A DNA stretch of 64,000 nucleotides from an uncultured virus (IMG/VR IMGVR_UViG_3300021399_000104) (lineage: Duplodnaviria; Heunggongvirae; Uroviricota; Caudoviricetes), in the IMG/VR virus record IMGVR_UViG_3300021399_000104. The stretch is one strand, 5' to 3'. The notes under the pieces were generated by a model. That model made no database searches. It saw nothing but the letters and a program-made list of their open reading frames with translations, and was not told the origin of the DNA. A program made the translations under genes and the position numbers. Below, one piece after another: positions 1 through 64,000 of this stretch. Every line of letters starts with the position of its first letter. Position 1 is the first letter of the stretch.

Positions 1-104
1 AATGCAGTATAACCAGAATTAGATTTTCCCGATACTTCTGTAAAAAATCTAATCTTTATGTCTATCTCCGCAACTACAGCAGCTTTATCTATTAAGTGTT
101 TCAT
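1..104 (-). CDS. Partial phage accessory protein (MKHLIDK family), runs off window edge
   Basis: ATG at 104, reads MKHLIDKAAVVAEID; paralogue of 106..594. Confidence 0.6.
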   Translation of the reverse strand, partial: MKHLIDKAAVVAEIDIKIRFFTEVSGKSNSGYTA

Positions 105-105
105 A

Positions 106-594
106 TTATTCTCCTTTCTGTACTTTTAATCCAAGCTCTAATCTCAGTTTGGCAATCTCTTTTACATCTTCAATATCTTCTTTTAGATGTTTCTCCAAGT
201 TTATTTCTTTCACTTCAGCATTTTCTTTGTAACGTGGGTCTCTTGCAAGTTCAACTCCTGTCTCACCACCACTAATACAAGCTTGTTCTAGTTCCTTTCT
301 CCATAATGTTTGCTGTTCTTTTGTAAGTTGATTAAACAACAAACTTTCTATGTTAAAAGAATAGGTTTCAGCATGTGCTTGAATGCCAGCTTTAACAGAA
401 TCATATTGAATGCACTGTTCATAAGGATCATCCATTACTTCAAGGGAGTCAATGGAGTTCTCTAATTCGCATAAAGTATCGTAAGCTAAACCATTCGTTT
501 CGCTGTTTTCAAGATAGCCGTTTCTGTCACAAAAACTATTTTTATAACTCTCTATCTCCGCAATTACTTTGTCTTTGTCTATTAAATGTTTCAT
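106..594 (-). CDS. Phage hypothetical protein (MKHLIDKDKVIAEIE family)
   Basis: 162-aa ORF in tightly packed minus-strand operon. Confidence 0.75.
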   Translation of the reverse strand: MKHLIDKDKVIAEIESYKNSFCDRNGYLENSETNGLAYDTLCELENSIDSLEVMDDPYEQCIQYDSVKAGIQAHAETYSFNIESLLFNQLTKEQQTLWRKELEQACISGGETGVELARDPRYKENAEVKEINLEKHLKEDIEDVKEIAKLRLELGLKVQKGE

Positions 595-600
595 AATTTG

Positions 601-846
601 TTACCAGATAAAAATTCCTCCATAAATCACCCAAGCTAAAAGAATAGTTTTGAAGTGTTTAAGCTTGTACCACTTAAAATACCCTTTTATATAGTATTTA
701 ATTCTACTTTGCCAACGTTTAAAATCACATAGTTTTCCAGTAGATGGTTTACTATAAGTAACTGTTATTGACGTTGAATATAGGTAGATTTTCCAAGTAA
801 TGTAGCACAATGACCCTACAATCATTAGTATAAGATGCCATTTCAT
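601..846 (-). CDS. Small membrane protein
   Basis: Likely start MKWHLILMIV; hydrophobic at both ends. Confidence 0.55.
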   Translation of the reverse strand: MKWHLILMIVGSLCYITWKIYLYSTSITVTYSKPSTGKLCDFKRWQSRIKYYIKGYFKWYKLKHFKTILLAWVIYGGIFIW

Positions 847-854
847 AGTTACTC

Positions 855-1046
855 TTATTTTGGTTCGTCTATATAAGTCCAATAAAGAACATCTTCCCAA
901 TTTACCCTATCTTCCCATCCAATGTCTGAGTAGTAGCAGCATAAATCGTATAACCAGATGCCATCTTCCATGTTTTTATTTCTACAAGCAGTAAGAACTT
1001 GTTCACCACTATTAGGGAACTTTATTTTTGTACTAATCCAATTCAT
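855..1046 (-). CDS. DUF551-like small phage protein
   Basis: MNWIS..K.P..GEQVL...V.YW pattern. Confidence 0.6.
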   Translation of the reverse strand: MNWISTKIKFPNSGEQVLTACRNKNMEDGIWLYDLCCYYSDIGWEDRVNWEDVLYWTYIDEPK

Positions 1047-1402
1047 CCTCCCATGTATTTTTTGAAGTCTTTAAGAAAATTCTCCATATCTTTGCCTTCC
1101 ATGTTGATTTCATTAAGCTGGAGATATAACCACTCACTTGCTTTTTCAATTAACTTGTCCTGCTTATAGTTCAGATATTTCTCAGCATCCTTCATTGTCT
1201 CATCAAACGAAGGGAGATTTCCATTTAAGTCAACCGGATAACCTTTCTTTTCGGATAGATACTTTGCAATTCTCTTTTCATCAGGGTTTTCGTCCGCCCA
1301 TTCAGCACACATACAACATAAGTCTGCAGTGCTTTTATAATCATTTCGTGGGTCATTACAAAGTTCTGATGCCTTTTTCCTTATTTCTTCTATTCGTGTC
1401 AT
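1043..1402 (-). CDS. Phage hypothetical protein
   Basis: Shares IEKA..WL motif with 1405..1656. Confidence 0.7.
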   Translation of the reverse strand: MTRIEEIRKKASELCNDPRNDYKSTADLCCMCAEWADENPDEKRIAKYLSEKKGYPVDLNGNLPSFDETMKDAEKYLNYKQDKLIEKASEWLYLQLNEINMEGKDMENFLKDFKKYMGG

Positions 1403-1404
1403 AA

Positions 1405-1656
1405 TTATTCTCCTTTCATATAGTTTATGAATTTCTCAAATGCTTGGTTGAATTGAATATTAACAGGTCCACCAGCTAAAACGGAAACATCTTTAATAAA
1501 ACGTTCCTCTAGATATTTTTTAGCTTTCTCAATAAAGGCATCGGTGCGAGTGTATTCAATGTCATTTACGCCTATCCACGCACTATTCCATGTATTACGT
1601 ATTTTATCGTCTTTAACATGAACATAAATCCTCTCTGGTGCTTCATTTGCTTTCAT
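1405..1656 (-). CDS. Phage hypothetical protein (APERIY family)
   Basis: 83-aa ORF, ATGA-coupled. Confidence 0.7.
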   Translation of the reverse strand: MKANEAPERIYVHVKDDKIRNTWNSAWIGVNDIEYTRTDAFIEKAKKYLEERFIKDVSVLAGGPVNIQFNQAFEKFINYMKGE

Positions 1657-2057
1657 TTTTTGATGTCAGTATTTATTTTTCTGAATCTAACAACATTGTA
1701 AAGCTTCTTTTCAGGATAGTATACAGAACTAACTTCCTCTACTTTATATGCTCTGAAAGGAACATAAAACAATACGACTTCGTTAGGTCTAGCAAACAGA
1801 TCTCTTCCATCCTCTCTCATTTCAATCTTATCGCCCCACACTTTAATGGTATCTTTTCCTCCATCAGTAAATATAACTTCATATATGCATGGATTGGAAT
1901 TTTTTATTTCAACACTCTTTTTAAAAATTTCTTGTTCTTTCCTCTCTTCTTCACAAATCTTTTTAAAGCATGAAACAAACGAAGTTACTATAAAAATACC
2001 AAGGACTAAGGAAAATATAAAATAAGCACTTAACTTGATAATGCATTTAGTTTTCAT
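1653..2057 (-). CDS. Membrane-anchored hypothetical protein
   Basis: N-terminal hydrophobic helix. Confidence 0.65.
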   Translation of the reverse strand: MKTKCIIKLSAYFIFSLVLGIFIVTSFVSCFKKICEEERKEQEIFKKSVEIKNSNPCIYEVIFTDGGKDTIKVWGDKIEMREDGRDLFARPNEVVLFYVPFRAYKVEEVSSVYYPEKKLYNVVRFRKINTDIKK

Positions 2058-2058
2058 A

Positions 2059-2610
2059 TTATAATTTCTTTTTTAAATCTTGATATAATGATGTTAATAT
2101 TGAACCATCTTTATTATTTTGGTCTGCATATATGGATAGCACTCTCATCTGTTCATCACTAGGCTTCCAAGTATTCTGAGGTTGAACTTTGCCTTTAAGT
2201 GATCCTAACCAAGTTGACCATCTTGTAAAATCATCTTGTGAATTGACAACAGTACTACCTTGGCTACATTTTATGCAAAAGTCTATCAGCTCTTTTCCTA
2301 TCTTCTCATCCTCTTCACTCCAAGTAGGTTTTTGTTCAATTTTCTTCAACTCTTCATCTTCTTTAGAGTAAACGCACTTATAGTCTTTCACATCTCCATC
2401 ATTCCACCAAGCCTCACCCCATTTATTGTGATGATCAGGGAGTTTATAGGGCTTATCTGCTTCAAATTCCAAGATGACTGTCCTGTTTGCCTTTATAGCC
2501 CATGCCATAGCCGCTGTTAGATTATTAAATCCTCTAACCGGTGCTAATATACAGCCCGTTTCTCTATATTTTTTGGCTTTTCTTGGCGTTGTCACATGAT
2601 ATAGTTTCAT
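2059..2610 (-). CDS. Mosaic protein: YHxT N-terminal domain plus WSEEDE and WKPSDEQ modules
   Basis: Motifs shared with 2564..4819. Confidence 0.7.
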   Translation of the reverse strand: MKLYHVTTPRKAKKYRETGCILAPVRGFNNLTAAMAWAIKANRTVILEFEADKPYKLPDHHNKWGEAWWNDGDVKDYKCVYSKEDEELKKIEQKPTWSEEDEKIGKELIDFCIKCSQGSTVVNSQDDFTRWSTWLGSLKGKVQPQNTWKPSDEQMRVLSIYADQNNKDGSILTSLYQDLKKKL

Positions 2611-4819
2611 AATCTTTTAATTTTTTCAGTTCATTGTATAAGGCATTAAGATAGTCAAAAGAGTTATGTGAGACTTGGCTATATTGAAGAGTTGAGTCTA
2701 AAGCATTCATCTGTTCATCACTAGGTTTCCATGTGTTCTGAAATTGGAGAGATTTAAGCCAAGTTTTAAGTTGTTCGATCTGTTGCATTCTCTCCCTACG
2801 TAAATCTAAAGAAACTATTGCGTCATGATGAATGTAGTTAATGAGAGTATCGAGCCATCCAAGTAGTCTTTCAACCCTCTTCTCATCCTCTTCACTCCAA
2901 TTAGACTTCTGCTCACCTTTCTTTTCAAGCCAAGAAATACACTCTGTATAAAATGGGTCTTTTATAAAATAAGAATAGTTATTAAAAAGATTTCTTAAAA
3001 GGTTTATAAGTTCTTTTCTTATCCTTTCATCCTCTTCGCTCGGCTGCCAAGTATATTTATCTTTAAGTGATTTGAGCCAGGAATGACATCTTTGTTTGTC
3101 TAGGTCATTGTCGTTGCCATAATAGAGTTCAATAACTGCTATTAGTTTATTTATTATCTTCTCATCCTCTTCACTCCAAGCAGGTGTTTGAGGAATTAAA
3201 GACTGTAAGTATGCTGAATGTTTTTTTACTTCTTCTGTTGTAGCATCGTTGTCACCTATAGCATCCCTATAATCATTCATCATGTCTTTTACTGCTTCCT
3301 CAAACTTTGTCAGTTCAGGTTCTTCAATTTTCTTCAGCTCTTTCTTTTCAAAGTCAAATTCCCATCCCGCCTCAGCCATTGCTTTAAGCAGAGCGTCACA
3401 TTGTTCTTTTGTTGCTGGCTGAACTTCCTTATGTGTCCACCAATAATTATTTCTACGTCTACTGATGCAAAAATTTCCTACAGCGTCATTTCCTCCATAT
3501 GCTGCGACAGGCGCATCTGGAAGGTTAGGATCAGGACAATTTTTGTATATAAATGGACGTTTATTATCTACCGTAACAAGCACATCACCGTCTTTAGCAT
3601 CTTTAAGGGTCCACAAACGGTAATTCTGTACTTCATCAAAATTTACCAATGCTATTTCTCCATTGTGTGATAAATAATAACATTTAGTTTGTGGATATAA
3701 TACGGAATCAACGTAATATACTAGGTTAGATGTTTCGCTTATTATCCAATCTCCTTTATGGAATTTCGGCTCATCCATATCACTTGGCTTCCGCTCTACT
3801 AATTCCCAATCATATTCACTGTTAAAGTCGCAGATAAACAAATCATTAGACCAATATCCTCTTTTGTCTATCTTGGTAATAGTTAAAGATTCTTCATTTT
3901 CAGTTCTTACTTCATCACCAACTTTGAACTTTTTTAATTTTTTCAGTTCTTTCTTTTTAAAATCAAAGGTATAATAGGCCTCACTCATTGCTTTCATCAG
4001 ACCTTCCCGTTGATATTTGGTTGCTGGTTGAACTTCCCTATCCGTCCACCAATTGTTAGTATCTTTTCCGCTACAGAAAAAACATCCATCGGCATCAATT
4101 CCCCCATATGCGACGGGTGAATCTGGATGGTTAGAATCAAGACAGCCTTTAAATATAAATGGGCGTTGACTATCTACCGTAACAAGCACATCACCGTCTT
4201 TAGCATCTTTAAGAGTCCATCCACGTGCATCCTTCAACAAACTTACATCAAACCTATATTCGTCACCCTTAGTATCAACAAGAGTAACATTAAAACCATC
4301 TATCTTTACTATAAGATACACTTGTTTTTCTGTTGCTACAATCCACTGACCAACCTCGAAATTAAAAAGTTTATCAGCAGTATCATCTTCAAGTGCTATT
4401 TTACTTTGTGGCTTTTTAAGTCTATGCAAATCCTGAATTAAAGTTCCCAAGACTCCTTCATAATAGTTACCTCTTTCAGTATCAGAGCAGCTATTATAGG
4501 CGTAGTCCAAAGCTTCAAATTGCTCATCACTAGGTTTCCAAGAGTATGGTTTTGCTTCACTCTGTTTTTCCAGCCAATCGATAGCCTTATAGATCATATT
4601 ATTTAAAGTAGCATTATCACCTATCTTAATTTGAAGTTGCGCAATAAGCCACTTTCTTATCTTCTCATCCTCACTCTCTTTGAACTCGGGGAAGATGGCC
4701 TCAAAAATCTCTTGACGTGTAACCTTTTCTGTTGCTGGGGTTTGCTTAATATAATCAAGTCCCCTTCTAATAGCCTCGTCGTATTTTCTTGCTTTTTCTT
4801 CAATTGATAATTCTTTCAT
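2564..4819 (-). CDS. Large modular repeat protein (WSEEDE / WKPS / WTLKDAKDGDVL modules)
   Basis: 751 aa; internal duplicated domains visible at DNA level. Confidence 0.8.
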   Translation of the reverse strand: MKELSIEEKARKYDEAIRRGLDYIKQTPATEKVTRQEIFEAIFPEFKESEDEKIRKWLIAQLQIKIGDNATLNNMIYKAIDWLEKQSEAKPYSWKPSDEQFEALDYAYNSCSDTERGNYYEGVLGTLIQDLHRLKKPQSKIALEDDTADKLFNFEVGQWIVATEKQVYLIVKIDGFNVTLVDTKGDEYRFDVSLLKDARGWTLKDAKDGDVLVTVDSQRPFIFKGCLDSNHPDSPVAYGGIDADGCFFCSGKDTNNWWTDREVQPATKYQREGLMKAMSEAYYTFDFKKKELKKLKKFKVGDEVRTENEESLTITKIDKRGYWSNDLFICDFNSEYDWELVERKPSDMDEPKFHKGDWIISETSNLVYYVDSVLYPQTKCYYLSHNGEIALVNFDEVQNYRLWTLKDAKDGDVLVTVDNKRPFIYKNCPDPNLPDAPVAAYGGNDAVGNFCISRRRNNYWWTHKEVQPATKEQCDALLKAMAEAGWEFDFEKKELKKIEEPELTKFEEAVKDMMNDYRDAIGDNDATTEEVKKHSAYLQSLIPQTPAWSEEDEKIINKLIAVIELYYGNDNDLDKQRCHSWLKSLKDKYTWQPSEEDERIRKELINLLRNLFNNYSYFIKDPFYTECISWLEKKGEQKSNWSEEDEKRVERLLGWLDTLINYIHHDAIVSLDLRRERMQQIEQLKTWLKSLQFQNTWKPSDEQMNALDSTLQYSQVSHNSFDYLNALYNELKKLKDYETISCDNAKKSQKI

Positions 4820-5085
4820 ATTTTCTTCTTTTTATTTTTGTTAAAACAAACATAGTTATTACCACAAGCATACCCACTACCCCAGAAAACTACATATTTG
4901 CAATCATAGCAATCTTTATTGATAGTGTTTCTTTGTCCGTAGTCCATAATTACAATATTTAACTTCTTGTGATTTTATTTCCATATTTATCTTCTTCGTC
5001 TTTAATGAAAAAGATATAACTGAAAAGAGAATCATTGTTTTCTATAAAGTAACTTAAATCGTATTCCGTTATTTTAGCTTCAGTA

Positions 5086-5200
5086 ATAGTTACAAATTTC
5101 ATAGAAAATTTTAGAAATTGCTTTCCACGTCATGAATAACGCGAGGGTGAACTACAACACCCGAGACACCATTTGCAAAAGCATTTGGCTTACATTTTCT
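5086..5200 (-). ncRNA. omega RNA (reRNA) scaffold overlapping tnpB 3' end
   Basis: Expected position at right end; conserved in stand-alone copy at 57436-57550. Confidence 0.7.
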
Positions 5201-6346
5201 GAGGATATTATAAGAACCATTTACATCGGCATTAATCTGTGTACCAGTGGAAGAAATAAATAGGCCTCTCTTCACCCGGTTTCCCAGGTAGGTGTCATGC
5301 TTTCCAATCTCCTCCTGATCAAGAAAACTACACTTACTGGTATATTCTTCACTGGTTATCTCCATATTAATACCCGCCAAATCACATTTATACTGAAGCA
5401 TCTGAATGAACCGGTAAAATGGAATTAAGCAAAAGTTCTGATTATTAACCTTACCCAACTTAGTGTCTTGTTTCCATCCCTTATTATTACCAACAATGAG
5501 TGTGTTGATATTTTCGGAAACTAAGTGATTCACTATTTGTCGGGTTGCTTTGTGGAAGTAATCAGATACCCGATTGGTTCTTTCTCTATTAATCCGACCA
5601 GTCCTCCGGCTTGTTTTCCATTCACTGTCTTTTAGGTAAGATTGAGCTTTAGCCATCCTCTTACTGTACTGGTGATTAATAGATTTTACTTTCTTCCCTG
5701 AGATAGCAACTGGTGTATGACCAGGCACATTACTGGTTAGAGTGGCCAAGTTATTGACCCCTAAATCAATGGCGGCATATCTGTTGTTATCTGGTTTCTT
5801 AGGTACATCTGGAACAGTATAGACAATCTCGACAGCCAGGTAACCATGTCTCGGAATTATCCTAACTTGATTAAGGTTATTGGATGTCACTCTTCCCTTC
5901 CTAAGCTTAATTTTAATATCTTCCTTCTCTAATTTCACATACCCCTTCCTTAGCCACGGTTTACTTATGGCTATGTTAGTGTAGATAACCGGAAATCGTC
6001 CATCCTTCTCTAGGTAGTGTGGAATCTTAGGCTTTCCTTTATACTTTCCTGGATTAACCTTGTAATCTTGGTTAGCAGCAAAGAAAGACTTAAAATTTTG
6101 ATCGAGTACCCGAAGAGTCTGCTGTGATGTCTTGGCAGGTAGAGCTCGATAGTCCACTTGTTCAGAGTCTTGAAATTTTTTCTGAAGGTCGATGTAGCTA
6201 AGGTACTTTCCAGAATTAAAGAATTCCTGTCTTACCTGATATAAGGCAGCATTATACAGATTCTTGGAAAGTCCACAGAGGGTATACAATCTTTGATAAA
6301 GCTTCCCATTACCCTCCTTTACAATCATATTTTCGACTAGCTGCAT
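5111..6346 (-). CDS. tnpB: TnpB RNA-guided nuclease
   Basis: LYNAAL, AIDLGVNN (RuvC-I), SEEYTSKC, INADVNG (RuvC-III). Confidence 0.95.
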   Translation of the reverse strand: MQLVENMIVKEGNGKLYQRLYTLCGLSKNLYNAALYQVRQEFFNSGKYLSYIDLQKKFQDSEQVDYRALPAKTSQQTLRVLDQNFKSFFAANQDYKVNPGKYKGKPKIPHYLEKDGRFPVIYTNIAISKPWLRKGYVKLEKEDIKIKLRKGRVTSNNLNQVRIIPRHGYLAVEIVYTVPDVPKKPDNNRYAAIDLGVNNLATLTSNVPGHTPVAISGKKVKSINHQYSKRMAKAQSYLKDSEWKTSRRTGRINRERTNRVSDYFHKATRQIVNHLVSENINTLIVGNNKGWKQDTKLGKVNNQNFCLIPFYRFIQMLQYKCDLAGINMEITSEEYTSKCSFLDQEEIGKHDTYLGNRVKRGLFISSTGTQINADVNGSYNILRKCKPNAFANGVSGVVVHPRVIHDVESNF

Positions 6347-6899
6347 CTTTTATTATCCTTTCTGTCAATCTCTTGGATCGACGTTTACCATAGAGACGAG
6401 CACAGAATGATGTAATTATAGAAACGAAATCCTGCATTAAATCTTCTTTCTCACCTTCTACGTTATTTACCACTTCTATTGATCGATTATTAAGCTGTAA
6501 GAGCTTCTGAATGTAGTTTAGACCAAACCGAGCTAACCTATCCTTATGCTCAACAACAATAACGTCAATATCAGTGTTTAAGAGGAGAGATTCCAGTTTC
6601 TTTCGTTCATCATTTAAACCAGAACCCACCTCTTTCACTACCTTTGCCACCTTATATCCCTTTGCATTACAGTAGGAGATGAGACGTTCTGCCTGTGAAT
6701 CTAAGTTAGCCTTATTCTCCGAACTGGATACTCTGGCATAGATAGCATAGGTTTTTTCTTTCTCTTTTACTTCATCGGTAATCCAAATATGACCTGTTGC
6801 GTCTGTCTCATATTTGACCTTACCTGATTTAACCCAATTCCAGACAGTCCTATAGTGTACTCCCTGAATCTTAGCATACTTTGATATCTTATACTTCAT
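6309..6899 (-). CDS. tnpA: IS607 TnpA serine recombinase
   Basis: N-terminal HTH, YARVSS catalytic motif, EVGSGLN, DRLARFG, LYGKR. Confidence 0.95.
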   Translation of the reverse strand: MKYKISKYAKIQGVHYRTVWNWVKSGKVKYETDATGHIWITDEVKEKEKTYAIYARVSSSENKANLDSQAERLISYCNAKGYKVAKVVKEVGSGLNDERKKLESLLLNTDIDVIVVEHKDRLARFGLNYIQKLLQLNNRSIEVVNNVEGEKEDLMQDFVSIITSFCARLYGKRRSKRLTERIIKDAASRKYDCKGG

Positions 6900-7089
6900 A
6901 GTTTTTAGTATTTTCACTAATAAGGTATATAAAACCTAATAAACGCAAAATATACCATTTCATAGCTGTTTTTCTATAATTTATCTAATAAATTGAATAT
7001 AATCAGTTAAATTTTAAGATACTCCAATGGTTGTCAAATTCACCTGTTGGATCGTCTATATAAATCTTCTTCGGTGTTTCCATATTATT

Positions 7090-8007
7090 TTACTTTATTT
7101 CCCAAGTTGAAATTTTATAGTAACCGTATTTCTTTAAGAGTTTCGCATACTTCGGGTGGATGAGGTACATATAGTCTTGATGTAGCCTATAAATAAAAGC
7201 ATCATTACCCGAAATATTCATAGCTTCCGCAAGACATTTGGCTTTTTCTTGCTCATCATCAATCTTATCAGCATGTTTAAAATGTCTCCTAGAATTACTC
7301 TCTAAGAACGACCAAGTATCCCAAAACCAACTGCCTACAATGCAAAACTCATTCCTGAAATTTTTATCTTTCTTCAAGAACCCCAAAGTCACACTTGTTG
7401 ATGTCACTTCTCCAAAATCATTAGCTGAATAGTGAAGATCTAGTTTCAGCCTAATGAGATTAAGGGTGAGCCATGCAGGAAGAAGAATACAATCTCTTAA
7501 TCCTGTTTTATAGATAGAGGTTTGGGACTGGCATTCAAAAGTATTCAATGCGTTTTTATGTTCATGCTTATAATCCTCATGAAACCAAACATCAATGGCA
7601 CGTTTGTTTACGATAGATTGTTTTGATAGTTCGTATAATTCTTGCCAATAGTCGCTTGTATAAGAACCGCCCCTTTCAAATCCACCGTTCCATGAATGAA
7701 GTACACCAAATTCACAGCCAGGCATCTTATTTGAGCCGACAAGTAAATATTGGTGATTGAAAATTCCTTTGGCACTACAAACATACTCATCTTTCAATGT
7801 CGGTGTACCATTAGGATCAGAGACATGTTCAGACAAGGTTTCCATTCTTTTTAGCTGGCCTGACTTGATAAGAGGAGAGCCACAATAAGGGCAGAACATA
7901 GTATCCTTGTATTTCTCAGGATCACTATTGTATAAATCCTTTGCTTTCTTTAACGCGTGTTCTTGTAATGGTGTGCGCTTTGGTTGTAGATTAAAAGGCA
8001 ATTTCAT
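7090..8007 (-). CDS. Hypothetical protein with CPYC zinc-ribbon motif
   Basis: 305-aa ORF. Confidence 0.75.
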   Translation of the reverse strand: MKLPFNLQPKRTPLQEHALKKAKDLYNSDPEKYKDTMFCPYCGSPLIKSGQLKRMETLSEHVSDPNGTPTLKDEYVCSAKGIFNHQYLLVGSNKMPGCEFGVLHSWNGGFERGGSYTSDYWQELYELSKQSIVNKRAIDVWFHEDYKHEHKNALNTFECQSQTSIYKTGLRDCILLPAWLTLNLIRLKLDLHYSANDFGEVTSTSVTLGFLKKDKNFRNEFCIVGSWFWDTWSFLESNSRRHFKHADKIDDEQEKAKCLAEAMNISGNDAFIYRLHQDYMYLIHPKYAKLLKKYGYYKISTWEIK

Positions 8008-8009
8008 AG

Positions 8010-8240
8010 TTATTTTAATTTAAATAGTCTATGTTTTTCAATTTCAGGATCGGCTTTATATCCTCTGTCTTCTTGGGATTTAAAGCACCACCACTCACAA
8101 ATTTGCCAAGCTATAGATCCCTCCTTTGGTTGGAACTTATTGAACTTTCTTTTAGTAAGGCCGTAATTCCATCTATCGGAAAATGCTGCTTTCTTAATCT
8201 TTCTTGGTAATTTTGGTTTTCGCATAATGTAATCTATCAT
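8010..8240 (-). CDS. Small basic phage protein (LPRKIKK motif)
   Basis: 76-aa ORF. Confidence 0.6.
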   Translation of the reverse strand: MIDYIMRKPKLPRKIKKAAFSDRWNYGLTKRKFNKFQPKEGSIAWQICEWWCFKSQEDRGYKADPEIEKHRLFKLK

Positions 8241-8261
8241 ATAATCTGTTTTCTTCAGTTA

Positions 8262-8516
8262 TTATATTTTTTTTTGCAGTTTTATTTCATTTTTAAGGGA
8301 ATTAACCTGAAATTTTTTACTATTGAGTTTTCTGACATTACATCTAAAATCTGAGTCTGTAGCATAACATCTTCCCTGCCTCCTTGCGGACGAGATATTA
8401 TTTTTCAACTCTCTAATATCACGTTCTATCTCAGTTAGTCTTTTTCTCGTGGCACGTAATTTAGAATAAGCTAATGAAATATTTTTTCTACAGTTTTTAA
8501 ATCTAATCAGTTTCAT
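8262..8516 (-). CDS. Basic coiled-coil hypothetical protein
   Basis: Probable ATG start MKLIRFK. Confidence 0.55.
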   Translation of the reverse strand: MKLIRFKNCRKNISLAYSKLRATRKRLTEIERDIRELKNNISSARRQGRCYATDSDFRCNVRKLNSKKFQVNSLKNEIKLQKKI

Positions 8517-8919
8517 CGTACTCACTCTCGAAGAAGTCAATATCTGCCATTTCTGGTGTTATCTTCTTTACCCTCACGCTATTGTATTTATATTTTTTAG
8601 CTTGAGTTACGGCCTCCAATGGACTTTCAAACACCATAGCTAGGAAAGATGAAGGAGACCACCACATTTTCTTAGTCAGTTTTCTATTGACAAGATAAAG
8701 ATTGTTTATGACACGTTTTTTCTTACGCGGCTTTTGAACAATCACGTACTTACCGATGTCTGACTTTTTAAAACAGTGTGATTTGGCTAGGACGTAATCT
8801 CTTTTATCTTCTTGTGATAATGGTTCAGTAATTTCCTCTCCATCATAAATGTCAGATAATGCTTCCGCTTCTGATATATAATCTGTCATTTCTTCATAAT
8901 TTATTTTAATTTTTCTCAT
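8503..8919 (-). CDS. Hypothetical protein
   Basis: 138-aa ORF directly after promoter motif near 8921-8932. Confidence 0.7.
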   Translation of the reverse strand: MRKIKINYEEMTDYISEAEALSDIYDGEEITEPLSQEDKRDYVLAKSHCFKKSDIGKYVIVQKPRKKKRVINNLYLVNRKLTKKMWWSPSSFLAMVFESPLEAVTQAKKYKYNSVRVKKITPEMADIDFFESEYDETD

Positions 8920-8942
8920 TTCATTTATAAGGGATTTGTCTG

Positions 8943-8986
8943 AAAAAAAAAAGAAAAAGAGGGATCATTTAAGTCCCCCTTCTCTT
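8943..8986. terminator. Intrinsic terminator
   Basis: Imperfect hairpin AAAGAGGGAT...TCCCCCTTCTCTTT with long A-tract. Confidence 0.6.
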
Positions 8987-10093
8987 TTATTTTATTATTT
9001 TATAAACTTCTTCTTGGATTAATGTTGCTTCTTCAATCTTATCTCCATCTTCAAACACATAGATCCAGTCATAATCTCCTTCTATGACTTCTATAATTTT
9101 TCCAAAGATATGTTCTCCTTCACGATCACTATAGAATTCATAGGTAGCCAACACATCACCAACTTTCCATCTTGGTTTTGCTCCTTGATGATAAATTGTT
9201 TCAAAGTGTCCGTGTTCTGGAATTTCAGAGTGTTCATGTTCAGAAGTTTTATCTCCAAGCTCTTTAGTTTCTAGAGAGTCAATGAAGGAAAGCATATCAT
9301 CACATAACACGATTGGAGAAGATTGAATTTCTCTCAATCTTTTAAGTTCTGCTATTACAACATCTTTCTCAATATATAATTTTATCTTCTTTCGTTTATA
9401 TATTTCAATTATTTGTTTTATTATTTCTCCTCCGTAAGCATCTTTACAAATGTCCAAAAATTCCATTGGAGTATATTCTGCATCAATATCAATGTTGTTA
9501 TCTTTGCAGAATTGCTTACGTCCCATTTTACAAGAGCCAGTTAGAATATAATGCCATTCGAAGAACTCCCTACCAGAATGTTTTTTATTCTCGTCTGGAT
9601 AATTTTGAAGGAACCCGTTAATCCTTTCTTCTACTGGCATTTTCTGAATAGCTTTCTTATGTACGGCTTCAACTGCTTTTTGCAAGGTTTCTCCATGAGC
9701 AAAGCAACTATATTCTTTGGCAATGAAACAAGGAGAAAGCGTTAGATCTCGGTTAACTATTGCTCCTTCAGCATAGTTACCATGAACACTATAGATGATT
9801 GTATTAATGCCATCTATATAATATACCTGATGTTCATCATACTTCTTTATGTCTTTATTACCTGACTCAAAGAAACTCCGATCATTTCCCCATCCATTAC
9901 CCGTGCCATCAAAGCAGCCATCACCAGAGCCATCACCCTTGCCAAAGTAACCATCACCCTCTGAGCCATAACAACCATTTTCTAGCTCCATCATAAAATC
10001 ACTACAGCCCTCACTGGAGCCATAGCCAGGGCTATTACTACCACAGCCATAGCCATAGTTTTTTGATAGGAATATTTTAATTATATCTTCCAT
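8987..10093 (-). CDS. GxG-repeat phage protein with extra C-terminal domains
   Basis: GDGSGDG-type repeats, FAHGETL, WHYILTGSC.MGR. Confidence 0.8.
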   Translation of the reverse strand: MEDIIKIFLSKNYGYGCGSNSPGYGSSEGCSDFMMELENGCYGSEGDGYFGKGDGSGDGCFDGTGNGWGNDRSFFESGNKDIKKYDEHQVYYIDGINTIIYSVHGNYAEGAIVNRDLTLSPCFIAKEYSCFAHGETLQKAVEAVHKKAIQKMPVEERINGFLQNYPDENKKHSGREFFEWHYILTGSCKMGRKQFCKDNNIDIDAEYTPMEFLDICKDAYGGEIIKQIIEIYKRKKIKLYIEKDVVIAELKRLREIQSSPIVLCDDMLSFIDSLETKELGDKTSEHEHSEIPEHGHFETIYHQGAKPRWKVGDVLATYEFYSDREGEHIFGKIIEVIEGDYDWIYVFEDGDKIEEATLIQEEVYKIIK

Positions 10094-10383
10094 ATTGCTA
10101 CACTTTCAATAGATTTAATAGCCTTCTCTGTGCATGGAGTTATTTCTATTACATCTATTACCTGCATGGATGGCACATACAATGTAAATTTACAATCTTT
10201 AGGTTTTTTCGTTCCTTCAACGGCCAACTGAGAGAGTGAGCAAGCACCTTCCCAATACCACAATCTTCTGCAATCGTGAATTTCTGCTGTTTTTGTTTGG
10301 TCGTCAAATTCAGCGAGAGTACCATAAAAAGCTCCTGCATAAGCGCAACGAATAATCACTTTCTTGTTAATTGGATAATTCAT
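10081..10383 (-). CDS. Small phage protein usually paired with GxG-repeat proteins (DUF6948-like)
   Basis: VIIR...AG.FYG, RRLWYWEGACSLSQLA. Confidence 0.7.
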   Translation of the reverse strand: MNYPINKKVIIRCAYAGAFYGTLAEFDDQTKTAEIHDCRRLWYWEGACSLSQLAVEGTKKPKDCKFTLYVPSMQVIDVIEITPCTEKAIKSIESVAIWKI

Positions 10384-10389
10384 AATTCT

Positions 10390-11295
10390 TTAATTTTTTA
10401 ATGTTAATAATTCTTTGTTTTTCTTGTATTCATTTATAAGGAATTCGTAGCGTTTCGGAATAATGTCAAAATTAATCTCTTTCTTTTTCTTATAGTGCAA
10501 ACAATCATGTAACATCCAGACTTCCGAAAAGGTGTCTACTGTTTCGTGTGGATTGTTGTTGTAGATGTAGCCAAATTTATCTTCATCTTTCTTCCAAACC
10601 TCCTCTAGCAGAACATTATAAACCTCATCAATGTTTTTACCATATAATTTGTCTGCGAGATCTATTACTCCTTCTCCTGGTGCAAAGTCAGACCATATAA
10701 TAGGCTGGCCAGTAAGACAATCTGTTTCAAAATCTATCTCGGAATGATTATGATGCTTAAAACTAATTCTTTGATTTGATGATGGCATTTCATTCTTAGT
10801 ATCAAAGAAGGAGTCAAAATCTATAACATAATCATATTTCTCAAGTAGTGGAACGAGATTTTCTTTCGCCCAGGCTAAATGTTCTTGCCGACGTGACATG
10901 ATAAATAGTTCATGTTCTAGTAGGTTGACTTTCTGGTAGCCTATGCATTGTTCAAACAGATCTAAAGTATGCCTGTTGTAAGCGGTAGGCTCTATTGAAA
11001 GTTCTATGCCATCTGTTGAACCGTCATGGAAGTTAGCCACATTACAAATAGGTGACTCAATGAATGCAGTATGGACAATATAGTTTTCATAGTTTATATC
11101 ATATTCTACTCCAGGCTCAAGTGACTCAAGATATTTGTGAAACTCTTCAGCCTCTTCCACATATAGATTAACCCTAAAACCTTCTCTTTCGAAGTCCACA
11201 ATTTCAAGTGCTCCATCAAGAAGGGTATAAGGTGCAACGGTTTCTTTGTATCCCTTTGAATAGAGAAAGTCCGCATATTCTTTTAACGTTTTCAT
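10390..11295 (-). CDS. Hypothetical protein
   Basis: 301-aa ORF. Confidence 0.75.
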   Translation of the reverse strand: MKTLKEYADFLYSKGYKETVAPYTLLDGALEIVDFEREGFRVNLYVEEAEEFHKYLESLEPGVEYDINYENYIVHTAFIESPICNVANFHDGSTDGIELSIEPTAYNRHTLDLFEQCIGYQKVNLLEHELFIMSRRQEHLAWAKENLVPLLEKYDYVIDFDSFFDTKNEMPSSNQRISFKHHNHSEIDFETDCLTGQPIIWSDFAPGEGVIDLADKLYGKNIDEVYNVLLEEVWKKDEDKFGYIYNNNPHETVDTFSEVWMLHDCLHYKKKKEINFDIIPKRYEFLINEYKKNKELLTLKN

Positions 11296-11732
11296 AACTT
11301 TTGAATTTGTTTAAGCTGCTCAATTTTATCAATTGTTTGTTGAAATTGTTTTTGAATAACCTCCAAATCTTCTGTAAGTCTTCGATACATATATTTATAC
11401 AGACTATTTTTGTTAGTTCCTATTATATATCCTTCAAAAAAGACAATTGATCCATCTTTGCTATTTATAACATTTCCACAGTTAGATGAACCAAAATCAA
11501 TGTTAAATTTCTTCTTTCCTTTTAGGCAAGATATGTAGAAATGTCCATGAGTTAAGTGCCATTTATAAACAACCTTTAGCTCTTCAAAACGATACCCATT
11601 ATCATCTGAAATTAGGATGTATAAAACGTCACCATTCTGGATTTCGCCAAAAGTTTTATCTCCTTCTATATAACTTGTGTCAGCGTATGTTTCATAAGGA
11701 GCATAACAATCATAAAACAACCTACTACTCAT
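11292..11732 (-). CDS. Hypothetical protein
   Basis: 146-aa coupled ORF. Confidence 0.7.
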   Translation of the reverse strand: MSSRLFYDCYAPYETYADTSYIEGDKTFGEIQNGDVLYILISDDNGYRFEELKVVYKWHLTHGHFYISCLKGKKKFNIDFGSSNCGNVINSKDGSIVFFEGYIIGTNKNSLYKYMYRRLTEDLEVIQKQFQQTIDKIEQLKQIQKL

Positions 11733-11733
11733 G

Positions 11734-11952
11734 TCATATTACTGATAAATAATGTTGTTTAAGACAGTTATATTCATTAATTCTCTGTTCTAATCTTTGT
11801 TTCTTAAGCTGGTAACTTGCTTTATCTATCCATCCAAGATAATACATCAAGTTCAGTTCATCTTTAGAAAACTGATACGCAGGCTTATCATCATAATATC
11901 CTTCTTCTGCTCTTTTGTATAGCCTATTTAGTAGTTCTTCTGTATCAATCAT
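11734..11952 (-). CDS. Hypothetical protein
   Basis: ATGA-coupled start MIDTEE. Confidence 0.6.
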   Translation of the reverse strand: MIDTEELLNRLYKRAEEGYYDDKPAYQFSKDELNLMYYLGWIDKASYQLKKQRLEQRINEYNCLKQHYLSVI

Positions 11953-12359
11953 ATTTTCCCCGTTTCTTTTAGCCAACAAACCAATTCAAAAGCAGCATCA
12001 ATAGAAGTTTCTCCTGTTACCGTTTTAGAGAAAGTTGCTGTTCCAGAATTGTCAAGTTGAATGTAATGTGCAGAATACCATTTTCCATTCATTGCTTTTC
12101 CAAATCCAAAATCAATTCCATCATTAAACTCTCCAAGATAAGGTGGAATTAGCTCTAATAATGCTGAAAGACTCCAAGCCAGAATACACTTATCTCCGTC
12201 AATTGGATATTTAAGTATGTCATACACTTCTTTAGGCATAGGTAAACTTTTGCTAACCTTACCATAAAAAGTAGTATAAATCATATCAGCAGTGTTAACA
12301 TCAATCCCAAGTTCAATGAGTTTTTGTGACTGATCTAGAGAGGTACAGATTTTATTCAT
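11949..12359 (-). CDS. Phage hypothetical protein (CTS..QS.KL / AWSLSALL family)
   Basis: 136-aa ORF. Confidence 0.7.
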   Translation of the reverse strand: MNKICTSLDQSQKLIELGIDVNTADMIYTTFYGKVSKSLPMPKEVYDILKYPIDGDKCILAWSLSALLELIPPYLGEFNDGIDFGFGKAMNGKWYSAHYIQLDNSGTATFSKTVTGETSIDAAFELVCWLKETGKI

Positions 12360-12363
12360 GGTA

Positions 12364-12629
12364 TTACGTTTTTCAAATATTTTAATCTATTATCAATTTG
12401 TTGTTTATTGTGTTGATAGATAAGTTTCATTGCCTCTAGTGGTATGTCAAAATCATTATATTGAACCACATTACCAAAAAAGACAGATGTAGCTCCGAAT
12501 AATCCAACAACCTGGCCTTTTTTTTTATTTATAGGTTAGATCACAGAGAAAATAATAAAGCCCCTCAACGACTTTTGTATGAGGTTTATTATTAATCCGT
12601 TCTCCTAGTTTTCTTATGAGTTCTTTCAT
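12364..12629 (-). pseudogene. Frameshifted small gene
   Basis: MKELIRK...LTYK* then a second open frame KKKGQVVG...YLKT*, with the break beside an A9 run. Confidence 0.5.
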
Positions 12630-12964
12630 TTCTTCATAAGACTTTTTCCTATTTCTAAACCTTTTTTATAAGCTTCTTCTGGCGATACTTCAAATGGTTT
12701 ATCTCCAAAAATAGGATGAGAGCAATTATATGTTTTGTAGATAAGATCACAAACATCCTGATTATAATACCCAGCGAAATATCCCAGATTTAACTTTGCT
12801 ATTTCTGTGGATTTCTCCAAAGAATAATTATTTTTTATAGAGATTTGCTTGACGTATTCTCTGAAAAATTCTTGAGATTCAGTTTTATCCTCTTCTTTAG
12901 CAAGTTTCAGAGCAAAATCAAACAATTCGCCCATTGTATCTAGTTCTTTTCCTTTATAATTCAT
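12626..12964 (-). CDS. Hypothetical protein
   Basis: NLGYFAGYY, HPIFG motifs. Confidence 0.7.
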   Translation of the reverse strand: MNYKGKELDTMGELFDFALKLAKEEDKTESQEFFREYVKQISIKNNYSLEKSTEIAKLNLGYFAGYYNQDVCDLIYKTYNCSHPIFGDKPFEVSPEEAYKKGLEIGKSLMKK

Positions 12965-13155
12965 ATTTTCTTCTTTTTATTAGTATATTGATTAAACGGA
13001 CACATTAAACAAGGATAAGGGACTATTTCATCCATAGTTACAAATCCTGGTCTCTCATCCAAAATATCACAATGAGGTACTACGTGATCTAATGGTAATG
13101 GAAAGTCAGTCCAATAATGTTCACAACTCTTACATAGGTCTTGTTGTTCAGTCAT
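12961..13155 (-). CDS. Small Cys-rich protein
   Basis: CxxC motifs. Confidence 0.6.
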   Translation of the reverse strand: MTEQQDLCKSCEHYWTDFPLPLDHVVPHCDILDERPGFVTMDEIVPYPCLMCPFNQYTNKKKKI

Positions 13156-13633
13156 ACATATCTTCAGGTGCTTCTAATGCCAAACCTTTAGGGATTAAAC
13201 CATTGACATCAAAGTGGTGTTTCAGTAACCATTTTAATAAGACACCACAGCTGACACAGACTGAATACAATAGATTATCCATTCCTTCGTGGCTTATTTC
13301 TCCGTAAGGTTCTGGTCTATTTTTCTTTATCAGCTCATTTATTTCTTGTCTCTCCTTTTCTGTCATTGAAGAAAGAGAACGAAGATAAGGTACAGAGCGT
13401 TCTAAGTCACAAATATGTTCTTCACCTGGATCATCGCTATCACTACTTTCTATAATTGTTGTAGTTTTCTCGTCTAATGCATTGACTTGAACTAAATAAC
13501 CCCTCTTATACCAGAATTGTCCGGTGTAATTTCCATCATTGTCAACGAATCTATCAGCATGTCGGACTATTACATTAAATGGTAGCCTTTCACTCATGTC
13601 TACAAATAATAGCTCTTCTAATTGTTCATTCAT
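13148..13633 (-). CDS. Phage hypothetical protein
   Basis: PYLR.LSSMTEKE, WLLKHHFD..GLI.KGLA. Confidence 0.75.
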   Translation of the reverse strand: MNEQLEELLFVDMSERLPFNVIVRHADRFVDNDGNYTGQFWYKRGYLVQVNALDEKTTTIIESSDSDDPGEEHICDLERSVPYLRSLSSMTEKERQEINELIKKNRPEPYGEISHEGMDNLLYSVCVSCGVLLKWLLKHHFDVNGLIPKGLALEAPEDMYD

Positions 13634-14753
13634 CTTTTACTAATGTTTTTAATTTTTGTAATAAGGATTGTAGCCGTTTTGTATTATTTTCATAAGGACT
13701 AGCATAACCACTTTCACCTAGACTCCTTACAAAATGTTCAAACGCCATTACTTCCTCCTTTTCTGGTTTCCAATTGGCGTGAAGTTGAAGAGACCTGAGC
13801 CATTCAATATTTTTCTCTATGCTCTCTTTACCATATTGATTATAAGCTCCAAGACTTTTAGCATACTCTAGAATTTGAATAGTTGATGCTAATCTTACTT
13901 CGTCTTCACTATTCCACGTTAATTTTTGTGGTCTAAGTGATTTCAACCATTCAATATCCTGTTCTTGTTGGTAAATAGTGTCCGTATCTCCCTTTCTATT
14001 GTACCACAGAAAATCGATTATCCTTTGCAATGTCTTACTATCCTTCTCATTCCACTCGGCTGGATTTTGTTGAATATAATCTGTAACCAAATCAGCTGTT
14101 TCATCTATTAACTGCTGCTTATAGTTTTCAGGTTCGTCTTCTAACTTTACCAACTCCTTCTTATCAAAATTAAAGGTATATCCGGCGTTATTTATCGCTT
14201 TCTCAAGGGTATCCCACTGTTCTTTAGTAGCTGGAGTATAGTCATTATCCTTATCAGGTTCTCCAAAATTACAAGTTTTCGTGCCATTGAGTAGGTTTTC
14301 TTCATAAGCTTGAACAATGCCCTTTTCAATGCCCATGAATATAAAAGTACCGCCATTATGAACAAGCACATCACCCTTCCTTACATCTTTAAAGGTCCAC
14401 AAATGAAAAGTCTCGTCTGCCCATTTTATCTTTGGTAGTGATTCAGAGTCATTTATATCTTTTAAAAGATAATGAGTATTTGAAATTTCTACAACCTGCC
14501 AAACGTTATCACAATTATCTACAACCCAATCACCTGTCGTAAATTTATGTTTTAAAGCAGTTTCAGTAGTTTCTATTTTTTCTTTTTCTAGCCAAGAGAT
14601 ATAGTCGACATACTTTACATAGAGGCCGGAATCGGAACCATTAATATGAATAAATTCTCCTTCTCTATCCTCTTCTGTGTCTTTTACTGTAGTTACCTTA
14701 CCTAGCGGCTTAATCTTAACTACTTCTTCTAAGTATTTCTCAATTTGTTTCAT
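13626..14753 (-). CDS. Modular repeat protein, paralogue of 2564..4819
   Basis: KF..GDW, LWTFKDVRKGDVL, PATKEQ, WKP modules. Confidence 0.8.
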   Translation of the reverse strand: MKQIEKYLEEVVKIKPLGKVTTVKDTEEDREGEFIHINGSDSGLYVKYVDYISWLEKEKIETTETALKHKFTTGDWVVDNCDNVWQVVEISNTHYLLKDINDSESLPKIKWADETFHLWTFKDVRKGDVLVHNGGTFIFMGIEKGIVQAYEENLLNGTKTCNFGEPDKDNDYTPATKEQWDTLEKAINNAGYTFNFDKKELVKLEDEPENYKQQLIDETADLVTDYIQQNPAEWNEKDSKTLQRIIDFLWYNRKGDTDTIYQQEQDIEWLKSLRPQKLTWNSEDEVRLASTIQILEYAKSLGAYNQYGKESIEKNIEWLRSLQLHANWKPEKEEVMAFEHFVRSLGESGYASPYENNTKRLQSLLQKLKTLVKDE

Positions 14754-14776
14754 AGGTCTTTAAGTTCTTGTTCTAG

Positions 14777-15001
14777 TTATTCCTTTTTATTATATAGTGC
14801 TTGTAAGAATTCAGTGCTAATGACATGAGTTGCCAGATATTCTACATTAGACATATCTTCATGTGTTTTGCAGTCGGGATTAAAATTATATTTCACTGTT
14901 TCTCCATTATTGTGAATTATAATTGTAGCGTTCAGAACATTATCAATTTTGTCTATTGTTTCTATTATTCTTTTAGCTTTTTTGTAGGTATCTCGAGTCA
15001 T
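14777..15001 (-). CDS. Hypothetical protein
   Basis: 74-aa coupled ORF. Confidence 0.55.
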   Translation of the reverse strand: MTRDTYKKAKRIIETIDKIDNVLNATIIIHNNGETVKYNFNPDCKTHEDMSNVEYLATHVISTEFLQALYNKKE

Positions 15002-15279
15002 AGTGATTTTGAAAGTTTATGTAGCTGTTCGATACCCCACTCTAAGGCTTCAATATCTCTTTGTCTATTACATCCTCTTTGGTCTTGGTCGATTGCTCCT
15101 TCCAGACCACGTTCCAAGATATCCAAGAGTCTTCTTACACATCTTTCTTCTTTAGTCTCACACAGTTCAGGGAAATTATCTTTAACCCATGCTCGTATCC
15201 CTTCGTTGTGTGGATTAGCATTTATAAGATCTAGGACAGCTTTTTGAACTCTTTTCTTGTAATCATTCTCTGTTTCCAT
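14998..15279 (-). CDS. Hypothetical protein
   Basis: FPEL.E..EE motif as in 2564..4819. Confidence 0.65.
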   Translation of the reverse strand: METENDYKKRVQKAVLDLINANPHNEGIRAWVKDNFPELCETKEERCVRRLLDILERGLEGAIDQDQRGCNRQRDIEALEWGIEQLHKLSKSL

Positions 15280-15937
15280 GTTCTTCGATTATAGTTGATT
15301 GTTTTAAGAATGGGCAATTATTTAGAACCCCTTTATCATTTCTATAATCCTCATCGCCTGAACTTTTATAGACTTTAATGTATCTATTAAGTTCTTCGCA
15401 TCTATCGTGTGTGTAATCATCATCAGTATCATAAAATGCGCGTTTAGGACAATCATTACAACCATTAAACCTAGTTATTTCAATGTAGGTAAACTCGTTA
15501 GACGTAAGTGGTTTCAATTTACTCTCAGCCACTAATCGATCATAAATTTCTAAGAGGGCTGCATGTGGTGTATTATGTTGTTTGCTAGTAAAAACGAAGG
15601 TATCAGTGTTTCCTCGGTTTTCATTGTTCATAGCATCGCATACCCACATCTCATCCACAATACAAAGATTAACATTTATCTTAGAGTTCCTTATGTATTC
15701 TAAGAAAGTTGACATCTGTAGTTGTATTTTTGTGGCGGCCAGAGAAGAATCAGTTACTAAAGTCATCTCGTCTTCAGCAACTCTTCCAATACCAGAACAC
15801 ACAGGCACCTCAGGAAAGTCATTTACTAAACAGTCCACCTTATATAGATAATCATGCGGATAATTTTCTATATCAGTTATCTTATAAATTTTTCCTTTAT
15901 ATTTAATTATTTCACCTATACTAAATTTAGGATTCAT
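15263..15937 (-). CDS. Hypothetical protein, first gene of leftward operon
   Basis: 224 aa, Cys-rich C-terminus. Confidence 0.75.
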   Translation of the reverse strand: MNPKFSIGEIIKYKGKIYKITDIENYPHDYLYKVDCLVNDFPEVPVCSGIGRVAEDEMTLVTDSSLAATKIQLQMSTFLEYIRNSKINVNLCIVDEMWVCDAMNNENRGNTDTFVFTSKQHNTPHAALLEIYDRLVAESKLKPLTSNEFTYIEITRFNGCNDCPKRAFYDTDDDYTHDRCEELNRYIKVYKSSGDEDYRNDKGVLNNCPFLKQSTIIEEHGNRE

Positions 15938-15964
15938 TTTTCATTCTTTATTTAATTTAATTAT

Positions 15965-16040
15965 TCACTTATAAGGAATAAAAACGGGGTTAAAATAGAG
16001 AAAAGGGGAATTATGGGAGGGGTAAATTTCTTATAAGTGA
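15965..16040. promoter_or_regulatory. Divergent promoter pair (CTTATAAGTGA motif)
   Basis: Motif on minus at 15965-15978 and on plus at 16028-16040, at the strand switch. Confidence 0.7.
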
Positions 16041-16090
16041 TAAAGCCATAATAAAATGGTAATTATTAATAAACTTAAAAACAAAAAGAC

Positions 16091-16519
16091 ATGAAAAAGA
16101 TTATCTATGTTTTGATGGTTGTGGTAGCTGGTTTGGCTCTGCAATCATGTGATGGTAAAGGTAAGAGTAGTAATGATACCCCAAAACTCCTTTACAATGT
16201 TACAGCGACAGCCGAAGGGGAGGTTAATTTCACTTGGTTTAATGGTGGCGCAGAAGTTAATGGTTTCGCCCAAGTTTTCCAGTGTAATGATTCAACTAAT
16301 ACCCTTAAAGCTGAGAAGAATGCAATCCCACTGGCTAATGCTCTTGTTTCTAATGATGCAGAGGTTAGTAAGAGTGCAAACTTCATTAATTCTATGCTTA
16401 AGGTGAATAGTCCTACCGGTAATTATAAGTTGACCGTTAAGGGTTATGTTAAATACGGTGCAATGGTCTTTATGATTGATGAGACTTATCCAAAAGAAGC
16501 ACCAGATAGCATACAGTAA
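16091..16519 (+). CDS. Lipoprotein
   Basis: MKK-hydrophobic-LQSC lipobox. Confidence 0.8.
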   Translation: MKKIIYVLMVVVAGLALQSCDGKGKSSNDTPKLLYNVTATAEGEVNFTWFNGGAEVNGFAQVFQCNDSTNTLKAEKNAIPLANALVSNDAEVSKSANFINSMLKVNSPTGNYKLTVKGYVKYGAMVFMIDETYPKEAPDSIQ

Positions 16520-16539
16520 AAATAAAAAAAAATCTTCCA

Positions 16540-16845
16540 AAATCATCGGAACCTGTATAAAGGAACCGTGGGCGAAATGTAAGTATGTATCATCTAGTTT
16601 TAGGTGACGGAGGAGATAGGCTAGTCTGTCTATTACTGCTTACTAAACGTGTGAGAACAAAGGAAGTGATGGGGCAAAAAATAGTAATTAGGGACTTCAA
16701 CAAACGCCGGCAATGTTCAAGCTATTACCCCCAATCTTGTTTAGTCATGATAAGACGATCTAACATAGAAATAGACGATATAATATTTCATGACACCCGT
16801 TCTCAACAAGTCAAACACTTGGGAGTAGGTGGAAGCCCTACAAAT
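16540..16845 (+). ncRNA. Candidate structured ncRNA
   Basis: Nested helices GTAAGTA/TGCTTAC, TGAGAAC/GTTCTCA, GTCATGA/TCATGAC; terminal GTAGG-TGGAAGC-CCTAC. Confidence 0.45.
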
Positions 16846-16846
16846 T

Positions 16847-16950
16847 GGGAATGTAGCTCAGAGGCAAGAGCTTGGGAATTAATGACTTTATTGTAGGTCA
16901 CCTGTGAAAGTACAATATCGAGAGCGTGGGTTCGAATCCCATCATTCCCA
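16847..16950 (+). tRNA. tRNA-like RNA with aberrant 54-nt central domain; no anticodon assignable
   Basis: GGGAATG/CATTCCC acceptor, GCTC-AGAGGCAA-GAGC D arm, GTGGG-TTCGAAT-CCCAT T arm. Confidence 0.7.
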
Positions 16951-16975
16951 CTCTAAAAATAAAAAATTAGAGAAT

Positions 16976-17524
16976 ATGAAAAAGACTTTGTTGATTTTAG
17001 CAGCTATGATTGTGTCTTTGACTTTATCAGCTCAAAGCACATTTGTTTATTATGGTCACTTATCTAAAAACACATCACTCGGCTTTGGATTAAATGGAAA
17101 TGATGTAATCTTAAGTCTTATGGAGGTTAATAAGTCTAGAAATTTTGACTCATTCTGCCTTAAGATATATGTTGATGTAGAGTCCTATATGAAAGAAGAC
17201 ACTATCTATCACCTTGAACTTGGTGGAAGAAAGGTTGCTCATCAGAAGGATTATAAGATGACCCTAGAAGATTATAACAGATTGAAGCGAATTTTAAATT
17301 ATCAGGCTCAGGTTATGGTCAATGGAGAATTAATAAACGGAGCTAAATTTACTGGTGTTTTGAGAGTCCTTGAAGTAGAACAAAAACTATTTATGAGAGG
17401 AAAGATGCAAAATGTCCGTAAAGTTTCTATATGGAATTGGAATCATAGGAGCGTGGAAATGATGAGATTTAAACTCCCTAACGTGAAAGACTTTAGGTAC
17501 GTTCGTCAAACTCCTCACCAGTAA
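16976..17524 (+). CDS. Secreted protein
   Basis: Signal peptide MKKTLLILAAMIVSLTLSA-Q. Confidence 0.75.
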   Translation: MKKTLLILAAMIVSLTLSAQSTFVYYGHLSKNTSLGFGLNGNDVILSLMEVNKSRNFDSFCLKIYVDVESYMKEDTIYHLELGGRKVAHQKDYKMTLEDYNRLKRILNYQAQVMVNGELINGAKFTGVLRVLEVEQKLFMRGKMQNVRKVSIWNWNHRSVEMMRFKLPNVKDFRYVRQTPHQ

Positions 17525-17620
17525 AAGAAAAAAAAGAGAAAGTAATTATAGGGAAAAGCTATGATGAAATCTCTTTTTTTTCTGTGGACTCTCTATTCCT
17601 TATAATAAAAGATAACTATT

Positions 17621-18067
17621 ATGACAATAAATTGGAAAAGTGAAGAATATAAGATTGAAGATATTTTTATTAATGGAAAAACAATAAAAACAGTCTTATT
17701 TACGCCCTCTCACCCAGATGATAGCTTTAAATGGGTAGGGAAAACGTATTATACTAATCCTATCATAAAGGGAATTTTTTGGATTGTTTCTAAATTTAGT
17801 CCATTATCACTGGAAGAACTTTTATATAGAGGTGATCTTTTGGAGGATGGTGCTATGAGCGATACAAGACTAATCGATACTGCCTATTACTACTTCGATA
17901 AAGAAAGTCATGTCGTTTATACTAAAGCTAAAGTAACTATTCAATATACTACTTCGGCTAATGACTATGATAATTTTAGGTTCGACACTGATGAAGAAGC
18001 AAAACAATTTATGAACACTATAATTACCAAAACAAATGAAGGAACGAACTGCACAGGAAGAAGCTAA
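17621..18067 (+). CDS. Hypothetical protein
   Basis: 148 aa, preceded by TTCCTTATAA motif. Confidence 0.7.
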   Translation: MTINWKSEEYKIEDIFINGKTIKTVLFTPSHPDDSFKWVGKTYYTNPIIKGIFWIVSKFSPLSLEELLYRGDLLEDGAMSDTRLIDTAYYYFDKESHVVYTKAKVTIQYTTSANDYDNFRFDTDEEAKQFMNTIITKTNEGTNCTGRS

Positions 18068-18383
18068 GCTAATTCTAACAGATCTGGGTGAAAATCCTAA
18101 TATGAGTTTAGAGGAGATTAAAGATTATCTCAAAACCAAATGGAGGATTTATACCAAAGTTACTAAGATGTCATACAATCCCAACTATGGAGAAGAAGAT
18201 GAATGGAATAGAGATGGTTGGGCATATGATGACTACTATGATGAGAAACCAGGGAATGATGACAAGAGAAATTGGTTTACCGAAGACTTCAACAGATACC
18301 TTACACAAGATGAAGCCGAATGGTGGAGTGTAGTTGAGGGATTGGCTTTTGTGTCATTGTACCTGGTAAAGAAAAAACGATAA
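18036..18383 (+). CDS. Hypothetical protein
   Basis: 115 aa. Confidence 0.7.
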   Translation: MKERTAQEEAKLILTDLGENPNMSLEEIKDYLKTKWRIYTKVTKMSYNPNYGEEDEWNRDGWAYDDYYDEKPGNDDKRNWFTEDFNRYLTQDEAEWWSVVEGLAFVSLYLVKKKR

Positions 18384-18428
18384 AAAAAAATTAAAGAGAT
18401 TGGAAAATTAAATTCCTTTCTCTTTTTT
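18382..18428. terminator. Bidirectional terminator, repeated at 28757-28808
   Basis: A-tract AAAGAGATTGGAAAATTAAATTCCTTTCTCTTT T-tract between convergent genes. Confidence 0.75.
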
Positions 18429-18721
18429 TATTCTATGTCCCTAATGTTGAGATAATTATAAAACTTTTTCTTTAATATATCATCAGTATAGTAGAAGAGT
18501 TGAAGATCAAATATCATCCCCCATGTTATCACTCTAATGCTTTTATAGGTGCCTGTGCTGTTAAAGAAATAACCTTTAAAGGAGAGATAAATGGATGTTC
18601 CTATTGTTGTTTGAAAATTAAGAAATCTACCCATTGTTAATCCTATAGCGACCAGACTCCTATATTTTGTTTTATCACCATCACAAAGTCTATCTGCTAT
18701 CTTAAAATTTAATAACTTCAT
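18428..18721 (-). CDS. Array paralogue
   Basis: MKLLNFKIADRL. Confidence 0.65.
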   Translation of the reverse strand: MKLLNFKIADRLCDGDKTKYRSLVAIGLTMGRFLNFQTTIGTSIYLSFKGYFFNSTGTYKSIRVITWGMIFDLQLFYYTDDILKKKFYNYLNIRDIE

Positions 18722-18725
18722 AAGC

Positions 18726-19064
18726 TTAGCTTGTAAAAGGAAAACCTCTTCTAAATAAATGAAATGCTAGTGGATTTAAGTCATAGCTAATAAAGACTGA
18801 AGCAATGAAACCTGTCTTTTTCATAAATGCTGAGACGTGTAGCCTTTGCTGACTTATATTATAGGATGTGATAGAGAAACGCACCTCATCATTAATAAAT
18901 TCCATCCCACTCGAATACCTGCATCCATTATACTTATAAATTCTAGTAACAGCTCTTTGACATAGGTTGACTATTACTGCTATATTCTCCTTTATGAATG
19001 GATTATGACAATAACAAAGACTATGACTCAGTCCTTTAGCCAACCTCACCTGCATTATTTTCAT
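18726..19064 (-). CDS. Array paralogue
   Basis: MKIMQVRLAKGL. Confidence 0.65.
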   Translation of the reverse strand: MKIMQVRLAKGLSHSLCYCHNPFIKENIAVIVNLCQRAVTRIYKYNGCRYSSGMEFINDEVRFSITSYNISQQRLHVSAFMKKTGFIASVFISYDLNPLAFHLFRRGFPFTS

Positions 19065-19350
19065 TAATCTCTTTTATTTCTATTTTTCGTTTTGGCACTA
19101 TATCTTTACACAAGGGAACTGACACATTATATTTTCTCTGTTTTTGATTTGGATAGTGTGTTAGGTACATGATGTTTATTATCAGTTCCTGTTGTAAATC
19201 ATCAGCCCATCCAGGTATTGCATCGTAAAGACATCTGATCCACATTCCTTTTTCTGGAATATTACACTTACCAGACGCAACAGTCATTAAAATCCAAGGA
19301 ATACCAACATCTTTGAAAAATATTGCTTGTTTAATCTGCCAAAACTTCAT
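19036..19350 (-). CDS. Array paralogue
   Basis: MKFWQIKQAIFF. Confidence 0.65.
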   Translation of the reverse strand: MKFWQIKQAIFFKDVGIPWILMTVASGKCNIPEKGMWIRCLYDAIPGWADDLQQELIINIMYLTHYPNQKQRKYNVSVPLCKDIVPKRKIEIKEINENNAGEVG

Positions 19351-19645
19351 AGTTAGTAAATTTAAATCTTTTATTATGCTCCCGCTCCCTTATTAATCTT
19401 ATTTTTATCATTCGAGCAGATGACAGCTTTTGTCCTGGTTTAAAAATAATTAATTTTACAGTAGTTTCTATTAAATTAATAGACTCACATCTAGTAGGAT
19501 AAGATCGAAGTAGTAAACATTCTCCAACTAGAACAATATCTCCAACTCTATCAGACAATAAGTAGGTAAAAATAATAGACAACAGTTTCTTATGCGACTC
19601 TGTTTTGCCTAATTTCTTCGCCAATTGAACTGTCTGCTCTTTCAT
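19331..19645 (-). CDS. Array paralogue
   Basis: MKEQTVQLAKKL. Confidence 0.65.
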   Translation of the reverse strand: MKEQTVQLAKKLGKTESHKKLLSIIFTYLLSDRVGDIVLVGECLLLRSYPTRCESINLIETTVKLIIFKPGQKLSSARMIKIRLIREREHNKRFKFTNYEVLAD

Positions 19646-19923
19646 TCTATGTCATAAAAGTAGTTAATTACACAGCTCACTAACCTATTCTTTATTATCA
19701 CTACATTAAATCTACACGCCATAATTGACTTGTTTCTTGTTAAATTAACTATGTAACTATTATTATCTGTTTTTATGGGGTAGAGTAAATATTCACCTAT
19801 CTGCCAATATTCCTTCTCATTATCCTCATTATTATAATTGATAACAGTTGAAATAACTAAAGCTAGAACCTTATATATCCTTGATTTTCTTTTCTTAGCA
19901 TCAAGAAGCTGCATCAATTTCAT
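19642..19923 (-). CDS. Array paralogue
   Basis: MKLMQLLDAKKR. Confidence 0.65.
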   Translation of the reverse strand: MKLMQLLDAKKRKSRIYKVLALVISTVINYNNEDNEKEYWQIGEYLLYPIKTDNNSYIVNLTRNKSIMACRFNVVIIKNRLVSCVINYFYDIE

Positions 19924-20260
19924 ATTTGAAGGGTATTAATTGAGAATGCTTGACTTTACCAATTAAATGAAGTTTTATTCTAAATGTTTTGTTATAATAA
20001 GAATCAAGCAAATAAACCTCAATTGCATTTAGTCTTGCTCCTAGATATGCTTTATTCGACACGCGATATCTATTTCTTACGTTGTAGATGTAACCAAACT
20101 TATCAGATTTCTCATATTCCCCATTAAAACAAAAATAATCTAACTCCCAGTTAAGTACATAATAGAGAACATTTGCTAAGATGAATGGTTTTAGTTTATA
20201 TTTATTAAAGGGAGGATCAACGGGGAGTGTATTAGCTAGTTTAATTATTAGGCGCTTCAT
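19901..20260 (-). CDS. Array paralogue
   Basis: MKRLIIKLANTL (ATG at 20260). Confidence 0.65.
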   Translation of the reverse strand: MKRLIIKLANTLPVDPPFNKYKLKPFILANVLYYVLNWELDYFCFNGEYEKSDKFGYIYNVRNRYRVSNKAYLGARLNAIEVYLLDSYYNKTFRIKLHLIGKVKHSQLIPFKYEIDAAS

Positions 20261-20552
20261 AAACAACAGTAACATCAATTCGCTTTATATCAATCCTTCC
20301 TGAATGGTTATGATCAAAATAAAAATTAATAAAAGTTTCCGTTTTTTCTCCACTAATATGCTTGACTCGAATAAGATCATTATCCCAACCAAATACTACT
20401 ACTCTTTCTTGATTATCTCCATGAAATAGGTTAAACAACTTTCTTTTTGTTGGATTATAAATTAGGTCAAGCATATAGATAATGGCTGAAAAACTAGCGG
20501 TGACTTTATATCCTCTTATTCTCTTTGCGTCATGTAAATAGATTAGTTTCAT
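20241..20552 (-). CDS. Array paralogue
   Basis: MKLIYLHDAKRI. Confidence 0.65.
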   Translation of the reverse strand: MKLIYLHDAKRIRGYKVTASFSAIIYMLDLIYNPTKRKLFNLFHGDNQERVVVFGWDNDLIRVKHISGEKTETFINFYFDHNHSGRIDIKRIDVTVVYEAPNN

Positions 20553-20838
20553 TTATCTTAGCAATAAATCTAACTTCACACTGTTGCCAATATTCTTGAG
20601 AAGACCTTATACAACCAATCCAGAATTTCCTCTTTTGAACATTATAAGAAAGAATAATTATAGTTAGATTCATTCTCTTACTTTGAATATGAACATTAAG
20701 AGGAGAAGTTTGACGATTCATTGATGCAAGGCCTAGACAAGATAAATAAATAACCAAAGATCTTTCCCGACGAATTAAATCTGTCTTATTAAAATCTGCT
20801 CCCCACCAATCAGCTAGTTTATAATGAAGTAGTTTCAT
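20530..20838 (-). CDS. Array paralogue
   Basis: MKLLHYKLADWW. Confidence 0.65.
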   Translation of the reverse strand: MKLLHYKLADWWGADFNKTDLIRRERSLVIYLSCLGLASMNRQTSPLNVHIQSKRMNLTIIILSYNVQKRKFWIGCIRSSQEYWQQCEVRFIAKINETNLFT

Positions 20839-21167
20839 TCAATAAGTATTTCAGTTATTTTAAGGTGTGGTAACATTTCATAGTGAATACCCAACACAAT
20901 AGTTCTAGGTGCTCTTGTTTTATCTAACGCTAGCACTTCAATCTTCTTATATTTACAGGTTAATAAAGCAACAACTATTTCTTTATTTTCATCTTCAAAA
21001 GTTATTCCTCTTATATCATCTAAACTAGTAGGGATTGTCTTTTCATCCCTCAATAGTTGACAGATACAGTAGAATAGATAAATGGATAGGTATATTATCT
21101 TTTTAATATCATCAAATAGTGGAAACAAAGATAAACTATCTGCTTCTTTAATTTGCTTTCTTTTCAT
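20835..21167 (-). CDS. Array paralogue
   Basis: MKRKQIKEADSL. Confidence 0.65.
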   Translation of the reverse strand: MKRKQIKEADSLSLFPLFDDIKKIIYLSIYLFYCICQLLRDEKTIPTSLDDIRGITFEDENKEIVVALLTCKYKKIEVLALDKTRAPRTIVLGIHYEMLPHLKITEILIE

Positions 21168-21178
21168 CTATTATAAGG

Positions 21179-21502
21179 TTAATAATATCCTAAATTATCT
21201 AGTGAGGTAATGATAATTTCATTTCCATATCTAATGTATGTAACTTTGATATGTAAAGTAACAAATCTTGCACACCTAAAATTTAGTGATATCCAAGATC
21301 GTTTTCCATTCTTTGTTTTATTACTCCCAAATTTATCTAGAAGAATTGTGTAGTATGGATTTGATGGTCTTTTTGGAATATACTTGTTAAATTCGAATTG
21401 ATAAACAAATATAACAATCCATAAATAACAAATTTTATCGGTAGGTGAAAATATCATTGAGGATTCTAAACGTTTCGCTTTCCTAAAGTAAAATATCTTC
21501 AT
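21179..21502 (-). CDS. Array paralogue
   Basis: MKIFYFRKAKRL. Confidence 0.65.
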   Translation of the reverse strand: MKIFYFRKAKRLESSMIFSPTDKICYLWIVIFVYQFEFNKYIPKRPSNPYYTILLDKFGSNKTKNGKRSWISLNFRCARFVTLHIKVTYIRYGNEIIITSLDNLGYY

Positions 21503-21503
21503 C

Positions 21504-21815
21504 TTAGATACACCTTATTCTAAATCTAGGTAATTTGCTATTAGTTCTTTTCTTCCTTATCTCTACAACTACATGAAAATTTCTTCTAGTATTTCTGTAG
21601 ATTGAGAAATGAGGGCTACTAGCAATAACACAAATTTGAACCCTCTTACTGAAGTCACTTGATGTATAAATAAAGTCCTCTGAGTAAATTGTCTTACCCG
21701 ATTGTCTATAAATGAAATATTTAATAGCAAAGTAAATTAAAACATCAAGACAAGGCAATTTACTAACGTAGCTTTTGTCGTAAGTTTTCTTTATCTTTAA
21801 AATTATTAACTTCAT
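21504..21815 (-). CDS. Array paralogue
   Basis: MKLIILKIKKTY. Confidence 0.65.
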   Translation of the reverse strand: MKLIILKIKKTYDKSYVSKLPCLDVLIYFAIKYFIYRQSGKTIYSEDFIYTSSDFSKRVQICVIASSPHFSIYRNTRRNFHVVVEIRKKRTNSKLPRFRIRCI

Positions 21816-21875
21816 TTAATATTTTTGAATTTCATTTTGAATAAAGATTTTTGATTTAATGGAAAATTACCAGAT

Positions 21876-22193
21876 TCATATTTTATAGCTTACCTGTAGA
21901 ATTCTTCTTGTTTGTTTATCAATAGTAACTTTATATAGATTGTTAGACCAAGTGTTACTAATTGTTTTTATTATAGAGATCTTTATGGTAAATTTCCCTA
22001 GTATTTCCTTATCGATTTGCTCAATTGTTATAGTAAAGCGCTTTGATTGTATCGTCAGTAAAAATCTTTCTACGCTTTGTCTCTTATTTAGCCATTTATA
22101 AACAATATAGAATAGTAAGCAGCGTTGAAAATGGTCTAACTCAATTTTTCTTGGTTTCACCTTCTCTGCATGTCTAACACAATTAAACTTCAT
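21876..22193 (-). CDS. Array paralogue
   Basis: MKFNCVRHAEKV. Confidence 0.65.
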   Translation of the reverse strand: MKFNCVRHAEKVKPRKIELDHFQRCLLFYIVYKWLNKRQSVERFLLTIQSKRFTITIEQIDKEILGKFTIKISIIKTISNTWSNNLYKVTIDKQTRRILQVSYKI

Positions 22194-22482
22194 TAAAGAT
22201 ATAAAGAATTTTATTGTTATTATATGGGTCTATCATAACAGTCCACCCTTTAATTTTTTTAGAATCTTCAACCAGTTTAATACTAAGTCCGGTCCATTGT
22301 GAGTTCAACTGATCTCCTAGTCTCTTATATACTACTATAAATTTTTTTGGAATTAACTCAATAGCTTCATATCCTCCTCGTCCGCGGCTAATCCAAAATA
22401 ACACGGAATAGATTAAGATTGGATGGACTTTTACTCTTACAGATGTCTTCTCCTTAGCTCTCTTAATGCACACCTGTTTCAT
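22183..22482 (-). CDS. Array paralogue
   Basis: MKQVCIKRAKEK. Confidence 0.65.
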   Translation of the reverse strand: MKQVCIKRAKEKTSVRVKVHPILIYSVLFWISRGRGGYEAIELIPKKFIVVYKRLGDQLNSQWTGLSIKLVEDSKKIKGWTVMIDPYNNNKILYIFNEV

Positions 22483-22757
22483 GGCATTGTATATTCCTGA
22501 CTATAATATTTAATAGATTTATTTATTATGTTTATTGCTACTCTCCATGCTCCAATATTAATATTATTTTTCACCCTTGTTATCATTAAAAAAGTCATTG
22601 GTGGAGAAGAAGAAAGAAAATTTATTACTATCTTCTCGTGCGATCCTAATTCAATAAAACTATAAAAGCTATTGTTTATAGTATCACAAAACCAATGATA
22701 AACAGAATAAGCTACTAATGGATTTTCTTTTATCTCCTTAATGCATTTTAGCTTCAT
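22479..22757 (-). CDS. Array paralogue
   Basis: MKLKCIKEIKEN. Confidence 0.65.
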   Translation of the reverse strand: MKLKCIKEIKENPLVAYSVYHWFCDTINNSFYSFIELGSHEKIVINFLSSSPPMTFLMITRVKNNINIGAWRVAINIINKSIKYYSQEYTMP

Positions 22758-23080
22758 GCCTTTGTTACAGTATAATCAATAGCTTCTCTAAAACGTAGGA
22801 AGACTATTTTTGTAGGCACTACAGTTAGTTCATAATCTAACATAATAATCTTCATCTTTTCTCCTCCTTCATATAAGGTAAATCGAATATAGGAATTTGT
22901 GAGGTCTGTTACTTTTATGAGTAGTTTTTCTTTCTTACAGTAAAAAGTTCTTTTAAACTCATCAGAATAGAGTTTGTTAGACATCGCTAAACTTATATAA
23001 CGATGAGTAATAAAAATAAATAGTCTAGTTAGATCAGACTCATCGAACTTCTTGGCAATTTTAATGTGTAGTAATTTCAT
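22754..23080 (-). CDS. Array paralogue
   Basis: MKLLHIKIAKKF (ATG at 23080). Confidence 0.65.
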   Translation of the reverse strand: MKLLHIKIAKKFDESDLTRLFIFITHRYISLAMSNKLYSDEFKRTFYCKKEKLLIKVTDLTNSYIRFTLYEGGEKMKIIMLDYELTVVPTKIVFLRFREAIDYTVTKA

Positions 23081-23421
23081 TGAGCTATCCTCCATCTAAA
23101 ACTATCTGCCACTGCTTTGCCTGTTCTTGAATCAAACCTAGCCTCAATTTGAACAACGTCTTCATCCAAGTTTGATAAAACCATGCTGACAAAAATTCCA
23201 AAAGTAAAATCATAGTCACTTAGTTCAATAGTAGAGTTAGCACGTATCACTTTATCTATCGTTTTGGAAAGAACAGTGTCTAATATTACTAGAGCCGCAG
23301 ATGTATTCATTCCTTTAGCAACTAGATATGCCATAACTTGTATCCAATATAGTGCTTCTGGTATGGGTTTAGGTAATGATGAAGATAATGATAATATTGT
23401 CTTATAATAAATTAACTTCAT
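23077..23421 (-). CDS. Array paralogue
   Basis: MKLIYYKTILSL. Confidence 0.65.
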   Translation of the reverse strand: MKLIYYKTILSLSSSLPKPIPEALYWIQVMAYLVAKGMNTSAALVILDTVLSKTIDKVIRANSTIELSDYDFTFGIFVSMVLSNLDEDVVQIEARFDSRTGKAVADSFRWRIAQ

Positions 23422-23430
23422 TAATTCTAT

Positions 23431-23799
23431 TTAATAAGTAAATTTAAGAAACCTACTTTCGTCGCTTAGGTGATCACTTACAAGAACATGAATTATCTTA
23501 CTACTCATTACATCTGCTTTAAACGAAATATATAGAGTTCCCGGCAGATTTTTTATTGGAGAGCAAGTAATATATAGACTTCTGGGAGTAAAGGAAACAT
23601 TAAGGGAATGGGTAGTTGATTTTCTTTTTAACTCATCAACTAAAGCCACTGTTTTTGGGGTTATTCGCCATTCCTTACTTAGACTAAATAAAATAGGAAG
23701 AGAGTAACCTACGATAAGATAAATGATGTCTAGATTAACAAAAATGGTGAAAGATTCTTGTATCATCTTTTTACTTAATCTTATTCCAGATAATTTCAT
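23431..23799 (-). CDS. Array paralogue
   Basis: MKLSGIRLSKKM. Confidence 0.65.
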   Translation of the reverse strand: MKLSGIRLSKKMIQESFTIFVNLDIIYLIVGYSLPILFSLSKEWRITPKTVALVDELKRKSTTHSLNVSFTPRSLYITCSPIKNLPGTLYISFKADVMSSKIIHVLVSDHLSDESRFLKFTY

Positions 23800-24161
23800 C
23801 TTTTCTTTTCATAAACAAAGAAGTATTTTATCCTTCTTCTAGATACATCTTTATTTTTATCTTCCTCGTCGGGCTTTCCTATTATAACATTCACTAGTTT
23901 TCCCTTTTTAACTGTTATAAAGTATTGTTTTAAAATTTCATATAATTTTCCTCTAATGACAATCTTGAAGGTTATATCATCAAAGTTTAAAACTTTACCT
24001 TCAACAGCTCGTCTTCCCCCAAGAGATTCCACTAGGATTATTCCATTACAACACATTCTAGCCATTAAAAGTCTATAGAAGCCAAAGATAATTGTGCCTT
24101 TGTCTGAAAAATTATGAACTTTTTCAAACTCCTTTAATAATTTAACTATTTTCAATTTCAT
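23796..24161 (-). CDS. Array paralogue
   Basis: MKLKIVKLLKEF. Confidence 0.65.
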   Translation of the reverse strand: MKLKIVKLLKEFEKVHNFSDKGTIIFGFYRLLMARMCCNGIILVESLGGRRAVEGKVLNFDDITFKIVIRGKLYEILKQYFITVKKGKLVNVIIGKPDEEDKNKDVSRRRIKYFFVYEKKR

Positions 24162-24627
24162 TTTGACTTCGCCATTCAGCCTTTAGTTTAGATACCACGT
24201 CATAATTTGGGCTATTACATGGATTATCCTCTCTAGTTTGATAAATTTGTCCAGGGTAAGTATCTAGAATAAATCGGACTACTCCTTGACTTCTAGATTT
24301 TCCTGCCAAGCAATGTATAATAAAATCATCACCAATATTCTTCTCAATAAAATCCACTATCTCCTTAGCTTGGTCTTTAGATAGTCCATAAAATATGTGT
24401 CCTTTCCAATCTATCCAATCAGAGGAAACATCATCAAAGTCAAGATTTAATACTTTAGGTCCTCCCGGTAGTTTATGTTCTTGTGTTTCGGTAAGGTAAT
24501 AGTCTTGACATTCTTTAGTATTGCAGATAGAGATAATTGATAATCCTTCTGGCAATGTCTCATCCCATTTATTTAATTCCACTAAGTCTAAGAATTCAAA
24601 ATAGGAGCAACAATATAGTTTCTTCAT
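24142..24627 (-). CDS. Dual-specificity / tyrosine phosphatase family protein
   Basis: HCLAGKSRS (CX5R) active site, FDD acid loop. Confidence 0.85.
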   Translation of the reverse strand: MKKLYCCSYFEFLDLVELNKWDETLPEGLSIISICNTKECQDYYLTETQEHKLPGGPKVLNLDFDDVSSDWIDWKGHIFYGLSKDQAKEIVDFIEKNIGDDFIIHCLAGKSRSQGVVRFILDTYPGQIYQTREDNPCNSPNYDVVSKLKAEWRSQNEIENS

Positions 24628-25136
24628 AATCTCTTTAGTTTTTCGACAGTTAATTTTAGGAGCCATTCGTCCTTAAAATTTGCGCAGAGAATTTCAGGGG
24701 ACAAATTTAATGTGGTAGAAGCTGTCTTGATATAACCACTTCTCAAGACATTAGAATCCACATAATACTCTGTCCCTTTTGGTATCTGCGCTTTAATTAG
24801 GACGATATTTTTTCTCTCTGGTAGTTGTGATTCTATATCTTCCATAAGTTTTTCAAGAGAGCCAGAAATAGGAAAAAAGGAGTAAACCCATCCACTTTTA
24901 AATTCCGGCCCTCTTAATTTTTCTTTTTCATCTCCCGTTATTGTCTTCTTAGTAACCAGAGCATTAAGGAAGGCAGTTTTAAGGGCCCATTTAGTTCTTA
25001 TCTTTTTAGGGAACAATCGAAACCAAAATGACTTCTCTTCCCTTTCGATAACTAGAACCTTTACTACTTCCATTGTTGTATTACTTCGATAGACTTCAGA
25101 TTCTCTTCTCTTGACAATAGGTAAATCAATTCTCAT
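24624..25136 (-). CDS. Phage hypothetical protein
   Basis: IPKGTEYY motif. Confidence 0.7.
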   Translation of the reverse strand: MRIDLPIVKRRESEVYRSNTTMEVVKVLVIEREEKSFWFRLFPKKIRTKWALKTAFLNALVTKKTITGDEKEKLRGPEFKSGWVYSFFPISGSLEKLMEDIESQLPERKNIVLIKAQIPKGTEYYVDSNVLRSGYIKTASTTLNLSPEILCANFKDEWLLKLTVEKLKRL

Positions 25137-26026
25137 TTATAGTGACTTTTATAGATAAACGTTCCTACCTTACTATTCCTAATCAAACTTAATACAGTAT
25201 TCCTTAAGATTGGATGAAGACCCGTTTCTAAGTCTGGTAATAGTATAGTTGCGTTGTTAGAAAATGCTATTAGCGCCACAATTACCAAAACTTTCTTAAA
25301 TCCAGTTCCCATCATTGATATGCTAAATTCATCTTTAAAGCCTGGAGTTAAAATACCATTCTTAGTAACACCAGTACATGCATCACCAAATAACGCAGGC
25401 ATAACTCTATTCCAAAGATCTATTACTTTTGTTTCTTGAGTTAAATTAAGAGCCTGGAGTTGGTCATAAGAGAAGAAATGATCTAAGAAAGTACCAGGGC
25501 TAGTACGAGAAGTTACAGTATATAGTAGAGTATCAAGATTAATTATACTAAAAATCTTGGTATCAAAATAATTTCTAATGTCTAGACCAAATTTGGTTTG
25601 CATGAGTAAAAGAGGAAGGTTATTTTTATAATCTCCATCATATGTAGAATAGGAGAATGAGTCTAGAAGATTGTCAAACTCGATAAAAGACTCGCCATAG
25701 GCATCACCAACTTCAGGTATATTTGATTCACTATTCCAATGCAAGTATAAGACTCCACCAATGGTTAATGTCTCTGACTGTAACTTTTCCTCTTCAAACA
25801 CAGACTTATACGCCAAGCCATTTGAAAACTCCACTTCAATACCCTCTTTATAAACCTTCCAATAATTAATCAAGTGGGTTAAAACATTATTATACTTCTC
25901 ATCAAAGTTATACCACTCACTTAATTTCTCCTCATTACTAGGAAAATTATAGATGTTGTCAGTATCACTTGGTGGAAATTCTAACGTTATACCATTCCAC
26001 GTTGCTTTTACTAATTTCATAGACAA
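25133..26026 (-). CDS. Degenerate ABC-type ATPase-like protein
   Basis: SMMGTGFKK signature-like and LLPDLETGLHP Walker B/D-loop-like motifs; no Walker A. Confidence 0.55.
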   Translation of the reverse strand: MSMKLVKATWNGITLEFPPSDTDNIYNFPSNEEKLSEWYNFDEKYNNVLTHLINYWKVYKEGIEVEFSNGLAYKSVFEEEKLQSETLTIGGVLYLHWNSESNIPEVGDAYGESFIEFDNLLDSFSYSTYDGDYKNNLPLLLMQTKFGLDIRNYFDTKIFSIINLDTLLYTVTSRTSPGTFLDHFFSYDQLQALNLTQETKVIDLWNRVMPALFGDACTGVTKNGILTPGFKDEFSISMMGTGFKKVLVIVALIAFSNNATILLPDLETGLHPILRNTVLSLIRNSKVGTFIYKSHYK

Positions 26027-26319
26027 TCAATTATAACAGAGTAAATCCAATCAAGTATATCCTGTGCTGGTTGAGGGCTATTAATATCGAATGTTTTGTA
26101 GCAATAATTTATACTACTATAATTAGAGTATTCCAACCCTGATACCGTTCCATATAATAAACCCTGTGGTACAAAGTTAGGAACAATAGAAATATGGTAA
26201 TCACTAATAGTTATATTAAGTGTCGTATCCTCTGTTCCAAACCAATAAATATTAATATCTCCAAATGTACTATAAAGTTCAGTTATTAAAACTTCAAATA
26301 TCTTCTTAATATTCATCAT
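26017..26319 (-). CDS. Hypothetical protein
   Basis: 100 aa. Confidence 0.6.
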   Translation of the reverse strand: MMNIKKIFEVLITELYSTFGDINIYWFGTEDTTLNITISDYHISIVPNFVPQGLLYGTVSGLEYSNYSSINYCYKTFDINSPQPAQDILDWIYSVIIDCL

Positions 26320-26347
26320 TTATAAGGTTTCTATTCCTTATATTTGA
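26316..26347. promoter_or_regulatory. Back-to-back divergent promoter cassette
   Basis: TATAAGGTTTCTATTCCTTATA, identical to 34308-34329. Confidence 0.7.
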
Positions 26348-26368
26348 AATTTAAAAAAGAATGAAATT

Positions 26369-28498
26369 ATGAAGAAAGATTTAATTTGTTTTAAGCAGAA
26401 CAAACTTTATACAAATAGTAAGAAAAGAGATGTCACGAGTCCAGAGTTGACCGCACAGATTGTAGCACTGAATGAAGAGCTGCAGAAGATCGGATATACC
26501 TTGAGCCCTGATTTTCTTGATATTCTAAGTGAAGATGAAGTGAAGAGGATATATAAAGAGGTCATACCAGAAATTGTAAAAGAGGAAGGTTTGGATAAGA
26601 CCTGGAAAGTTATGTATCCTAATTTCCCCGACGAAGTCATTAATAAATCCTTTGATGACCTTAAGAAAGAACAGGAAGAGGTTTATAATCAAGTCAGGAA
26701 TATCACTGGTCAACTTCCTAAGGCAGATCAAGACTCAGATTACATCATCCTCAAGCCAATTAATGAAGAAGAGTTTTTGAATATTCCGACTCGTTTTCTT
26801 CAAATGGCTGGTAATCTCTCCCTAGACCAAGAGAAAATACTTGAATGGTTTATGCTAGAGAAAAAGGAGGGAAGACTTAACTTTATCATTCCAGACCAGA
26901 TTCCTAACAAAGAGAGAATGGCAAAGATGATGATGATTAGTGATGATATAAAGCCAAAAGATATCAATGATGTTCTGAGATATGCTTTCTATATTCTGAC
27001 TTCCTCGACGAAACTGGAAAAGGTTAAGAAAGAAGTAAATTCGGCTTGGAGAAAAGTAGTACCAAATCCAAGATGGCGTAAGCTGAAATCTCTTCCAATG
27101 ATTCAAAGAAAAAGAATTATGGGAATGATAGAAGAAATGGTAGAGAAAAAGAGCTTGTATGGGACTATTCCGGATGCTAAGAAAAGTAGGTTTTATGGGG
27201 ATTGGATGTTACTAAACGAAAGAATACATCCACAACATTTCAAAACCAAATATCCAAAAGCATCCGAGTTCTTCCATACACTTCTTACTAACGAACTCTC
27301 AAAGAAATATATAACCTGGAATGCTAAAATCCAAGCTATGTATGATGAGGGGAAGCCAGTAGTAGAGATCACCCAGGAAATAGCTAAAAGACCCGGTGAA
27401 TTGATACGACGATTTGACTCACTAATTAGACGAGGAGTTAAAGAAGGTACTGATGAGAAAGTTTTTGATATTTTCCTCAATACCGACGGAATGAATAACA
27501 AAACTCTTATCGAACTCTACTGGAAATATGTGAATCAGAAGGGGTTTGATGGAGATATTCCTAGAAAAGTAAAACTGTTGACTGGTGTAGAAAAGAGAAT
27601 TCCTGACCTCCCAAAACTCAATATTAATGTGGTTGAAGTCTTTACAGAAACTCTTGGATATAAAATCCTGGATAATGTAAAGAAAAACTCAGAGAAAGAG
27701 GATAATACAGAGATGGAAGGGAAAAAGGTATGGATTGATCCTGATTTAGCTCAAGTTCCTATTCCATACATTGTTAGGGACTCTTACATGTCAATACCTA
27801 GAGGAACAAAGTTTAAACTAGGAGAAAACACGAAGAGAATCAATATTTTCTGCCAATGGATCCAAGACAAAACACCAGAAGATTTGGACCTTTATGGCAT
27901 CCTATTAAGTGACGATGGAACAGGCGTAATGTCAATAGGATGGAATACTAGTTATAAGTCTTGTGGTAATATCTGTATTCATTCAGGTGATGTCCTAAAT
28001 ATAGAAGGAAATTGCCAAGAAACTATCCAGATTAAAGTGGATGGGAAAAAGGATGATTGGAGATATGTTATCGCTTCTGTCAGAAACTATAAGGGCAGAA
28101 CACTTGATAGCCTTGATGCTTGGGTAGGATTTGATGAACTCGAGGATGATAAATCAAAGAAACTCAAAAAGAATCAAATTTCCCAAAGTCCAAAGAAGAG
28201 ATTCAAACTGGCGGGAAATATCAGTAATGTATATGCTTTCTTAGTCGATAGATGGGAAAGAACTATATCATTCATTATGGTAGCAGATACAGGCCTTCCA
28301 GTGTATACCTTTGAGGGAAGTCGAGAGAGCAATGTAGTAAAGGCCATGAAACAAGAAGGACCTATTACTAGCTTAGATCTTCTCAAAACTTGGTGGACAG
28401 CTAAAGGTACTACAATGACAGAAGATAAGTCAGAGGCAGACATTAAAGTAGAGCTGAACGACGTATTGAATGATGGAACCTTACAAAACATTATCTAA
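26369..28498 (+). CDS. Large protein with C-terminal TerD-like domain
   Basis: RPGELIRR, W...DLDL, IGWN, HSGD, E.I.I motifs. Confidence 0.6.
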   Translation: MKKDLICFKQNKLYTNSKKRDVTSPELTAQIVALNEELQKIGYTLSPDFLDILSEDEVKRIYKEVIPEIVKEEGLDKTWKVMYPNFPDEVINKSFDDLKKEQEEVYNQVRNITGQLPKADQDSDYIILKPINEEEFLNIPTRFLQMAGNLSLDQEKILEWFMLEKKEGRLNFIIPDQIPNKERMAKMMMISDDIKPKDINDVLRYAFYILTSSTKLEKVKKEVNSAWRKVVPNPRWRKLKSLPMIQRKRIMGMIEEMVEKKSLYGTIPDAKKSRFYGDWMLLNERIHPQHFKTKYPKASEFFHTLLTNELSKKYITWNAKIQAMYDEGKPVVEITQEIAKRPGELIRRFDSLIRRGVKEGTDEKVFDIFLNTDGMNNKTLIELYWKYVNQKGFDGDIPRKVKLLTGVEKRIPDLPKLNINVVEVFTETLGYKILDNVKKNSEKEDNTEMEGKKVWIDPDLAQVPIPYIVRDSYMSIPRGTKFKLGENTKRINIFCQWIQDKTPEDLDLYGILLSDDGTGVMSIGWNTSYKSCGNICIHSGDVLNIEGNCQETIQIKVDGKKDDWRYVIASVRNYKGRTLDSLDAWVGFDELEDDKSKKLKKNQISQSPKKRFKLAGNISNVYAFLVDRWERTISFIMVADTGLPVYTFEGSRESNVVKAMKQEGPITSLDLLKTWWTAKGTTMTEDKSEADIKVELNDVLNDGTLQNII

Positions 28499-28499
28499 C

Positions 28500-28751
28500 A
28501 TGAAGAAGTGGAGTAAATTCTTAGCAGATGACGAGAGAGACGCTTTCCTTGTATACGGTGGTTGCGGATGCCTAGTTTTGTTGATAATATTGGCAACAGT
28601 AGGATTCGGAGCACTTGAAGCTTTAGCAGTAGAGGCAGTTTGGAATAATGTTTGGCCGAGAGAACCACAAATAAGCTTTTGGTCAGCATGGGGAGCTACA
28701 CTTATACTCAACATGATTTTGACATTTCTTGGAGCTATCTTTAAGAGATAA
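28500..28751 (+). CDS. Small membrane protein
   Basis: Two hydrophobic segments, ISFWSAWG. Confidence 0.65.
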   Translation: MKKWSKFLADDERDAFLVYGGCGCLVLLIILATVGFGALEALAVEAVWNNVWPREPQISFWSAWGATLILNMILTFLGAIFKR

Positions 28752-28756
28752 ACTAA

Positions 28757-28808
28757 CAAAAAAAAAATTAAAGAGATTGGAAAATTAAATTCCTTTCTCT
28801 TTTTTTTC
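28757..28808. terminator. Bidirectional terminator, copy of 18382-18428
   Basis: Identical hairpin sequence. Confidence 0.75.
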
Positions 28809-28813
28809 TCTCC

Positions 28814-28895
28814 AAAAATAAACGGGAAGAACTATCTATCTCAGACTATTCTCCCCTTACGATCTTTTCATGACTGCATTGTAAAACACATATTA
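28814..28895 (-). ncRNA. Small RNA candidate A
   Basis: Promoter 28896-28909, variable segment, GUCU-GAGAU-AGAU-AG hairpin, U-tract. Confidence 0.55.
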
Positions 28896-28939
28896 TCACT
28901 TATAAGGAATACAGACGCCACAGAAAAAATAAAGGGGAA

Positions 28940-29197
28940 TTATTTCATCCCCTTAGTGTTTTCCCAGAGAAGATGTTTTATCTCCTTAAAATCAACATAC
29001 TTCCCTTTTGCTTTGTACTTTAACCAGTATTTGGTTAAGTTACATCTAAGTTCATCATAATACTTCTTAGGACTCCTTGTCCGCTTCAAGTAGAGTATTA
29101 CGTCATTTTTAAACCTAAACTTAGCTCTCATTTCTGAGTTTCTAAGATAGCTTGAAAGAGTGGCCGTAGTAATACCACCTACAATTCCATTTGTCAT
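28940..29197 (-). CDS. Small basic hypothetical protein
   Basis: Own promoter motif near 29233. Confidence 0.55.
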   Translation of the reverse strand: MTNGIVGGITTATLSSYLRNSEMRAKFRFKNDVILYLKRTRSPKKYYDELRCNLTKYWLKYKAKGKYVDFKEIKHLLWENTKGMK

Positions 29198-29267
29198 ATT
29201 CCTTTTATTTTTTTTAAGTTAAACATTTTCTCTCATATATAAGGCATTCATTATTTTTTGAGCCAAG

Positions 29268-29347
29268 AAAAAAAGTAAGGCTATTCATCACGAACTACCT
29301 TACTTACCAAAAGAAAATTGACTTGCTTGTTTTATAACTTTAATTGG
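29268..29347 (-). ncRNA. Small RNA candidate B
   Basis: Promoter 29348-29360, GUUC-GUGAU-GAAU-AG hairpin, U-tract. Confidence 0.55.
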
Positions 29348-29423
29348 TCATTTATAAGGAAAAGACGGCCTAAAACTATTATTTTGCGTTTATGAGGTAG
29401 TCCAGTTCTTTATAAATGAATGT

Positions 29424-29918
29424 ATGTTATACTTAATACGAAGTTTTGGGCGAAAGAGAACCTCATTAAAAGTAGGTTTTACTGATAAGCCAGTCTCACG
29501 TTTCTTAACATACCGCCATGATAATCCATTTCACGAGAGAATTTCGACTCGAGAAGGCAGTGCATATGATGAAAAACTAATGCACTTATACCTAGAGTCG
29601 TGGGGTTTTCGTGATAATTTTCTGGATGAATGGTTTTTAGATGTTCCAGAGGTTTACACTTTATTTCATGCTAAGAGAGAAAAGATGTTAAAAAGGGTCT
29701 GGAATTGTCGGGAGAGGTTATTTAAGAAAGATGATTTTAAGCGAGAGAATTTAAAGTGTCGAATTTATGAAGATCTCCGGCTACAACATCGATTCAGTTC
29801 TTCATTCAGTAAGGAGATAGATAAAGTCTGGAAGATTGAGTCTAACAAAAAACTAATTAAGTCGTATGAAAAATTACAAAGAGCAGATCAATTTGGTGAA
29901 GCGATCCGTTATTTCTGA
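29424..29918 (+). CDS. GIY-YIG/T5orf172-like nuclease domain protein
   Basis: LYLI...LKVGFT...R...E..MH...EWF. Confidence 0.6.
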   Translation: MLYLIRSFGRKRTSLKVGFTDKPVSRFLTYRHDNPFHERISTREGSAYDEKLMHLYLESWGFRDNFLDEWFLDVPEVYTLFHAKREKMLKRVWNCRERLFKKDDFKRENLKCRIYEDLRLQHRFSSSFSKEIDKVWKIESNKKLIKSYEKLQRADQFGEAIRYF

Positions 29919-30180
29919 CATTGCTAAAGCCATAAACGATGCATCACTAGAGGGTAAGGAGCAGTTAGAGATAAATATAGATCCTAAAGAAGGTCCTAAT
30001 CGCGTATGCATCCAACTTTACCTTCAACAGCCTATGAATTGTATTATTACCGCATTCAGAAAGACAGATAATGAAGCTGTCGGCGGTATGGACATGACGG
30101 TTGGTGAATGGATAAAGGACCTCGAGAATCAAGAAGTAGAGCATGTCATTGAATTCGCTAGACAACTTGGAATAGAATGA
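29866..30180 (+). CDS. Hypothetical protein
   Basis: 104 aa. Confidence 0.65.
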   Translation: MKNYKEQINLVKRSVISDIAKAINDASLEGKEQLEINIDPKEGPNRVCIQLYLQQPMNCIITAFRKTDNEAVGGMDMTVGEWIKDLENQEVEHVIEFARQLGIE

Positions 30181-30809
30181 AAGATTATTTATTTGGAAGA
30201 ACAACATCATCACTGCAGGTTGGGACATTCTTATATGTTTCTGGTCTTCTTTACCTAAGTCGTAATTTATTCTATGAGCTAAAGGATGAATTAGCGGAAG
30301 AGAAGAGATTTTTTGGTATTGTTCTAACTTATAATCGAACTCTTCAATCTGCCTATACTACTCTATTTGATGAAGTAACAGATGAAGAGGAAGATGTTTA
30401 CCAGAGAATTATTTATCTATACAAGCAAATTATAGTAAAGGAACATAAGAAACTAACACGAAGAGGTTTATCCCGGGCCGATGCTATAATAGTCTTGATA
30501 AATAAAATCTTGGACATAATCGGAGAAGTTCCATCACTCCAAGAATATCCTAATAAAAAAGAATATATTAAGATAAAGAAGGTGATAGATAAGCTTTACG
30601 ACAATATCCGAAATCGCTCAAAGAAATCCAAACTTTATACTTTAACAAATTGGATTAAGAAATTGATGGATATGGAACTTGTTGGTAAGCATCCACTCCC
30701 TATGTTTTCAATTCGAGAAGAGGAGAAGAAAAAAGAAAAATTACCTTTATCTGATTCTGGTATTCGAATTGATGACGAACCAACTAAAGTAACTGAATTA
30801 GAATGGTAG
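30177..30809 (+). CDS. Hypothetical protein
   Basis: 210 aa. Confidence 0.7.
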   Translation: MKDYLFGRTTSSLQVGTFLYVSGLLYLSRNLFYELKDELAEEKRFFGIVLTYNRTLQSAYTTLFDEVTDEEEDVYQRIIYLYKQIIVKEHKKLTRRGLSRADAIIVLINKILDIIGEVPSLQEYPNKKEYIKIKKVIDKLYDNIRNRSKKSKLYTLTNWIKKLMDMELVGKHPLPMFSIREEEKKKEKLPLSDSGIRIDDEPTKVTELEW

Positions 30810-31012
30810 TTGTTAAGAATGAGCCACAGTTAATTGTTAATGACGATGACTTGGCGTGTGATTGTAAAGATACTACACTAGAGAACATGACTATTGGATC
30901 CTTAAACTTTATAATGACTGATCTAGAGAAATTTGGATTGGTTGTTTATCAGGGAAAGAGAGGAACTAAAGTATTAAGATCTAGGCACTTTAGTTGTGGA
31001 ATAGTATCATAA
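30803..31012 (+). CDS. Hypothetical protein
   Basis: 69 aa, followed by terminator. Confidence 0.6.
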   Translation: MVVVKNEPQLIVNDDDLACDCKDTTLENMTIGSLNFIMTDLEKFGLVVYQGKRGTKVLRSRHFSCGIVS

Positions 31013-31067
31013 AAAAAAAGGAATTATATCTTAGAAATTAATCTTTGATATAGTTCCTTCTTATTTT

Positions 31068-33131
31068 TTAAAGTTGATCAATTGCTTCCTTGTATTGATC
31101 TAAGTTTTCAACATACAACTCTCCTTTAACACCAACTCTCTTAATGATAGCTTCGAATTCTTCATCAGAGAGCCTACCACGTTTACCTAATTCTAAGGCA
31201 GTTTCTTTCAAAAGGCCGAGGTTGTCTTGTAGAATTGCCTTCGTTGCTTTCTCCATTGTCTCCCATTCTAATAGTAAGAGTTGCTCAAGATTAGTATCAT
31301 CAAATCCTACTCTATATGCATCTTCAAACTTAGGGCATGTACTAGAATGTTCAAATACTCTAGATCCAAAATATCCACCTTTATATGCATATCGCGACAA
31401 GAGCTCCCAAGATTTTTTCAAGTCATCTATAGAACCTAATGGAATTTCCGACCTTTGAGTATCTTTGAAAACTAATCTCTCTGCCTCATAACCTGCCAAT
31501 CCAATCATTACTTGAGACTGTATGCTTCGACGGGTATAAAAGCTTAGGGTATCTTCTTTTCGACCTCTAGAAATACAATAGCCGCCTTTTCCATCTGATG
31601 TTACTGCTACAATTTCAATAGGTATAATTCCTTTACTTACATATGAAACAATCGCGTGACCAGCTTCATGAACAGCAACAGCATATTTGTACTTTGATAA
31701 ATTCGGATCCCTTAACTCTCCAAGAACTAATCTGACCTGTTTTTTATCAACTTCTCCGTTTTCATACTTTAATAGGATAGTCTTGAATTGAACATTATAG
31801 CCAGATTCAGGATCCTCTACATCTATCTCACATGCCTTACCCTTCAATACTACATCAGATAAGAATGGGACAAGATATGATGAAATCGTTGTAAAGATTG
31901 GTCGTGCTCCTTGAGTTGGATAGACACCTTCACAATATAATAGTTTCCTCATATTATCAGAAACTTTCACGGCAAATCCATTCTCATCCTGAAATTTTCT
32001 CTCAATTCTATGTACTTCGTTTTCAATAATTAATTCGAAGTCTGATTTTCTGAGAGAAGGATATAGGATGATATTATTGCCGAGTCTTGCTATCTGCTCT
32101 GCCCTAAATCTTTTCTTTAATGAATTCTTAATGTCTGAGATGGTTATACCTTTTGTCTCCTTGTAAAAAACATCAGCATCAACATCTGCCGTAATCTCAA
32201 GACCCTCAATAAACGCTTCATCAATGTTACCTAAAACAAATACTAAAGACTTCCTACAATCAACTTGCTTTGGTTTACTTGAATTAGTTAACATTGTCTT
32301 TAACTCAGTCAATAATTCTTGAACCGTTTCGAGACTCTTTAGATGAGCATAGTATTCTGGTCGAGTTATATTAGAACCCCTCTTATTCATGTAAAGTAGA
32401 TTGTTTATGACTTGAGAAGGTAAAATAACAGACAGCTCCTCTTCCTCATCATCACCATCTTCTTTCTTTGGATTAACTGTTGGTAATATAGAATCTCCAA
32501 AATATAACCAACCTAATGTTTGTCTAAGACTTCTACTATCCTCCTTATTAACCAGACGTAGATTATGAATAGGGATAACTCTACCTAATTCTTGTACCCA
32601 GGCCTCAAGATCAGAATAATAAGCGTTAACAGCTGAAATTCTCCAATCTGTGTCAATATAATCTAATATACCAGAATCAACAATCTGCCAGAGAGGACGA
32701 AGATTTGATTTCTCTACCTCCGATCCACTCTCATCTAACGTTCTGGCATACTGAAATTCATCAATCACAAATACCATATTATCTGACCCAACTGCTTCAG
32801 TCTCATCATCATCATCATCAATACAAAGATACTTACGAATTAGATCTGTTAAATTATCAGACTTATTATTATTACTCTCCTGGCCACAATCGAAAAATAC
32901 TGCTCGATTAAGACCTAAGAGCCCTAATAAACGACGAACTAAGGAGGTTTTGCCAGTTCCAGTCATACCAAATAATGATATAACAACTGGACGCTCAATG
33001 ACCTCTGGCGTAATATACCACGATTTAACACAGGTACATACACGATCAATAATATCATCAATCCCGACAAACTCCTTCTTTAACGTCTCTTTCGCATCTT
33101 CAAGTAATTTGATCTTTTCTAATTTTTCCAT
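31068..33131 (-). CDS. Clp-type AAA+ ATPase fused to M41 (FtsH-like) metalloprotease
   Basis: GMTGTGKT, VIDEFQ, FRAEQIARL, GARP; HEAGH and LAGYEAE. Confidence 0.8.
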   Translation of the reverse strand: MEKLEKIKLLEDAKETLKKEFVGIDDIIDRVCTCVKSWYITPEVIERPVVISLFGMTGTGKTSLVRRLLGLLGLNRAVFFDCGQESNNNKSDNLTDLIRKYLCIDDDDDETEAVGSDNMVFVIDEFQYARTLDESGSEVEKSNLRPLWQIVDSGILDYIDTDWRISAVNAYYSDLEAWVQELGRVIPIHNLRLVNKEDSRSLRQTLGWLYFGDSILPTVNPKKEDGDDEEEELSVILPSQVINNLLYMNKRGSNITRPEYYAHLKSLETVQELLTELKTMLTNSSKPKQVDCRKSLVFVLGNIDEAFIEGLEITADVDADVFYKETKGITISDIKNSLKKRFRAEQIARLGNNIILYPSLRKSDFELIIENEVHRIERKFQDENGFAVKVSDNMRKLLYCEGVYPTQGARPIFTTISSYLVPFLSDVVLKGKACEIDVEDPESGYNVQFKTILLKYENGEVDKKQVRLVLGELRDPNLSKYKYAVAVHEAGHAIVSYVSKGIIPIEIVAVTSDGKGGYCISRGRKEDTLSFYTRRSIQSQVMIGLAGYEAERLVFKDTQRSEIPLGSIDDLKKSWELLSRYAYKGGYFGSRVFEHSSTCPKFEDAYRVGFDDTNLEQLLLLEWETMEKATKAILQDNLGLLKETALELGKRGRLSDEEFEAIIKRVGVKGELYVENLDQYKEAIDQL

Positions 33132-33583
33132 TTAATGTAAGTGTTAATATAATAATCTAATGACTCTCTTCTTATCTCTGGGTCCGAAGAAGAATAAAAT
33201 ACAAAGTTTCCAAATCTTGACAACTCATCTATAATCCCAATCATTGTATCCTCAACACTCTTTGGATAATGATTGAAATGAGGAAAAGCTATCATAAAAC
33301 TAAACTCGGAAAAACTAAATACCTTAACTAACTTCGGCTCTATCTCTTGAACCAATGTAAAAATGTCAACAAAACGCTGAGTAATCTGTTTATCTGGCAA
33401 AGAGAATAACCAACACCGAATATCTAAATCCGAATTGATAAACTCTTTCTTAATAGCATCACCCTTAGAACTATCAGCCGTTTCTTCATTAACCTCTTGC
33501 AGTGGATCAAAAGAATCTAGTATTAATTTAGCCGGTATCCTGTCCATATAAGGTTGAGCCGGTATATATAATGCTTTTATCAT
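33119..33583 (-). CDS. Hypothetical protein
   Basis: 154 aa. Confidence 0.7.
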   Translation of the reverse strand: MIKALYIPAQPYMDRIPAKLILDSFDPLQEVNEETADSSKGDAIKKEFINSDLDIRCWLFSLPDKQITQRFVDIFTLVQEIEPKLVKVFSFSEFSFMIAFPHFNHYPKSVEDTMIGIIDELSRFGNFVFYSSSDPEIRRESLDYYINTYIKWKN

Positions 33584-34281
33584 TTTATTATAGATTCAAT
33601 TAGTTTATCTTTCATTTCTTTAGTAAGGATTTGAGTCGAGAAAGAATATCCAAAACCATCAGTGTCGGTAAAACAAAAATACGAATAACCTTTGTCATCC
33701 TTTCCTAACCATATGTCCTTAATATTATCCTTCTGCTCTTTTAGTAAGGGAGTAATGACATGTTCAATTAAATCCCTAGAAACAGAAAGAGAATAAGGTG
33801 TTGATAAAGTAGATATAAGAGCATCAAAACTAATCAACCCCTCCGCTATCTTCTTACTCATATCAACTAACTCTGAATCTGATGCACAAGGAGCAATAGA
33901 CTTCATTAACCACATAACCGATTCTAAAGTATTCTCTAATAGATCACCAGGAAAATCATTATCACTGTCCTCCCCCTGATCTAAAGCCTGATAAATCAAT
34001 GCAAGTGCTGATAAAATCTCAGAATCTGGCTTAGTATCATAATCTTGATAACTAATAACCATCCTCTTAGTACCCTCACGCTGTGGATATAATGAAATAT
34101 ATGCCGCCTCTGTGATAAGCTTAAATTGTGTAGTATCAATTAACCTACTTAAAGCCTGATAAAACGAGGATGTGATTAAGCCAATATTAATCAAAGCTTT
34201 ATCACTAATCCCCTCAGCCTCACGATAAGTTTCAAGATAACGACACAATCCTAATAAATAATTAATGTGTTTATCTTTCAT
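33580..34281 (-). CDS. Hypothetical protein
   Basis: 233 aa. Confidence 0.7.
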   Translation of the reverse strand: MKDKHINYLLGLCRYLETYREAEGISDKALINIGLITSSFYQALSRLIDTTQFKLITEAAYISLYPQREGTKRMVISYQDYDTKPDSEILSALALIYQALDQGEDSDNDFPGDLLENTLESVMWLMKSIAPCASDSELVDMSKKIAEGLISFDALISTLSTPYSLSVSRDLIEHVITPLLKEQKDNIKDIWLGKDDKGYSYFCFTDTDGFGYSFSTQILTKEMKDKLIESIIK

Positions 34282-34301
34282 TTTCTTAGTCTTTTTATCA
34301 T

Positions 34302-34334
34302 TTCAAGTATAAGGTTTCTATTCCTTATAAATGA
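34302..34334. promoter_or_regulatory. Back-to-back divergent promoter cassette
   Basis: Copy of 26321-26342. Confidence 0.7.
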
Positions 34335-34371
34335 TGAGAAATTTTATTTTAATACTAAATTAAAAGAAGAG

Positions 34372-35574
34372 ATGAAACAAAAATGGATCTTTGAAGGAGA
34401 GACTGGAGTGTTCTTTCCTATCTCTGCATCAGTTAAACTCCATCCAACACCAGGACCAGGCGTGTATAAGGTAGTAAAATCACCTAACCCCAGAGATAAT
34501 AGATTGGGATTACAGCCAATGGGAATGGAAAAGTTTGAATTCCCCGGCAAAGTTTATGACCTGGGAATGAACGATATGATTGGAAAGATTAAGAAAACAT
34601 GGGAGGCTGAGCAATTTAAAAAAGGAAAAAAGAACCTGACAGTAGTACTCAATGGACTTAAAGGATCCGGCAAAACATATATGGCTAAGATGATGGCTAA
34701 TGATATGGATCTGCCTACCCTAATTGTTGATAACGATTTTGAAGGTGATATTATTTCATTCCTGTCTGATATTGAATTCGAATGTACTGTCTTGATCGAT
34801 GAGGCAGAGAAGATTTTCAATAGAGATAATGGAAACTCACATATCCTGCTTAGACTTCTCGATGGTATCTTTAACGGAGCTAGAAAATTCATAATCTTAA
34901 CTACCAATACATTTACAATCGACGATAACTTGGTAGGAAGACCAGGACGAGTAAGATATGTGAAGAAATTCTCATCACTGCCTCTTGATACAGTCCTCGA
35001 AATAATTGATGATGAACTCGAGGATAAATCAAAGAAAAATTATGTGAAAGAAATCGTTGAAAGACTTAGCATCTCAACCGTAGACGTTGTTAGATCTATT
35101 ATCGAAGAAGTTAATATACATGGAGAAGTTGATAATAATATTTTCTCCATCCCATTCGCACCTTACTCCTTCGATGTAATCTCCATACCTAGAAAAACTA
35201 GAGCCGATATACCACAAATTAAGGAAATATTCGACAAGTATGGAGTGAAACCTGGTATAACAATGGCGGAGCTGGATAAAGAAATTAAGGTGTCAAAGAC
35301 GGGAAAAGATGAAGATCTCTGTACCTATAACCTGATCGAAATAATTGAATGGGAAATCTATAATCATGGATATTGTAGCTATTTCACAGCAGCCAGACTA
35401 AAATCAAACTTCCCAACTCTCTTCCCAGGATCTGATACTAGCTTTGGAGAAATCTTGGAAGCACCTGATAAGGATGGATTCTTTACATATCGAGAAGCAG
35501 GAGGATCAGATATTAGACTCGGATGGATGTTAGGAAATAGAGTAGACCCACTTCTTTACGGCAAACTAATCTAA
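34372..35574 (+). CDS. AAA+ ATPase
   Basis: GLKGSGKT, LIDEAEK, LLDG, TTN, RPGR. Confidence 0.85.
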   Translation: MKQKWIFEGETGVFFPISASVKLHPTPGPGVYKVVKSPNPRDNRLGLQPMGMEKFEFPGKVYDLGMNDMIGKIKKTWEAEQFKKGKKNLTVVLNGLKGSGKTYMAKMMANDMDLPTLIVDNDFEGDIISFLSDIEFECTVLIDEAEKIFNRDNGNSHILLRLLDGIFNGARKFIILTTNTFTIDDNLVGRPGRVRYVKKFSSLPLDTVLEIIDDELEDKSKKNYVKEIVERLSISTVDVVRSIIEEVNIHGEVDNNIFSIPFAPYSFDVISIPRKTRADIPQIKEIFDKYGVKPGITMAELDKEIKVSKTGKDEDLCTYNLIEIIEWEIYNHGYCSYFTAARLKSNFPTLFPGSDTSFGEILEAPDKDGFFTYREAGGSDIRLGWMLGNRVDPLLYGKLI

Positions 35575-35582
35575 ACTACGCT

Positions 35583-35798
35583 ATGAATAAATATATATTG
35601 AACGACATCATTAAAAGCAAAGTAGCACCCGGAGTATCTTTTAAAGTAATCGGGGTAAACGAGAACGAGGAAACCTATACTCTACAACCTGTCTATATTT
35701 GTGAAGGAGGATTTAGTAGAGAAATAAGAGGACAACAAAGAAAAATATCTTTTAACGACGGAAAAACTCAATACGAAAAAAGATGGATGATCAGATAA
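35583..35798 (+). CDS. Hypothetical protein
   Basis: 71 aa. Confidence 0.6.
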   Translation: MNKYILNDIIKSKVAPGVSFKVIGVNENEETYTLQPVYICEGGFSREIRGQQRKISFNDGKTQYEKRWMIR

Positions 35799-36466
35799 AA
35801 GACTTCAGAAAATTCTATCAAAGCTACGGACAAAGAAAGTCAATGACAGAGTTCGATGACTTCACTACTAAGATGTATCAAAACCCATATATCTTGGAAG
35901 AACGAGAAATGAATGTAACTCAACTCGACGTCTTCTCTAGATTAATGGCAGAACGAATGATCTTCTTTATAGGCGAAGTCGAAGCCGTGTCATGCTCAAT
36001 TATATCTGCTCAACTTATGTACCTCAATAGCATAGATGAGGATACAGATATAACAATCAATATTAACTCACCTGGCGGAGTTGTCTATGACGGAAATTCA
36101 CTCATAGATACAATCGGAGCTATCAATGCACCCGTCAAAACTGTTAATATCGGATTGGCAGCTTCTATGGGACTGGTCATACTTAGCGCTGGCCGAAAAG
36201 GAAAAAGAATCGGACTACCACACGCTAAATATCTACTTCATCAACCACTTGGAGGAGCAGATGGACCACTTGCCGATATCGAAATTAGCTACCAACAACT
36301 CAAACTCGCTAAAGAAGAATTGTATGAGTTTATGGCACAACGAACAGGCCAAACGAAAGAAAAACTCATAGAACTTAGCCCAAGAGATTATTGGTTTGGT
36401 TCAGAAAAAGCACTCGAATACGGATTTATCGACGAAATACAACAAATAGACTGGTCGAAAAAATGA
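35783..36466 (+). CDS. clpP: ClpP protease proteolytic subunit
   Basis: DVFSRL, INSPGG, AASMG (Ser), LHQP (His), RDYW (Asp). Confidence 0.95.
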   Translation: MDDQIKDFRKFYQSYGQRKSMTEFDDFTTKMYQNPYILEEREMNVTQLDVFSRLMAERMIFFIGEVEAVSCSIISAQLMYLNSIDEDTDITININSPGGVVYDGNSLIDTIGAINAPVKTVNIGLAASMGLVILSAGRKGKRIGLPHAKYLLHQPLGGADGPLADIEISYQQLKLAKEELYEFMAQRTGQTKEKLIELSPRDYWFGSEKALEYGFIDEIQQIDWSKK

Positions 36467-36780
36467 TAGTGTCGAGGAAAATAGCTAAACTCCTTAAACG
36501 ACTTGGCTATAACGAACTAACCGTCGACGAGTACTGGATGAACTACGAAACTCCACAAAAATATATCGAGGCTGAACTCATTGGAATAAAACCAGAATTT
36601 AGACTACCCGCGCCTAAACCATACGACGCACTGACTTGGCTGGCAAAATTCCATAACGCAAAATTTGTAATCGAGAAAAATTATTGCCAGATCATCGGAC
36701 TAGGAAAATGCGTCGAAAAATATGGCGCTGAACCCGATGTCGCAATAATAATGTGCCTCGAAAAACTTGTGGAAAACTAA
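36463..36780 (+). CDS. Hypothetical protein
   Basis: ATGA-coupled, VS..IAKLLK.LGY. Confidence 0.65.
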   Translation: MIVSRKIAKLLKRLGYNELTVDEYWMNYETPQKYIEAELIGIKPEFRLPAPKPYDALTWLAKFHNAKFVIEKNYCQIIGLGKCVEKYGAEPDVAIIMCLEKLVEN

Positions 36781-36829
36781 AATAAAAAAGAGAACTGGAT
36801 AGAAAAATCTGGCTCTCTTTATTTTTTTC

Positions 36830-37450
36830 TCGAACGGTGTAGGCGGATGCACATAGGAGGACTCTGTAACAGCGAGAATTATAAGTATGGAATACATACT
36901 AGGACACAACGCTGTATCACTATAAAGTGCAAGGTCTCTCATACGTAGTATGAAATAATCTGCACTTGTCAACAGGTCGATGGCTACGCCAAGCCCGGGC
37001 CCATTGCCTACGTTTCGCTAACGCTACACTCCAACAATGCCCAAGCCATCTCCCCGGGGCCTCCTCGCTGCACGCGCTTCGTCGGCCACGCTCCCCTACC
37101 CCTGAGAAAACCCCCTATAAAGACTATCAAGTGGGAATGAAAGGAGATGAAAAGTCGTAATGAAGCGTTAGCGGAATTAGACTTTGAATCGACTGGAATG
37201 ATTGATGAGGATAATAGGGAAGGTATAAGGGGTAGTATTGGTTCGACGATTATGGGATATTATGGGGAAGACGAACGGATCACTGAAGCGGAAATAATCC
37301 CCCTCGAAACGAAATCTTGAACTGAAACGAAAACCTCTTGACGAACGTAGTGAGGAGAGATGGTTGAAGTGAAAGTGAAAAGATGAAGTGAAGAGGGGGA
37401 TTATTGAAGCGGAAGGGATGAAGAGTGAGGATGACAATAATGAATAATAC
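36830..37450. other. Probable replication origin
   Basis: Non-coding, GC-rich hairpins with CGCTAACGCT-type loops and their complements, strand-composition switch, next to helicase. Confidence 0.55.
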
Positions 37451-37577
37451 AATGGTATCGATTTTTCATCTAGAGTGACTACATTAAGCATTTTATGATT
37501 TACGGTAAAAAAACTGATACTGAAATGAATAAAACTCTATTCTCAAGGCATTAATTTCTTTATTAGTGAGAGATTAA

Positions 37578-37617
37578 ACTCCGCTTTCGCCCGACAGAAT
37601 TGAGGGTGAAGTGGAGG
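37578..37617 (+). promoter_or_regulatory. 5' leader hairpin of helicase gene
   Basis: CTCCGCTTTCGCCC pairs with GGGTGAAGTGGAG, just after promoter-like motif near 37556. Confidence 0.45.
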
Positions 37618-37656
37618 TTATATTAACAAATTAATTAATTTTTACAAACTTTTATT

Positions 37657-39573
37657 ATGAATAATTTTATTAAAATTGAAATTCCAGAAGGAATACAATT
37701 TATTGGACAGTATCCTGATTATCAATTGCCGAAGGGAGAACATTGTATTGTTGATAAAGGAGTGACTGGCTGTGGTTATACCGAAATGTGTCTCACTAAT
37801 CCAGACCATGTCATTCTATGCTCTCCCAGAAAATTACTTCTAGAGAATAAGAGAGATCAACATGTTATGGATCGAAATATCGTTTATCTTGACAATCGAT
37901 CTATGGACGGTGAAACCAAGCCTCAATTTCAGAAGCGCTTAATTGATCACATTTACAAGTGTTATTCTATGATGGCTCCTTGTAAGATCATGGTTACTTA
38001 TGATTCTTTGCCTTATGTTGTAGAGGCTTTGACGACGGATGGAACATTGACAGACATTAATAAGTTTGTTTTTGTTGTCGATGAATTTCAATGTATTTTC
38101 ACAGATGCTTTCTTCAAGGCTGCCAGAGAATTAGACTTTGTTGATGCATTACAGAAGGCATCTAGTGTTGTCTACCTGTCTGCGACTCCAATGCTCACCA
38201 AGTATCTTAATCGTACTCCAGAGTTTCAGAATTTAAATTATTATGAACTAGATTGGAGTAAAACTGGTTATGTAGAAAAGGTGAGGCTAGAGAGAAAGAG
38301 GTACCGGAATTATGTTGATGAGATTGGAAAGGTCATTATTCAATATCAGACAGGTAATTATCCAAAAACATTCAAAGACGGTCAGTGGTATGAATCACAT
38401 GAGGCCGTTTTCTATGTTAATTCAGTCACAGATATTGTCAAAGCCGTTAATAAATATAAGTTAACGCCTGAAAATACAAGGATAATTTGTGCTAGGGATA
38501 CTAAGAATGCTAATGCTTTAAAGAGAATTAAGTTCGATTTCGGATCAGTTCCATTAAAAGACGAACCAAAGCCAATGTTCATGTTTTGTACAAGATCAGT
38601 TTATGTGGGAGTTGATATGTATTCTAAGAGTGCAAAGACATTCATTTTTGCTAACCCTAACATCGATTCTATGGCTCTTGATATTGCTCTAGATCTTCCT
38701 CAAATAGCAGGTCGACAGAGAGATAAAGAGAACATGTTTAAAAATGAGATTGTAATTTACTATAAGATTTTGTCCAAAAGTAAAGAGATAACCTTAGATA
38801 ATTTCAATAAGGCTCAGGCGGCTAGAATGGATGCCACTAATACTATGTTGGATACTTGGAAAGGCTTTGCTCCAACACAACAAGGACCATGGAGACAGAC
38901 GGTTAGAGACAGTATTGCTTATTCACAATATGCTCATAACTTTGTTTCCATCTTAGAGGCCACAGGAGATATAGTTTACAACATTTACATTGACCTAGCT
39001 TATCAACGAGCCTGGGAAGTTATACAAAAAGATTATCAAGATGAGATTAACTTGACTAAAGCAATTGCATCATCTTCTATTGCTGAACGCTCTAATAGTG
39101 GTTTAACACCAGAGGAAGAAGCAGAAATTAATCAGTTCTGTTTTAACTTTAGAGGATCGTTTGAAGTTAAAATGAAGGTATATTGTGAGTTTAGAGATAA
39201 GTACCTAGATAATATTAATTTCATTGAATCTTTAAATAATCAAATAGGAGATTATAGATTTGACAGATATTATTCTGCATTTGGGACTGAAGGATGTAGA
39301 GCTAAGAGTTATAAGGAAATTGAATTAGATCGATTTATAAATAATGGTTTAAAATCTGACCAGCTACGAGAGATCTTACTAAGGACGTTTAAACTAGATA
39401 CCTTTTACTCAACTACAGAAACAAGAGATTTATTAGGAAAAATATATAAAGAATTAGGCATGACTTTAACTCCTAAAGCATCAGAATTATCCAATTATTT
39501 TGATATGAAAGATGCATTTAAAAAGATTGATGGCGTTAGAGTAAGAGGATTTAAACTTACAAAAATAAAATAG
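37657..39573 (+). CDS. SF2 helicase-like protein, candidate origin-binding initiator
   Basis: GVTGCGYT (degenerate Walker A), VVDEFQ, LSATP, GVD, QIAGRQR. Confidence 0.7.
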   Translation: MNNFIKIEIPEGIQFIGQYPDYQLPKGEHCIVDKGVTGCGYTEMCLTNPDHVILCSPRKLLLENKRDQHVMDRNIVYLDNRSMDGETKPQFQKRLIDHIYKCYSMMAPCKIMVTYDSLPYVVEALTTDGTLTDINKFVFVVDEFQCIFTDAFFKAARELDFVDALQKASSVVYLSATPMLTKYLNRTPEFQNLNYYELDWSKTGYVEKVRLERKRYRNYVDEIGKVIIQYQTGNYPKTFKDGQWYESHEAVFYVNSVTDIVKAVNKYKLTPENTRIICARDTKNANALKRIKFDFGSVPLKDEPKPMFMFCTRSVYVGVDMYSKSAKTFIFANPNIDSMALDIALDLPQIAGRQRDKENMFKNEIVIYYKILSKSKEITLDNFNKAQAARMDATNTMLDTWKGFAPTQQGPWRQTVRDSIAYSQYAHNFVSILEATGDIVYNIYIDLAYQRAWEVIQKDYQDEINLTKAIASSSIAERSNSGLTPEEEAEINQFCFNFRGSFEVKMKVYCEFRDKYLDNINFIESLNNQIGDYRFDRYYSAFGTEGCRAKSYKEIELDRFINNGLKSDQLREILLRTFKLDTFYSTTETRDLLGKIYKELGMTLTPKASELSNYFDMKDAFKKIDGVRVRGFKLTKIK

Positions 39574-39699
39574 ATTATTCAGGTTAATTTAGGTGTGATT
39601 TGATTAATTTTAGCTTTTACGAGGTTTGAATTCCTGATATATGAGGGCGAATTATAAGCTCTCATTAAACAGAAGAAAAAAATTAATTTACGTTATTTT

Positions 39700-42600
39700 A
39701 TGATTAATAATGAAGAGCAGACGATTGAGTATTTACCTTTTCCGGATTGTATTAGAAAGAGGGTAGGTGTATACTTAGGTTCGGCAGATAAAGCGGCCTG
39801 TTCGACTTGTTTACGTGAGATTACCGACAATGCGACTGATGAGATTTCGGCGGGTTTTGGTAATACTATTCACGTTAGTTCTGACTTTAATGGTTGGAAT
39901 TATGTAGCGGATAATGGTCGTGGTATTCCTATTCGTATGAGTAAGGATGTGCCGGAGAAGACTGAAGCATATTTATCTATTTCTGAGTTACATTCATCTG
40001 GTAAGTTTAATACAGGTGGTGTAGGTCGGGTAGGTTTAAATGGTTTAGGTTCTTCGGCTGTTAATGCTGTGTCGGATCGTTATGTTTTATTGATTCGTGT
40101 AACGGAGAGTAACTGGGAGGGTTCGATTCCAGAGGTTACATCTGCCTGGCGTGATCATAGTCGTGGTGAGTTATATTACATTGTGGCTTGTGAGAAGGGT
40201 CAGAAGGTGTATGAGAATTGTTTACGTTTGAAGGACATTGAGAAAATATTATTTCGAGGTATTAAGGATTATCAGCCTATACCAAAGGGGATGAGTACTT
40301 TAGTGTTTTTCAAGTTAGATTCTGAGATATTTGAGGAGTCGACAAAGCCTGAGGTACCTGTTACGAATTTAAATTACTTCTTACTAATTCAGCGTCAGTT
40401 TTTTGGTAGGAAGGACATTAAGGTATTGATTGATGGTGTTTCGTTGGAGTGTCGTTTTAATCCATATCGTTTTGAAGTAGTTAAGACGATTACACCAAAG
40501 GATCCATTATCTCCTAACAAAGAGGTGGGTATATATTTAACCTTTGAAGCTGATCCAGAGTTAAAGGACAATAGTTTCTTTGCGTCCGTTAATGGTTTGG
40601 ATTGTCGGTTAGGTTATCATGTTAATCTCACTAAGAATCTTTTCAAGGCAGCGTTCAAGGATTTATATAAAGTATCTCATGAATATGTCTTAGAGGGTAT
40701 ACGTTTTGGAGTCATCATCCTAGCCAATGAGTGTGTATATTCCAGTCAGGTCAAGGAGAATTTGAAGTCTATATCCAAGGTAAAGGCAGATGATTTTTTG
40801 CCTGTCGTTAAGGAGATAGAGAAGATATTGAAGAAGAATTCTGACTATTGGGATTTACACATTGAGAAAGTAAATGCCTTGTATGATAGTCGCCGTAATA
40901 TTGGTGCTATTGAGAAGGCAGAAAAGATGATTAATGCTTCATCTGGGACCGCTTTTTACAAGAACAAAAGTAATTTAGTAGATGGTTTCAGTGATGCGAC
41001 GTTAAAGAATCGTTGGGACTGTGAGCTTTACATTGTTGAAGGTAATTCTCCGGCAGGTTCTTTGAAGTCAGGTCGTAAGGCAGAAAATGGTGGACTAAAG
41101 CAAGCGGTATTACCATTGCGCGGAAAGGTTCTCAATGTTAGTAATATAGAAATTGATCGAGCCTTAGAGAATAAAGAGATTTCAACTTTATTTAGCATCT
41201 TAGGAGTTGGAATACAAGAAAAGAATGTAACATCTGGAGCGACTACATGGGAAGAAGCTCAGGAGTTATTGATGAAACACTCTAGATATTCTCGCATATG
41301 TCTAGCGTGTGATGCGGATTGACTAAAGCAGTCCGAGATTATAGTGATATAATCTAAAGAATCGTATTGTTGCGGGGAACTCCTGTTAGGTAGAAGGTAC
41401 TAGAAGTGTGGTTGACTTCAGTAATAATCCTTCTAATAGGGACAATCCGCATGTTAATTAAACGTTGACTTATTTGATATTTATGATACTAGATAAGTCT
41501 TTAATTGATAAGAATCTAATTTTATCAGAATGCTTTCAAATTCAAGAAGGTGTTCCTGATAAAAATTACAGAGTTGGAGAAATAATATATGATGGTCAGC
41601 CACGTATATTGGTTTTGAATGTAAAAACAAGTGAGCTAATGGAGTATTTCTTTGATGATAGTCCTTCTCAATGGATTTCTCTGTCCATTATAGACAGTAG
41701 ATTTCAGAAGGATGATTATTACATAAACCGTCAAACACTTCAAATTCGGGGTGCTAGAGGAATTATGTCCTTTGGTAAAACATATTATCCCAGAATTACA
41801 CTACATTCAAAAATATCCAAATCCAAGTCAATTACATACAAAATACATGTTCTTATTGGTAAACTGTTTATACCAAATAGTAAGCCTAAAGAGAGAACCA
41901 CTATTGATCATATAGACAGAAATACAGCTAATTATGCTCTTTCTAATTTGCGGTGGGCATCTTTCAAAGAACAACGTAAAAATCAAAGAACATTTAATAT
42001 TGAAACTGAATATGTATCTTATTTTGATAAAGGTCTTAGCAATGTGGATAGAATTTATTCACATGAAGATTTTGTAAAGGCATTTGTCAACCTAAAGGAT
42101 AGAATAAGAATATCAGGTGCAGTATTAAATAATACCAAATGTTTTGATAGATTTTGGATGAGTAGAAATCCAAAGACAGCAAGATACCTTGCATCGTTTG
42201 GCATTTTAAATATTCCAAATTTATCAACTCTTGAGTGGAGAGAACACTACTCAGGAAAACTATTAGTACATCCCTTAGGTTTATATTTGCCAAAAGGTAG
42301 GAAGTTACATGAAAGAAATATAACTCCCGGTCTAATAAATGATAAGGGAAGCTATGACTGTACTATACGCGCATTTAATAAAAAGACTCATACTATTATT
42401 GCAGAGGTGTTTTTAAATGATAATAAACCTCTCCCTTGTGGGTTTGAGGTTGATCATATAAATACTAATCCGCTTGATAATAGGGTTGAAAACCTGAGAA
42501 TTTGCAAAAATCGAGCCGAAAACATGCAAAACAAAATCACCAGGGACAAACTCTGCAAGAAAGTAGTTGGTCCTGATGGTACTATTTATGAGAGTCAGAA

Positions 42601-43277
42601 AAAATGCGCTGAAGCTCTTAATATAGATAAAAACACTATTAAGAGGTGGATAGAAAATCCAAACAAGAACTTTAACCATTTAAAAGGTTAGACGTTTAAT
42701 TAACATCAACGACTATCTCGAAAGAGAGTAGGGTGGAAAGTCAAACCTAATGTCCACTCGAAAGATACGACATCTCCCTAACCAAGAGATGAAAATATAG
42801 TCTGGTCTGTATGGAAACATACAGGAGTTCATCTTTGAGTAATCAAAGTGAGAACCGGAGTGGTGTGACGAACCATTTTGAACATTTACGTCTGATGGCA
42901 GCCAGATAACGTCATTATTATTATATGTTATTTGTAAGTATGCGAGATTTTTGATAGATCATGGACTTGTTTACATATCGGTAAGTCCATTATTTGAGCA
43001 GGATGGTAAGTTTTATTATCCTGGTGATCCGTCTGATTCGAATGGTATACCGTTAGGAATCAACACTAATAAATCATTTAGAAGATTCAAAGGCCTAGGC
43101 AGTATTCCCAAGACCATGATTTATGATGTATTTTTCAATCCTCTCACGCGAAAGCAGGTTCAAGTTACGCCAGAGGGAATTGATTATGCGATGTCTTTGA
43201 CGGAGGACATTAACGTTCGTAAGAAATTATTAATAGATGCAGGAATACTTAGTAATCCATTTAAACTCAAAGATTAG
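39700..43277 (+). CDS. Type IIA topoisomerase large (GyrB/ParE-like) subunit, spliced: exons 39700-41319 and 42891-43277
   Basis: EITDNATDE, DNGRG, HSSGKF, VEGNS, PLRGK; DAD|SDG TOPRIM motif joined across intron, 668 aa. Confidence 0.92.
41320..42890 (+). mobile_element. Group I intron with homing endonuclease
   Basis: P1 CGGAU/GUCCG with U.G at splice site, P7 GACTA (42711) / TAGTC (42798), terminal G. Confidence 0.9.
41483..42691 (+). CDS. Intron-encoded double-HNH homing endonuclease
   Basis: IDHIDRN..NY..SNLRW and VDHINTN..DNR.ENLR, C-terminal NUMOD1-like HTH. Confidence 0.85.
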   Translation: MILDKSLIDKNLILSECFQIQEGVPDKNYRVGEIIYDGQPRILVLNVKTSELMEYFFDDSPSQWISLSIIDSRFQKDDYYINRQTLQIRGARGIMSFGKTYYPRITLHSKISKSKSITYKIHVLIGKLFIPNSKPKERTTIDHIDRNTANYALSNLRWASFKEQRKNQRTFNIETEYVSYFDKGLSNVDRIYSHEDFVKAFVNLKDRIRISGAVLNNTKCFDRFWMSRNPKTARYLASFGILNIPNLSTLEWREHYSGKLLVHPLGLYLPKGRKLHERNITPGLINDKGSYDCTIRAFNKKTHTIIAEVFLNDNKPLPCGFEVDHINTNPLDNRVENLRICKNRAENMQNKITRDKLCKKVVGPDGTIYESQKKCAEALNIDKNTIKRWIENPNKNFNHLKG

Positions 43278-43282
43278 ATATT

Positions 43283-44638
43283 ATGGCAAGGAAAAAGAAG
43301 TTAGATTTAGATTTACCGTTAGCTAAGCCAGAGGATATAGTACAGAAGCCGATAGGTCAAGTTGTATCTGATGCTTACTTAGATTTTGGTAGTTACATTA
43401 ATTGTCATCGTCATTTAGCTGATTTAGATGGGTTAAAGATTTCATATCGTCGATTAATTTATACATTATTGACAAAGTTTCCTCATAATTCTTTCAATCA
43501 CACTAACACAGCGATAGCCAAAGTCGCAGACATTCATCCTCACGGTTTATCCAGTTTTAATGAGATGTGTGCTACTCTTGTTAAGTCTGGTATATTTGAA
43601 GGTGAAGGTTCATTTGGTTACACTCAGATTGATGGAGTTATAAATGAAGCGGCGAATGAGCGTTATACATACATTAAGATATCCGATTTATGGTGGGACT
43701 TAATGGGTGATTTGATTAAGGATGTTCCGGAGGTTGAGTCGCCTAACAGTAATCCAGAGCCGACATTTCTTCCCAGTCCTCTTCCGATAGGTTTGCACAT
43801 GAAGAGTTTGAATCAGGGTTTAGGTGTTTCTATATCCATGTTATATCCAAACTTTTCTGCCTGGTCGATGTATCAAGCTTACCTACATGATGATCCGAGT
43901 TTATTGGAGTCTAATGTTGATTTGATATTAGACAAAGAGAATTCGGAGTTACATAGGATTTGGAATGAGGGTCGTGGTAGGGTAGTATATTCTTATCGTA
44001 TTTCCAGGTATCGTAACAATGAGACTGGTCTTGAGGGTATATTATTTGAGACTAAGGATGGGACGGAGATATTCACGCCAAAGTTAAAGCCATTAAAGAA
44101 GTTGGCTGATGATGGTAAGGTATATATTGAAGACTTGACTGATTTTGATTCATGTAAGTTAGTAGTATATCGTATCCCTGGAGCTAGGGGTATAACCATC
44201 GACGACATTGAGGCATTATGTAGGCGTGTATGTTTCAGTGCTCAGAATTACAACTTGAACATAACGAATGGTGAGACGGCTTTCAGGATTCCGTTGCGGA
44301 GTTGGATTGATTTCACTTATCGTCGTTATATAGAATTAATCACAGAATCCAACAAGAAGAAGATTTCGAAGGTTAAGTTTGATATACAGGTTGCGGAGGC
44401 GATTCCTATTATTTCGGCTTATATAATCAACACAAATCCTCGGGCGTCAGATTCAGAGCTTGTATCTGCTCTAGGTATTTCGCCCGATGTAGTTAGTGTT
44501 GTAATGACCAAGCCAATATCCTATTTGCGAAAGAATAAGGACACTAGTGATCGGATAAAGCAATTAAAAGACAGGTTAAAGGAGTTAAAGAAATTTGATC
44601 CTGTCCGTTACACAGAAGAAATAATTAAGAAACTATGA
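43283..44638 (+). CDS. Type IIA topoisomerase small (GyrA/gp52-like) subunit lacking CTD
   Basis: DGLK..YRR, HPHG, AANERYT catalytic Tyr. Confidence 0.88.
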   Translation: MARKKKLDLDLPLAKPEDIVQKPIGQVVSDAYLDFGSYINCHRHLADLDGLKISYRRLIYTLLTKFPHNSFNHTNTAIAKVADIHPHGLSSFNEMCATLVKSGIFEGEGSFGYTQIDGVINEAANERYTYIKISDLWWDLMGDLIKDVPEVESPNSNPEPTFLPSPLPIGLHMKSLNQGLGVSISMLYPNFSAWSMYQAYLHDDPSLLESNVDLILDKENSELHRIWNEGRGRVVYSYRISRYRNNETGLEGILFETKDGTEIFTPKLKPLKKLADDGKVYIEDLTDFDSCKLVVYRIPGARGITIDDIEALCRRVCFSAQNYNLNITNGETAFRIPLRSWIDFTYRRYIELITESNKKKISKVKFDIQVAEAIPIISAYIINTNPRASDSELVSALGISPDVVSVVMTKPISYLRKNKDTSDRIKQLKDRLKELKKFDPVRYTEEIIKKL

Positions 44639-44886
44639 AAGATGAAAAAGAAAAGCCAATGTTTCAATTATCAGACGGTTGGAACAGCAGTGATTTCCTA
44701 GTATTATGGAGTTTACTGCCAGAGAAGGTATTGGAGCACATTGATGGTTCCTATTATGGTCCTCACTTAGCTTATCATGATGGTGAGTTAGTTGAGCGTT
44801 CCTATGTTTATTTCAGGAAAGTAGGGAAGTTCAGAAAGAAGGACCTAAGAATTATAGAGACAGACGATTACATTGTTGGGTTATGA
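44635..44886 (+). CDS. Hypothetical protein
   Basis: Coupled ORF. Confidence 0.65.
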   Translation: MKDEKEKPMFQLSDGWNSSDFLVLWSLLPEKVLEHIDGSYYGPHLAYHDGELVERSYVYFRKVGKFRKKDLRIIETDDYIVGL

Positions 44887-45404
44887 TTTACTTTGAGGGT
44901 TTAGAGAGTGTTGCGGAAGCCATTTATCTCAGTGAATCATTGAGTAATCGTTTTGGTGATTGTAATATTTTTGTTAATCCAGGTCGTATTACATATTTAG
45001 TTGGTAAGCTCATCATCATCAACATGCCAGATTATCCTAAGGAAGATCTTGAGACGTTATTAAGTCAGAATTGCAAGGTTATTTCTAGGGTATGGTTAGA
45101 TGATTCCCGGGTTGAGTTTTCGCCCTACATACTAAGGATTGACAAGAATATATTATGGAATGGTAAAGACATGGAGGAGTATCCGAAAGGGGGATTACAG
45201 GAGATGTTAGAGAATGACCTATGTAGTTTCTCGTTGGATGATTATGTCTTATATTTCCCTCGTATCAGTCATGGTAATACCTTAGACTCTAAAGGTAACT
45301 TGACTGTACTTGGTTGGGTATTACAGCAGACAGGGTGTAATTTACGTAGAAACACTCCATTTATTAACTTAGATCTATTAAAATCGAAAAAAATAGTGCT
45401 TTAA
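44883..45404 (+). CDS. Hypothetical protein
   Basis: Coupled ORF. Confidence 0.7.
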   Translation: MIYFEGLESVAEAIYLSESLSNRFGDCNIFVNPGRITYLVGKLIIINMPDYPKEDLETLLSQNCKVISRVWLDDSRVEFSPYILRIDKNILWNGKDMEEYPKGGLQEMLENDLCSFSLDDYVLYFPRISHGNTLDSKGNLTVLGWVLQQTGCNLRRNTPFINLDLLKSKKIVL

Positions 45405-45532
45405 AACGTTAATTTAGGGGTATTCTATCACCCCGATTTCTTATATATGAATGAAAAATAACCTTAAGGGGCAGTTTGTGTCCCCTCTTAAATAAACATT
45501 ATTTATTAATTTTAAAAACATTATTTATTATT

Positions 45533-46846
45533 ATGATTGACGTAGAAAATTTTGTAGCAATGATTACTCGCCAAGCAGCAATGACAGAACCAATGAGTAA
45601 AAATGATCAGAAAGAGCGTCCAAAGGATCGTATCGAAAAAGTATCTCTTGCTTACATTGGAAACTATGGTCGTTATCAGGTGCTTCCAATTGAGAGTATG
45701 GTAACGAACTATCCATTTGTCTTCTTGCCAGATACTCGTGAAGTTTCGATCCCACGTAAGTCTATTGCAGAAGATGGTACGGAGACTATTCAGCCGGTAT
45801 GGGTTAAGATTCTTCCGGCCGAGGCATTTCAGCGTAAGCATGAGGGTCAGGTATTCTCATCTCTCTCTAACGATGAAGCTACTTTGTTGGCTAATTGTCA
45901 GAGTTTGTATGATGAGCTCTCTAGAGAAATTGATCCAAAAGTAAACCAAGACATTCATCGTACAATTATCAGAAAGCGTAATTACACATTGTTTTACGCA
46001 TATTGTCTGAGAAAGTGGAGTCTTGACAATGAGAGAACAACAGTACGTGAGAATTTCCCTGGTTTGTTCATTGTAACCGCCAAAGGATTCCTCGGTACAG
46101 TTGAAAGTAACATGAAGGAAGAGACTGCCGTTTCTGGGTCTAGTAATTGGCTTGATGACATTTACGGTGATTTTAGAAGTCGTCGTGGAACATTGATCTT
46201 TACAATTGGCCCAAATCAGACTGGTCGACCTGGTTTTTCAACTACAGCCACTCACAAATATGGTCTTCCTCAGCCGATTCAGGTTAATATTACTGATGAA
46301 GAGTTGAGTAAGTTTCGTAATCCTGTCGCTACCTTTATGGGATGGCAGGCTTTGCGTGAGGATGGTGTTAAGGATGAGGAGCGTAAGCTTTTCAATGCAC
46401 CTTTGATGGAAGAAGTAGCGAAATTCTTGACAAATCAGTTGAATGCCGTTAGGAATGCAAAGATGACAGGTGCTTCGCTGGCAGAGGCAGTAGCTGCAAC
46501 GAATGAATTGGCTGCTAAGACTGCTCCAACTTTTGGTAATCAGAGAAGCAATGATCCAATTCTTAATGCAGAGAAACCACAGGTGAATAATATGGGTGCT
46601 CCTGCTGATATGGGTAAGGTAGTAGAACAGAACACTAATCCTTATCAGTCAGCACCGGCAGCTCATTACAACCCAGGCGGACAAGTAAATCCAGGTTTTG
46701 GTCAAGGTTCAGCCCAGGCATCACCCTTTGGTCAGTCCAAGCCTCAGAGTGCTCCATTTAATGGTGGTAGTACAGGTTTTGGTGGCTTTGGTGGTTTCCC
46801 AAGTCAAGGTCAAGCAGGTGGAAATAACAACAATATTCCATTCTAA
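45533..46846 (+). CDS. Putative single-stranded DNA-binding protein
   Basis: G/Q/N/F-rich disordered tail ending IPF; replication context. Confidence 0.55.
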   Translation: MIDVENFVAMITRQAAMTEPMSKNDQKERPKDRIEKVSLAYIGNYGRYQVLPIESMVTNYPFVFLPDTREVSIPRKSIAEDGTETIQPVWVKILPAEAFQRKHEGQVFSSLSNDEATLLANCQSLYDELSREIDPKVNQDIHRTIIRKRNYTLFYAYCLRKWSLDNERTTVRENFPGLFIVTAKGFLGTVESNMKEETAVSGSSNWLDDIYGDFRSRRGTLIFTIGPNQTGRPGFSTTATHKYGLPQPIQVNITDEELSKFRNPVATFMGWQALREDGVKDEERKLFNAPLMEEVAKFLTNQLNAVRNAKMTGASLAEAVAATNELAAKTAPTFGNQRSNDPILNAEKPQVNNMGAPADMGKVVEQNTNPYQSAPAAHYNPGGQVNPGFGQGSAQASPFGQSKPQSAPFNGGSTGFGGFGGFPSQGQAGGNNNNIPF

Positions 46847-46922
46847 AGTTTTAACATAATATAATAAAGAGGAAGGTAAGGTTAAGATAAAAATTAATTT
46901 TACCTCCTCTAATTTTTTAGCT

Positions 46923-47969
46923 ATGATAATTAACAATTATTCTATTTGTTTCATCGACTGTTCTTTTCTGTTGACTAGAAATTTGTGGATGGGAACAAAA
47001 GATATACCTATTGCAGAATTATCACCAGCACCAGTCATTAAGCTCATTATTCAAACTCTTAGAAAATGTCAACGAGATTATGGAATAAGACCTGAAAAAT
47101 TTATAATGATCGCTGATAAATGGGACTCAACGATAGGTGGGTATTATGGTGGATTTCTGACTAAAGAGATAACAAAGAAATTAGGATTAGGTGGATATAA
47201 GTCATCTAGGAAGTGGGTAAATAAGCAAGTCCTCGATGAGATGAAAGCCAATCCAGAAACTACCAAAGAAGATTTAGAGAAAGCAGAGCGAGATTATGCA
47301 GTAAATCAGATTAAATTTGAATGTAAGAGAATCATCAAAGAAGAATTTCCTAAGATTGGTATTCCTTACTTTGAATGGTCTGGTTATGAATTTGATCAGA
47401 TTACGACACTGGCTGCTTTTGAGAGATATGGAAAAACTGCCCTTCCTGATGTAATACTCACTAAGGATACAGACCTCCAATATTCTCTTACTCCAAGTTG
47501 TCGTTTCTTTTCTCTACCAACACGAGGATCAGAACCTAAAATAATTTCCTATGATGAGAAGTACTATGAGATTCCTGAAGTATTACGTAATCTTGGTATG
47601 TCTCTTTATATGTACAATGCTTATCAGAATGCTTTGGGTAAATCTCATAATGACATGTCTAGGACGTTAAAGAAGAATTGGGACCCAATAGATGCGATTA
47701 TACATATTGCTCAAGGTGATTATTCTTGTATTGAACCTGACAGGATTGAACTTTTCCAGGCTCAACTTAAATCTTATGACTTGTCGATATTTCCAAGAGT
47801 AGAGGAAGTTAAGAAGGAAATTAGTAAGTTTGATACTGTTGGACATATGCCAAAGATTGAGGATTTTCATCAATTCTGCGCAACTAATAATGTCTCTGGT
47901 ATCACTGACAAATACTTCAATGACTTCACTTCGTTGTTTGATTCTAAATTATTTACAGAACATGACTAA
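46923..47969 (+). CDS. 5'-3' exonuclease / flap endonuclease (T4 RNase H-like)
   Basis: FIDCS, YKSSR, GYEFD, TKDTDL. Confidence 0.7.
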   Translation: MIINNYSICFIDCSFLLTRNLWMGTKDIPIAELSPAPVIKLIIQTLRKCQRDYGIRPEKFIMIADKWDSTIGGYYGGFLTKEITKKLGLGGYKSSRKWVNKQVLDEMKANPETTKEDLEKAERDYAVNQIKFECKRIIKEEFPKIGIPYFEWSGYEFDQITTLAAFERYGKTALPDVILTKDTDLQYSLTPSCRFFSLPTRGSEPKIISYDEKYYEIPEVLRNLGMSLYMYNAYQNALGKSHNDMSRTLKKNWDPIDAIIHIAQGDYSCIEPDRIELFQAQLKSYDLSIFPRVEEVKKEISKFDTVGHMPKIEDFHQFCATNNVSGITDKYFNDFTSLFDSKLFTEHD

Positions 47970-48198
47970 TATTGTGGCTGTAGTTACTGGAGAGAAGTAT
48001 TCATTTGACGAAGAGACTGGCCGTATATTCAAAGATGGTCGTTTACTTTCGTCAGCCTTATATGAACCTGTCTACTCCAACTTTACAGAATCAGGCTTGC
48101 CAACATTCTCAGGTATCTATATGAAAGCAACTAACTCTATCCTTTCATTGGCAGGTAATATCAATCCAGTCATAAAGGATAATAATCAAGTACAGTAA
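47962..48198 (+). CDS. Hypothetical protein
   Basis: Start MTNIV overlaps upstream stop. Confidence 0.6.
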   Translation: MTNIVAVVTGEKYSFDEETGRIFKDGRLLSSALYEPVYSNFTESGLPTFSGIYMKATNSILSLAGNINPVIKDNNQVQ

Positions 48199-48200
48199 TT

Positions 48201-48710
48201 ATGCCTTTGTTTGTTAAAAAGCCGTATACGATTGGTGAATTAATGTCTATCGATAGTGGAAGACAAGAACGCGCTCAGTATTGTACAGTTGAGCATCTAA
48301 AAACATATCATCAACTCCAGCCTGAAACACTGGGAGATAAAATTAGACAGTTCTTCTTAGGTGAAACACATGTAAACGCCTACTTCCTAATTCTTCATCT
48401 TAGAGTTACATCACCAGGAAAAGAGCCAAAGAATGTGTATATAAAACTCAATCCTGACTTTAACCTGACTAAGTGGTATGATAATATGGTGAAGATCTAT
48501 TGTGACTGCCCTGATTTCAAGTATCGTTCTGCATATATCCTAAATGAAAGAAAATCACTCTTCCTAAATGATAAGGTGAGAAATGAACTTGGATCTGCTC
48601 TGACGGAAACACCTAAACGAGGAGCTAAGACATCACTACTTTGTAAACATGCCTTTGCTGCTCTTCAGTGGGTTGTTGAAAACTATACTTCTATTATGCG
48701 TGTTATCTAA
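48201..48710 (+). CDS. SWIM zinc-finger protein
   Basis: CDCPDF...CKH. Confidence 0.7.
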   Translation: MPLFVKKPYTIGELMSIDSGRQERAQYCTVEHLKTYHQLQPETLGDKIRQFFLGETHVNAYFLILHLRVTSPGKEPKNVYIKLNPDFNLTKWYDNMVKIYCDCPDFKYRSAYILNERKSLFLNDKVRNELGSALTETPKRGAKTSLLCKHAFAALQWVVENYTSIMRVI

Positions 48711-48773
48711 AGTTAAATATGGGATCGGGGTTAGGGAATTATATCTCTGCCCCACCCAAACACTTCTATATAT

Positions 48774-51599
48774 ATGAGTAAAATACTAGCAGTCGCGGAC
48801 ATTCATATTCACGCTTATCCTAATCGAAACCCAGAAAATGATTATCGACTTTACCAGGGATCGCGAGTCGTGGTTGAAAATATAATAAAAGCTGGTAAAG
48901 AAAATGGATGCGATTATATAGTCCTGGCCGGTGATATAGTCGAAAAATCAATTATCCGACCTTATGTACAGGCTGAAGTTAAATATTTCTTGGATCGTTT
49001 AATGTCAGAGTTTAAAGGTGGATGGATAATATACGGAAACCATGATCAAGACTCTAAATCTGACGACCAAAAAATAGAGGATTCAGTGTTGGGTGTTATT
49101 CTGCCTCCAAATCTTATCTATGCTCACCAAATGCAACTTGAAATGGAAGGAACTAAGATAGGATTTTCAAACTGGCAACCTAACTTCGACTTGTCATGGA
49201 TCCAGGGAAAACTAGACGTCCTCTTTACACATGCCACTATCAGCTACTCAAACAGTGATATGATACATTCACAAGAGCTGGATGAAAGTAAATTTGACCT
49301 AGCTATTTGTGGAGATATTCATAAACCAGGCCAAATAGGAAAGTATGTGTCTATTGGTATTCCACAACGATGCAAAATGTCCGATGGTGAGGAATGTACT
49401 GGTGTTATCTTTGATGTACCTACAAAAACTTGGTCATATGTAAATCTAAACCCTTCCGATAACTTAATGAAATTCGAATATACGACTGAAATTGAGAGAG
49501 AAGGATGGGATAAAGATAAACACACCTGGTATATCTATCGACAAGACCCAACGAAAAATGTTATTAACGCTAAAACTACAACAGAGGCTTGGGAAGAAAT
49601 AGGAAAATTAATTGAATCCTCGATAAAAACTAATGATCTGGTTGGAGTACATAGCGAAGTCTTAAGAAATATTAAGAACATAGATGCTGGGGAAATAGAT
49701 TTTAACTTCACCTTAACTAAATTCTATTGTAAAAATTGGAGAAGTATAGATGAATGTACACTCTATTTTCAAGACGGAGATAAAATTCTACTCCAAGGTT
49801 CTAACGGCTCTGGAAAATCATCTCTCCTCTCCGCGATAAAATATGCATTCGTTGACGTCTCTGATACAAAGGGACTAACCTCATTAAAACCATTCATTCA
49901 ATTTGGAACTAAAGAATGTGTGACAGAGGTAGAATTCCTGTATCAAGGATCTGAATGCAAAATACGTCGCGGAACAGCTACTAATGACTTTGGATTGTGG
50001 ATAAATGGAGAACAACAAAAATATAATAACAAGAAAGCATTTGAGGCCGATGTTAGAACGAAATTTCCATTCATCCTCTATATGGACACCTTCTTCCTCG
50101 ATCCAGACCATAACCAATTAATCGGAGGTATGTCAGTCGAGAAGAAATCATTAATCGTCTCTAAATTCTTAAAACTGGACCGAATTGATACCTTCCATGA
50201 TACAGCCGAAGTTATGCAGGATAATATAAAGAAGGATAAAAATGCTATCACTTCACATATCCAAGAAGCCTCACGAATAATAGAATATGTTAAGGAAAAA
50301 CTCATAAACCTGATACTCCCTAACGAATCTAAAGAATTACTCCTACAAAAACAACAGGAGGGAATTATACTGCAAAAGAAATCACAAGAATGGAATAACT
50401 TCTTAACTCTCTCAGCTAACTATCAAGCCATCATCGATACAGGGGTGAAAAAACTACAAGACTTGATGGAAAAACTGAAGAATAAAAGAAACTCCGATAC
50501 TATAGATTTTGAAATTTCCGGCCTCAAAAATAAAATCAACGAAATCCAACAATATATGGTAGAGCTTGGCAATATCAAAACTAAACTCTCCTATAAACAA
50601 AAGGAAATCGATGACCTGAAAAACGAGGGGAATAATGCATGGCGAGAGGCTCAAAGTATAGGACTGGGAAAAACTTGTAGCCTTTGTGGACAGATAATTA
50701 AAACCTCTGACGTACTACAAAGACATAAAGAAGAACTGCTAGAGAAAGTCGAGATGTTGAAAAAGAAAAAACAAGTACTCGACAAAGAACTGGCAGAACT
50801 GGAGGAACAATGGAATAACTCCGAAAATATCTGGAAACAAGGACAACAAGAAATAGAAAGGCTTAATACACAAATCTCATCACTCCTATCTGAAAAAACT
50901 TACTGGAATGGACTAGAACAAGAATTAATCAGTACTAGACATGCCATAGATGAAGCTAAAAATAAACTTAGAGGATTAGGAGCACCAGAAAAAGTAGAAT
51001 TGCCAGATAATTTCATCGAAGCTATGAACTATATATCATCGGGAATTAATACCTGGCAAACTTATGAAAACCTGGAACGAGATAAACAACAAGCGGAATT
51101 AGAAATAGGACAATACCAGGATAGAGTTAATGTCTTAGACCAACAAATACAAGCCCTCGATAAATACATTAACGTAACGGGACCCACTGGAGTAATATAC
51201 CAAGAAATCCTAAATCGACTGGCTCAACAATTCTCAGACACTACCGTTAACTATATCGTGAAAAAATATACTAACCGAGGAGATCACCTAAACCTCGAAT
51301 CACAATATAATAATAACGGAAATTGGGTGGACTATGGAGCTTGTAGCAGTGGACAAAAGACTGTTCTGGATATTCACTTCTTACAAAAAATAGTTTCAAG
51401 ATTAGGATTGCTGGTGATGGATGAATTCCTTAAACACCTAGACGGAAATAATCATGATATTTGCCTCGATATGATAAACGGAATGAATATCGGATGTATC
51501 ATGATCTCTAGCCATATGGAATCTATCGCAGCTTTCAATAACCATACTATTAAACTTGAATTAAATAACGCAGGATTAACAAAAATAAACTATGAGTGA
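48774..51599 (+). CDS. Fused SbcD/Mre11 nuclease - SbcC/Rad50 ATPase
   Basis: DIH, GD, GNHD, GDIH; GSNGSGKS, coiled coil, CSLC hook, SSGQ, VMDE, SH. Confidence 0.88.
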   Translation: MSKILAVADIHIHAYPNRNPENDYRLYQGSRVVVENIIKAGKENGCDYIVLAGDIVEKSIIRPYVQAEVKYFLDRLMSEFKGGWIIYGNHDQDSKSDDQKIEDSVLGVILPPNLIYAHQMQLEMEGTKIGFSNWQPNFDLSWIQGKLDVLFTHATISYSNSDMIHSQELDESKFDLAICGDIHKPGQIGKYVSIGIPQRCKMSDGEECTGVIFDVPTKTWSYVNLNPSDNLMKFEYTTEIEREGWDKDKHTWYIYRQDPTKNVINAKTTTEAWEEIGKLIESSIKTNDLVGVHSEVLRNIKNIDAGEIDFNFTLTKFYCKNWRSIDECTLYFQDGDKILLQGSNGSGKSSLLSAIKYAFVDVSDTKGLTSLKPFIQFGTKECVTEVEFLYQGSECKIRRGTATNDFGLWINGEQQKYNNKKAFEADVRTKFPFILYMDTFFLDPDHNQLIGGMSVEKKSLIVSKFLKLDRIDTFHDTAEVMQDNIKKDKNAITSHIQEASRIIEYVKEKLINLILPNESKELLLQKQQEGIILQKKSQEWNNFLTLSANYQAIIDTGVKKLQDLMEKLKNKRNSDTIDFEISGLKNKINEIQQYMVELGNIKTKLSYKQKEIDDLKNEGNNAWREAQSIGLGKTCSLCGQIIKTSDVLQRHKEELLEKVEMLKKKKQVLDKELAELEEQWNNSENIWKQGQQEIERLNTQISSLLSEKTYWNGLEQELISTRHAIDEAKNKLRGLGAPEKVELPDNFIEAMNYISSGINTWQTYENLERDKQQAELEIGQYQDRVNVLDQQIQALDKYINVTGPTGVIYQEILNRLAQQFSDTTVNYIVKKYTNRGDHLNLESQYNNNGNWVDYGACSSGQKTVLDIHFLQKIVSRLGLLVMDEFLKHLDGNNHDICLDMINGMNIGCIMISSHMESIAAFNNHTIKLELNNAGLTKINYE

Positions 51600-52044
51600 C
51601 AATTATTTAAAAGAGACTAACATTCCAAGTGACCTGACAGGATATATTGTGCTTGGAGAATTAGAACCGGAATTTAAAAATAAAGTCGATCAAGCCTATA
51701 CTACTGATAAAGATGCGTTCCTGTCTAATTTTATCATAGTTGTAAAAGGTGGGATTGTGATGGCCTCGCCTGAAGTGTCTGAATATTACCTGGGAGATGA
51801 GGAATTGTTTGAGATGATAAAGTCTAAAGTTAAAGAGTCAAGAGATAAACTTAATGAAATAGATTGGAATCTTCTTAATGGCTTAAATCAATACAAGGAA
51901 GCAATTGATAATGATTCTTATAAATTTGCACCTTATTATTGGTCAGGAATGAATGGAGCTAATAGTGTTTGGTGTAATCCATCTACCTTAACAACTTCAG
52001 TAACTTCAGGAACATATTATAATACTACAACAACCTCATACTAA
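51592..52044 (+). CDS. Hypothetical protein
   Basis: 150 aa. Confidence 0.7.
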   Translation: MSDNYLKETNIPSDLTGYIVLGELEPEFKNKVDQAYTTDKDAFLSNFIIVVKGGIVMASPEVSEYYLGDEELFEMIKSKVKESRDKLNEIDWNLLNGLNQYKEAIDNDSYKFAPYYWSGMNGANSVWCNPSTLTTSVTSGTYYNTTTTSY

Positions 52045-52443
52045 ATGGAAAACATATCTTACAATTACACGAGTAGATTTTCATTAGTTGAAGATTTGGC
52101 GGCATTTTGGCAAGAACGATTACCAGAGATTCCTAGAATTAAGACACTAATGATGAACGTACAGCTCTTATTCAACTTGCCATCTAATCGTGTAATGTTG
52201 GAAGTAGCTGAAGGACAAAGAATTTATAAGGTAACGTTTATGACCCCTGATGTAGAAAAAATTCCTTTCGGATGGGTTGTATATCTGCCTCAAATTAAAC
52301 AAATAGACCTGTATTCTGTTAGAGATGCCGGAATGCCTATGGTGCAATGGAAGAATAAGAAGATTGTAACTAAGAATTTCGACTATCTATTTGAACGAGC
52401 AGGTATAGAAACGATATTTAATAAACTAGTCAATTCATTATGA
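52045..52443 (+). CDS. Hypothetical protein
   Basis: 132 aa. Confidence 0.7.
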   Translation: MENISYNYTSRFSLVEDLAAFWQERLPEIPRIKTLMMNVQLLFNLPSNRVMLEVAEGQRIYKVTFMTPDVEKIPFGWVVYLPQIKQIDLYSVRDAGMPMVQWKNKKIVTKNFDYLFERAGIETIFNKLVNSL

Positions 52444-52775
52444 GAGATGATCAAACTAGAGTCCTTGTGTCAGATTGGAAGACTATTAAACAATTTATAC
52501 CAGTCGATCCTCAGGCAGAAGAACAAGGACTAACACCACGATTCGGTTGGGTAACTGATAACCTTAGAATTAAGTACGGTATCTATGTAGAAGCTAGACC
52601 TGTTACTAATTCAGAGCTATCACAAGAAGGTCCATCACAAGCAGTTTATGGATTTAAAGGTACTGCTATCTACCTGAAAGATAGTATAGTCTATAAGAAC
52701 TTTACTATTTCTAAATCTACTTATTTTGCTGCCATCCGAGAAGCTATTAATAAAGCTATCGAATGGGTGAAATAA
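52440..52775 (+). CDS. Hypothetical protein
   Basis: 111 aa. Confidence 0.7.
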   Translation: MRDDQTRVLVSDWKTIKQFIPVDPQAEEQGLTPRFGWVTDNLRIKYGIYVEARPVTNSELSQEGPSQAVYGFKGTAIYLKDSIVYKNFTISKSTYFAAIREAINKAIEWVK

Positions 52776-52892
52776 TCTAACATGGGAGAGAAGATCTATT
52801 AGGGATTTTTCTTTCCCTTCTTTTCTTTATATGAGAGAGGAAAAACTCTCAATGTATTAAATTAAATTATTAACAACTTAAACAAAATTAAA

Positions 52893-53513
52893 ATGACGAA
52901 AGCAGAAATTAAAAAATGGATGAACATTGGAATGGTCGTCCTAGGAGCAATCGGTGCCGGTGCTGCTGTCTTTTTCGCAGGTCGGCAAGGTCTTAAGCAC
53001 TTTAAAGCTTTAGAGGCAGCTAGAATGGCAGCTGAAGCGTATCGACAGTCTAACCCTTCACAACAAGCAGAAGGTGATTTTGCACAGCCTAAAGTTGGTT
53101 GGGGTGAAAACTGTGGATATCATGGGAGTATCTATTCTCAGTCTAAGCCATCTGCAGTTAAGAAGAAGGAAAATGATGAGGAGACTGCACTTCTACTTTG
53201 CGTTCAGTCTATCGCATCTATGTTCTCTAAGCTGTTTAAAGTATGCCAGGCAGGTGTGATGATCGCTCGTGAACTCTCTAATGTGTTCAAGCCAGATCTC
53301 ATTGGCCAGGATCAGTATTACGGTGAAAATGTTTGGGATAATCGAGTCTTCAACAATACTCATACCTATAATAATGGTTGGGGAGCTCCAAAACAAGACC
53401 CAAACAATCCGGCCCCATGTTGGTTCAGACGCATCAACCCTATGATTGTTGAGGCTGTTCCTTACAATAAGCCAAATCAGCCCTCTTACTTCAATAGCGG
53501 CTGGGATTGCTAA
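52893..53513 (+). CDS. Membrane-anchored hypothetical protein
   Basis: N-terminal TM helix. Confidence 0.7.
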   Translation: MTKAEIKKWMNIGMVVLGAIGAGAAVFFAGRQGLKHFKALEAARMAAEAYRQSNPSQQAEGDFAQPKVGWGENCGYHGSIYSQSKPSAVKKKENDEETALLLCVQSIASMFSKLFKVCQAGVMIARELSNVFKPDLIGQDQYYGENVWDNRVFNNTHTYNNGWGAPKQDPNNPAPCWFRRINPMIVEAVPYNKPNQPSYFNSGWDC

Positions 53514-53830
53514 TTGGAACTGGTTAAAACCTTGGCTTCTGAAATGATATATGAAGCTACACGAACTGAGCTAACCTAAATCTATATGAATCCGAACCAT
53601 ATTACGTTGACCCCGGATTATCAAATGGGCCAGAACCGTATAGAACGATTGAAGAGAAAATTATATTATTAAGACAACCAATTAAGAGAATTTAATACAC
53701 CAGAAAAAACAAACAACCTAATGTGTCCAGGTTGCTCATTTTTTTTTCTTCTCTCTTCTAAACAAAAAAAAAATAAAGAAGGGAAAGAACTTAATCCTTC
53801 CCTAATTTCATTTTTAACTTCTCAATCTAA

Positions 53831-54787
53831 TCAATCAAGTCTTTCAACATCCCATTCCGGGTCGTGTTGCTCTAGAATGATCTTCTTATCATGAGCAGTC
53901 AGTTTTGCCAGTTCTTCTCCTAATTTGATTCCGTCTTCTCCGATGAATTTGTCTTCACCACGGAATCGGTTATATAGGTCTTGAACTTTTCTCAGCTCTC
54001 GCCTCCATGTGGGTTTGAAGCTGATTTCATAGATATTCTCTTCTGTTCCGTCCCCAATCTTTGAATATACTTTCACAGGGACAAAACCTAAGATCTCCTG
54101 TACCTTTTCTAATCCTAACCCAATATGAGCATAGATTCTCTTTATGGGCTGAGACTGATAGTATACATCACGTACAACTTTCCATTCTACTCCCGGTGCT
54201 AAATTAATAGCCTCGTTGAACCGGACAAGTCGAACGATCTTTGATTTTGATTCTTGGAGCTCTTTGATTAAGCCTCTCGACCCTCCACTCCAATCATAGT
54301 TATGTCGTAAGTAAGAGGACATTGCATCCACACTTACAGCACTTCCTTGACGACGTATTGCAGCCGCCAATTGATATTCCAGCCAAGATACCTGTTTAAT
54401 TTCAGGAACCTCGACTTCTTTCTTCTCCGCCTTTATAATAATAGGTGCGGAAGAAGTGTCCTTTATAGATACCTTCTTCTTTGGCAAAAAAGCTGCGTCA
54501 ATAGCTGCTTCTGCCTTTGGAAGGTCAGTAATTTCCCAAACACGGGGAATCTGACGACCCTTGACCTTAACAGAGTCATCAATTACTGAGTTTAACAATG
54601 GACCAAGTACTTTTGTCATGGTCAACACTGCCTGAGAAGGAACTATTTTTCTTTGTTCCCCTCGTTTGATGTTCTCCCCAGAAATGAGGAGATACAATTC
54701 ACTCGTAGTTGTGAGCTTACCACTCATCTTTCGAATGATGGTCTTATAGAAATCAGCCCACTCAAAAACCTTAGAATGAGGGTTCAT
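53831..54787 (-). CDS. Hypothetical protein
   Basis: 318 aa. Confidence 0.75.
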   Translation of the reverse strand: MNPHSKVFEWADFYKTIIRKMSGKLTTTSELYLLISGENIKRGEQRKIVPSQAVLTMTKVLGPLLNSVIDDSVKVKGRQIPRVWEITDLPKAEAAIDAAFLPKKKVSIKDTSSAPIIIKAEKKEVEVPEIKQVSWLEYQLAAAIRRQGSAVSVDAMSSYLRHNYDWSGGSRGLIKELQESKSKIVRLVRFNEAINLAPGVEWKVVRDVYYQSQPIKRIYAHIGLGLEKVQEILGFVPVKVYSKIGDGTEENIYEISFKPTWRRELRKVQDLYNRFRGEDKFIGEDGIKLGEELAKLTAHDKKIILEQHDPEWDVERLD

Positions 54788-55050
54788 ACGCTGCCCTCCT
54801 TTCTCCCAACTACCTTTCCAAGCTGGTAGTTAAGGTTGTTGTTCTCGTGGCTAAGTCTCCGGTTTTGCTTTTCCAGACCCCGAACTTCGCCCCTTAATCT
54901 TTCATTCTCAGTACCAGCAGAGTCTAACTTTCTCTGCAATTTTCTGTTTTCGTTCATCTTCCACAGGCCTATTCCGCCTAATAGAAGAATTCCAGTAATG
55001 GCAACGATAAACGGTACCACTTTCTTCTTTTTCTTTTCTTCTGTCTCCAT
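54784..55050 (-). CDS. TM + coiled-coil small protein
   Basis: Poly-Lys, TM helix, heptads. Confidence 0.7.
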   Translation of the reverse strand: METEEKKKKKVVPFIVAITGILLLGGIGLWKMNENRKLQRKLDSAGTENERLRGEVRGLEKQNRRLSHENNNLNYQLGKVVGRKEGSV

Positions 55051-55145
55051 TTTTGATTTTTTTTAATTGGTTAATACTAAAGTTAATATTTTTATTATGA
55101 ATAGGTACTCAGCTATTTTTCTATACCCTTTCCCCAAGATTTTTC

Positions 55146-55328
55146 TTAATTCTGCTGAGGAGTTTTTTCTTCCTCCTCTTCGTCTTCAACCCCAAATGCT
55201 TTCGCTAAGGGTTTTACTAGATACTCATTAGCTAATGGCGCTGTGGCATCATACACCACATTGCCAACATGGGTAGAAATTGCTCCTACCACGAACAAGG
55301 TTATACCTTGTACTACTAAACTTAACAT
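55146..55328 (-). CDS. Small hydrophobic peptide with acidic tail
   Basis: 60 aa. Confidence 0.65.
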   Translation of the reverse strand: MLSLVVQGITLFVVGAISTHVGNVVYDATAPLANEYLVKPLAKAFGVEDEEEEEKTPQQN

Positions 55329-55485
55329 TTTCTAATCTTATTTTAGTTAAACGTAAATATTTCATTACGAATAAAGTTAGCTGTCTCTCCAAGCTGTCAC
55401 CTAATTATTAATCGCATTAGGTTAACTGGATTCTTTAATATATTCTGTTGCCAAGTTGAAGTTCTCCCTCTTCAACTCCGATTCA

Positions 55486-55716
55486 TCATTCCAAGTGTCC
55501 TCCAAGGAATGATATGCCAGAATCACTGAAATTAACTTCAGTAATACCCTTGGCAATCTCATCACGAGTCAGAGGCCTGTAATCCTTATCCTTCCACAGA
55601 TAATCTTCAGGATTCTCTGCCTCTTTTACGAGATAATCAAGAAATTGTTCCCTGCTTTCAGCGGCATAAACAAGCTCGCCAAAATAATTAGGAACTTTCA
55701 ATTTAAAAATCTTCAT
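55486..55716 (-). CDS. Hypothetical protein
   Basis: 76 aa. Confidence 0.65.
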   Translation of the reverse strand: MKIFKLKVPNYFGELVYAAESREQFLDYLVKEAENPEDYLWKDKDYRPLTRDEIAKGITEVNFSDSGISFLGGHLE

Positions 55717-55900
55717 TACCTACTTATTTTAAGGTAACTACTAAACCAATTTCTATTTGAATTGGCATCAAGTCAATCTGATTTTTTATAGGTGTCAGAT
55801 AAACCTAATCATCTCTTCATTATTCCCCATCAATAAGGGATTTGTCAACTGCTTTGAATAGGTACTCAGCTATTTTTCTATACCCTTTCCCCAAGATTTT

Positions 55901-56080
55901 TTATTCTTTTTTGTCGTTGTAGAAAGGAATATGTATCCCCTCTCTACTCAATACCTCTGGAATGACATCTTCTGTCATCCAGTCCTTAATCCAGAGGCCT
56001 ATATCTTTCAGACCTCTACCAACTCCCTCTCCTATTCCTCTTCCAATAAGAGAGAAAACGTCTAATAGAATTTTATTCAT
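55901..56080 (-). CDS. 59-aa amphipathic peptide (below ORF-track cutoff)
   Basis: MNKILLDVFSLIGRGIGEGVGRGLKDIGLWIKDW...KKE*. Confidence 0.6.
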   Translation of the reverse strand: MNKILLDVFSLIGRGIGEGVGRGLKDIGLWIKDWMTEDVIPEVLSREGIHIPFYNDKKE

Positions 56081-56158
56081 ATTTTATTTATTTAGTTGTT
56101 TGTTATGAATCGAAATTTATTGTTAGTTTAATTTCGGTTGCAATAACTTGAGTATTGC

Positions 56159-56215
56159 CACTGTTTCGACCTTGTTAATGGTCTCTTCAGGATAGGAATC
56201 AACCTATCTACAGTG
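56159..56215 (-). ncRNA. Type III hammerhead ribozyme
   Basis: CACUG-UA / GAUAGG..CCUAUC / CUGAAGA / GACC..GGUC / GAAA-CAGUG: complete core and three stems. Confidence 0.92.
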
Positions 56216-56278
56216 TTTCTCATATATAAGGAAAAGCAAAGAGAGGCTACCTTTTAATTTAGATAACCTCTCTTAAAC

Positions 56279-56473
56279 TTATTCTTTTTTACTACCTCCC
56301 AGGAAAATTTCCTTTAGGAGGCCCTCGTTGTCCTGGATGAACCAACCAACCAAGACTATGATTCCAATCCAGCCCAGGATGCTGAGCCAGAATATTTGAT
56401 GAAATCCACTGGCCATAAGAGCCAGGGTCAGAATTAACAGGATCCAACCTGTTATTTTTACTAAACTTTTCAT
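56279..56473 (-). CDS. Small two-TM membrane protein
   Basis: 64 aa, hydrophobic. Confidence 0.65.
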   Translation of the reverse strand: MKSLVKITGWILLILTLALMASGFHQIFWLSILGWIGIIVLVGWFIQDNEGLLKEIFLGGSKKE

Positions 56474-56514
56474 ATTTTTTATTTTTAGTTAAACATTACG
56501 AATAAATATTTTTA

Positions 56515-57165
56515 TTTGCCTTAGACTTCTCTTCTAAGGATTTTTGATATAAAACGACATGCTTCTTGTTCGTACTCTTCGTCTACTTATTCTTCACATT
56601 GTCGTAAGTGATACTGTAAACATCACTCCCATTATATCACGATCTTATACTTAAACTATAATCATTTACAGTGGTTATATTTCTTTCTAAGTTCAGGTAA
56701 TCGATTTACCCTACCTCGTTTTGAAAGATTTCTCTAGTCCACCTTTATCAGATGTTTTCAATCTTTCTTGGTATCAGAACTTTTTCAGTCCTAATTATTT
56801 TATTTGTTATATTGAGTAGAAGTTAGACTAAAACGTCCTTACTCCTTACTCTGTTTTGAATTCCACATTTTTTTTATAAATCTTTATTCCGCTCGCCGCC
56901 TAACATACAGAAATGAAGGCTTAACAACTTCCTTCCTGAAATTAATCAGTTCTGTATGGTGTGACTACTTTATACTCGCAGCGTCGAGTCCAGCATGGCC
57001 AAACTGGTGATTCGCTATGATCTGACTTACCTCACACAACCTTTAGTATGGTCATTTAAAGATATTTCTACCTTTCTCATAGCTAGTGTCCTAAACGAAA
57101 CACGCCAAAAATAAAACGAGGTAAACTTAATTACCTCCTTTAGTGGCCCTTTTCAAGCCAATTCT
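56515..57165 (-). ncRNA. Large structured ncRNA candidate
   Basis: No ORF of 60 aa or more, promoter at 57170-57183, many local and long-range helices. Confidence 0.6.
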
Positions 57166-57203
57166 TTTATCATATATAAGGAATTGAGTGGTATTTGAGA
57201 AGG

Positions 57204-57283
57204 AAAAAATAAGGGGAACTATTCTCACGAACGGTTCCTCCTCGGTTATAAACTTTTTGGAAATAATAGATTTTGTTATTCAT
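57204..57283 (-). ncRNA. Small RNA candidate C
   Basis: Promoter 57284-57297, GUUC-GUGA-GAAU-AG hairpin, U-tract. Confidence 0.55.
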
Positions 57284-57361
57284 CTATATATAAGGAATTG
57301 AGCCGGAAATGAGAATAAAAAAAAATAGAAAACTTTTTAAGGTTCCCTATTAGGTGTTCAG

Positions 57362-57709
57362 AATACTAACTTTCATCTAGATTCCAACTAGATTCTCCGA
57401 TTCTCTTAATTAGGATTGTCGGTATGTTGGCCCTTATAGTTACAAATTTCTATAAAATCTGCTTTCTACATTTTTATGATAAACATAAAATGTGTGGATG
57501 AACTACAACACCCGAGACACCATTTGCAAAACGCATTTGGCTTACATTTTATAGCCGGCCATATTATAGGTGTCTTGTTCCTCTTTGAACTAAATGATTC
57601 ACCAATATGACCGGCTAATTCGTTATCTAAATTTTATAATACTAACTTTCATCTAGATTCCAACTAGATTCTCCGATTCTCTTAATTAGGATCGTCGGCG
57701 TGTTGGCCC
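57362..57709. repeat. 72-bp imperfect direct repeat (57362-57433, 57638-57709) flanking mini-IS
   Basis: Identical except 3 substitutions. Confidence 0.9.
57436..57641 (-). mobile_element. Non-autonomous IS607 derivative carrying omega RNA scaffold
   Basis: 57436-57450 = 5086-5100; 57499-57550 = 5148-5198 plus 1 nt; left-end-like AGTAT|..TAAAATTTA. Confidence 0.8.
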
Positions 57710-57993
57710 ATATACACCACCCAGTTAGTATCTGAAATTTTATTTTATGTTGTTTATTGTATGTTTTGAATAATGTTATTTCGTTATCACTATAATTGAT
57801 TATACAAGTTTTTAAGCTTTATAATCTTATTCATTTTACTGAATACATAATGGATATAATCTGGTTTCGATATCACCAATAATTATAGTTCTGATAACAA
57901 TTTTATTAATATGAATTTTGTGTCCCAAATAAAAATTTATATTCTTCCATATATTAGGAATTGGGGGCCTCTAAATTTCCTATCCCCCTTTAG

Positions 57994-58320
57994 TCTCTCG
58001 GTTGGGATTCGAACCCAAGACCCACAGCTTAGCTTACCACTATAGTTTTCACTACCCTATATTTTAAATATAAGTTTGTGGTCTGGACTATTTCTAAACC
58101 ATGCTATTTCTAGTTTAGGTAATCCCCGTATAGTCTCTACGCACTGCACCTATCTCTAGGGCTTGGCACGTCGTTGGCTTATTTATTTCTAAACTTAGCT
58201 TTCGTCGTTTAGGGGATTTTCTACATTCTCAGTTTCCCAAGATGCACTCCTATTTTTCGTAAGTTTTTAAGCCTACGAAAGTTTAAAGGCTGTTGCTCTA
58301 TCCAGCTGAGCTACCGAGAG
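57994..58320 (-). tRNA. tRNA-Arg(TCT) split by group I intron
   Basis: Exons 58320-58286 and 58032-57994 form a canonical cloverleaf with loop CTT^CTAA. Confidence 0.9.
58033..58285 (-). ncRNA. 253-nt group I intron without ORF in tRNA anticodon
   Basis: Follows U, ends in G, AGAGACTA and AATAGTCC P7 elements. Confidence 0.85.
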
Positions 58321-58408
58321 ATCATTTTCTATTTTTCCATATATTAGGAAAAGGAGGCTTCTAAATTTCCTTAATACAGAGTCCACAGAAAAATAAAAGA
58401 AGAGGATT

Positions 58409-58744
58409 TTACTCCTCCTCCTTCTCTTGTTGTTCTAGTCCATTCATTTCTTCTTGGACGATAGTTTTTCTGGAATCATCCATAATTAGATACAGTCCAA
58501 ACAGTGTAAATCCACAGACTATCATTATACTTATGGCCCAGAATGAAACGCTATATGAGCCAAACAGATCACACATACACATGATCGTAAAAGTCACATG
58601 TGTTATTAATCCACCAATCCAAAACTTATTAATTGGCTTGGGTAACTTTTCTTTTCCAAGACATCCAACATAGAATCTCAGAAAAAAGTACATTAACACG
58701 ACAAATCCTGTTTCTGCCGCAAGTAATCCAAAAAAGTCTTTCAT
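58409..58744 (-). CDS. Membrane protein
   Basis: Three hydrophobic segments. Confidence 0.7.
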   Translation of the reverse strand: MKDFFGLLAAETGFVVLMYFFLRFYVGCLGKEKLPKPINKFWIGGLITHVTFTIMCMCDLFGSYSVSFWAISIMIVCGFTLFGLYLIMDDSRKTIVQEEMNGLEQQEKEEE

Positions 58745-58881
58745 CTTTCTTTTGTTTTATAATTAAACATTTATTTTTCTTTCATATATAAGGAATTCAT
58801 TATATTATTAACCCAGAAAAAAAAAATAAGGGGAACTATTCTCACGAACGGTTCCTCCCTACTTTACCGGAATACTCTTCA

Positions 58882-59196
58882 TCACATATTTTTCCGATGC
58901 TTGTCAGCGATCTCCTTGAACGCCAGTTTCTTTAATATGTATGTGTCATCCTTAATAGCAAGACACATAGACTTCATCTCATCCACAAGCTCCTCTGTCT
59001 CTGGAGCTCTATTGCTTTGTAAAGATTCAAATAAAGTTCCTATCTGCTGCTCGGCCGCTATAGCCATAATCAGCAAGTTTCGGGAGTTAAAACTTCCCTT
59101 TTTGTCTGCCTGTGCTGTTTCATAGTTAACACAGGCTTGGATGTCCTTCAATTCGGACTTAAGATCCAATAACACCCTTTCTGCCATATTTCCCAT
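58882..59196 (-). CDS. Hypothetical protein with GUGA-hairpin terminator (58830-58859)
   Basis: 104 aa; promoter near 59271. Confidence 0.65.
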   Translation of the reverse strand: MGNMAERVLLDLKSELKDIQACVNYETAQADKKGSFNSRNLLIMAIAAEQQIGTLFESLQSNRAPETEELVDEMKSMCLAIKDDTYILKKLAFKEIADKHRKNM

Positions 59197-59304
59197 AATT
59201 AAAAAAATTTATGATCCCTTAGACTTTATTTCTGTCTTTAGGATCTGATTAAACAATATGATTTTATCTATCATATATAAGGCATTGAATAGTGTTCAGG
59301 AAGG

Positions 59305-59380
59305 AAAAAAAAATAAGGAGAAACTATCTATCTCAGACCATCTCTCCTACTTTTCTAACTATTATGAAAACACCTTTACT
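59305..59380 (-). ncRNA. Small RNA candidate E
   Basis: Promoter 59381-59393, GUCU-GAGAU-AGAU-AG hairpin, U-tract. Confidence 0.55.
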
Positions 59381-59419
59381 TCAAATATAAGGATTCTTTC
59401 CCTTATATGTGATACGAAG

Positions 59420-59836
59420 ATGAATAAATATTTACTAGCATTGATTTTAGATTCGATATGTAAATACTTTAATGACACCTTTGAAAACTGTTTTAGTCTT
59501 AAGGATGAACAGCATGGAGGTTGGGAAGATTTATTTGAGTCCTGGTTACAAGAAGAATGGCCAGGGATTTATGAAAGGGCTAAGGAGTTAAATCCATCAA
59601 ACCCCTCTCTCGTCTTAACCTCTCGACCAAAGTATATCAACGCAGGATCTTTAGAAACAGATCTCCTACTCTCTTGGGCTGAATGGGTTTTATTAGACAA
59701 AGAGATTTATAATTGCGTTGGAAAGGAGTTGGTCGAATTCTTAGACGAAGCTGAAGAAGGTAAAAATTATGGAAAATATGAATCGCTGGAAGAACTTAGT
59801 ACGGCAATTAAGAAATATTGGCCTGAGTTGTTTTAA
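59420..59836 (+). CDS. Hypothetical protein
   Basis: Start MNKYLL after promoter at 59399. Confidence 0.7.
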   Translation: MNKYLLALILDSICKYFNDTFENCFSLKDEQHGGWEDLFESWLQEEWPGIYERAKELNPSNPSLVLTSRPKYINAGSLETDLLLSWAEWVLLDKEIYNCVGKELVEFLDEAEEGKNYGKYESLEELSTAIKKYWPELF

Positions 59837-59910
59837 GGACAGTGGTTTTTGGATTATATTCCTTTCACTTTTATTTATCTTGTTACTAGGCATTTTAATT
59901 CAACAAACTT

Positions 59911-60204
59911 ATGAAAACAATTTATCGTTATGAGATTAATCGAGAGGTAAATGATCTTAGTTTACCACAGGATTTTAAGATTTTATCGGTAGGTGTAGTT
60001 AAAGATCCTAAAACTGATAAAGAGAAGATAAATATGTGGGCGGAGGTGGATGATTACCGTACGTCTCCAAAGGTACCTGTAAAGATAGTTATTTTTGGGA
60101 CTGGTGCTGATTTAAGCTCCCTCGAAAACTTCTCCCATCAATTTATTGGAACAGTTCAAAAGTCCAATCAATATGCTTACCACGTTTTCTTAGTGACTGA
60201 ATAA
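59911..60204 (+). CDS. Phage hypothetical protein
   Basis: MKTIYRY, WAEVD, FGTG, IGTVQ. Confidence 0.7.
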   Translation: MKTIYRYEINREVNDLSLPQDFKILSVGVVKDPKTDKEKINMWAEVDDYRTSPKVPVKIVIFGTGADLSSLENFSHQFIGTVQKSNQYAYHVFLVTE

Positions 60205-60566
60205 TGAAGGAAATTTACTTTTGTTTGGATGCCGTTTATAATAATAATGACCTAGTAATAGAGAAAAGACGTTCTGGAGCTTATATTGGAAACTCTTATG
60301 AACAGGTCCTTTATGCTCTTGCTACCAATCAAAGCATCATAATCACTACTAATACAAGCTTTCTGAAATTTATGGAAGGCTATAATATCTACCTAGTCTA
60401 TCAGAAAGTCGCTATTAGAATTAAACCTGGCATGAAACTGGATGATGGAACAGTGCTAAAGGAATCTGATAACCTCCTAGAACTGTTTATGGAAGGAAAA
60501 TTTCATAAGAGTCTTGGTTTTTCTATGCCTAACTTTAAAGGAAACAATGAAACTGATAAACCTTAA
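60204..60566 (+). CDS. Hypothetical protein
   Basis: 120 aa. Confidence 0.7.
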   Translation: MKEIYFCLDAVYNNNDLVIEKRRSGAYIGNSYEQVLYALATNQSIIITTNTSFLKFMEGYNIYLVYQKVAIRIKPGMKLDDGTVLKESDNLLELFMEGKFHKSLGFSMPNFKGNNETDKP

Positions 60567-60867
60567 GCTATACAAGAAAATAGTTAAGGATATAGTTGTG
60601 AAAGCGCCAGAGTTGAAGAAAGTTGAATTCTTCCAGGCCTTTAGTTGCTTCCTTTATATATCTAATGACGACTCTTATGAAGATAATTCAATAAGTTTTC
60701 CCCAATCCTATTCTTCTAAGTCTGCTCGGTGGTTTTATTATAAATTTTCAAAGAGGGAAATGAGACTCGCTTTTAGTAAGGACTGTTATAGTTTGATGAT
60801 TGCTGACTTTAAATTACGTCCATTAAAACTAAAAACAGTCGAATATTTTTTGTATGAAACTAGTTGA
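60547..60867 (+). CDS. Array paralogue
   Basis: MKLINLKLYKKI. Confidence 0.65.
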   Translation: MKLINLKLYKKIVKDIVVKAPELKKVEFFQAFSCFLYISNDDSYEDNSISFPQSYSSKSARWFYYKFSKREMRLAFSKDCYSLMIADFKLRPLKLKTVEYFLYETS

Positions 60868-61147
60868 TCTTAAGAATTTTCGAAGGTTAACAGGTAATCA
60901 AGAGAAAGAGCTAAAAGCATACGACTTCTTTCAGACTTTTATTGATGCTTCCTATTGTTTTCGCATTGGGTCTTCCTATTATTTTAATTATCCCACTAAT
61001 AGATATATTGTGTCCACTCAATGGATTTATAGAGTGAGAAAAGAGTGGGATATTGTGGATGTTTTCTTATGCAAAAATTATACTAGCGTAGAAGTGATGG
61101 GAACTTTTTCTCTTAAACCTTTTCGATTACATGAAATTAAGAGATAA
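60854..61147 (+). CDS. Array paralogue
   Basis: MKLVDLKNFRRL. Confidence 0.65.
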   Translation: MKLVDLKNFRRLTGNQEKELKAYDFFQTFIDASYCFRIGSSYYFNYPTNRYIVSTQWIYRVRKEWDIVDVFLCKNYTSVEVMGTFSLKPFRLHEIKR

Positions 61148-61535
61148 AACCTTAGTAGATATCATTAAAGACACACTGAAAAAAGAAAAAATCGAGAGTA
61201 GAGAAGCTATAGTAGCATTTATACGATGTTATTATAGATGTTTTTCTCGACACATTAGAGGGATTTATAAGACAACACAAACAGAAATAATACCGGGAGA
61301 GCATGGAACTGTGGTAGGAATTTCTGAAGAGAGGAGTGTCACATTATATTATTACCCATCTGTTCAATATATCTGTGCTTTTGCTATAGGAGTGACTAAA
61401 GATAAAATCAGAATAAAAAGATATAGTTACAATGAAGCAAGCAACGATAAAGGCTATATACAAACCATTGATCGAGGTTATAAACGAAACTTTTCCGAAA
61501 CAGAGTGTAATAAACGGAAAGGTTCTAATAACTAA
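61131..61535 (+). CDS. Array paralogue
   Basis: MKLRDKTLVDII. Confidence 0.6.
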   Translation: MKLRDKTLVDIIKDTLKKEKIESREAIVAFIRCYYRCFSRHIRGIYKTTQTEIIPGEHGTVVGISEERSVTLYYYPSVQYICAFAIGVTKDKIRIKRYSYNEASNDKGYIQTIDRGYKRNFSETECNKRKGSNN

Positions 61536-61794
61536 AGAACTAAAGCTTGAGGTGTTTAGATGCATTTGTGGCTATTTGTATCATAAAAGGGTTCGTAGCA
61601 CATTCTTTGGTAAGTTTGGTATTAGAATACTTAACTGTAATCCATATGTTAGAAATTACATAGAGGTTAGAATTGATGAACTGGATGACTTCTGTGTTAG
61701 AATTACTATGGACCTATATGGAAAGATTTACGATTGGGAAAGAAATGAAAATCTCCGACTTAGTAAAACTGAAAGAGATAGCAGATCAGTTTAG
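61432..61794 (+). CDS. Array paralogue
   Basis: MKQATIKAIYKPL. Confidence 0.6.
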   Translation: MKQATIKAIYKPLIEVINETFPKQSVINGKVLITKELKLEVFRCICGYLYHKRVRSTFFGKFGIRILNCNPYVRNYIEVRIDELDDFCVRITMDLYGKIYDWERNENLRLSKTERDSRSV

Positions 61795-62053
61795 TGTTGG
61801 TAAGATATTTGATTTTAACGTGGAGAAAGTAGAAATAAATGAAGAGATAAGGCTAGAATTAGTTAGATCTCTCATGACTTTCTGGGATTTTACAAGGCCT
61901 AAACTTAATAAATTAGTGTGGAGACGGGTAAGACGACCAAACAACAGAGCTACTTACTTTATAGCTTTCATCTCCACCAACGTTTTTATTAACCTAGTAA
62001 GAATCAATCTTTATAACGGAAGGATTGTTAACTTTGAAATACGCAGATCTTAA
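61745..62053 (+). CDS. Array paralogue
   Basis: MKISDLVKLKEIA. Confidence 0.65.
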   Translation: MKISDLVKLKEIADQFSVGKIFDFNVEKVEINEEIRLELVRSLMTFWDFTRPKLNKLVWRRVRRPNNRATYFIAFISTNVFINLVRINLYNGRIVNFEIRRS

Positions 62054-62423
62054 GTTGACAAAGAGATTAGCAACAGCATTAACCCTCTATTTCTATCCAG
62101 GTAAAAGTCTTATATCAGAAACTTATTACCCTTATTCAACTACATTTATTAAAACCAACTATATCGTTAAACAAGAAGATGTTAAAAAAGCACGTTGGGG
62201 ATTACTTTATACTTGGTTAGTGTGGAAACAGGATAGAAGAGATTTTCATATTTCATATCATAAACTTCCTAACGAGAATATACACTGGGTGATTCAATAT
62301 TATAAAGAAAACGGTCAGATAGATTTTCTTTTTTACCCACCTTATGAACCAACGAAGCCTTATCTTATATATAGCTTAGTTAATAATAGGATAACAACAC
62401 TAATACAGCCATTAAACTATTAG
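62034..62423 (+). CDS. Array paralogue (TTG start)
   Basis: LKYADLKLTKRLA...DFLFYPP. Confidence 0.65.
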   Translation: MKYADLKLTKRLATALTLYFYPGKSLISETYYPYSTTFIKTNYIVKQEDVKKARWGLLYTWLVWKQDRRDFHISYHKLPNENIHWVIQYYKENGQIDFLFYPPYEPTKPYLIYSLVNNRITTLIQPLNY

Positions 62424-62812
62424 ATATAAGACTGACAAAGAGAGTAGCAATAGAATTAACTCCCTATTTCTATCCTGGTAAAAATGTTGTGTCGCATGTG
62501 GAGGAATTTTATCTTTATACAACAACATTTATTAAAGCCAATTATACTGTTAAACAAGGAGATCTCGGAAAAGCACTTTGGGGTTTATTGTATTCTTGGC
62601 TAGTGTGGAAACAAGATAGAGATGCTTTAGTTACTTATCATAAACCTCCTAATAATGTAGCTGAGAATATATATTGGTTGGTTCAGTATCATCAAAACGG
62701 CCAGATAGATTTTCTTTTTTATCCGCCTATAGATGATAATAAACCTGGACAAAGGCCTTATTTACGATTTCATCTAGATAATAATAAAATAACAACAACA
62801 AAACTAGAATGA
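62411..62812 (+). CDS. Array paralogue (ATT at homologous start)
   Basis: IKLLDIRLTKRVA in frame with 62489 ORF. Confidence 0.6.
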   Translation: MKLLDIRLTKRVAIELTPYFYPGKNVVSHVEEFYLYTTTFIKANYTVKQGDLGKALWGLLYSWLVWKQDRDALVTYHKPPNNVAENIYWLVQYHQNGQIDFLFYPPIDDNKPGQRPYLRFHLDNNKITTTKLE

Positions 62813-63210
62813 AACTACTAGATATGAGAGTGACAAAGGAGATAGCCAATGCATTAACTCCATATTTCTCCACTGGTAAAAGTGTTGTGTCAGAAGTAAT
62901 TCAACGTTTTACTTTTGCACATGTTAAAGTCAATTATACCGTTAAGCAGGGAGATCTTGAAAAAGCACTTTGGGGATTTTTAATTACGTGGCTAAAGTGG
63001 AATCAGAGTAGGAAAGAGGTTTATATTTTACCTTTCGACTACCCTAATAGAGCCAGGAATATGTGTTGGGTGATTAAATATTATAGAGGAAAAAGTCTGG
63101 TAGATTTTATTTTTTATTCGCCTGTAGATGAAACCAGGAAAAATCCTTATTTACGATTACGACTCAGTTTATATAAAAATAAAATAATAGCAACACGACT
63201 AGAAGAATGA
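62809..63210 (+). CDS. Array paralogue
   Basis: MKLLDMRVTKEIA. Confidence 0.7.
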   Translation: MKLLDMRVTKEIANALTPYFSTGKSVVSEVIQRFTFAHVKVNYTVKQGDLEKALWGFLITWLKWNQSRKEVYILPFDYPNRARNMCWVIKYYRGKSLVDFIFYSPVDETRKNPYLRLRLSLYKNKIIATRLEE

Positions 63211-63647
63211 AACAGCTAGATATGAGACTAATAAAAGAAATAGCTAATGCATTAATTCCCTATTTCTCCCCAGGTAACACTTTAACTCTATACTTTACTA
63301 ATAGTCTAGTGAAACCAATCGAGATGAATTATGTGTTAGGGGAAGGTGATTTTGAGAATGCGATGATTGGATTTAATATCATTTGTGGTTACGAATTAAG
63401 GCGATGGACTATAGGTGTGGATGGAATGATGGGATATCCTTTTTCTAATTTAGCGTGGGAGTCATGTAGAGAGTCTAGAAATGAGATAGACTTCTTCTTT
63501 CGCCCACCAAAAGATGATATAAACTTCGGGCCACAATATCTCAGGTTTACTGTAAAAGATTATCATCTGGAAAGTGTTGATGTTGTAAAAAATCCAGGTT
63601 ATCATTATGAAATTAATAGAACTGAGGAAAGCAAAACACCTAGCTAA
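63207..63647 (+). CDS. Array paralogue
   Basis: MKQLDMRLIKEIA. Confidence 0.7.
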   Translation: MKQLDMRLIKEIANALIPYFSPGNTLTLYFTNSLVKPIEMNYVLGEGDFENAMIGFNIICGYELRRWTIGVDGMMGYPFSNLAWESCRESRNEIDFFFRPPKDDINFGPQYLRFTVKDYHLESVDVVKNPGYHYEINRTEESKTPS

Positions 63648-64000
63648 AGAATTAATTCATTATTATCCACCAGGGCATCAACTAAAATATACTCTCTCAG
63701 CCCAACCCTCTGCTATCAATCCTATCAATTTTCCTCGAGCTCTTTTATGTTTTTTATTAACGGAGATGTCTATAAAGAATAACAAACCACAAACTTTAAA
63801 ACATGATGCCGTTGGATCTTGTAGAATAAAAAACATATTGTGGGTGGGGGTTTATAGAAAAGCGAAGGAGGATTTTGAGTACACATTTTACCCACCAAGA
63901 AATCAAGAGGAATATTCTGCTCCTTATATTGAAGTAACTATTGGGAAAGATGAGAAGATTATTATTAAAAAAGCCTCATTAAATTGTTCCCACACTAATT
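63607..64000 (+). CDS. Array paralogue, runs off window edge
   Basis: MKLIELRKAKHLA...YTFYPP. Confidence 0.65.
   Translation, partial: MKLIELRKAKHLAKELIHYYPPGHQLKYTLSAQPSAINPINFPRALLCFLLTEMSIKNNKPQTLKHDAVGSCRIKNILWVGVYRKAKEDFEYTFYPPRNQEEYSAPYIEVTIGKDEKIIIKKASLNCSHTN

Follow-up and report, generated by a model that had tools for sequence, protein, structure and literature searches.

For the internal proteins of phage T4, it is described that the first 10 residues of the capsid-targeting sequence suffice for packaging, that the propeptides comprise 10–19 residues and that the proteins themselves are small and basic (PMC9026906). Among them, IPI* is described as an injected anti-restriction protein (PMC3012670, PMC9026906). 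Family B of the giant Salmonella phage SPN3US, according to its published description, consists of 20 members (gps 83, 138–154, 161 and 237) that were located in the head by mass spectrometry and whose copy number differs among related phages (PMC5694885). Furthermore, about 35 copies of a zinc ribbon are recorded for Bacillus phage G (PMC7824862), and amplification of a gene as a so-called gene accordion was reported from experimental evolution of T4 (10.1101/2022.04.14.488369).

In this study, a window of 64,000 nucleotides from an uncultured virus (IMGVR_UViG_3300021399_000104) was analyzed, representing 64 kb of a phage genome whose total size is probably at least 330 kb; identical proteins have been recorded from a contig of 330,285 bp. 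The window harbors two tandem arrays of small genes, referred to as array A and array B (Table 1). Their closest analogue appears to be the varied internal proteins of T4, which have only a capsid-targeting sequence in common, and we infer the mechanism proposed below from this analogy. As far as the T4-type internal proteins (IPI, IPII, IPIII and the variable IP-locus ORFs of T-even phages) are characterized in the cited accounts, they resemble the array proteins in being small and mostly basic, in having very different bodies encoded in variable accessory loci, and in having only a short N-terminal peptide (approximately 10–19 residues, from Met1) in common. In array A, a peptide beginning at Met1 is present in 18/18 members, array B carries a variant of it, and the bodies are unalignable. 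In contrast to the T4-type proteins, there is no sequence relation (0/18 PHROG or Pfam matches for array A), the L/I-x-E cleavage motif is not conserved (5/18), and the members are far more numerous (at least 28) and lie in tight tandem arrays of an unrelated phage lineage.

Family B of SPN3US is similar in being a large, mostly tandem paralogue family of a giant phage; however, its paralogues are described as detectable by PSI-BLAST, whereas the bodies considered here are nearly unalignable and bear no sequence relation to it. The zinc ribbons of Bacillus phage G likewise represent one small protein amplified in a single jumbo-phage lineage (PMC7824862), but they keep a recognizable domain, whereas only a terminal 12-residue motif, common to two arrays with unalignable bodies, is kept here. 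Tandem duplication of accessory genes is also typical of gene accordions, the copies of which are recent and near-identical and expand and contract, whereas those studied here appear ancient and saturated and are collinear in the sampled strains. The gene amplified in the T4 experimental-evolution study is reportedly a counter-defence gene.

Gene content and organization of the two arrays

Re-listing of open reading frames (ORFs) in the region 18428..24161 yielded 18 back-to-back ORFs on the minus strand encoding proteins of 92–122 aa, with in-frame ATG codons taken as the starts of m06 and m15, which agrees in coordinates, ORF count and sizes with the original prediction for this DNA. The genes of array A are real. 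Their span is 98.5% coding and contains 18 stop-free frames of at least 90 codons on the coding strand and none on the opposite strand, whereas 500 shuffles yielded 0.13 such frames on average and never more than 3. Moreover, six array A genes compared with a 96.5%-identical strain showed 57 mismatches, 0 indels and 0 stops, with a pN/pS of 0.33. This ratio, together with the intactness of every frame, indicates purifying selection, which may be relaxed; the diversifying selection that had been assumed is not supported for the present day. RNA-library contigs mapping to m01 (100% identical over 18436–18672) and m02 represent weak evidence that the genes are real.

The impression that stop and start codons mostly overlap also held, since 12/17 junctions do so (by 4 nt at six junctions, by 11–29 nt at the other six), the remaining five being gaps of 1–60 nt. 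The 60-nt gap before m11, of which 27 nt are 85% identical to the m18 start, probably contains the remnant of a former gene's 5' end. Array A proteins had been characterized as basic and hydrophobic; a pI of 8.8–10.2 was indeed calculated for 16/18 members, but this character is partly a composition effect, as the low GC content of array A (29.9% vs 34.8% for the window) leads to enrichment of I, K, L, Y and F. In each member, the basic N-terminus precedes a hydrophobic stretch of 10–16 residues, and the hydrophobic 11-mer begins anywhere from residue 14 to 41. For the C-terminal half, strand-type periodicity of 0.52 vs 0.42 in control ORFs (p = 0.005) is in line with its supposed beta-rich character.

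Proteins of array B are laid out as a helix, a hydrophobic helix with an aromatic residue and subsequent strand-like segments; a hydrophobic stretch comparable to that of array A is absent. Its gene at 62410–62812 has ATT at the position where the others have ATG. Upstream of array A, there is no space for a terminator between m18 and the four same-strand genes. The 174-aa protein encoded there matches phrog_5614, contains an HC(X5)R loop and aligns to dual-specificity phosphatases (E = 0.022).

Table 1. Positions of array genes and adjacent features in the window
Feature	Position	Strand	Description
hairpin	18382..18434	.	53 nt, between A-run and T-run; 3' end of array A, facing convergent (+) strand genes
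m01	18428..18721	(-)	97 aa; last gene of array A; 99% variant on record (P0004)
m02	18726..19064	(-)	112 aa; RNA-library contigs match 18754-19059
m03	19036..19350	(-)	104 aa; 29-nt overlap with m02
m04	19331..19645	(-)	104 aa
m05	19642..19923	(-)	93 aa; body similarity to m06 z = 3.5
m06	19901..20260	(-)	119 aa from ATG at 20260; open frame extends to TTG at 20278
m07	20241..20552	(-)	103 aa; body similarity to m06 z = 3.05
m08	20530..20838	(-)	102 aa
m09	20835..21167	(-)	110 aa; pI 6.7
m10	21179..21502	(-)	107 aa; 92% variant is P0013
m11	21504..21815	(-)	103 aa
gap	21816..21875	(-)	60 nt; 7-codon mini-frame MKFKNIK-stop just before m11
m12	21876..22193	(-)	105 aa
m13	22183..22482	(-)	99 aa; pairs with m14 by blastp; AlphaFold2 pLDDT 41.6
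m14	22479..22757	(-)	92 aa; pairs with m13 by blastp
m15	22754..23080	(-)	108 aa from ATG at 23080; AlphaFold2 pLDDT 60.4
m16	23077..23421	(-)	114 aa; pI 6.2
m17	23431..23799	(-)	122 aa; only array A member with 19-residue Kyte-Doolittle mean of at least 1.6
m18	23796..24161	(-)	121 aa; first gene of array A
upstream genes	24142..26319	(-)	four genes: 100 aa, 297 aa, 170 aa, 174 aa (phosphatase-like)
array B	60547..64000	(+)	at least 10 tandem genes, 97-146 aa; runs off window end
array B gene 1	60547-60867	(+)	
array B gene 2	60854-61147	(+)	
array B gene 3	61131-61535	(+)	
array B gene 4	61432-61794	(+)	
array B gene 5	61745-62053	(+)	
array B gene 6	62025-62423	(+)	
array B gene 7	62410-62812	(+)	
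array B gene 8	62809-63210	(+)	
array B gene 9	63207-63647	(+)	
array B gene 10	63607 to beyond 64000	(+)	

Family status, duplication and strain comparison

Searches of 1.84 billion representatives, Pfam, PHROGs and the PDB revealed no relatives outside the phage lineage, in keeping with the initial statement that no known family is recognizable. The representatives yielded 14 matches, 13 of which are proteins of this phage itself or variants nearly identical to them, and the remaining one is a spurious repeat protein. For array A, 0/18 proteins matched a PHROG at E up to 0.01, 0/18 reached any Pfam cut-off, and no PDB sequence matched at E up to 10. As in lineage-specific jumbo-phage expansions, the genes are tandem, co-oriented, mutually related and confined to one phage lineage. 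Judged from these sequences, the arrays are a multigene family of at least 28 proteins limited to one lineage of very large uncultivated gut phage.

Beyond residue 12, similarity among array A members is marginal and strongest between neighbours; within the bodies it is weak yet significant. By blastp, a full-length alignment was obtained only for m13 and m14 (31% over 89 aa, E = 3e-4), so that the description of the members as sharing only an N-terminal motif was nearly right, with this pair as the exception. Furthermore, when body pairs are ranked by similarity, three of the top five consist of adjacent genes (hypergeometric p = 0.01). Since similarity is strongest between neighbours, the data point to an old tandem duplication from which array A would derive, its bodies having diverged almost to sequence randomness.

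Between strains, m16 is the most diverged member (pS 0.18, pN 0.067). A diverged strain from another study, available as short contigs, is collinear with the window over 19183–24414, and these contigs gave no reliable indication of genes gained or lost. One in-frame body replacement and one truncation were seen. In strain X4, positions 19718–19890 of m05 are swapped in frame for 176 unalignable letters and the first 11 codons still align, whereas m12 is shortened to 79 aa in another strain (P0009) and shows 4-nt and 8-nt insertions in run X4. Of the gene accordion originally envisaged, the tandem duplication is retained, but not the present-day dynamics.

The conserved N-terminal helix

All 18 array A proteins begin with the motif M-K-h-x-x-h-[KR]-x-A-K-x-h. 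This 12-residue N-terminal element forms a basic amphipathic helix, invariably beginning at Met1, and it is the one element kept in array A, as had been proposed. The common MK-type start was seen in every member (M1 and K2, 18/18 each), as was a hydrophobic residue at position 6 (18); L/I/F occurs at position 3 in 14 members, K/R at 7 in 15, A at 9 in 13, K at 10 in 11 and a hydrophobic residue at 12 in 15. The strict pattern MK...[h][KR].A was found in 10 array A members and in 0/185 other window ORFs of at least 50 aa. Moreover, the motif is gapless: no member has residues inserted into it, missing from it or added in front of it, and no extension occurs among the 28 copies of both arrays.

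Translation-start bias, named in the original prediction as an alternative source of the MK motif, was ruled out by means of a leave-one-out weight matrix on positions 3–13 only, on which array A members reached a median of 7.4 bits and 43 other MK-starting frames averaged -9.8 bits (Mann-Whitney p = 2e-9 against the 35 MK-starting frames outside array B). K2 is encoded by AAA in 10 and AAG in 8 members and A9 by all four Ala codons, and hence the constraint acts at the protein level. In the two most diverged orthologue pairs, 79% (m02 and P0006) and 76% identical over the whole proteins, 11/12 of the first 12 residues are kept.

Array B proteins bear a variant of this motif. Alignment of array A with array B by hhalign covers columns 1–13 and nothing further, the best non-self HMM matches of each array are mostly members of the other array, and array B MK-starting frames outscore other MK-starting frames on the array A matrix (p = 6e-4). 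Since the variant is attached to bodies that do not align with those of array A, array B makes a tag for addressing or docking at the N-terminus more likely than an element that only serves the fold. The docking helix postulated originally gains weight from this second array, which has only the motif in common with the first.

Possible roles of the helix and its attached bodies

Based on the motif and on the analogy to T4, it is tentatively proposed that the helix serves as an address tag at the N-terminus, with a linker of varying length between it and the body, and that the bodies are taken to the prohead, packaged with the DNA and injected as host-directed effectors. Such a tag would bring many different small, mostly basic bodies (16/18 in array A) to one common site, most likely the assembling prohead, from which they would enter the next host; the T4 capsid-targeting sequence acts likewise on T4's varied internal proteins. 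The bodies could then represent a panel of effectors, for example against host defences. This proposal is consistent with a motif that is limited to two arrays, selected at the protein level and gapless at Met1, with its variable spacing from the hydrophobic helix (14 to 41 residues), with its retention in the most diverged orthologues and in front of the replaced m05 body, and with an alignment between the arrays that ends at column 13. Furthermore, the conserved helix is the least confident block of the m15 model (pLDDT 49 vs 70 for helix 2).

Several observations argue against a prohead tag. No head gene is recognizable in the window apart from a ClpP-type protease, which strongly matches cellular ClpP (PF00574, 186 bits) and may not be a prohead protease. 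[LI]-x-E occurs within the first 22 residues of only 5/18 array A members, and of 4/10 array B members, at varying positions, and no other conserved cleavage site is evident, although a protease of different specificity may act here. In addition, the operon lies behind the phosphatase-like gene, in a region where structural genes are not recognizable, and the second helix is very hydrophobic, a property not known from the T4 internal proteins. The data also fit another destination or docking to a cytoplasmic partner.

The latter would correspond to the original reading with no packaging involved: as cytoplasmic early binders, the proteins would dock by the helix on one host or phage partner (polymerase, ribosome or chaperone), and the body would recruit or block targets. 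The motif evidence applies here as it does to an address tag, the operon begins with non-structural genes, and arrays of accessory small proteins are described for jumbo phages, as in the case of the approximately 35 zinc-ribbon copies of Bacillus phage G (PMC7824862). However, a motif fixed at the extreme N-terminus of 28 copies is more typical of a terminal signal than of a helix for interaction, and this role is considered plausible but rather doubtful.

It is unlikely that the helix is a fold element only, namely the first helix of an alpha-alpha-beta fold packing on the core, with arrays A and B as one superfamily diverged beyond detection. AlphaFold2 models of m15 (helices 2–10 and 16–33, then five strands) and m13 show the same order of elements (helix, helix, 4–5 strands), an agreement that is not independent because both were built from paralogue alignments, and array B is laid out similarly. 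Packing of the helix would be in keeping with the conserved small Ala at position 9 and the hydrophobic side chains at 3, 6 and 12, and the residual body similarity in array A fits as well. On the other hand, surface-type Lys/Arg residues are conserved at 2, 7 and 10, the linker to helix 2 varies, the lowest model confidence falls on the conserved helix, and hhalign shows nothing past column 13.

The basic N-terminus and the subsequent hydrophobic stretch present in all array A members could also act as a long signal peptide or anchor to the host envelope, possibly for superinfection exclusion. No clear fold match was obtained for the two low-confidence models (pLDDT 60 and 42), the nearest neighbours of the former being GspK (Z 6.0; rmsd 3.4, 84 residues) and ComZ (Z 5.6), pseudopilins, in which the N-terminal helix is hydrophobic and lies against a sheet, at Z values below the tool's stated noise level. 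Membrane insertion or export is considered unlikely: a 19-residue Kyte-Doolittle mean of at least 1.6 is reached in 1/18 array A and 0/10 array B proteins, although shorter stretches resembling an h-region are present in array A; array B bears the tag but no hydrophobic stretch like that of array A; an n-region of approximately 13–40 residues would be unusual in its length; and the prepilin-type cleavage motif of class III leaders, G/A-[FMLIV]-[ST]-L-[LIV]-E, is present in 0/18 array A members.

Very little likelihood is assigned to a degron or adaptor tag, by which the phage AAA ATPase with ClpP, or the FtsH-like protease, would destroy early effectors on schedule, or the proteins would deliver targets to them. 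The phage does encode ClpP, an AAA ATPase and an AAA+M41 (FtsH-like) protease at 31–36.5 kb, and N-terminal recognition signals beginning Met-basic-hydrophobic are described for ClpX substrates. These genes are, however, 7–12 kb distant from array A in other transcription units, the originally suggested link between the array and these proteases is not supported, and we know of no phage precedent for such a tag. Moreover, ClpP of jumbo phages is thought, as described in PMC7824862, to act on host proteins.

Degenerate helix-turn-helix (HTH) DNA binders, which could include a set of regulators and are suggested by the mostly basic members and by a resemblance, seen by eye only (e.g., m01, m02, m04 and m05), of K-x-A-K-x-L and the I-Y helix to the first two helices of excisionase/MerR or XRE domains, are highly improbable, given that 0/28 proteins match Pfam HTH families at E up to 10 (a search in which many weak matches are removed by the HMMER filters), that no PDB sequence matches at E up to 10, that the second helix (18 residues in the m15 model) is almost wholly hydrophobic, and that no HTH chain is among the matches listed (approximately the best 50 of each of two fold searches with the low-confidence model).

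At the 3' end of array A, the hairpin listed in Table 1 probably functions as a two-way terminator. A second copy, 96% identical, is located at 28759–28811.

A constant N-terminal peptide in two gene arrays

Array A consists of 18 consecutive ORFs on the minus strand (m18 being the first and m01 the last gene), whose products comprise 92-122 aa and all start with MK. In these respects, the ORF listing agrees with the original prediction; for m06 and m15, sizes and MK starts depend on the in-frame ATG codons at 20260 and 23080, respectively, that were taken as starts. The stretch is 98.5% coding; its coding strand contains 18 stop-free frames of 90 or more codons and the opposite strand lacks such frames, versus a mean of 0.13 and a maximum of three such frames in 500 shuffles of the same letters. 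Adjacent genes overlap at 12 of the 17 junctions (by 4 nt in six cases and by 11-29 nt in six) and are separated by gaps of 1-60 nt at five. Based on four additional same-strand genes upstream and a hairpin at the array end, array A is considered to be the distal portion of a single long unit resembling an operon. The hairpin repeat, copies of which are listed in the table, probably represents a reused two-way terminator. A scan for sigma-70 promoters and terminators predicted fewer promoter-like sites than in shuffles and missed this repeat, and is uninformative for this organism.

The first 12 residues of the array A proteins follow the motif M-K-h-x-x-h-[KR]-x-A-K-x-h. Within array A, M1, K2 and a hydrophobic residue at position 6 are invariant (18/18), whereas L/I/F at position 3 (14/18), K/R at position 7 (15/18), A at position 9 (13/18), K at position 10 (11/18) and a hydrophobic residue at position 12 (15/18) are found in most members. 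The strict pattern was detected in 10 array A proteins but was absent from the other 185 ORFs in the window that reach 50 aa or more. With a leave-one-out weight matrix covering only positions 3-13, array A reached a median of 7.4 bits versus an average of -9.8 bits for 43 other MK-starting frames; compared with the 35 MK-starting frames located outside array B, the difference was significant (Mann-Whitney p = 2e-9). This separation speaks for a shared motif beyond mere translation-start bias, the alternative against which the original prediction had been set. Moreover, Lys2 is encoded by AAA in 10 members and by AAG in 8, and all four Ala codons are used for Ala9; this mixed codon usage argues for selection on the peptide rather than on a signal in RNA or DNA. 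None of the array A proteins shows a gap within the first 12 residues or an N-terminal extension, and the subsequent hydrophobic helix begins at residue 14-41, so that the linker following the motif varies in length.

A second tandem array, array B, encodes proteins of 97-146 aa featuring the motif variant M-K-L-x-D/E-h-K/R-x-x-K-x-I-A. Its members are clearly interrelated (28% mean column identity), five of them contain an 'F-Y-P-P'-type motif, and the genes were found only in the same phage lineage. Among the 43 control frames scored with the array A matrix, the top three are MK-starting frames of array B, which score higher than the other MK-starting frames (p = 6e-4). Furthermore, the best non-self matches of each array's HMM include members of the other array. 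Profile-profile alignment of both arrays covers columns 1-13 only (E = 0.027, probability 1.8%); accordingly, the same short N-terminal peptide appears on two sets of bodies, i.e., the remainders after residue 12, that have nothing detectable in common. As judged from these sequence comparisons, the apparent occurrence of one peptide on two unalignable body sets constitutes the central new finding and makes a tag more likely. A tag common to two unrelated body sets represents a useful lead.

Coordinates of the arrays, adjacent elements and further genes of the window
Feature	Coordinates	Strand	Remarks
Gene of a 411-aa protein	5111-6346	-	phrog_506 'transposase' match, E = 3e-53
Inverted hairpin copy	17526-17547		Related to the hairpin repeat
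Hairpin	18382-18434		53 nt, A-run on one side and T-run on the other; at end of array A, facing convergent + strand genes
Array A	18428-24161	-
Contig depth peak	21724-21937		Three metagenome runs
Loose contig ends	21783-21847		Same three runs
Four upstream genes	24142-26319	-
Gene of a 174-aa protein	24142-24666	-	Directly upstream of array A
Gene of a 100-aa protein	26017-26319
Hairpin copy	28759-28811		Near-identical (96%) to the 53-nt hairpin; end of convergent transcription units
Proteolysis module	31068-36466
FtsH-like gene	31068-33131	-	AAA, ClpB_D2-small and Peptidase_M41; no obvious membrane part
AAA ATPase gene	34267-35574	+
ClpP gene	35783-36466	+	Very strong Pfam match, 186 bits
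Topoisomerase II subunit gene	39700-41322
HNH endonuclease gene	41465-42691
Topoisomerase II subunit gene	43283-44638
Array B	60547 to window end	+	At least 10 tandem genes; continues past window end
Array B gene with ATT start	62410-62812	+	ATT in place of ATG

Origin of array A and variation between strains

Array A proteins were originally described as sharing only the N-terminal motif. This holds for most pairs, since blastp matches with E up to 0.1 cover N-termini only, except for one out-of-register alignment of m06 and m07, and weaker internal alignments are not significant; however, m13 and m14 can be aligned along their entire length (31% over 89 aa, E = 3e-4), and a slight but significant body similarity is present. 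With the first 12 residues removed, 6 of the 18 members beat all but at most six of 100 shuffles in a leave-one-out HMM analysis, whereas the remaining 12 behaved like shuffles (mean z 1.06). Smith-Waterman body z values averaged 0.24 for the 153 array pairs versus -0.13 for 144 array-control pairs (p = 0.0013), and of the five pairs exceeding z = 3, three are neighbors (m13-m14, m05-m06 and m06-m07; hypergeometric p = 0.01). In addition, the 60-nt gap before m11 contains a probable gene-start remnant of 7 codons that resembles the start of m18. Residual body similarity, neighbor bias and this remnant together support the view that array A probably arose through old tandem duplication, after which the copies diverged almost to saturation.

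A C-terminal 'h-x-[YW]-polar' pattern, noticed post hoc in 11 of the 18 members versus 7 of 72 controls, was rejected as a second shared motif. At six junctions (19036-20838 and 22183-22482), the upstream gene ends with 3-9 codons that lie in the motif DNA of the next gene in another frame, resulting in [YN]-E-containing tails: Y-E in m04, m06 and m07 is the out-of-frame ATGAA of the next gene, and the same overlap yields N-E in m03, m08 and m13. The pattern is therefore not independent evidence of homology. The basic and hydrophobic character ascribed to the proteins was recovered, but is partly a composition effect, since array A is AT-rich (29.9% GC versus 34.8% for the window), which contributes to basicity and to the richness in I, K, L, Y and F. 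Chou-Fasman propensities separated neither the N- from the C-terminal halves nor array proteins from controls.

Regarding strain variation, metagenome contig L003 covers 22348-23977 at 96.5% identity and differs by 57 mismatches, with no indel and no stop across six genes. By simple counting, 25.5 differences are synonymous and 31.5 non-synonymous, corresponding to a pN/pS of 0.33 (per-gene range 0-0.47). Array A genes are real and subject to purifying selection; the diversifying selection initially assumed is not seen between strains at this ratio. Four L003 replacements fall within the first 12 residues, namely at positions 4, 8 and 11, which are among the least conserved of the motif, and at position 12, where Met is replaced by the still hydrophobic Ile. 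Two more distant orthologues, with whole-protein identities of 79% (m02) and 76% (b02 of array B), keep 11 of the 12 first residues.

The stretch or strains thereof are present in runs from three animal gut metagenome studies, and a metagenome scan with m17 retrieved only the same phage (99.98% identity, contig L002) and the 96.5% strain L003. In a diverged strain from a run of another study (X4), array A is collinear from 19183 to 24414 as represented by short contigs, apart from two differences: the central part of m05 is swapped in frame for 176 unalignable letters, the first 11 codons still aligning, and insertions of 4 and 8 nt truncate m12, matching a 79-aa variant in the protein database (P0009). 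Whole genes reliably gained or lost between strains were not found in the strain contigs; large 'skips' were discarded as unreliable because of sides of only 20-24 letters and low depth. The gene accordion of the original prediction applies to the origin of the array by old tandem duplication, but not to its present behavior in collinear strains. Contigs from an RNA library of what is probably the source sample match m01 and m02 at 100%, which is only a hint, because DNA can occur in such libraries.

At the depth peak listed in the table, summed contig depth reached 136, 43 and 94 versus approximately 5-10 elsewhere, and many loose contig ends were found. The m12-m11 gap includes a short AT-rich element that seems to be present in many other contigs as well and may represent a repeated regulatory element or merely low-complexity sequence. 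The 174-aa protein encoded next to array A contains an HC(X5)R(S) loop, matches phrog_5614 and aligns weakly to the dual-specificity phosphatases DUSP16 and DUSP22 (E 0.022-0.28). The 100-aa gene product was the best non-self match of the array A HMM (E = 0.023); it lacks the motif and was therefore not counted as a member.

Relatives and predicted folds

The array protein family is new, and the initial impression that no known family is involved was borne out. None of the 18 array A proteins matched PHROG families at E up to 0.01 or reached the Pfam cut-off, and PDB sequence searches returned nothing at E up to 10. Searching 1.84 billion representatives with the 18-member profile yielded 14 proteins at E up to 0.001, 13 of which are array members of the phage itself or near-identical variants, the remaining one being a spurious repeat protein; a word-indexed search of 5.8 billion clusters again retrieved only own members or near-identical variants. 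Array A DNA had no match among 50,697 phage records, relatives of the SbcC-like gene product reached at most 27% identity, and there is no cultured relative for array comparison. Queries of IMG/VR based on the 174-aa gene upstream, m13, a 709-aa neighbor and a four-member array B alignment identified no relative, the single match (L001) being an 18-residue chance match. Descriptions of the family were not found in the literature searched, which is weak evidence of its absence from print; small proteins expanded in a lineage-specific manner are already known from jumbo phages, as stated in PMC7824862 and PMC5694885.

AlphaFold2 models based on the paralogue alignment predicted helices 2-10 and 16-33 followed by five strands for m15 (pLDDT 60.4, pTM 0.51), and helices 2-12 and 21-32 followed by four strands for m13 (pLDDT 41.6). 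Both models agree in the order of elements; they are weak and derive from mostly shared alignments. The conserved helix is the least confident part of the m15 model (block pLDDT 49 versus 70). Foldseek found no PDB match to this model at E up to 0.001, and the best hit of a wide VIA-align search, the pseudopilin GspK (Z 6.0, rmsd 3.4, 84 aligned), is below the tool's stated noise level. ESM Atlas provided no usable neighbor for m13 and b08 (array B), whose own models had pLDDT values of 0.40 and 0.45.

Possible use of the N-terminal peptide

A role as terminal address or docking peptide is favored over that of a core helix by several features. The motif always starts at Met1 and is gapless with charged and hydrophobic positions kept, it is followed by a variable-length linker and forms the least confident block of the m15 model, and it outlasts the body in diverged orthologues and is common to two unalignable families. 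The one well-studied phage system of the form 'constant tag, variable cargo' is the capsid-targeting sequence (CTS) of T4. According to the reviews PMC3012670 and PMC9026906, T-even internal proteins are small, basic and highly diverse defence proteins with only the CTS conserved, the first 10 residues of which suffice for packaging in T4; moreover, PMC5694885 describes a 20-member paralogue family of head proteins in the giant phage SPN3US. Given the T4 precedent, capsid loading for co-injection is tentatively taken as the most likely use, with clearly less than an even chance: the tag would load diversified mini-effectors into the phage head, which would then be co-injected into the host. 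However, a T4-type cleavage motif is not conserved in the array proteins, and no structural gene was recognized near the arrays. The complete proposition that a phage unrelated to T4 independently evolved a 12-residue capsid-address tag loading at least 28 mini-effectors from two or more arrays for co-injection is regarded as improbable.

As an alternative, the peptide could dock as a helix onto a partner in the cytoplasm, a use that the same data would fit. It could also be a plain fold element, although its occurrence on unalignable bodies speaks against this reading. If only a diverged fold family were present, the arrays would be one more orphan jumbo-phage expansion and mainly raw material for anti-defence and host-takeover screens. 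An export or membrane signal is a further candidate; a transmembrane-strength segment occurs in only 1 of the 28 proteins. A degron or adaptor for the phage ClpP, AAA and FtsH-like genes would have its partners in the window, but these protease genes are not adjacent to the array. A degenerate helix-turn-helix is the last candidate, but none of the 28 proteins matched such a family in Pfam.

If the peptide is an address label, it would define a whole protein class comprising at least 28 genes within 64 kb, with further ones probably located elsewhere in the approximately 330-kb genome. It would also offer a simple means to identify where these proteins jointly go and to test what is injected or used against the host by giant gut phages. 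The 'constant tag, variable cargo' principle, so far worked out for T4, would then also have arisen in an unrelated lineage and on a larger scale. For capsid loading in particular, the arrays would represent an extensive, modular set of proteins injected for counter-defence or takeover, and the tag could serve to package foreign proteins.

Apart from the arrays, the window harbors the proteolysis module listed in the table. Furthermore, the two topoisomerase II subunit genes are split by the HNH endonuclease gene, as with a homing-endonuclease insertion, and the 411-aa protein may, judging from its family match, be encoded by an IS200/IS605-type TnpB-like gene inside the phage genome.

Follow-up and report, generated by a model that had tools for sequence, protein, structure and literature searches.

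A short RNA hairpin followed by a U-tract recurs five times on the minus strand of a 64-kb stretch of DNA (hereafter the window) from an uncultured virus, a giant phage of gut or rumen, and its structure, covariation, distribution and fixed place before 3'-end signals point to a conserved 3'-end module that is terminator and handle in one and is probably bound by a protein. On balance, the hairpin appears to be a specialised RNA 3'-end module of Bacteroidales phages and mobile elements, which also forms the working part of the RNAs of small gene-less units (hereafter mini-units) as a protein-read handle. The hairpin, and not the variable part that precedes it, is the likely payload of these RNAs.

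The five hairpins share a core of GUYY, a GNGA(N) loop and RRAU, enclosed by a variable paired outer stem and followed by the U-tract. The inner stem has 4 bp, of which the first pair is always G.U, and it is capped by a GNGA loop that may carry one additional base; the outer stem is 6-9 bp long, with an unpaired A opposite a mismatched base. The 3' AG of the core given in a preliminary description of the window is refined here to this unpaired A and the first outer-stem pair. All five copies were recovered at the positions and on the strand proposed in that description, both with a regular expression for the core, which found the same five hairpins and no others in the window, and with a covariance model (R1) built from the hairpins of other phages together with those of the window, which matched them at 28.8-36.8 bits (E 1e-5 to 6e-8), the next-best match in the window reaching 11.6 bits (E 1.7). 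RNAfold recovered the predicted hairpin in 5/5 copies, and whole units fold at -15.5 to -19.7 kcal/mol; the hairpin alone has an energy of -10.9 to -15.3 kcal/mol in the 4 copies caught by a scan. A run of 5-10 T lies directly 3' of each hairpin, and the intrinsic-terminator layout of a stable hairpin followed by a U-rich tract is present in all five copies (Table 1).

The outer stems are unlike one another and still pair, and a 44-nt repeat, 95% identical, is formed by the unit C hairpin and the fifth copy. In the inner stem, one pair is U-A in 50 cases, C-G in 13, U-G in 1 and C-A in 0, and another is C-G in 51, U-A in 12 and U-G in 1. These sequence comparisons support a conserved, covarying and protein-site-like apical part, the sequence conservation being partly built in because cores from the window itself had served as seeds for both the scans and the model.

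Table 1. Coordinates of the hairpin units and adjoining features in the window
Feature	Position	Strand	Remarks
Unit D promoter-like motif	59382..59392	-	back to back with plus-strand copy 59401-59411
Unit D variable segment, 34 nt, no ATG	59348..59381	-	
Unit D conserved hairpin, GAGAU loop type	59317..59347	-	R1 28.8 bits; fold
Unit D U-tract	59305..59316	-	
Promoter-like motif after unit D, starting 35 nt from the base of its hairpin, putative driver of ORF 58882-59196	59272..59282	-	
104-aa ORF, no PHROG family, ended by fifth hairpin	58882..59196	-	
Fifth conserved hairpin, GUGA loop, predicted terminator of 104-aa gene	58829..58858	-	R1 35.1 bits
Promoter-like motif after fifth hairpin, putative driver of ORF 58409-58744	58783..58793	-	
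Unit C promoter-like motif, last base A instead of G	57285..57295	-	
Unit C variable segment, 43 nt	57242..57284	-	
Unit C conserved hairpin, GUGA loop	57212..57241	-	R1 35.1 bits
Unit C U-tract	57203..57211	-	
Promoter-like motif after unit C	57171..57181	-	
Unit B promoter-like motif	29349..29359	-	
Unit B variable segment, 44 nt, no ATG	29305..29348	-	
Unit B conserved hairpin, GUGAU loop	29274..29304	-	R1 36.8 bits
Unit B U-tract	29267..29273	-	
Promoter-like motif after unit B, putative driver of 85-aa ORF 28940-29197	29234..29244	-	
Unit A promoter-like motif	28897..28907	-	
Unit A variable segment, 41 nt	28856..28896	-	
Unit A conserved hairpin, GAGAU loop	28825..28855	-	R1 28.8 bits
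Unit A U-tract, then second, unrelated two-way terminator	28812..28822	-	

The motif TCCTTATAW occurs 14 times in the window against 3.6 expected, a count reached by 0/100 shuffles, and the longer motif CCT[TA]ATANNTG is found 18 times, with 11 of the 18 copies located 0-75 nt upstream of an ORF start. The putative promoter, CCTTATAWWTG, is not sigma-70-like and is accompanied in relatives by an upstream CCCCTTAA element. Four of the five hairpins close ORF-less units consisting of the promoter motif and 34-44 nt: the motif ascribed to these units lies upstream of the hairpin at 34 nt in unit D, 41 nt in unit A and 44 nt in unit B, and as a one-base variant (final A for G) at 43 nt in unit C. 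The fifth hairpin, said to end an mRNA, does lie 23 nt 3' of the stop codon of ORF 58882-59196. A further promoter motif follows four of the hairpins at 38-44 nt downstream, unit A being the exception. Metatranscriptome RNA contigs from 4 runs cover neighbouring stretches and not 57184-57297 or 58780-59900, and they reveal no discrete small transcripts, a pattern uninformative for RNAs of <100 nt, as such libraries rarely keep RNAs that short. Contigs from 3 runs of 2 studies end at 57157, 57153 and 57137, that is 14-34 nt downstream of the motif that follows unit C.

As judged from genome comparison, the mini transcription units are a real, conserved class because the unit recurs in related ~350-kb phages, often in tandem arrays; the repeated ORF-less promoter-to-terminator architecture first noticed in the window is kept there. 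The promoter-gap-core pattern was found at 18 IMG/VR loci with 23 units, and 13 of these loci are carried by contigs 250-400 kb in length. In G013, a complete genome of 353 kb, there are 16 hairpins, mostly arrayed, and the units, numbering at least 15, have variable parts of 24-72 nt. The topoisomerase II subunit of the window is 51% identical to that of G013, 44% to that of G014 and 42% to that of G016, as against 24.7-28.1% to those of other phages (25 among the matches listed). G013 also has a second type of inner stem, which shows that the U-A pair next to the G.U can vary.

In four unit pairs from related phages, the variable part evolves no more slowly than the promoter and the hairpin, a result that bears on the function first proposed for the units: as trans-acting antisense RNAs, they would base-pair through the variable 5' segment with start regions of phage or host and carry the hairpin as a chaperone handle. 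The layout of a variable 5' part, a terminator hairpin and a U tail is indeed that of a classical base-pairing sRNA, and would be shared by tRNA-array spacers released by RNase Z and RNase P. The reported 12-nt complementarity of unit D to the start of gene 17621 is present but not significant, since 13 of 40 shuffles of unit D formed a duplex at least as good with some ORF start, and gene 17621 is not the best target of unit D among the window ORF starts. When the four variable parts were paired with the 128 ORF starts of the window, the best duplexes were no better than those of shuffles, which did at least as well in 33, 28, 32 and 13 of 40 cases. Moreover, the variable parts are extremely A+T-rich and shift by indels between relatives (L336 and L338), with hairpin and promoter unchanged. 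As judged from the ORF starts of the window, antisense targeting is considered improbable.

The hairpin itself extends well beyond the mini-units. Scans of IMG/VR with the exact core gave 227 cores at 196 loci, of which 133 have the core flanked by at least 4 complementary bases, the chance rate being estimated at about 2%. The hairpin is frequent in phages and mobile elements of Bacteroidales (5 per 64 kb in the window and 3-17 per 40-363 kb in phage records) and far rarer in five host genomes totalling about 23 Mb, where the core pattern was matched 54 times against 24 for a reversed-pattern control. Small unrelated phages, crAss-like phages and mobile elements of the hosts, all without the window's promoter, share the apical core. 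The same hairpin ends mRNAs and precedes tRNAs and Hatchet ribozymes in many unrelated phages, which contradicts the idea of a handle peculiar to these small RNAs; what stands of the proposed sRNA class is the real, conserved units and the protein-site-like hairpin.

The position of the hairpin was assessed in 54 non-redundant viral contexts, taken from scans that did not require a T-run. TTTT occurs within 10 nt of the hairpin in 22 of the 54 contexts (against 7% of random positions), a same-strand ARAGORN tRNA starts within 30 nt in 9, and TTT lies within 6 nt in 7. None of these three signals was found in 16 contexts, among which Rfam tRNAs adjoin L084, L127 and L189 and a Hatchet adjoins L093. 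The 3' neighbours of the hairpin are mostly a U-tract, a tRNA 5' end or a Hatchet, with about a third of the viral contexts lacking a recognised 3'-end signal. Among 162 unique hairpins, 15 same-strand tRNAs begin 2-13 nt after the hairpin and no opposite-strand tRNA was found downstream. Cultured crAss001, with a single hairpin copy, belongs to this 2-13 nt class, which makes the idea testable at the bench. Hatchet ribozymes (RF02678, 82-93 bits) start within about 12 nt of the hairpin end at L093, L167 and L114, overlapping the hairpin by a few bases at the first two. Some Bacteroides copies are found between divergent genes, a short way upstream of one of them, where a leader or attenuator would be as good a reading as a 3' end.

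An attenuator would stop the polymerase near the promoter by means of the hairpin and U-tract, a phage or host protein reading the apical loop to open or tighten the gate and to time the downstream genes or tRNAs. One tRNA-array lineage (L085, L137, L164, L243, L268, L303 and L305) has a conserved T/G-rich element, the hairpin with its U-tract and a tRNA directly abutting one another, and in several Bacteroides mobile-element loci the hairpin lies 30-60 nt upstream of a start codon. The loop also resembles the GNRA-like loops of lambda-type boxB, a short stem with a loop of 4-5 nt that is situated soon after promoters and bound by the N protein. The likeness is one of the loop only, with the extra loop base placed differently, and boxB is paired with boxA and is not itself a terminator. 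In the window, the downstream genes need no read-through because a fresh promoter copy follows each hairpin but that of unit A; no conserved promoter element was found at a fixed distance upstream of the hairpin in 162 contexts, and folding of the window units gave no alternative anti-terminator structure. Attenuation is, on these grounds, a rather improbable explanation.

In the 3'-end module favoured here, the hairpin and U-tract would act as the intrinsic terminator of five minus-strand transcription units in the window. The four gene-less units, where 34-44 bases under little constraint separate a phage-type promoter from the hairpin and its U-tract, would yield RNAs of about 75-95 nt, in which the 3'-terminal hairpin may block 3' exonucleases and be read by a conserved, probably host-encoded, protein. 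Mini-units could be a cheap source of many handle copies, acting as a decoy or sponge, or may have the alternative role of marking and insulating unit boundaries. On the other hand, fast folding might by itself be enough to favour a stable hairpin with a GNRA cap. A broader and distinctly tentative proposal is an undescribed RNA 3'-end system of the Bacteroidales, wherein a conserved protein would recognise the GNGA loop together with the G.U pair and the unpaired A; phages would use the hairpin to cap mRNAs, tRNA-array spacers and ribozyme-cut RNAs, and the strongly promoted mini-gene arrays of giant phages would make the handle only, saturating or recruiting the protein, either as a decoy or to mark phage as against host RNA.

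RNA biology is poorly known in Bacteroidales and even less so in their phages. A short, searchable hairpin that marks RNA ends in host mobile elements, in crAss-like phages and in the giant phages of gut and rumen would help to annotate gut viromes, where it could flag the limits of transcripts and the genes of small RNAs. It also points to a putative RNA-binding factor that could be retrieved with a 30-nt bait, and arrays of gene-less mini-units in ~350-kb phages would represent a new kind of phage non-coding RNA locus.

Comparison with known RNA families agrees with the view that the hairpin is undescribed, as it matches no Rfam 15 family. At the gathering threshold, a tRNA at 16847-16950 was the sole match in the window, and a scan of 56900-59500 at E<=10 gave no match on the hairpins; matches at 34 hairpin loci were limited to tRNA, tmRNA-like RNA and Hatchet, besides a few to Plastid-ycf2 that were sub-threshold and lay over tRNA genes. 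A sequence-string search of a collection of papers did not find the hairpin. A CRISPR-like guide array was considered and rejected, as the outer stems are not identical, the units are separately promoted and spacer length ranges over 24-72 nt; no cas-like family was found among 25 proteins compared with PHROGs or 20 compared with Pfam. Hfq- or ProQ/FinO-dependent sRNAs combine a variable 5' part with a protein-read 3' hairpin and U tail, and the Bacteroidales are not known to have Hfq or ProQ. Unlike the handles of those sRNAs, the window hairpin also ends mRNAs and precedes tRNAs, and target pairing is unsupported among the ORF starts of the window.

The copies in the window resemble intrinsic terminators in that, in all five, the stem-loop stands directly before a U-tract, downstream of and co-oriented with a transcription unit. 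Ordinary terminators, however, share no sequence, whereas an apical part of 14-15 nt (G.U, unpaired A, GNGA) is kept here across unrelated phages. Ahead of tRNAs and ribozymes, the hairpin is also found with no U-tract behind it.

Another parallel is offered by the PeSLs, documented promoter/stem-loop cassettes of T4-type phages (PMC2839356; PMC4122927). Like these, four of the five window hairpins combine a terminator stem-loop and a promoter in one short cassette repeated among small orphan genes, with near-identical copies suggestive of recombination. The hairpin and the next promoter could accordingly be a cassette that spreads and shuffles such genes by homologous recombination, the gene-less units being empty slots or remnants with functionless RNAs. 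Several features fit this precedent, including the 44-nt duplicate, which would be recent, three flanked genes (85, 104 and 111 aa) that match no PHROG family, a metagenome assembly of the same phage that breaks at 57306, adjoining the unit C promoter motif, and the arrays in G013. A promoter and a terminator separated by 24-72 unrelated bases are not, however, the single chimera that recombination between two cassettes should leave; unit positions are kept between G013 and G015; and shuffling leaves unexplained the core that stands before tRNAs and ribozymes in unrelated phages and mobile elements lacking this promoter. The cassette reading is considered unlikely. The window type further differs from PeSLs in its non-sigma-70-like promoter, in a stem that is not poly-G/poly-C, in the arrays of gene-less units and in a core spread far beyond one phage family.

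The Hatchet ribozyme cuts at its own 5' extremity (PMC6561176), and about 90% of Hatchets have a 'P0' hairpin 5' of the cut, characterised in the published description as being without sequence conservation and dispensable for catalysis (PMC4604424). Rfam scans found no Hatchet in the window, where the hairpin stands before a U-tract instead. At L093, L167 and L114, however, the hairpin a few nucleotides 5' of the cleavage site is the same motif as in the window, and the unexplained P0 hairpin of Hatchet ribozymes would gain a context as one further setting of this 3'-end module.

The phage-like DNA of the window (33-39% G+C) encodes topoisomerase II subunits, an SbcC-like nuclease, ClpP, HNH nucleases and many proteins without known family, and carries five copies of a conserved hairpin, each of which gives the predicted fold (5/5) and is followed directly on its 3' side by a T-run (5/5). 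A regular expression for the core, the shared inner part of the hairpin, has exactly five matches in the whole window, all of them these hairpins. R1, a covariance model built from the hairpins of other phages together with those of the window, scores them at 28.8-36.8 bits, the next window match reaching 11.6 bits. Four of the hairpins close gene-less units (A to D), in which the segment from promoter to hairpin measures 34, 41, 43 or 44 nt, and the fifth lies 23 nt 3' of the stop codon of a 104-aa ORF (58882-59196, minus strand). The promoter-like motif is enriched in the window, TCCTTATAW occurring 14 times against 3.6 expected (14 was reached by 0/100 shuffles), and 11 of the 18 copies of CCT[TA]ATANNTG are found 0-75 nt upstream of an ORF start. 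The preliminary description had reported four hairpin-closed units with a phage promoter and a fifth copy at an mRNA end; since the hairpins, the T-runs, the promoter-like motif, the units and the fifth copy are all present, that observation stands in every particular.

Conserved hairpins of the window and the searches that detect them
Feature	Position	Strand	Detected by
Conserved hairpin, unit A	28825-28855	-	R1, core regular expression
Conserved hairpin, unit B	29274-29304	-	R1, core regular expression
Conserved hairpin, unit C	57212-57241	-	R1, core regular expression
Conserved hairpin, fifth copy	58829-58858	-	R1, core regular expression
Conserved hairpin, unit D	59317-59347	-	R1, core regular expression

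Translation of the units into micro-peptides was considered and rejected, as no ATG precedes the hairpin in units B and D and the only longer frame, of 37 codons in unit C, crosses the terminator. The promoter motif also occurs as three back-to-back pairs on opposite strands, 8 nt apart (26317-26346, 34304-34333 and 59382-59411), a putative repeated two-way promoter cassette, of which only the pair at 59.4 kb has one side leading straight into a terminator. A variant promoter-like motif (CCTAATATATGG) at 58338-58348 and 57948-57958 (minus strand), with a shared 30-nt upstream element, stands once before and once after a split tRNA-like gene (57999-58315). Another terminator is repeated in the window: a 33-nt two-way hairpin, unrelated to the conserved one, stands in identical form at 18390-18423 and 28767-28800, one copy being directly 3' of unit A.

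The anatomy of the hairpin was derived from a structure alignment of 65 hairpins from the window and other phages. An outer stem of any sequence, usually of 6-9 pairs, is joined to the inner stem through a conserved unpaired A that faces one base; the inner stem runs G.U, U-A, Y-R, Y-R, and the loop is GNGA, sometimes with one extra base. The outer-stem pairing in this alignment is partly circular, because the rows were picked for having an outer stem; in the less biased core-only scans, at least 4 complementary bases flank the core in 133 of 196 loci, the chance level being about 2% by our own arithmetic. The rows were not selected for pairing at the two variable inner pairs, where U-A, C-G and U-G are found 50, 13 and 1 times at the first and 12, 51 and 1 times at the second, with zero C-A at either, and these pairs show true covariation. 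The arrays of the giant phage G013 contain a second terminator type (about 217990-218025, minus strand; 247800-247845 and 248005-248045, plus strand) with an outer stem, an inner stem of G.U, C-G, C-G, U-A, 2-3 unpaired bases on its 3' side and a GUGAU loop; this type shows that the U-A pair is not an invariant part of the core. In scans of the window and the hairpin loci, the hairpin matches no family of Rfam 15, which supports the earlier proposal of an undescribed class. Readings of the core as a K-turn, sarcin-ricin, T-loop or C/D-box motif were rejected, the G.A tandem or AGUA/GAA elements that define these motifs being absent.

The hairpin is enriched in Bacteroidales phages and mobile elements. 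IMG/VR scans with the two exact cores of the window gave 82 and at least 114 stretches, many in multi-copy contigs. R1 detects nine copies in a complete 125-kb phage, eight of them within 2.4 kb of a tRNA array, seven in phage record G004, three each in G001 and G003, and 10, 17, 5 and 7 in the giant-phage records G013, G014, G015 and G016, respectively. Kolpuevirus Bc03 has one copy (93770-93799), as does the cultured crAss001 (1879-1908), where tRNA-Arg ends 45 nt upstream of it and tRNA-Glu begins 6 nt downstream; in BLAST against cultured phages, locus L001 had no match and L199 matched only in its tRNAs. With one genome taken per bacterial species, one core plus T-run was found at 71 loci, for 54 of which the record title names a Bacteroidales taxon, and about 66 of the 76 cores listed in these loci form the hairpin. 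In five host genomes (~23 Mb) the core pattern has 54 matches and a reversed-pattern control 24, a density tens of times below that of phages. The host copies that were inspected are of several kinds: beside HTH, integrase, methylase or DnaB-like genes, within a prophage-like tRNA array, 3' of a capsule kinase gene, and, in eight Prevotella-group species (named Prevotella, Prevotellaceae or Xylanibacter), upstream of a DUF2851 gene. In divergent intergenic regions of mobile-element-like loci of Bacteroides genomes (L292, L290, L299, L302, L311), a small palindrome (GCTACAAAKGTAGC) lies immediately 5' of the hairpin; its opposite strand contains a Bacteroides -7 promoter box.

The surroundings of the hairpin were assessed in the least biased set, 54 non-redundant viral contexts from scans without a T-run requirement. 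TTTT follows within 10 nt in 22 of these (the figure for random positions of the same loci is 7%), a same-strand ARAGORN tRNA starts within 30 nt downstream in nine, and TTT follows within 6 nt in seven. Among the 16 contexts with none of these signals, Rfam places a tRNA next to the hairpin in L084, L127 and L189 and a Hatchet ribozyme in L093. Across 162 unique hairpins, 15 same-strand tRNAs begin 2-13 nt 3' of the hairpin and no opposite-strand tRNA lies downstream, while upstream tRNAs mostly end 18-102 nt before it. Hatchet ribozymes (82-93 bits) start within ~12 nt of the hairpin end in L093, L167 and L114, with an overlap of a few bases in the first two. According to published accounts, Hatchet is cleaved at its very 5' end (PMC6561176), and a P0 hairpin, described as unconserved and of unknown role, precedes the cut in ~90% of Hatchets (PMC4604424); the conserved hairpin is the P0 of Hatchet in these three loci outside the window. 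The position of the hairpin ahead of 3'-end-forming signals is fixed. With a U-tract, an RNase P site or a 5'-cutting ribozyme behind it, the hairpin would in each case end up at, or a few nt from, the 3' end of an RNA, which argues for a 3'-end module rather than a handle specific to small RNAs. A reading of the hairpins as conditional promoter-proximal terminators, which would place their role in stopping transcription soon after the unit promoters, is ranked second among the rivals and held to be improbable.

No positional signal for TTTG or TAnnTTTG, as of a host-type promoter at a fixed upstream distance, was seen in the 162 contexts, and no upstream word is shared in 98 non-redundant contexts. 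A word of the form TTTTCATGGTA occurs 10-45 nt upstream of the hairpin in several tRNA-array spacers that differ otherwise (L130, L159, L189, L232, L233, L249 and L273), and a related word precedes the crAss001 hairpin. HDV-like theta ribozymes, placed directly 3' of tRNAs (PMC10879173), were rejected for the pre-hairpin spacers on a fold mismatch by eye and on Rfam, which gave no HDV match; the Bacteroides opsX/UpxY recruitment sites (PMC11685472) differ from the hairpin in sequence. Within 4 nt downstream of the hairpin, L163, L191 and L270 have a pseudoknot-like, G+C-rich element for which Rfam gives weak tmRNA-like matches (14-18 bits, far under threshold); it is possibly another RNase P substrate or a ribozyme. 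The phage or prophage tRNAs that lie 5-10 nt after the hairpin in L137, L116, L303 and L305 (95-127 nt; called by Rfam, missed by ARAGORN) may have long inserts or variable arms.

Gene-less promoter-hairpin units are conserved in a clade of giant phages. The pattern of promoter motif, 30-60 nt gap and core identified 23 such mini-units in 18 IMG/VR loci; 13 of these loci are on 250-400 kb contigs, and several have two or three units in tandem. A pattern search of the complete 353-kb genome G013 gave 16 hairpins, most of which lie in arrays (about 189.7, 217.2-218.3 and 247.9-248.2 kb), with one array directly 3' of tRNA-Leu; a promoter-like motif no more than 110 nt from the hairpin is present in at least 15 G013 units, whose variable parts measure 24-72 nt. 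The window belongs to the clade of G013, G014 and G016, because it shares 51%, 44% and 42% identity with them, respectively, in the large subunit of topoisomerase II, against 24.7-28.1% for the 25 listed matches from other phages, and 33-34% with G014 and G016 in the 709-aa protein. Searches with these two proteins gave no relative in IMG/VR close enough for unit comparison, and no DNA similarity was seen between the window and the giant-phage fragments G010-G012. A metagenome scan gave one same-phage contig (99.99% identical, ending at 57306) and two further short fragments that stop short of the units; the record trail of the window points to animal gut or rumen samples. When units of G013 and G015 were paired, promoter and hairpin were the same or differed by one loop base, while the variable part was identical in one pair, one base off in another and altered by several substitutions or indels in two. 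The variable part thus gives no sign of constraint above that of promoter and hairpin, four pairs being too few to call it neutral.

The units had been described as a small-RNA class with a protein-binding handle; the conserved units support that proposal in part, but the hairpin is not peculiar to small RNAs, as it also precedes tRNAs and Hatchet ribozymes. A variable segment acting as antisense RNA, ranked third among the rivals, appears very improbable. Unit D is complementary over 12 nt to the gene 17621 start, as had been noted, but with RNAduplex against 128 window ORF starts, 33, 28, 32 and 13 of 40 shuffles equalled or bettered the four variable parts, and gene 17621 was not the best partner of unit D.

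RNA data were available as contigs from four metatranscriptome runs of two studies on animal gut samples, which cannot reveal small RNAs, strands or true ends. The contigs cover 56541-57157, 57387-57749, 58033-58286 and 58424-58744 (a 111-aa gene); none covers unit C or 58780-59900, which is uninformative for RNAs this short. In three runs, spread over both studies, contig ends lie at 57157, 57153 and 57137, 14-34 nt downstream of the motif at 57171-57181, a weak hint that it marks a transcript start. The region 57387-57749 (minus strand), ORF-free with two copies of a ~70-nt repeat and a variant promoter motif upstream, exceeds the other compared parts in contig depth in three of the four runs (with a depth of up to 74 in one run) and is a candidate abundant non-coding RNA. 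The covered stretch 58033-58286 is the insert of the tRNA-like gene at 57999-58315 (minus strand), two halves about 253 nt apart, in which no tRNA and no group I intron was called by ARAGORN or Rfam. A joined form skipping 58033-58285 occurs in contigs of two runs; as each has two other letters per half and one is 3.5 kb long, they probably represent uninterrupted tRNA genes from other organisms, not spliced RNA. An Rfam tRNA match at 16847-16950 (plus strand, 104 nt, 46 bits), silent in ARAGORN and overlapping listed ORFs, may be a tRNA enlarged by a long insert, as seen several times in other phages, and a 411-aa ORF (5111-6346, minus strand) with a match to the phage transposase family phrog_506 (E 3e-53) represents a mobile-element gene within the phage.

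With confidence a little above even, we favour the hairpin as a 3'-end module: the promoter would fire, the nascent hairpin and U-tract would release the RNA, the hairpin would then shield its 3' end, a protein common to the hosts would read the apical part, and the mini-units would serve for bulk production of the handle or as boundary marks. First among the rivals, and unlikely, is that the units are recombination cassettes like PeSL, the promoter/stem-loop cassette of T4-type phages, with their RNAs as by-products; the orphan genes, a 44-nt duplicate and the composite of terminator and promoter agree with this reading, which does not accommodate the wide sharing of the core or the tRNA and ribozyme contexts.

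Literature searches with the core sequence strings returned only an unrelated yeast paper, and no description of the hairpin was found in work on crAss-like transcription, Bacteroides terminators or phage tRNA arrays, mention in supplements being possible in both cases. There is a fair chance that the hairpin is the visible part of an undescribed RNA-protein system. Hairpin and units are akin to known kinds, the structured terminator and the phage small-RNA gene. All five window copies qualify as intrinsic terminators by sequence criteria, and the terminator-promoter composite works like that of PeSL, whose promoter, unlike that of the window, is of the sigma-70 type.

Follow-up and report, generated by a model that had tools for sequence, protein, structure and literature searches.

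A candidate RNA of about 640 nt on the minus strand of an uncultured animal-gut phage (56519..57160) represents a real non-coding unit that is led by a promoter-like motif and is probably transcribed. All positions refer to the window, which is the whole 64,000-nt stretch of DNA that was analyzed. The assignment draws on contigs from RNA libraries, the lack of an open reading frame (ORF), and codon log-odds, with both ends of the unit placed approximately. These data are best explained by a stable, trans-acting non-coding RNA, although confidence in this reading falls a little short of even.

A Non-coding Region in a Gene-Dense Phage Genome

The window is gene-dense and phage-like, with long runs of ORFs of about 100 aa, and the sequencing runs that contain the phage DNA are animal gut metagenomes according to their run records. 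Among its genes are a fused SbcCD-type nuclease, ClpP-like and FtsH-like proteases, and a type II topoisomerase that is split into two pieces on the plus strand (39700..41322 and 43283..44638). Between the topoisomerase pieces (window 39700-44638, plus strand) lie a 408-aa HNH endonuclease ORF (41465..42691) and a 108-aa ORF, an arrangement that may reflect either an intron or the insertion of a free-standing homing endonuclease. An IS607-type element occupies 5086-6917 on the minus strand and encodes a Resolvase-type TnpA (6309..6917) and a TnpB (5111..6346) with OrfB_IS605 and Cas12f1-like TNB domains. The best TnpB relative in the species genomes is 50% identical and belongs to a Saccharibacteria MAG, and the TnpB relatives in genomes give no clue to the host. 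A Pfam search of 94 ORFs recognized no reverse transcriptase, Ro, or RNA-binding/RNA-partner protein in the window.

Several further features of the window lie outside the candidate. Another tRNA, at 16847-16951 (plus strand), scores 46.2 bits in Rfam; ARAGORN misses it at default settings and otherwise assigns it to Val(tac), with an insert of 31 nt. A perfect 47-nt direct repeat (55098-55144 and 55855-55901) is found 3′ of the stop codons of a 60-aa and a 59-aa ORF. The sense strand of a 318-aa orphan gene (54000-54641, minus strand) folds with a z of -5.21, as low as the candidate RNA, and among 5.8 billion proteins this gene has a 99%-identical cluster only.

The original prediction held that the region lacks any ORF of 60 aa or more in an otherwise gene-dense genome, and this is confirmed on both strands for the whole of 56474-58408. 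The resulting 1,935-nt island is the largest of the seven ORF-free gaps of at least 250 nt in the window, the next being 562 nt. No ORF within 56515-57165 exceeds 39 aa on the plus strand (the next two have 32 and 31 aa) or 33 aa on the minus strand. All three stop codons interrupt the minus frames, 24, 18, and 12 times in total. The region also stays closed (no ORF of at least 60 aa) under code 11 and when TAG is read as Q, TGA as W, or TAA as Q. Recoding of stops in the phage was rejected because these alternative codes open no frame and TAA terminates 26 of its own 54 long ORFs, with TGA ending 21 and TAG 7.

Codon-usage log-odds trained on 27 long ORFs of the window come to -0.39 for the candidate and -0.07 for its best-scoring stretch, against 0.31 ± 0.13 for genes read in sense and -0.28 ± 0.21 for genes read in antisense. 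A PHROG search of 56515-57165 in six frames, with X at stops, matched 0 families. Searching the island with the window's own ORFs (tblastn) gave, among the matches listed, none better than E 0.015, and blastn of 56510-57165 against the rest of the window found no similarity beyond one 18-nt exact match. Since there is no ORF, stops occur in all frames, the codon log-odds are non-coding, and no PHROG family matches, the region 56515-57165 is non-coding. A protein-coding gene or pseudogene was rejected for want of an open frame, a coding signal, or protein-family similarity; the decayed gene that was considered with the original prediction leaves no trace in the ORF, codon, or PHROG tests.

Promoter-Like Motif and Presence in RNA Libraries

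A perfect copy of the 14-mer TTCCTTATATATGA is located directly upstream of the candidate unit on the minus strand (57170-57183). Allowing up to one mismatch, the window contains this motif 14 times where 0.36 copies would be expected, a 40-fold enrichment, and 0 of 100 shuffles reach 14. A motif scan places other copies at 26334, 39631, and 45437 on the plus strand and at 56220-56233, 57284-57297, 57947-57960, 58337-58350, and 58782 on the minus strand. The orientation of the 14-mer is that of the downstream genes, and several copies stand 22-55 nt before same-strand start codons, such as 26334 ahead of the start at 26369 and 39631 ahead of the start at 39700. The candidate's own promoter, as originally proposed, is therefore real as an enriched motif, and its function appears promoter-like, judging from sequence and placement.

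Runs listed with part of 54700-59300 number 20, of which 15 are RNA libraries, and they come from 12 studies in all. Contigs were compared from three RNA runs of three studies (X4, X5, and X8) and from one DNA run (X3). Five contigs from the RNA libraries fall entirely within the unit and together span 56541-57157, leaving out only 56838-56863; they are two of X4 (56541-56834 and 56896-57157), one of X5 (56896-57153), and two of X8 (56565-56837 and 56864-57145). Contigs of this kind give neither strand, level, nor true ends, and an RNA library can contain DNA; nevertheless, their recovery from three studies speaks against the lack of a stable transcript, which had been raised as a way in which the original prediction might fail. 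Their depths (18.9 and 6.9 in X4, 6.9 in X5, 9.5 and 5.6 in X8) compare with 2.3-4.2 for coding pieces, and these values cannot rank genes.

The upper ends of the RNA contigs, at 57157, 57153, and 57145, fall 13-25 nt below the 14-mer, whereas a DNA contig of X3 (56968-57203) continues past them, and this gives a weak hint of an RNA 5′ end. A similarly weak hint of an RNA end comes from 56896, just after the helix that closes the 5′ domain, where contigs of both X4 and X5 stop and a DNA contig of X3 (56831-56981) continues. On the lower side, the RNA contigs reach down to 56541 in X4 and to 56565 in X8. No RNA contig of X4, X5, or X8 was found on 55063-56540, which includes the downstream 64-aa ORF, or on 56838-56863, but such gaps indicate neither silence nor a cut. 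Read most simply, the contigs reflect a transcript that runs from about 57160 to about 56520 and is perhaps cut or partly ended near 56896.

Neighboring Units of the Island

The minus strand of the island is a row of promoter-led units, comprising a tRNA, a unit of about 630 nt, a short unit, and the candidate with the 64-aa ORF, and the candidate is one of several RNA-type units in it. The tRNA (57993-58320), found with ARAGORN and Rfam, has a 14-mer upstream (58337-58350) and features a 253-nt group I intron. Rfam Intron_gpI gives a full-length match here (58063-58295; 43.7 bits, E 4.3e-10), although the bit score does not reach the gathering cutoff of 50. In tRNA contigs that lack the intron, the exons meet at 58286|58032 and the anticodon is UCU (Arg); ARAGORN alternatively reads the tRNA as tta (stop; a UAA suppressor), with an intron of 241 nt. 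The intron is covered by an RNA contig of X5 (58082-58286), and a contig of X4 has a joint at 58032/58286 (side 24, likeness limit 85). This X4 joint may come from the intron-less tRNA of another organism, and splicing of the phage tRNA is putative only.

The second ORF-free non-coding unit (57310-57940, minus strand, about 630 nt) has its own 14-mer at 57947-57960. It features 82-nt direct repeats (57357-57438 and 57633-57714, 93% alike) that flank a 194-nt insert, and the last 115 nt of the insert (57436-57550) copy the 3′ end of the window's tnpB (5086-5198), with 96% likeness over 55 nt. The repeat begins exactly where the TnpB guide would lie. RNA contigs of X4 (57387-57692) and X5 (57403-57749) together cover 57387-57749 of this unit. 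Downstream of the 14-mer at 57284-57297 (minus strand), the motif and terminator scans show a short unit with a terminator hairpin at its end. Direct repeats of 44 nt at 57198-57241 and 58815-58858 (95% alike) themselves form terminator hairpins, each with GTTCGTGAGAATAG as its loop. Between them lies a cassette of 1,616 nt with the second RNA unit, the tRNA, and a 111-aa ORF. A hairpin resembling these repeats, followed by the promoter motif, also occurs near 29275-29310.

On the other side of the candidate is the 64-aa ORF (56279..56473, minus strand), a two-helix membrane protein by sequence, which has no 14-mer of its own and is followed by a terminator hairpin (56274-56239). Its one relative, P0003, is 83% identical and is encoded on a JGI contig of 2,854 nt that is absent from IMG/VR.

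Predicted Fold of the Candidate RNA

The minus-strand RNA, which is C-poor (13% C), would fold into a 5′ domain of about 265 nt with two branched sub-domains (57160-56894) and a 3′ hairpin domain of about 330 nt. The predicted 5′ domain begins with the hairpin UGGCUU/GGGCCA (57144..57160, mean pair probability 0.92). A terminator-like hairpin from the terminator scan, GAGGUAA/UUACCUC followed by a U-rich run (57105..57137, pair probability 0.48), comes next and is spanned, or read through, by contigs of X4, X5, and X8. The following branched domain (57014..57083) would be closed by GCUAUGA/UCAUAGC (57083-57077/57020-57014, pair probability 0.90) and would contain a GAAA-loop hairpin at 57075-57058. 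A three-way junction domain (56894..56983) ends the 5′ domain in the prediction. Its inner helices CAUACAGAA/UUCUGUAUG (56958-56950/56912-56904), CUGA/UCAG, and GAAGG/CCUUC have pair probabilities of 0.93-0.98, and its closing helix CGCUGC/GCGGCG has one of 0.53.

A weakly paired, A-rich linker (56852..56893, pair probabilities about 0.25) separates the two predicted domains, and no RNA contig bridges 56838-56863. The 3′ domain (56554..56851) is predicted as a row of hairpins with pair probabilities of 0.43-0.99, at 56851-56814, 56795-56773, 56767-56723, 56711-56695, 56670-56633, 56628-56606, and 56605-56554. The helices GAAAGAUU/AAUCUUUC (56767-56760/56730-56723) and ACUGUAAA/UUUACAGU (56672-56665/56620-56613) are present here. 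The 3′ terminal hairpin CCUUAGA/UCUAAGG (56519..56539, with arms at 56539-56533/56525-56519) has a pair probability of 0.98 and likely marks the 3′ end; on the minus strand it is not followed by a clean U-tract, and the terminator scan lists it as a plus-strand terminator only. A stem search also places AAAACGAGGUA at 56712..56722, an 11-nt complement of 57123-57113, and the resulting 11-bp pair of 57123-57113 with 56722-56712 overlaps the 3′ arm of the hairpin 57137-57118. All the minus-strand helices that had been named at the outset, as well as this long-range pair and its overlap with a local hairpin, are thus present in their places. For ACUCG/CGAGU, which is legible in the minus strand, the minimum-energy fold prefers an alternative pairing.

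The description of this fold as ornate is so far not supported by comparison with controls. There are 19 perfect stems of at least 7 bp, where 200 dinucleotide shuffles give 14.0 ± 4.0 and 26 of them have 19 or more. For local stems the count is 8, compared with 4.3 ± 2.0 (10 of 200 reach 8), and a stem of at least 11 bp is present in 12 of 200 shuffles. Both the number of helices and the 11-bp long-range pair are therefore close to chance (p ~0.05-0.13), and the helices are barely above it. Folding of the whole minus-strand unit gives a z of -4.94 with 20 shuffles and -5.16 with 60, against -2.52 and -1.88 for the plus strand, an asymmetry that favors a minus-strand RNA as far as folding predictions can indicate. 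Among twelve sense-strand pieces of coding genes of the same length, z runs from +0.43 to -5.21; two are at or below -4.3, and one matches the candidate. Folded singly, the 5′ domain has a z of -2.94 and the 3′ domain one of -3.6; of 34 coding pieces with a length of 271 nt, 4 fold lower than the 5′ domain. Fold stability is not outstanding in this genome, as coding sequence folds as well.

Relatives and Strain Variation

Only near-identical copies of the candidate were found. In INPHARED, blastn gave two short matches only, both under the tRNA part, and megablast with 37657-52443 gave none, which indicates that the phage has no close relative in that collection. IMG/VR searches with neighbor proteins found no relatives, and a search there with SbcC returned a single relative that is 49% identical (L001, on G001, a 97-kb record rated 26% complete). 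G001 was rejected as a source of homologs, as it is not syntenic (best match E 0.126) and has no tRNA, no copy of the 14-mer at up to one mismatch, and no comparable island. A 24-nt pattern from the candidate had 0 matches in IMG/VR and one in the JGI metagenomes (L010); this copy belongs to the same strain, its single mismatch over 5,392 nt falling outside the unit. A 23-nt pattern had 0 matches in 185,579 species genomes. The collection of homologs proposed with the original prediction thus yielded near-identical strains and nothing beyond them.

The variant strains X8 and X3 show four changes in the unit, three of which fall in predicted helices and keep the pairing. The change at 57155 in the 5′ hairpin turns U.G into C-G, the change at 57014 in the GCUAUGA/UCAUAGC helix turns C-G into U.G, and the change at 56775 in the 3′ domain turns G.U into A-U, while 56656, also in the 3′ domain, is a mostly unpaired place. 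All of the pair-keeping changes are one-sided transitions, with 0 compensatory changes, and one-sided transitions often preserve pairs by chance. The strain changes agree with the predicted fold and prove little about it.

The unit differs from the window at 3 of 555 nt in X8 and 3 of 387 nt in X3, compared with 0.5-7.8% for flanking pieces. Because the strains are mosaic, this lower divergence is soft evidence. The 1,616-nt cassette (57204-58819) is missing in a DNA contig of X3, where 57203 is joined to 58820 (side 236), and the candidate and its promoter 14-mer are retained in this form.

Proposed Model and Alternative Explanations

In the preferred reading, the candidate is a separate minus-strand transcription unit that would produce a non-coding RNA of about 640 nt, from 57160 to about 56520. 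Transcription would start about 10-13 nt downstream of the 14-mer, pass the leaky terminator-like hairpin at 57137-57118, and end at or near the hairpin 56539-56519, ahead of the membrane-protein ORF. The A-rich linker would join the two domains and may serve as a cut site. The RNA would be one RNA gene of the island, beside the intron-bearing tRNA and the unit with the tnpB 3′ copy, and it may act in trans through base pairing or through binding of a protein. Its weak points are the stem and fold statistics, the C-poor sequence, and the lack of a recognizable partner protein in the window and of homologs beyond near-identical strains.

One concrete and testable lead for base pairing is the 18-nt match noted above, in which 56938..56955 (minus strand) is perfectly antisense to the plus-strand gene 37657..39573 at 39124-39141. 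This segment lies in the apical part of the three-way junction, which is the best-supported junction of the candidate, and its putative target site is deep within the gene (codons 490-495). A match of this length is reached by 3 of 300 shuffles, a p of about 0.01 before allowing for orientation, and the match does not extend, as its flanks show no alignment.

The alternative that survives best, although it is still unlikely, is that the region is a cis-acting leader of the 64-aa ORF (56473..56279), in which attenuation or a cut at the hairpin 56539-56519 would be balanced by read-through that permits expression of the ORF. No 14-mer separates the unit from the ORF, the next one (56220-56233) being beyond the terminator of the ORF, and the poor U-tract of the 3′ hairpin makes read-through plausible. 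Another terminator-like hairpin is located near the 5′ end of the unit. However, a leader of about 690 nt would exceed the roughly 30-130 nt seen in the other units of this phage by a factor of five to twenty. The 11-bp pair is the sole alternative pairing found for the 5′ terminator-like hairpin, and with its complement 400 nt further downstream it would form too late for antitermination during transcription. Furthermore, DNA contigs of X3 that match 56394-56487 run into unrelated sequence above 56487, which suggests an ORF start that lacks this leader, although these contigs may belong to other phages. No contig among X3, X4, X5, and X8 joins the candidate to the 64-aa ORF, and contigs cannot show transcripts.

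The region may instead be transcribed debris, i.e., a decayed gene or mobile-element remnant behind an active promoter that yields a functionless RNA. This explanation is doubtful, and it stays alive because the neighboring unit demonstrably carries mobile-element debris in its copy of the tnpB 3′ end (57436-57550). The candidate's minus strand has G over C and A over T, like the surrounding minus-strand genes; its structure statistics fall within those of coding controls; and a lack of relatives is what would be expected of non-conserved DNA. Against debris stand the absence of a coding signal in any frame (even the maximum codon score is negative), the empty six-frame PHROG search, and the lack of similarity within the window beyond 18 nt. 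The few differences in the variant strains relative to their flanks, and the retention of the unit in a strain without the adjacent cassette, also argue for more than debris.

A replication origin with a structured pre-primer transcript, comparable to ColE1 RNA II or the T4 origin transcripts, is highly improbable: the island is long, free of ORFs, and rich in A+T (27-39% G+C), it has several promoters, and it lies about 2 kb from the reversal of gene direction and cumulative GC skew at ~59,250, but the skew merely follows gene direction, 56515-57165 contains neither iterons nor tandem repeats, and nothing ties the candidate RNA to DNA synthesis.

Comparison With Known RNA Systems

No known RNA family fits the candidate. 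At gathering score, Rfam 15 assigns no family to the candidate in a search of the 64 kb, and searches of pieces of 2.8 kb, 801, 326, and 396 nt with E up to 10 gave nothing below E 0.3, with ROOL and GOLLD absent. This bears out the statement, made at the outset, that no family could be assigned. As a method control, a 351-nt search recovered the group I intron of the neighboring tRNA, which the 2.8-kb search had missed; the Rfam search is therefore sensitive at the scale of short pieces. ARAGORN with a relaxed threshold found no tRNA-like unit in the candidate. The candidate was also rejected as a group I intron, as 56450-57250 has no Intron_gpI match and there are no flanking exon frames. 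Literature searches by text, not by sequence, found no description of the candidate RNA.

TnpB guide RNAs (omega or reRNA) are described as products of the tnpB 3′-end region (PMC8612924, PMC11061315). Likeness to this system is found in the neighboring unit at 57310-57940 rather than in the candidate, as that unit copies the tnpB 3′ end and is present in RNA libraries. The candidate differs in having neither IS607-type element sequence nor an adjacent tnpB, and it was rejected as a TnpB guide RNA or IS607 right end after blastn of 56510-57165 gave no match in 4800-7100.

The comparison with ROOL and GOLLD that accompanied the original prediction holds for the position near a phage tRNA and fails for the family models. 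GOLLD is described as a large RNA that is often found near tRNAs and in prophages (PMC5737381; 10.1101/2024.12.08.627333). The candidate resembles it in size class, habitat, and tRNA context, but GOLLD membership was rejected as the Rfam covariance model is not matched. ROOL, first found in cow-rumen data, averages 581 nt and is reported as often near tRNAs, in phages or prophages (PMC5737381). The candidate is similar in length (about 640 nt), in its animal-gut phage origin, and in its distance of about 830 nt from a tRNA gene (57993-58320). Although context and length fit, ROOL membership was rejected because the covariance model is not matched, and the fold predicted for the candidate combines two branched sub-domains with a series of hairpins.

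T4 RNAC and RNAD lie in the T4 tRNA gene region and are about 120-140 nt long. The candidate likewise belongs to a large phage, one with a two-piece topoisomerase II and a fused SbcCD-type nuclease, but the T4 RNAs, compared here by description, are much shorter. In one account, they are phage-encoded small stable RNAs with a function that is still unknown (PMC9697503).

It is conceivable, although improbable on present evidence, that the candidate is the first member of a new class of large stable phage RNAs in a dedicated RNA-gene island, with a role comparable to that of ROOL or GOLLD. If so, the RNA might bind a host factor or silence a phage gene via the 18-nt antisense match. Were it a leader or debris instead, the region would illustrate that an ORF-free gap, a promoter, and many helices do not alone make an ornate RNA. 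The 1.9-kb island appears to hold RNA genes only, with parts present in RNA libraries of several independent studies. The candidate is a family-less phage-encoded non-coding RNA near tRNA genes, and nothing about it requires a new mechanism. Large phages carry stable RNAs with unexplained roles, such as T4 RNAC and RNAD, ROOL, and GOLLD, and the candidate, if functional, would stand beside them as an example of an expressed, family-less RNA in a tRNA context.

Follow-up and report, generated by a model that had tools for sequence, protein, structure and literature searches.

The window (the whole 64,000-nt, or 64-kb, stretch of gut-phage DNA analysed here) contains a 197-nt locus that is probably a non-autonomous IS607 mini element. 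Its omega RNA would serve the homing of the element itself, with the resident TnpB acting in trans. The locus combines homology to a resident autonomous element, a fit to the omega-RNA scaffold of that element's family, a GTAT at its left end, contigs in the RNA libraries of two studies and a repeat-element-repeat layout. In the proposed mechanism, the serine recombinase of the full element would move the mini element in trans, and the resident TnpB would bind the mini-element transcript and take as its guide the 16-20 nt that follow ...AACUAU. TnpB would then cut the GTAT-flanked joint left where the mini element was excised or is absent, and recombination with an element-bearing sister or co-infecting genome would restore or spread the mini element, a form of restorative homing.

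The resident element, whose TnpB gene lies about 51 kb from the mini element, has the following parts.

5086..7018, minus strand: autonomous IS607-type element, with its left end at 7018 after GGAGTAT and its right end at 5086
6309..6917, minus strand: serine recombinase TnpA, an intact open frame that, like TnpB, carries catalytic motifs (Pfam Resolvase N-terminal domain, 5e-19)
5111..6346, minus strand: TnpB, 411 aa, an intact open frame (Pfam OrfB_IS605, 1e-23; Cas12f1-like TNB, 2e-13)
5068-5085, minus strand: the full element's own guide, TACTGAAGCTAAAATAAC, adjoining the right end

The resident TnpB contains the motifs IDLG (RuvC-I) and NADVNGS (RuvC-III), a shifted RuvC-II Glu within SEEYTSKC, and no CxxC zinc-finger pairs. 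A TnpB class with a C-terminally shifted RuvC-II glutamate has been described (10.1101/2023.08.09.552727), and the resident protein fits this shifted-Glu class, to which it is assigned by motif and not by alignment to a solved structure. Because a PDB sequence search with TnpB returned only an AI-designed nuclease (residues 22-274), its catalytic residues were read from the motifs and the published class description. A candidate second target of the full element's guide at 17920-17937 (2 mismatches) was treated as chance, since TTTA stands before it where GTAT would be needed, and 1 of 100 shuffles also produced a second match. The same IS, with a 100% identical TnpB and the same right flank, is present on an 18.3-kb metagenome contig (L176), which by this identity would be the phage itself or a near-identical strain assembled in another public assembly, and which is estimated to stop short of the 57-kb locus.

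The features of the 57-kb locus are as follows.

57436..57632, minus strand: protein-less IS607-type mini element, 197 nt
Last base 57436, minus strand: right end of the mini element, ...GAAATTTGTAACTAT, 15 of 15 nt exact against the full element
Start 57632, minus strand: left end of the mini element, directly after AGTAT
57436..57566, minus strand: omega-RNA scaffold, consisting of stem A (GCCA/UGGU), core hairpin GGGUG-8 nt-CAUCC, hairpin 2 and hairpin 3, then AACUAU
57567..57632, minus strand: left-end part with a long hairpin (GCCGGUCAUAUUGGUG / CACCUAUAAUAUGGCCGGC), occupying the place of tnpB coding sequence in the full copy
57357..57438: direct repeat 1, adjoining the right end; its far end AGTAT is the second GTAT site
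57633..57714: direct repeat 2, the upstream copy, adjoining the left end and preceded by GGTGTAT
57416..57435, minus strand: predicted guide after ...AACTAT, AAGGGCCAACATACCGACAA, made up of the opening 20 nt of direct repeat 1
57694..57715, minus strand: GTAT (57712-57715) and the mismatched guide copy, which differs at positions 2, 12 and 13, and also at 19 (57693)
57949..57960, minus strand: promoter-like motif TTCCTAATATAT, oriented towards the locus and separated from the upstream repeat by about 240 nt

The initial annotation, made from the sequence alone, had described a protein-free element of ~200 bp that repeats the IS607 right end (15 nt exact) and the scaffold core (one inserted base), and what it stated about the sequence is confirmed throughout. 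The right end GAAATTTGTAACTAT has exactly 2 copies in the 64-kb window (5086-5100 and 57436-57450, both on the minus strand), and the scaffold core 23-mer is exact at 5148-5170 and 57499-57521 only, with a chance expectation of 0 in 64 kb. Over a wider scaffold block of about 54 nt, the mini element differs from the full copy by one C-to-U change and one inserted base, the latter disrupting the tnpB reading frame. The single ORF of at least 30 aa on either strand of the mini element is a 44-aa frame antisense to the scaffold, and the 197 nt hold no credible gene. Both left ends read AGTAT followed by nnTAAAATTTA, a short match (14 of 16 nt) beyond which local alignment of 57567-57632 with the left-end region of the full copy gave no similarity. 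Where the scaffold of the full copy overlaps the tnpB coding sequence, the mini element has an unrelated hairpin instead, and the fold of the whole mini element has z = -4.5. The terminal TAT of the mini element, common to element and flank, is probably the crossover core. With both ends resembling those of an autonomous, serine-recombinase-encoding element in the same genome, 57436-57632 is probably a non-autonomous IS607-family element. The window holds one copy of it, and blastn of the mini-element unit against the fetched loci (L001-L183 and later ones) matched the scaffold part alone. DNA run X2 also contains a variant of the right part of the mini element (on 57434-57510, with changes at 57467, 57471, 57477 and 57480) that continues into 80 nt unlike the window, which suggests another mini-element copy with a different guide in the same community.

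The scaffold was compared with its family by means of a covariance model, R1, built from 21 TnpB-linked scaffolds, with the window's own full copy as 1 of the 21 rows. The mini element matched R1 with 62.3 bits (E 5.6e-9) over model positions 1-127, its full length, and ended at AACUAU, a match somewhat favoured because the full copy is among the training rows; the full copy itself scored 94.6 bits, and the next matches in the 64 kb scored 15.8 and 15.1 bits. Hairpins were also counted sequence by sequence: in 22 of 23 TnpB-linked and 10 of 10 gene-less copies, the stretch that starts at the core folds into three hairpins and closes with about 6-7 nt, the last of them AACUAU. Stem A, upstream of the core, covaries, with UA, CG and GU at one pair and changes on both sides in 8 of 13 sequences. 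The core substitution of the mini element (C to U, giving a G-U pair) recurs in three relatives that all have an intact TnpB (L084, L088 and L089). The proposal in the initial annotation of a stand-alone omega RNA of the resident TnpB family is thus supported by the model match, and the covariance comparison of scaffolds that it had suggested, in the form of the 21-row model, finds the mini element fitting over the full length. A search with all 4227 Rfam models, which presumably include RAGATH-18, gave no match at gathering score to the omega RNAs and nothing relevant at E up to 10 for either copy. Intron_gpI likewise had no match in the mini element at E up to 10, and 197 nt is judged too short for a group I catalytic core. 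RAGATH-18 has been tied to IS607 TnpB (PMC13565253).

Hairpin 2 of the mini element is wholly different in sequence from that of the resident full copy, with its pairing kept. The initial annotation had noted this correctly; the selection on RNA structure that it suggested from this is not supported as stated, because hairpin 2 has nearly the same sequence in L120, a TnpB-linked metagenome element, and is therefore a lineage variant that provides no evidence for local compensatory change. The L120 TnpB is the closest TnpB relative (61% identical to the resident TnpB), and the CAUCC core variant is common to L120 (metagenome contig, about 1453-1586) and the mini element. In blastn, the mini element was 85% identical over 80 nt to L120 and 96% identical over 55 nt to the resident element. 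Since both hairpin 2 and the core variant match L120, simple deletion from the resident copy does not explain the mini element, which would be either a mosaic or a descendant of an older form of the element. Compatibility of its RNA with the resident TnpB is an assumption, because hairpin 2 is of the L120 type and not of the resident type.

The putative TAM named in the initial annotation, GTAT, proved a sound candidate. A related IS has inserted independently in three different contexts (L001, L002 and L003), among which similarity starts exactly at GTAT and stops at AACTAT. GTAT is thereby found beside the left end of all 5 insertions examined, these three and both window elements (GGAGTAT then CTTAAAATTTA at the full element; TTAGTAT then TATAAAATTTA at the mini element). 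The sequence itself cannot tell target from element, and GTAT is taken as the TAM by analogy with a C. botulinum IS607 element, in which the recombinase targets the left-end TAM, TGGG, and TCGG closes the right end (10.1101/2023.11.20.567912). By the same analogy, the window pair would be GTAT (left) and CTAT (right), with an AT or TAT core. According to a 2026 review (PMC13565253), IS607 elements end in GG, insert at GG and have a G-rich TAM. This canonical GG core is seen neither in the window elements nor in L001-L003, which end in ...AACTAT and have GTAT as their left flank, and the branch comprising 5086-7018 and L001-L003 is, as judged from these ends, an AT-core subfamily.

Relatives were collected by TnpB similarity (89 confirmed in IMG/VR, of which 80 were kept, with 35-59% identity) and by an 18-nt core motif, which yielded 21 loci in IMG/VR and at least 121 in metagenomes, 80 of the latter with flanks. 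Copies were called gene-less when the available upstream DNA (roughly 700-1600 nt) held no TnpB, with loci cut by a contig end or lacking a right end left out. Nine gene-less copies with a right end were thus obtained, namely L090 and L100 among the 21 IMG/VR motif loci, and L123, L124, L127, L134, L156, L166 and L183 among the 80 metagenome loci; copies retaining only a C-terminal TnpB piece are L093/L103, L131, L154, L162, L171 and L175. A full TnpB lies about 49 kb from L090 on one 183-kb phage contig, and L183 and L177 likewise share a contig. Arrays are absent: each of the 21 viral loci and of the listed metagenome loci has a single motif match. The gene-less L090 and L127 and the truncated L154 (a short TnpB C-terminal piece) have in common a 5' module about 120 nt upstream of the core motif, not derived from tnpB, which consists of AAAACCTAAAAG..., a short hairpin and then AAATGCGAAAA, and which could belong to a lineage of mini elements as its left-end or promoter module.

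Searches for relatives of the 57.3-57.7 kb locus matched only a tRNA-like piece in GenBank phages (blastn), found none in IMG/VR with exact repeat and scaffold patterns and none in metagenome contigs with a 25-nt repeat pattern, and gave 33 pattern matches to the neighbouring protein in IMG/VR, none of them confirmed. As these three collections gave no relatives, no relative with a perfect GTAT-flanked match to the window guide was found in them either, nor was an empty site, that is, the locus without the mini element. With neither an empty site nor a relative of the locus in these contig collections, we can only infer mobility at the 57-kb site.

The mini element lies between two 82-nt repeats, which are alike over 74 nt when counting begins, in minus-strand direction, at the base that follows TAT. 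The first 18 nt of the guide, AAGGGCCAACATACCGAC (57418-57435, minus strand), has one other match in the window at up to 3 mismatches, located at 57694-57711 on the minus strand, with 3 mismatches and GTAT before it. The mismatches at positions 2, 12 and 13 between the guide and the GTAT-flanked near-target of the initial annotation are real and non-randomly placed, and position 19 can be added: the repeats differ at positions 2, 12, 13 and 19 of 74, and the probability of all four falling within the first 19 is P = 0.0034. The 'new guide' that had been singled out is not special in itself, since any new insertion site gives one.

In other sequencing runs, strains vary within the same segment of the repeat. 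Across runs X2, X3, X5 and X8, repeat variants occur at positions 1, 2, 12 and 13 only (57424 and 57434 in X2; 57699 in X8 and X5; 57710 in X2 and X5; 57711 in X8), and no differences were reported in the 54-nt identical part of the repeats in these four runs. In DNA run X2, the right-end repeat carries the upstream-type letters at 57424 and 57434, and the far-flank repeat carries the guide-type letter at 57710, in contigs too short to phase the repeat copies and from a run that may hold several strains. In X3, the guide beside the right end is this window's GTAT-flanked upstream copy with no differing letter, the repeat copies being unphased; if both repeats of the X3 strain are identical, self-sparing is not required. 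The X5 cycle (see below) is consistent with the window's guide type, with 2 of the 4 differing letters listed and the other 2 deduced.

The 74-nt flanking repeat spans one GTAT site to the next, and is therefore not a duplication made by insertion. At the left junction the element seems inserted at the segment's final GTAT, at the right junction at the GTAT in front of the segment, and all four junctions of the repeat-element-repeat layout are present in DNA run X2. The best account of this layout is the neutral alternative that the initial annotation had offered, recombination between insertions at two neighbouring GTAT sites. The layout would have arisen by unequal recombination within the element between two genomes that carried the element at different GTAT sites, one just in front of the 74-nt segment and one at its end. 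The upstream repeat, placed after GTAT, would be a self-target if identical to the guide, and the confinement of the four differences to guide positions 2-19 may be a trace of selection against cutting, through escape alleles or self-sparing. The clustered differences could also represent two diverged parental alleles, for reasons unrelated to TnpB. The gene-less copies L090 and L100 have no flanking repeat. A cloverleaf drawn from the repeat and upstream flank (10-bp closing stem) was rejected, with a weak fold (z = -2.1) and no fitting tRNA model.

The promoter that the initial annotation had placed at 57947 corresponds to the motif at 57949-57960, which does point towards the locus; a link to the mini element is plausible, although no RNA-library contig covers the leader (57740-57940). 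In all, TTCCTWATATAT has six exact copies, every one of them on the minus strand within 56222-58795, which precede a tRNA gene (21 nt downstream of the copy at 58339-58350), small ORFs and non-coding blocks, and which are likely promoters of one phage class that serve a series of small transcription units. Sigma-70-type sites nearby (9, with 5.6 expected) carried no weight in this reading. Downstream of the copy at 57172-57183 is a block of about 520 nt (56624-57145) that has no ORF of at least 40 aa, starts at a hairpin and T-run (57118-57137), is covered by RNA-library contigs of X3 and X5, and is an expressed non-coding block. At 58000-58320 (minus strand), 253 inserted nt (58033-58285) interrupt a tRNA-Arg(UCU)-like gene between anticodon-loop U34 and C35, the 5' exon ending in U and the insertion in G. 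Intronless look-alike tRNA genes in sequencing runs fix the junction (58032 joined to 58286), and an X5 RNA-library contig (58033-58202) stops exactly at the 3' end of the insertion. The split gene was uncalled by ARAGORN and by Rfam (tRNA and group I intron models), and the insertion is likely a self-splicing intron of a type missed by these models. ARAGORN called no tRNA in the whole window, including the sequence at 16847-16950 (plus strand), which has an Rfam tRNA match of 46.2 bits and a 48-nt insertion in the anticodon/variable region.

Evidence for transcription comes from X3 and X5, metatranscriptomes of different studies, each with one 306-nt contig on 57413/57435-57714; these contigs are strandless and without RNA ends, with DNA carry-over possible. 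Both libraries are empty on 57204-57404 and 57740-57940, which are covered by DNA run X2, and these silent flanks serve as an internal control against plain DNA carry-over, although DNA can be present. Run X8 has no contig over the mini element. The earlier proposal that the phage expresses the guide thus gains the RNA-library contigs of two studies with silent adjoining spacers; strand and ends are not given by the contigs, with which an antisense or a read-through transcript would also agree. Each contig closes into a 276-nt cycle (306 = 276 + 30) with overlapping ends; in the X3 record, 1-101 lies on 57610-57710 and 102-306 on 57435-57639, with a joint from 57710 back to 57435. Logan contigs derive from k = 31 graphs, in which an isolated cycle is reported with a k-1 (30-nt) overlap. 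Because 54 nt of the repeats are identical, exceeding the k-mer, such a cycle is expected from a linear molecule, and therefore no circle or array is needed.

The least probable account of the locus takes the cycles literally, the true molecule being a circle or a tandem array (element plus repeat, n times) of which the window is a collapsed 1.3-copy version. The linear window layout already closes the cycle in the k = 31 graph, the X3 joint is unreported in DNA runs X2 and X8, and no listed viral or metagenome locus has a second motif match. On the other side are the overlapping contig ends of X3 and X5 with the X3 joint, and a published proposal that arrays form by serial duplication of omega-RNA segments (PMC10691335); repeated duplication of a unit of omega RNA plus guide would look like the first step proposed for the origin of CRISPR-like arrays. 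It is also unlikely, to a clearly lesser degree, that the locus is an inert relic, a decaying IS607 remnant transcribed only with the surrounding minus-strand small-RNA units, its RNA unused by TnpB and its repeat differences neutral between parental genomes. The continuum elsewhere from full to truncated (the loci with TnpB C-terminal pieces) to gene-less copies would suit decay, as would the replaced 5' scaffold part, the non-resident type of hairpin 2 and the position amid promoter motifs and RNA genes. A relic would however not be expected to keep a 54-nt scaffold block near-identical to the resident copy (1 substitution, 1 inserted base) while neighbouring segments diverged, nor to retain both ends and all three hairpins; the sole core substitution is one also seen beside intact TnpB genes, and the repeat differences are confined to the guide segment (P = 0.003).

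The same guide-segment differences bear on a weapon recruited by the phage, which would keep the trans guide in order to cut competitors' alleles, with its own upstream copy protected by seed mismatches and with the benefit falling to the phage and not the element. The guide and GTAT-flanked alleles do vary between strains at the same few positions, the X3 guide-side allele is letter-for-letter the window's GTAT-flanked copy, the window's guide allele recurs in X5, and the mismatch within the window takes in seed position 2. The present data nevertheless cannot tell this from ordinary element homing: the repeat copies of other strains could not be phased, the contig searches gave no relatives and hence none with a perfect GTAT-flanked guide match, and the gene-less L090 and L100 are without the flanking repeat. 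A dedicated weapon is therefore regarded as very unlikely, and cutting of a related phage's allele, as put forward in the initial annotation, amounts to ordinary TnpB homing. The allele pattern may have a broader meaning, that of a live gene-drive/resistance contest in a natural phage population, in which TnpB cutting at co-infection shapes the guide and GTAT-flanked polymorphism, and the phage or the element excludes rival alleles by means of a guide 51 kb from the nuclease. Variation of both alleles at the same four or five positions, with a mismatch within one genome that includes seed position 2 and an X3 guide equal to the window's upstream copy, is compatible with such a contest, which is viewed here as unlikely. 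Homing of a mini element served by the resident TnpB is the reading retained in the comparisons that follow.

Free-standing homing endonucleases of T-even phages cut the element-lacking allele at co-infection and spread by repair, and resistant alleles differ at the recognition site (marker exclusion; PMC13565253). The proposal for the window is likewise a phage-borne selfish nuclease, but recognition would use an RNA guide encoded 51 kb from the nuclease gene. CboIStron, an IS607-family element of Clostridium botulinum (10.1101/2023.11.20.567912), like the window system combines TnpA(S) with TnpB, has a left-end TAM that is the recombinase target, and has a right end that stops in a near-copy of the TAM (TGGG versus TCGG in CboIStron; GTAT versus CTAT in the window). 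In the same report, a laboratory mini-IS without both genes was excised in trans. The window system differs from CboIStron as described there in that the mini element has no group I intron (no Rfam match), the core is AT/TAT instead of GG, and the RuvC-II glutamate of TnpB is shifted. Gene-less PATE-like elements of the IS200/IS605 type in Geobacillus stearothermophilus often encode an omega RNA and need TnpA and TnpB in trans (PMC10055086). They resemble the window mini element in being minimal and non-autonomous, with both ends kept and an omega RNA, but are described as single-stranded DNA elements with a Y1 HUH transposase and hairpin ends, whereas the mini element belongs with a serine-recombinase element.

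Stand-alone mobilised omega RNAs without effector and transposase, in genomes that also hold effector loci, are reported to act in trans, with a role described as unknown (PMC10691335, summarising Altae-Tran et al. 2021). Like these, the window copy has its scaffold at a transposon end, no nuclease or transposase gene, and an effector copy in the same genome. Unlike those in that summary, it is in a phage, is of the IS607 type with a TAT core, and is flanked by a duplicated target differing only in the guide segment, known here from sequence. A literature search, within a limited library, turned up no account of gene-less guide elements of the IS607 type from bacteriophages. The nuclease, recombinase and gene-less guide element within one phage genome form a natural test case, and confirmed cutting would provide field evidence that TnpB guides exert selection in phage populations and would define an AT-core (GTAT TAM) IS607 branch with a compact scaffold. 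The mini element belongs to a known kind, stand-alone trans-acting omega RNAs being already in print, and what sets this copy apart is its support from RNA libraries, the GTAT-flanked near-target that it brings along and a variation between strains that is confined to the pairing segment, three features that make TnpB-driven selection in a phage population testable.
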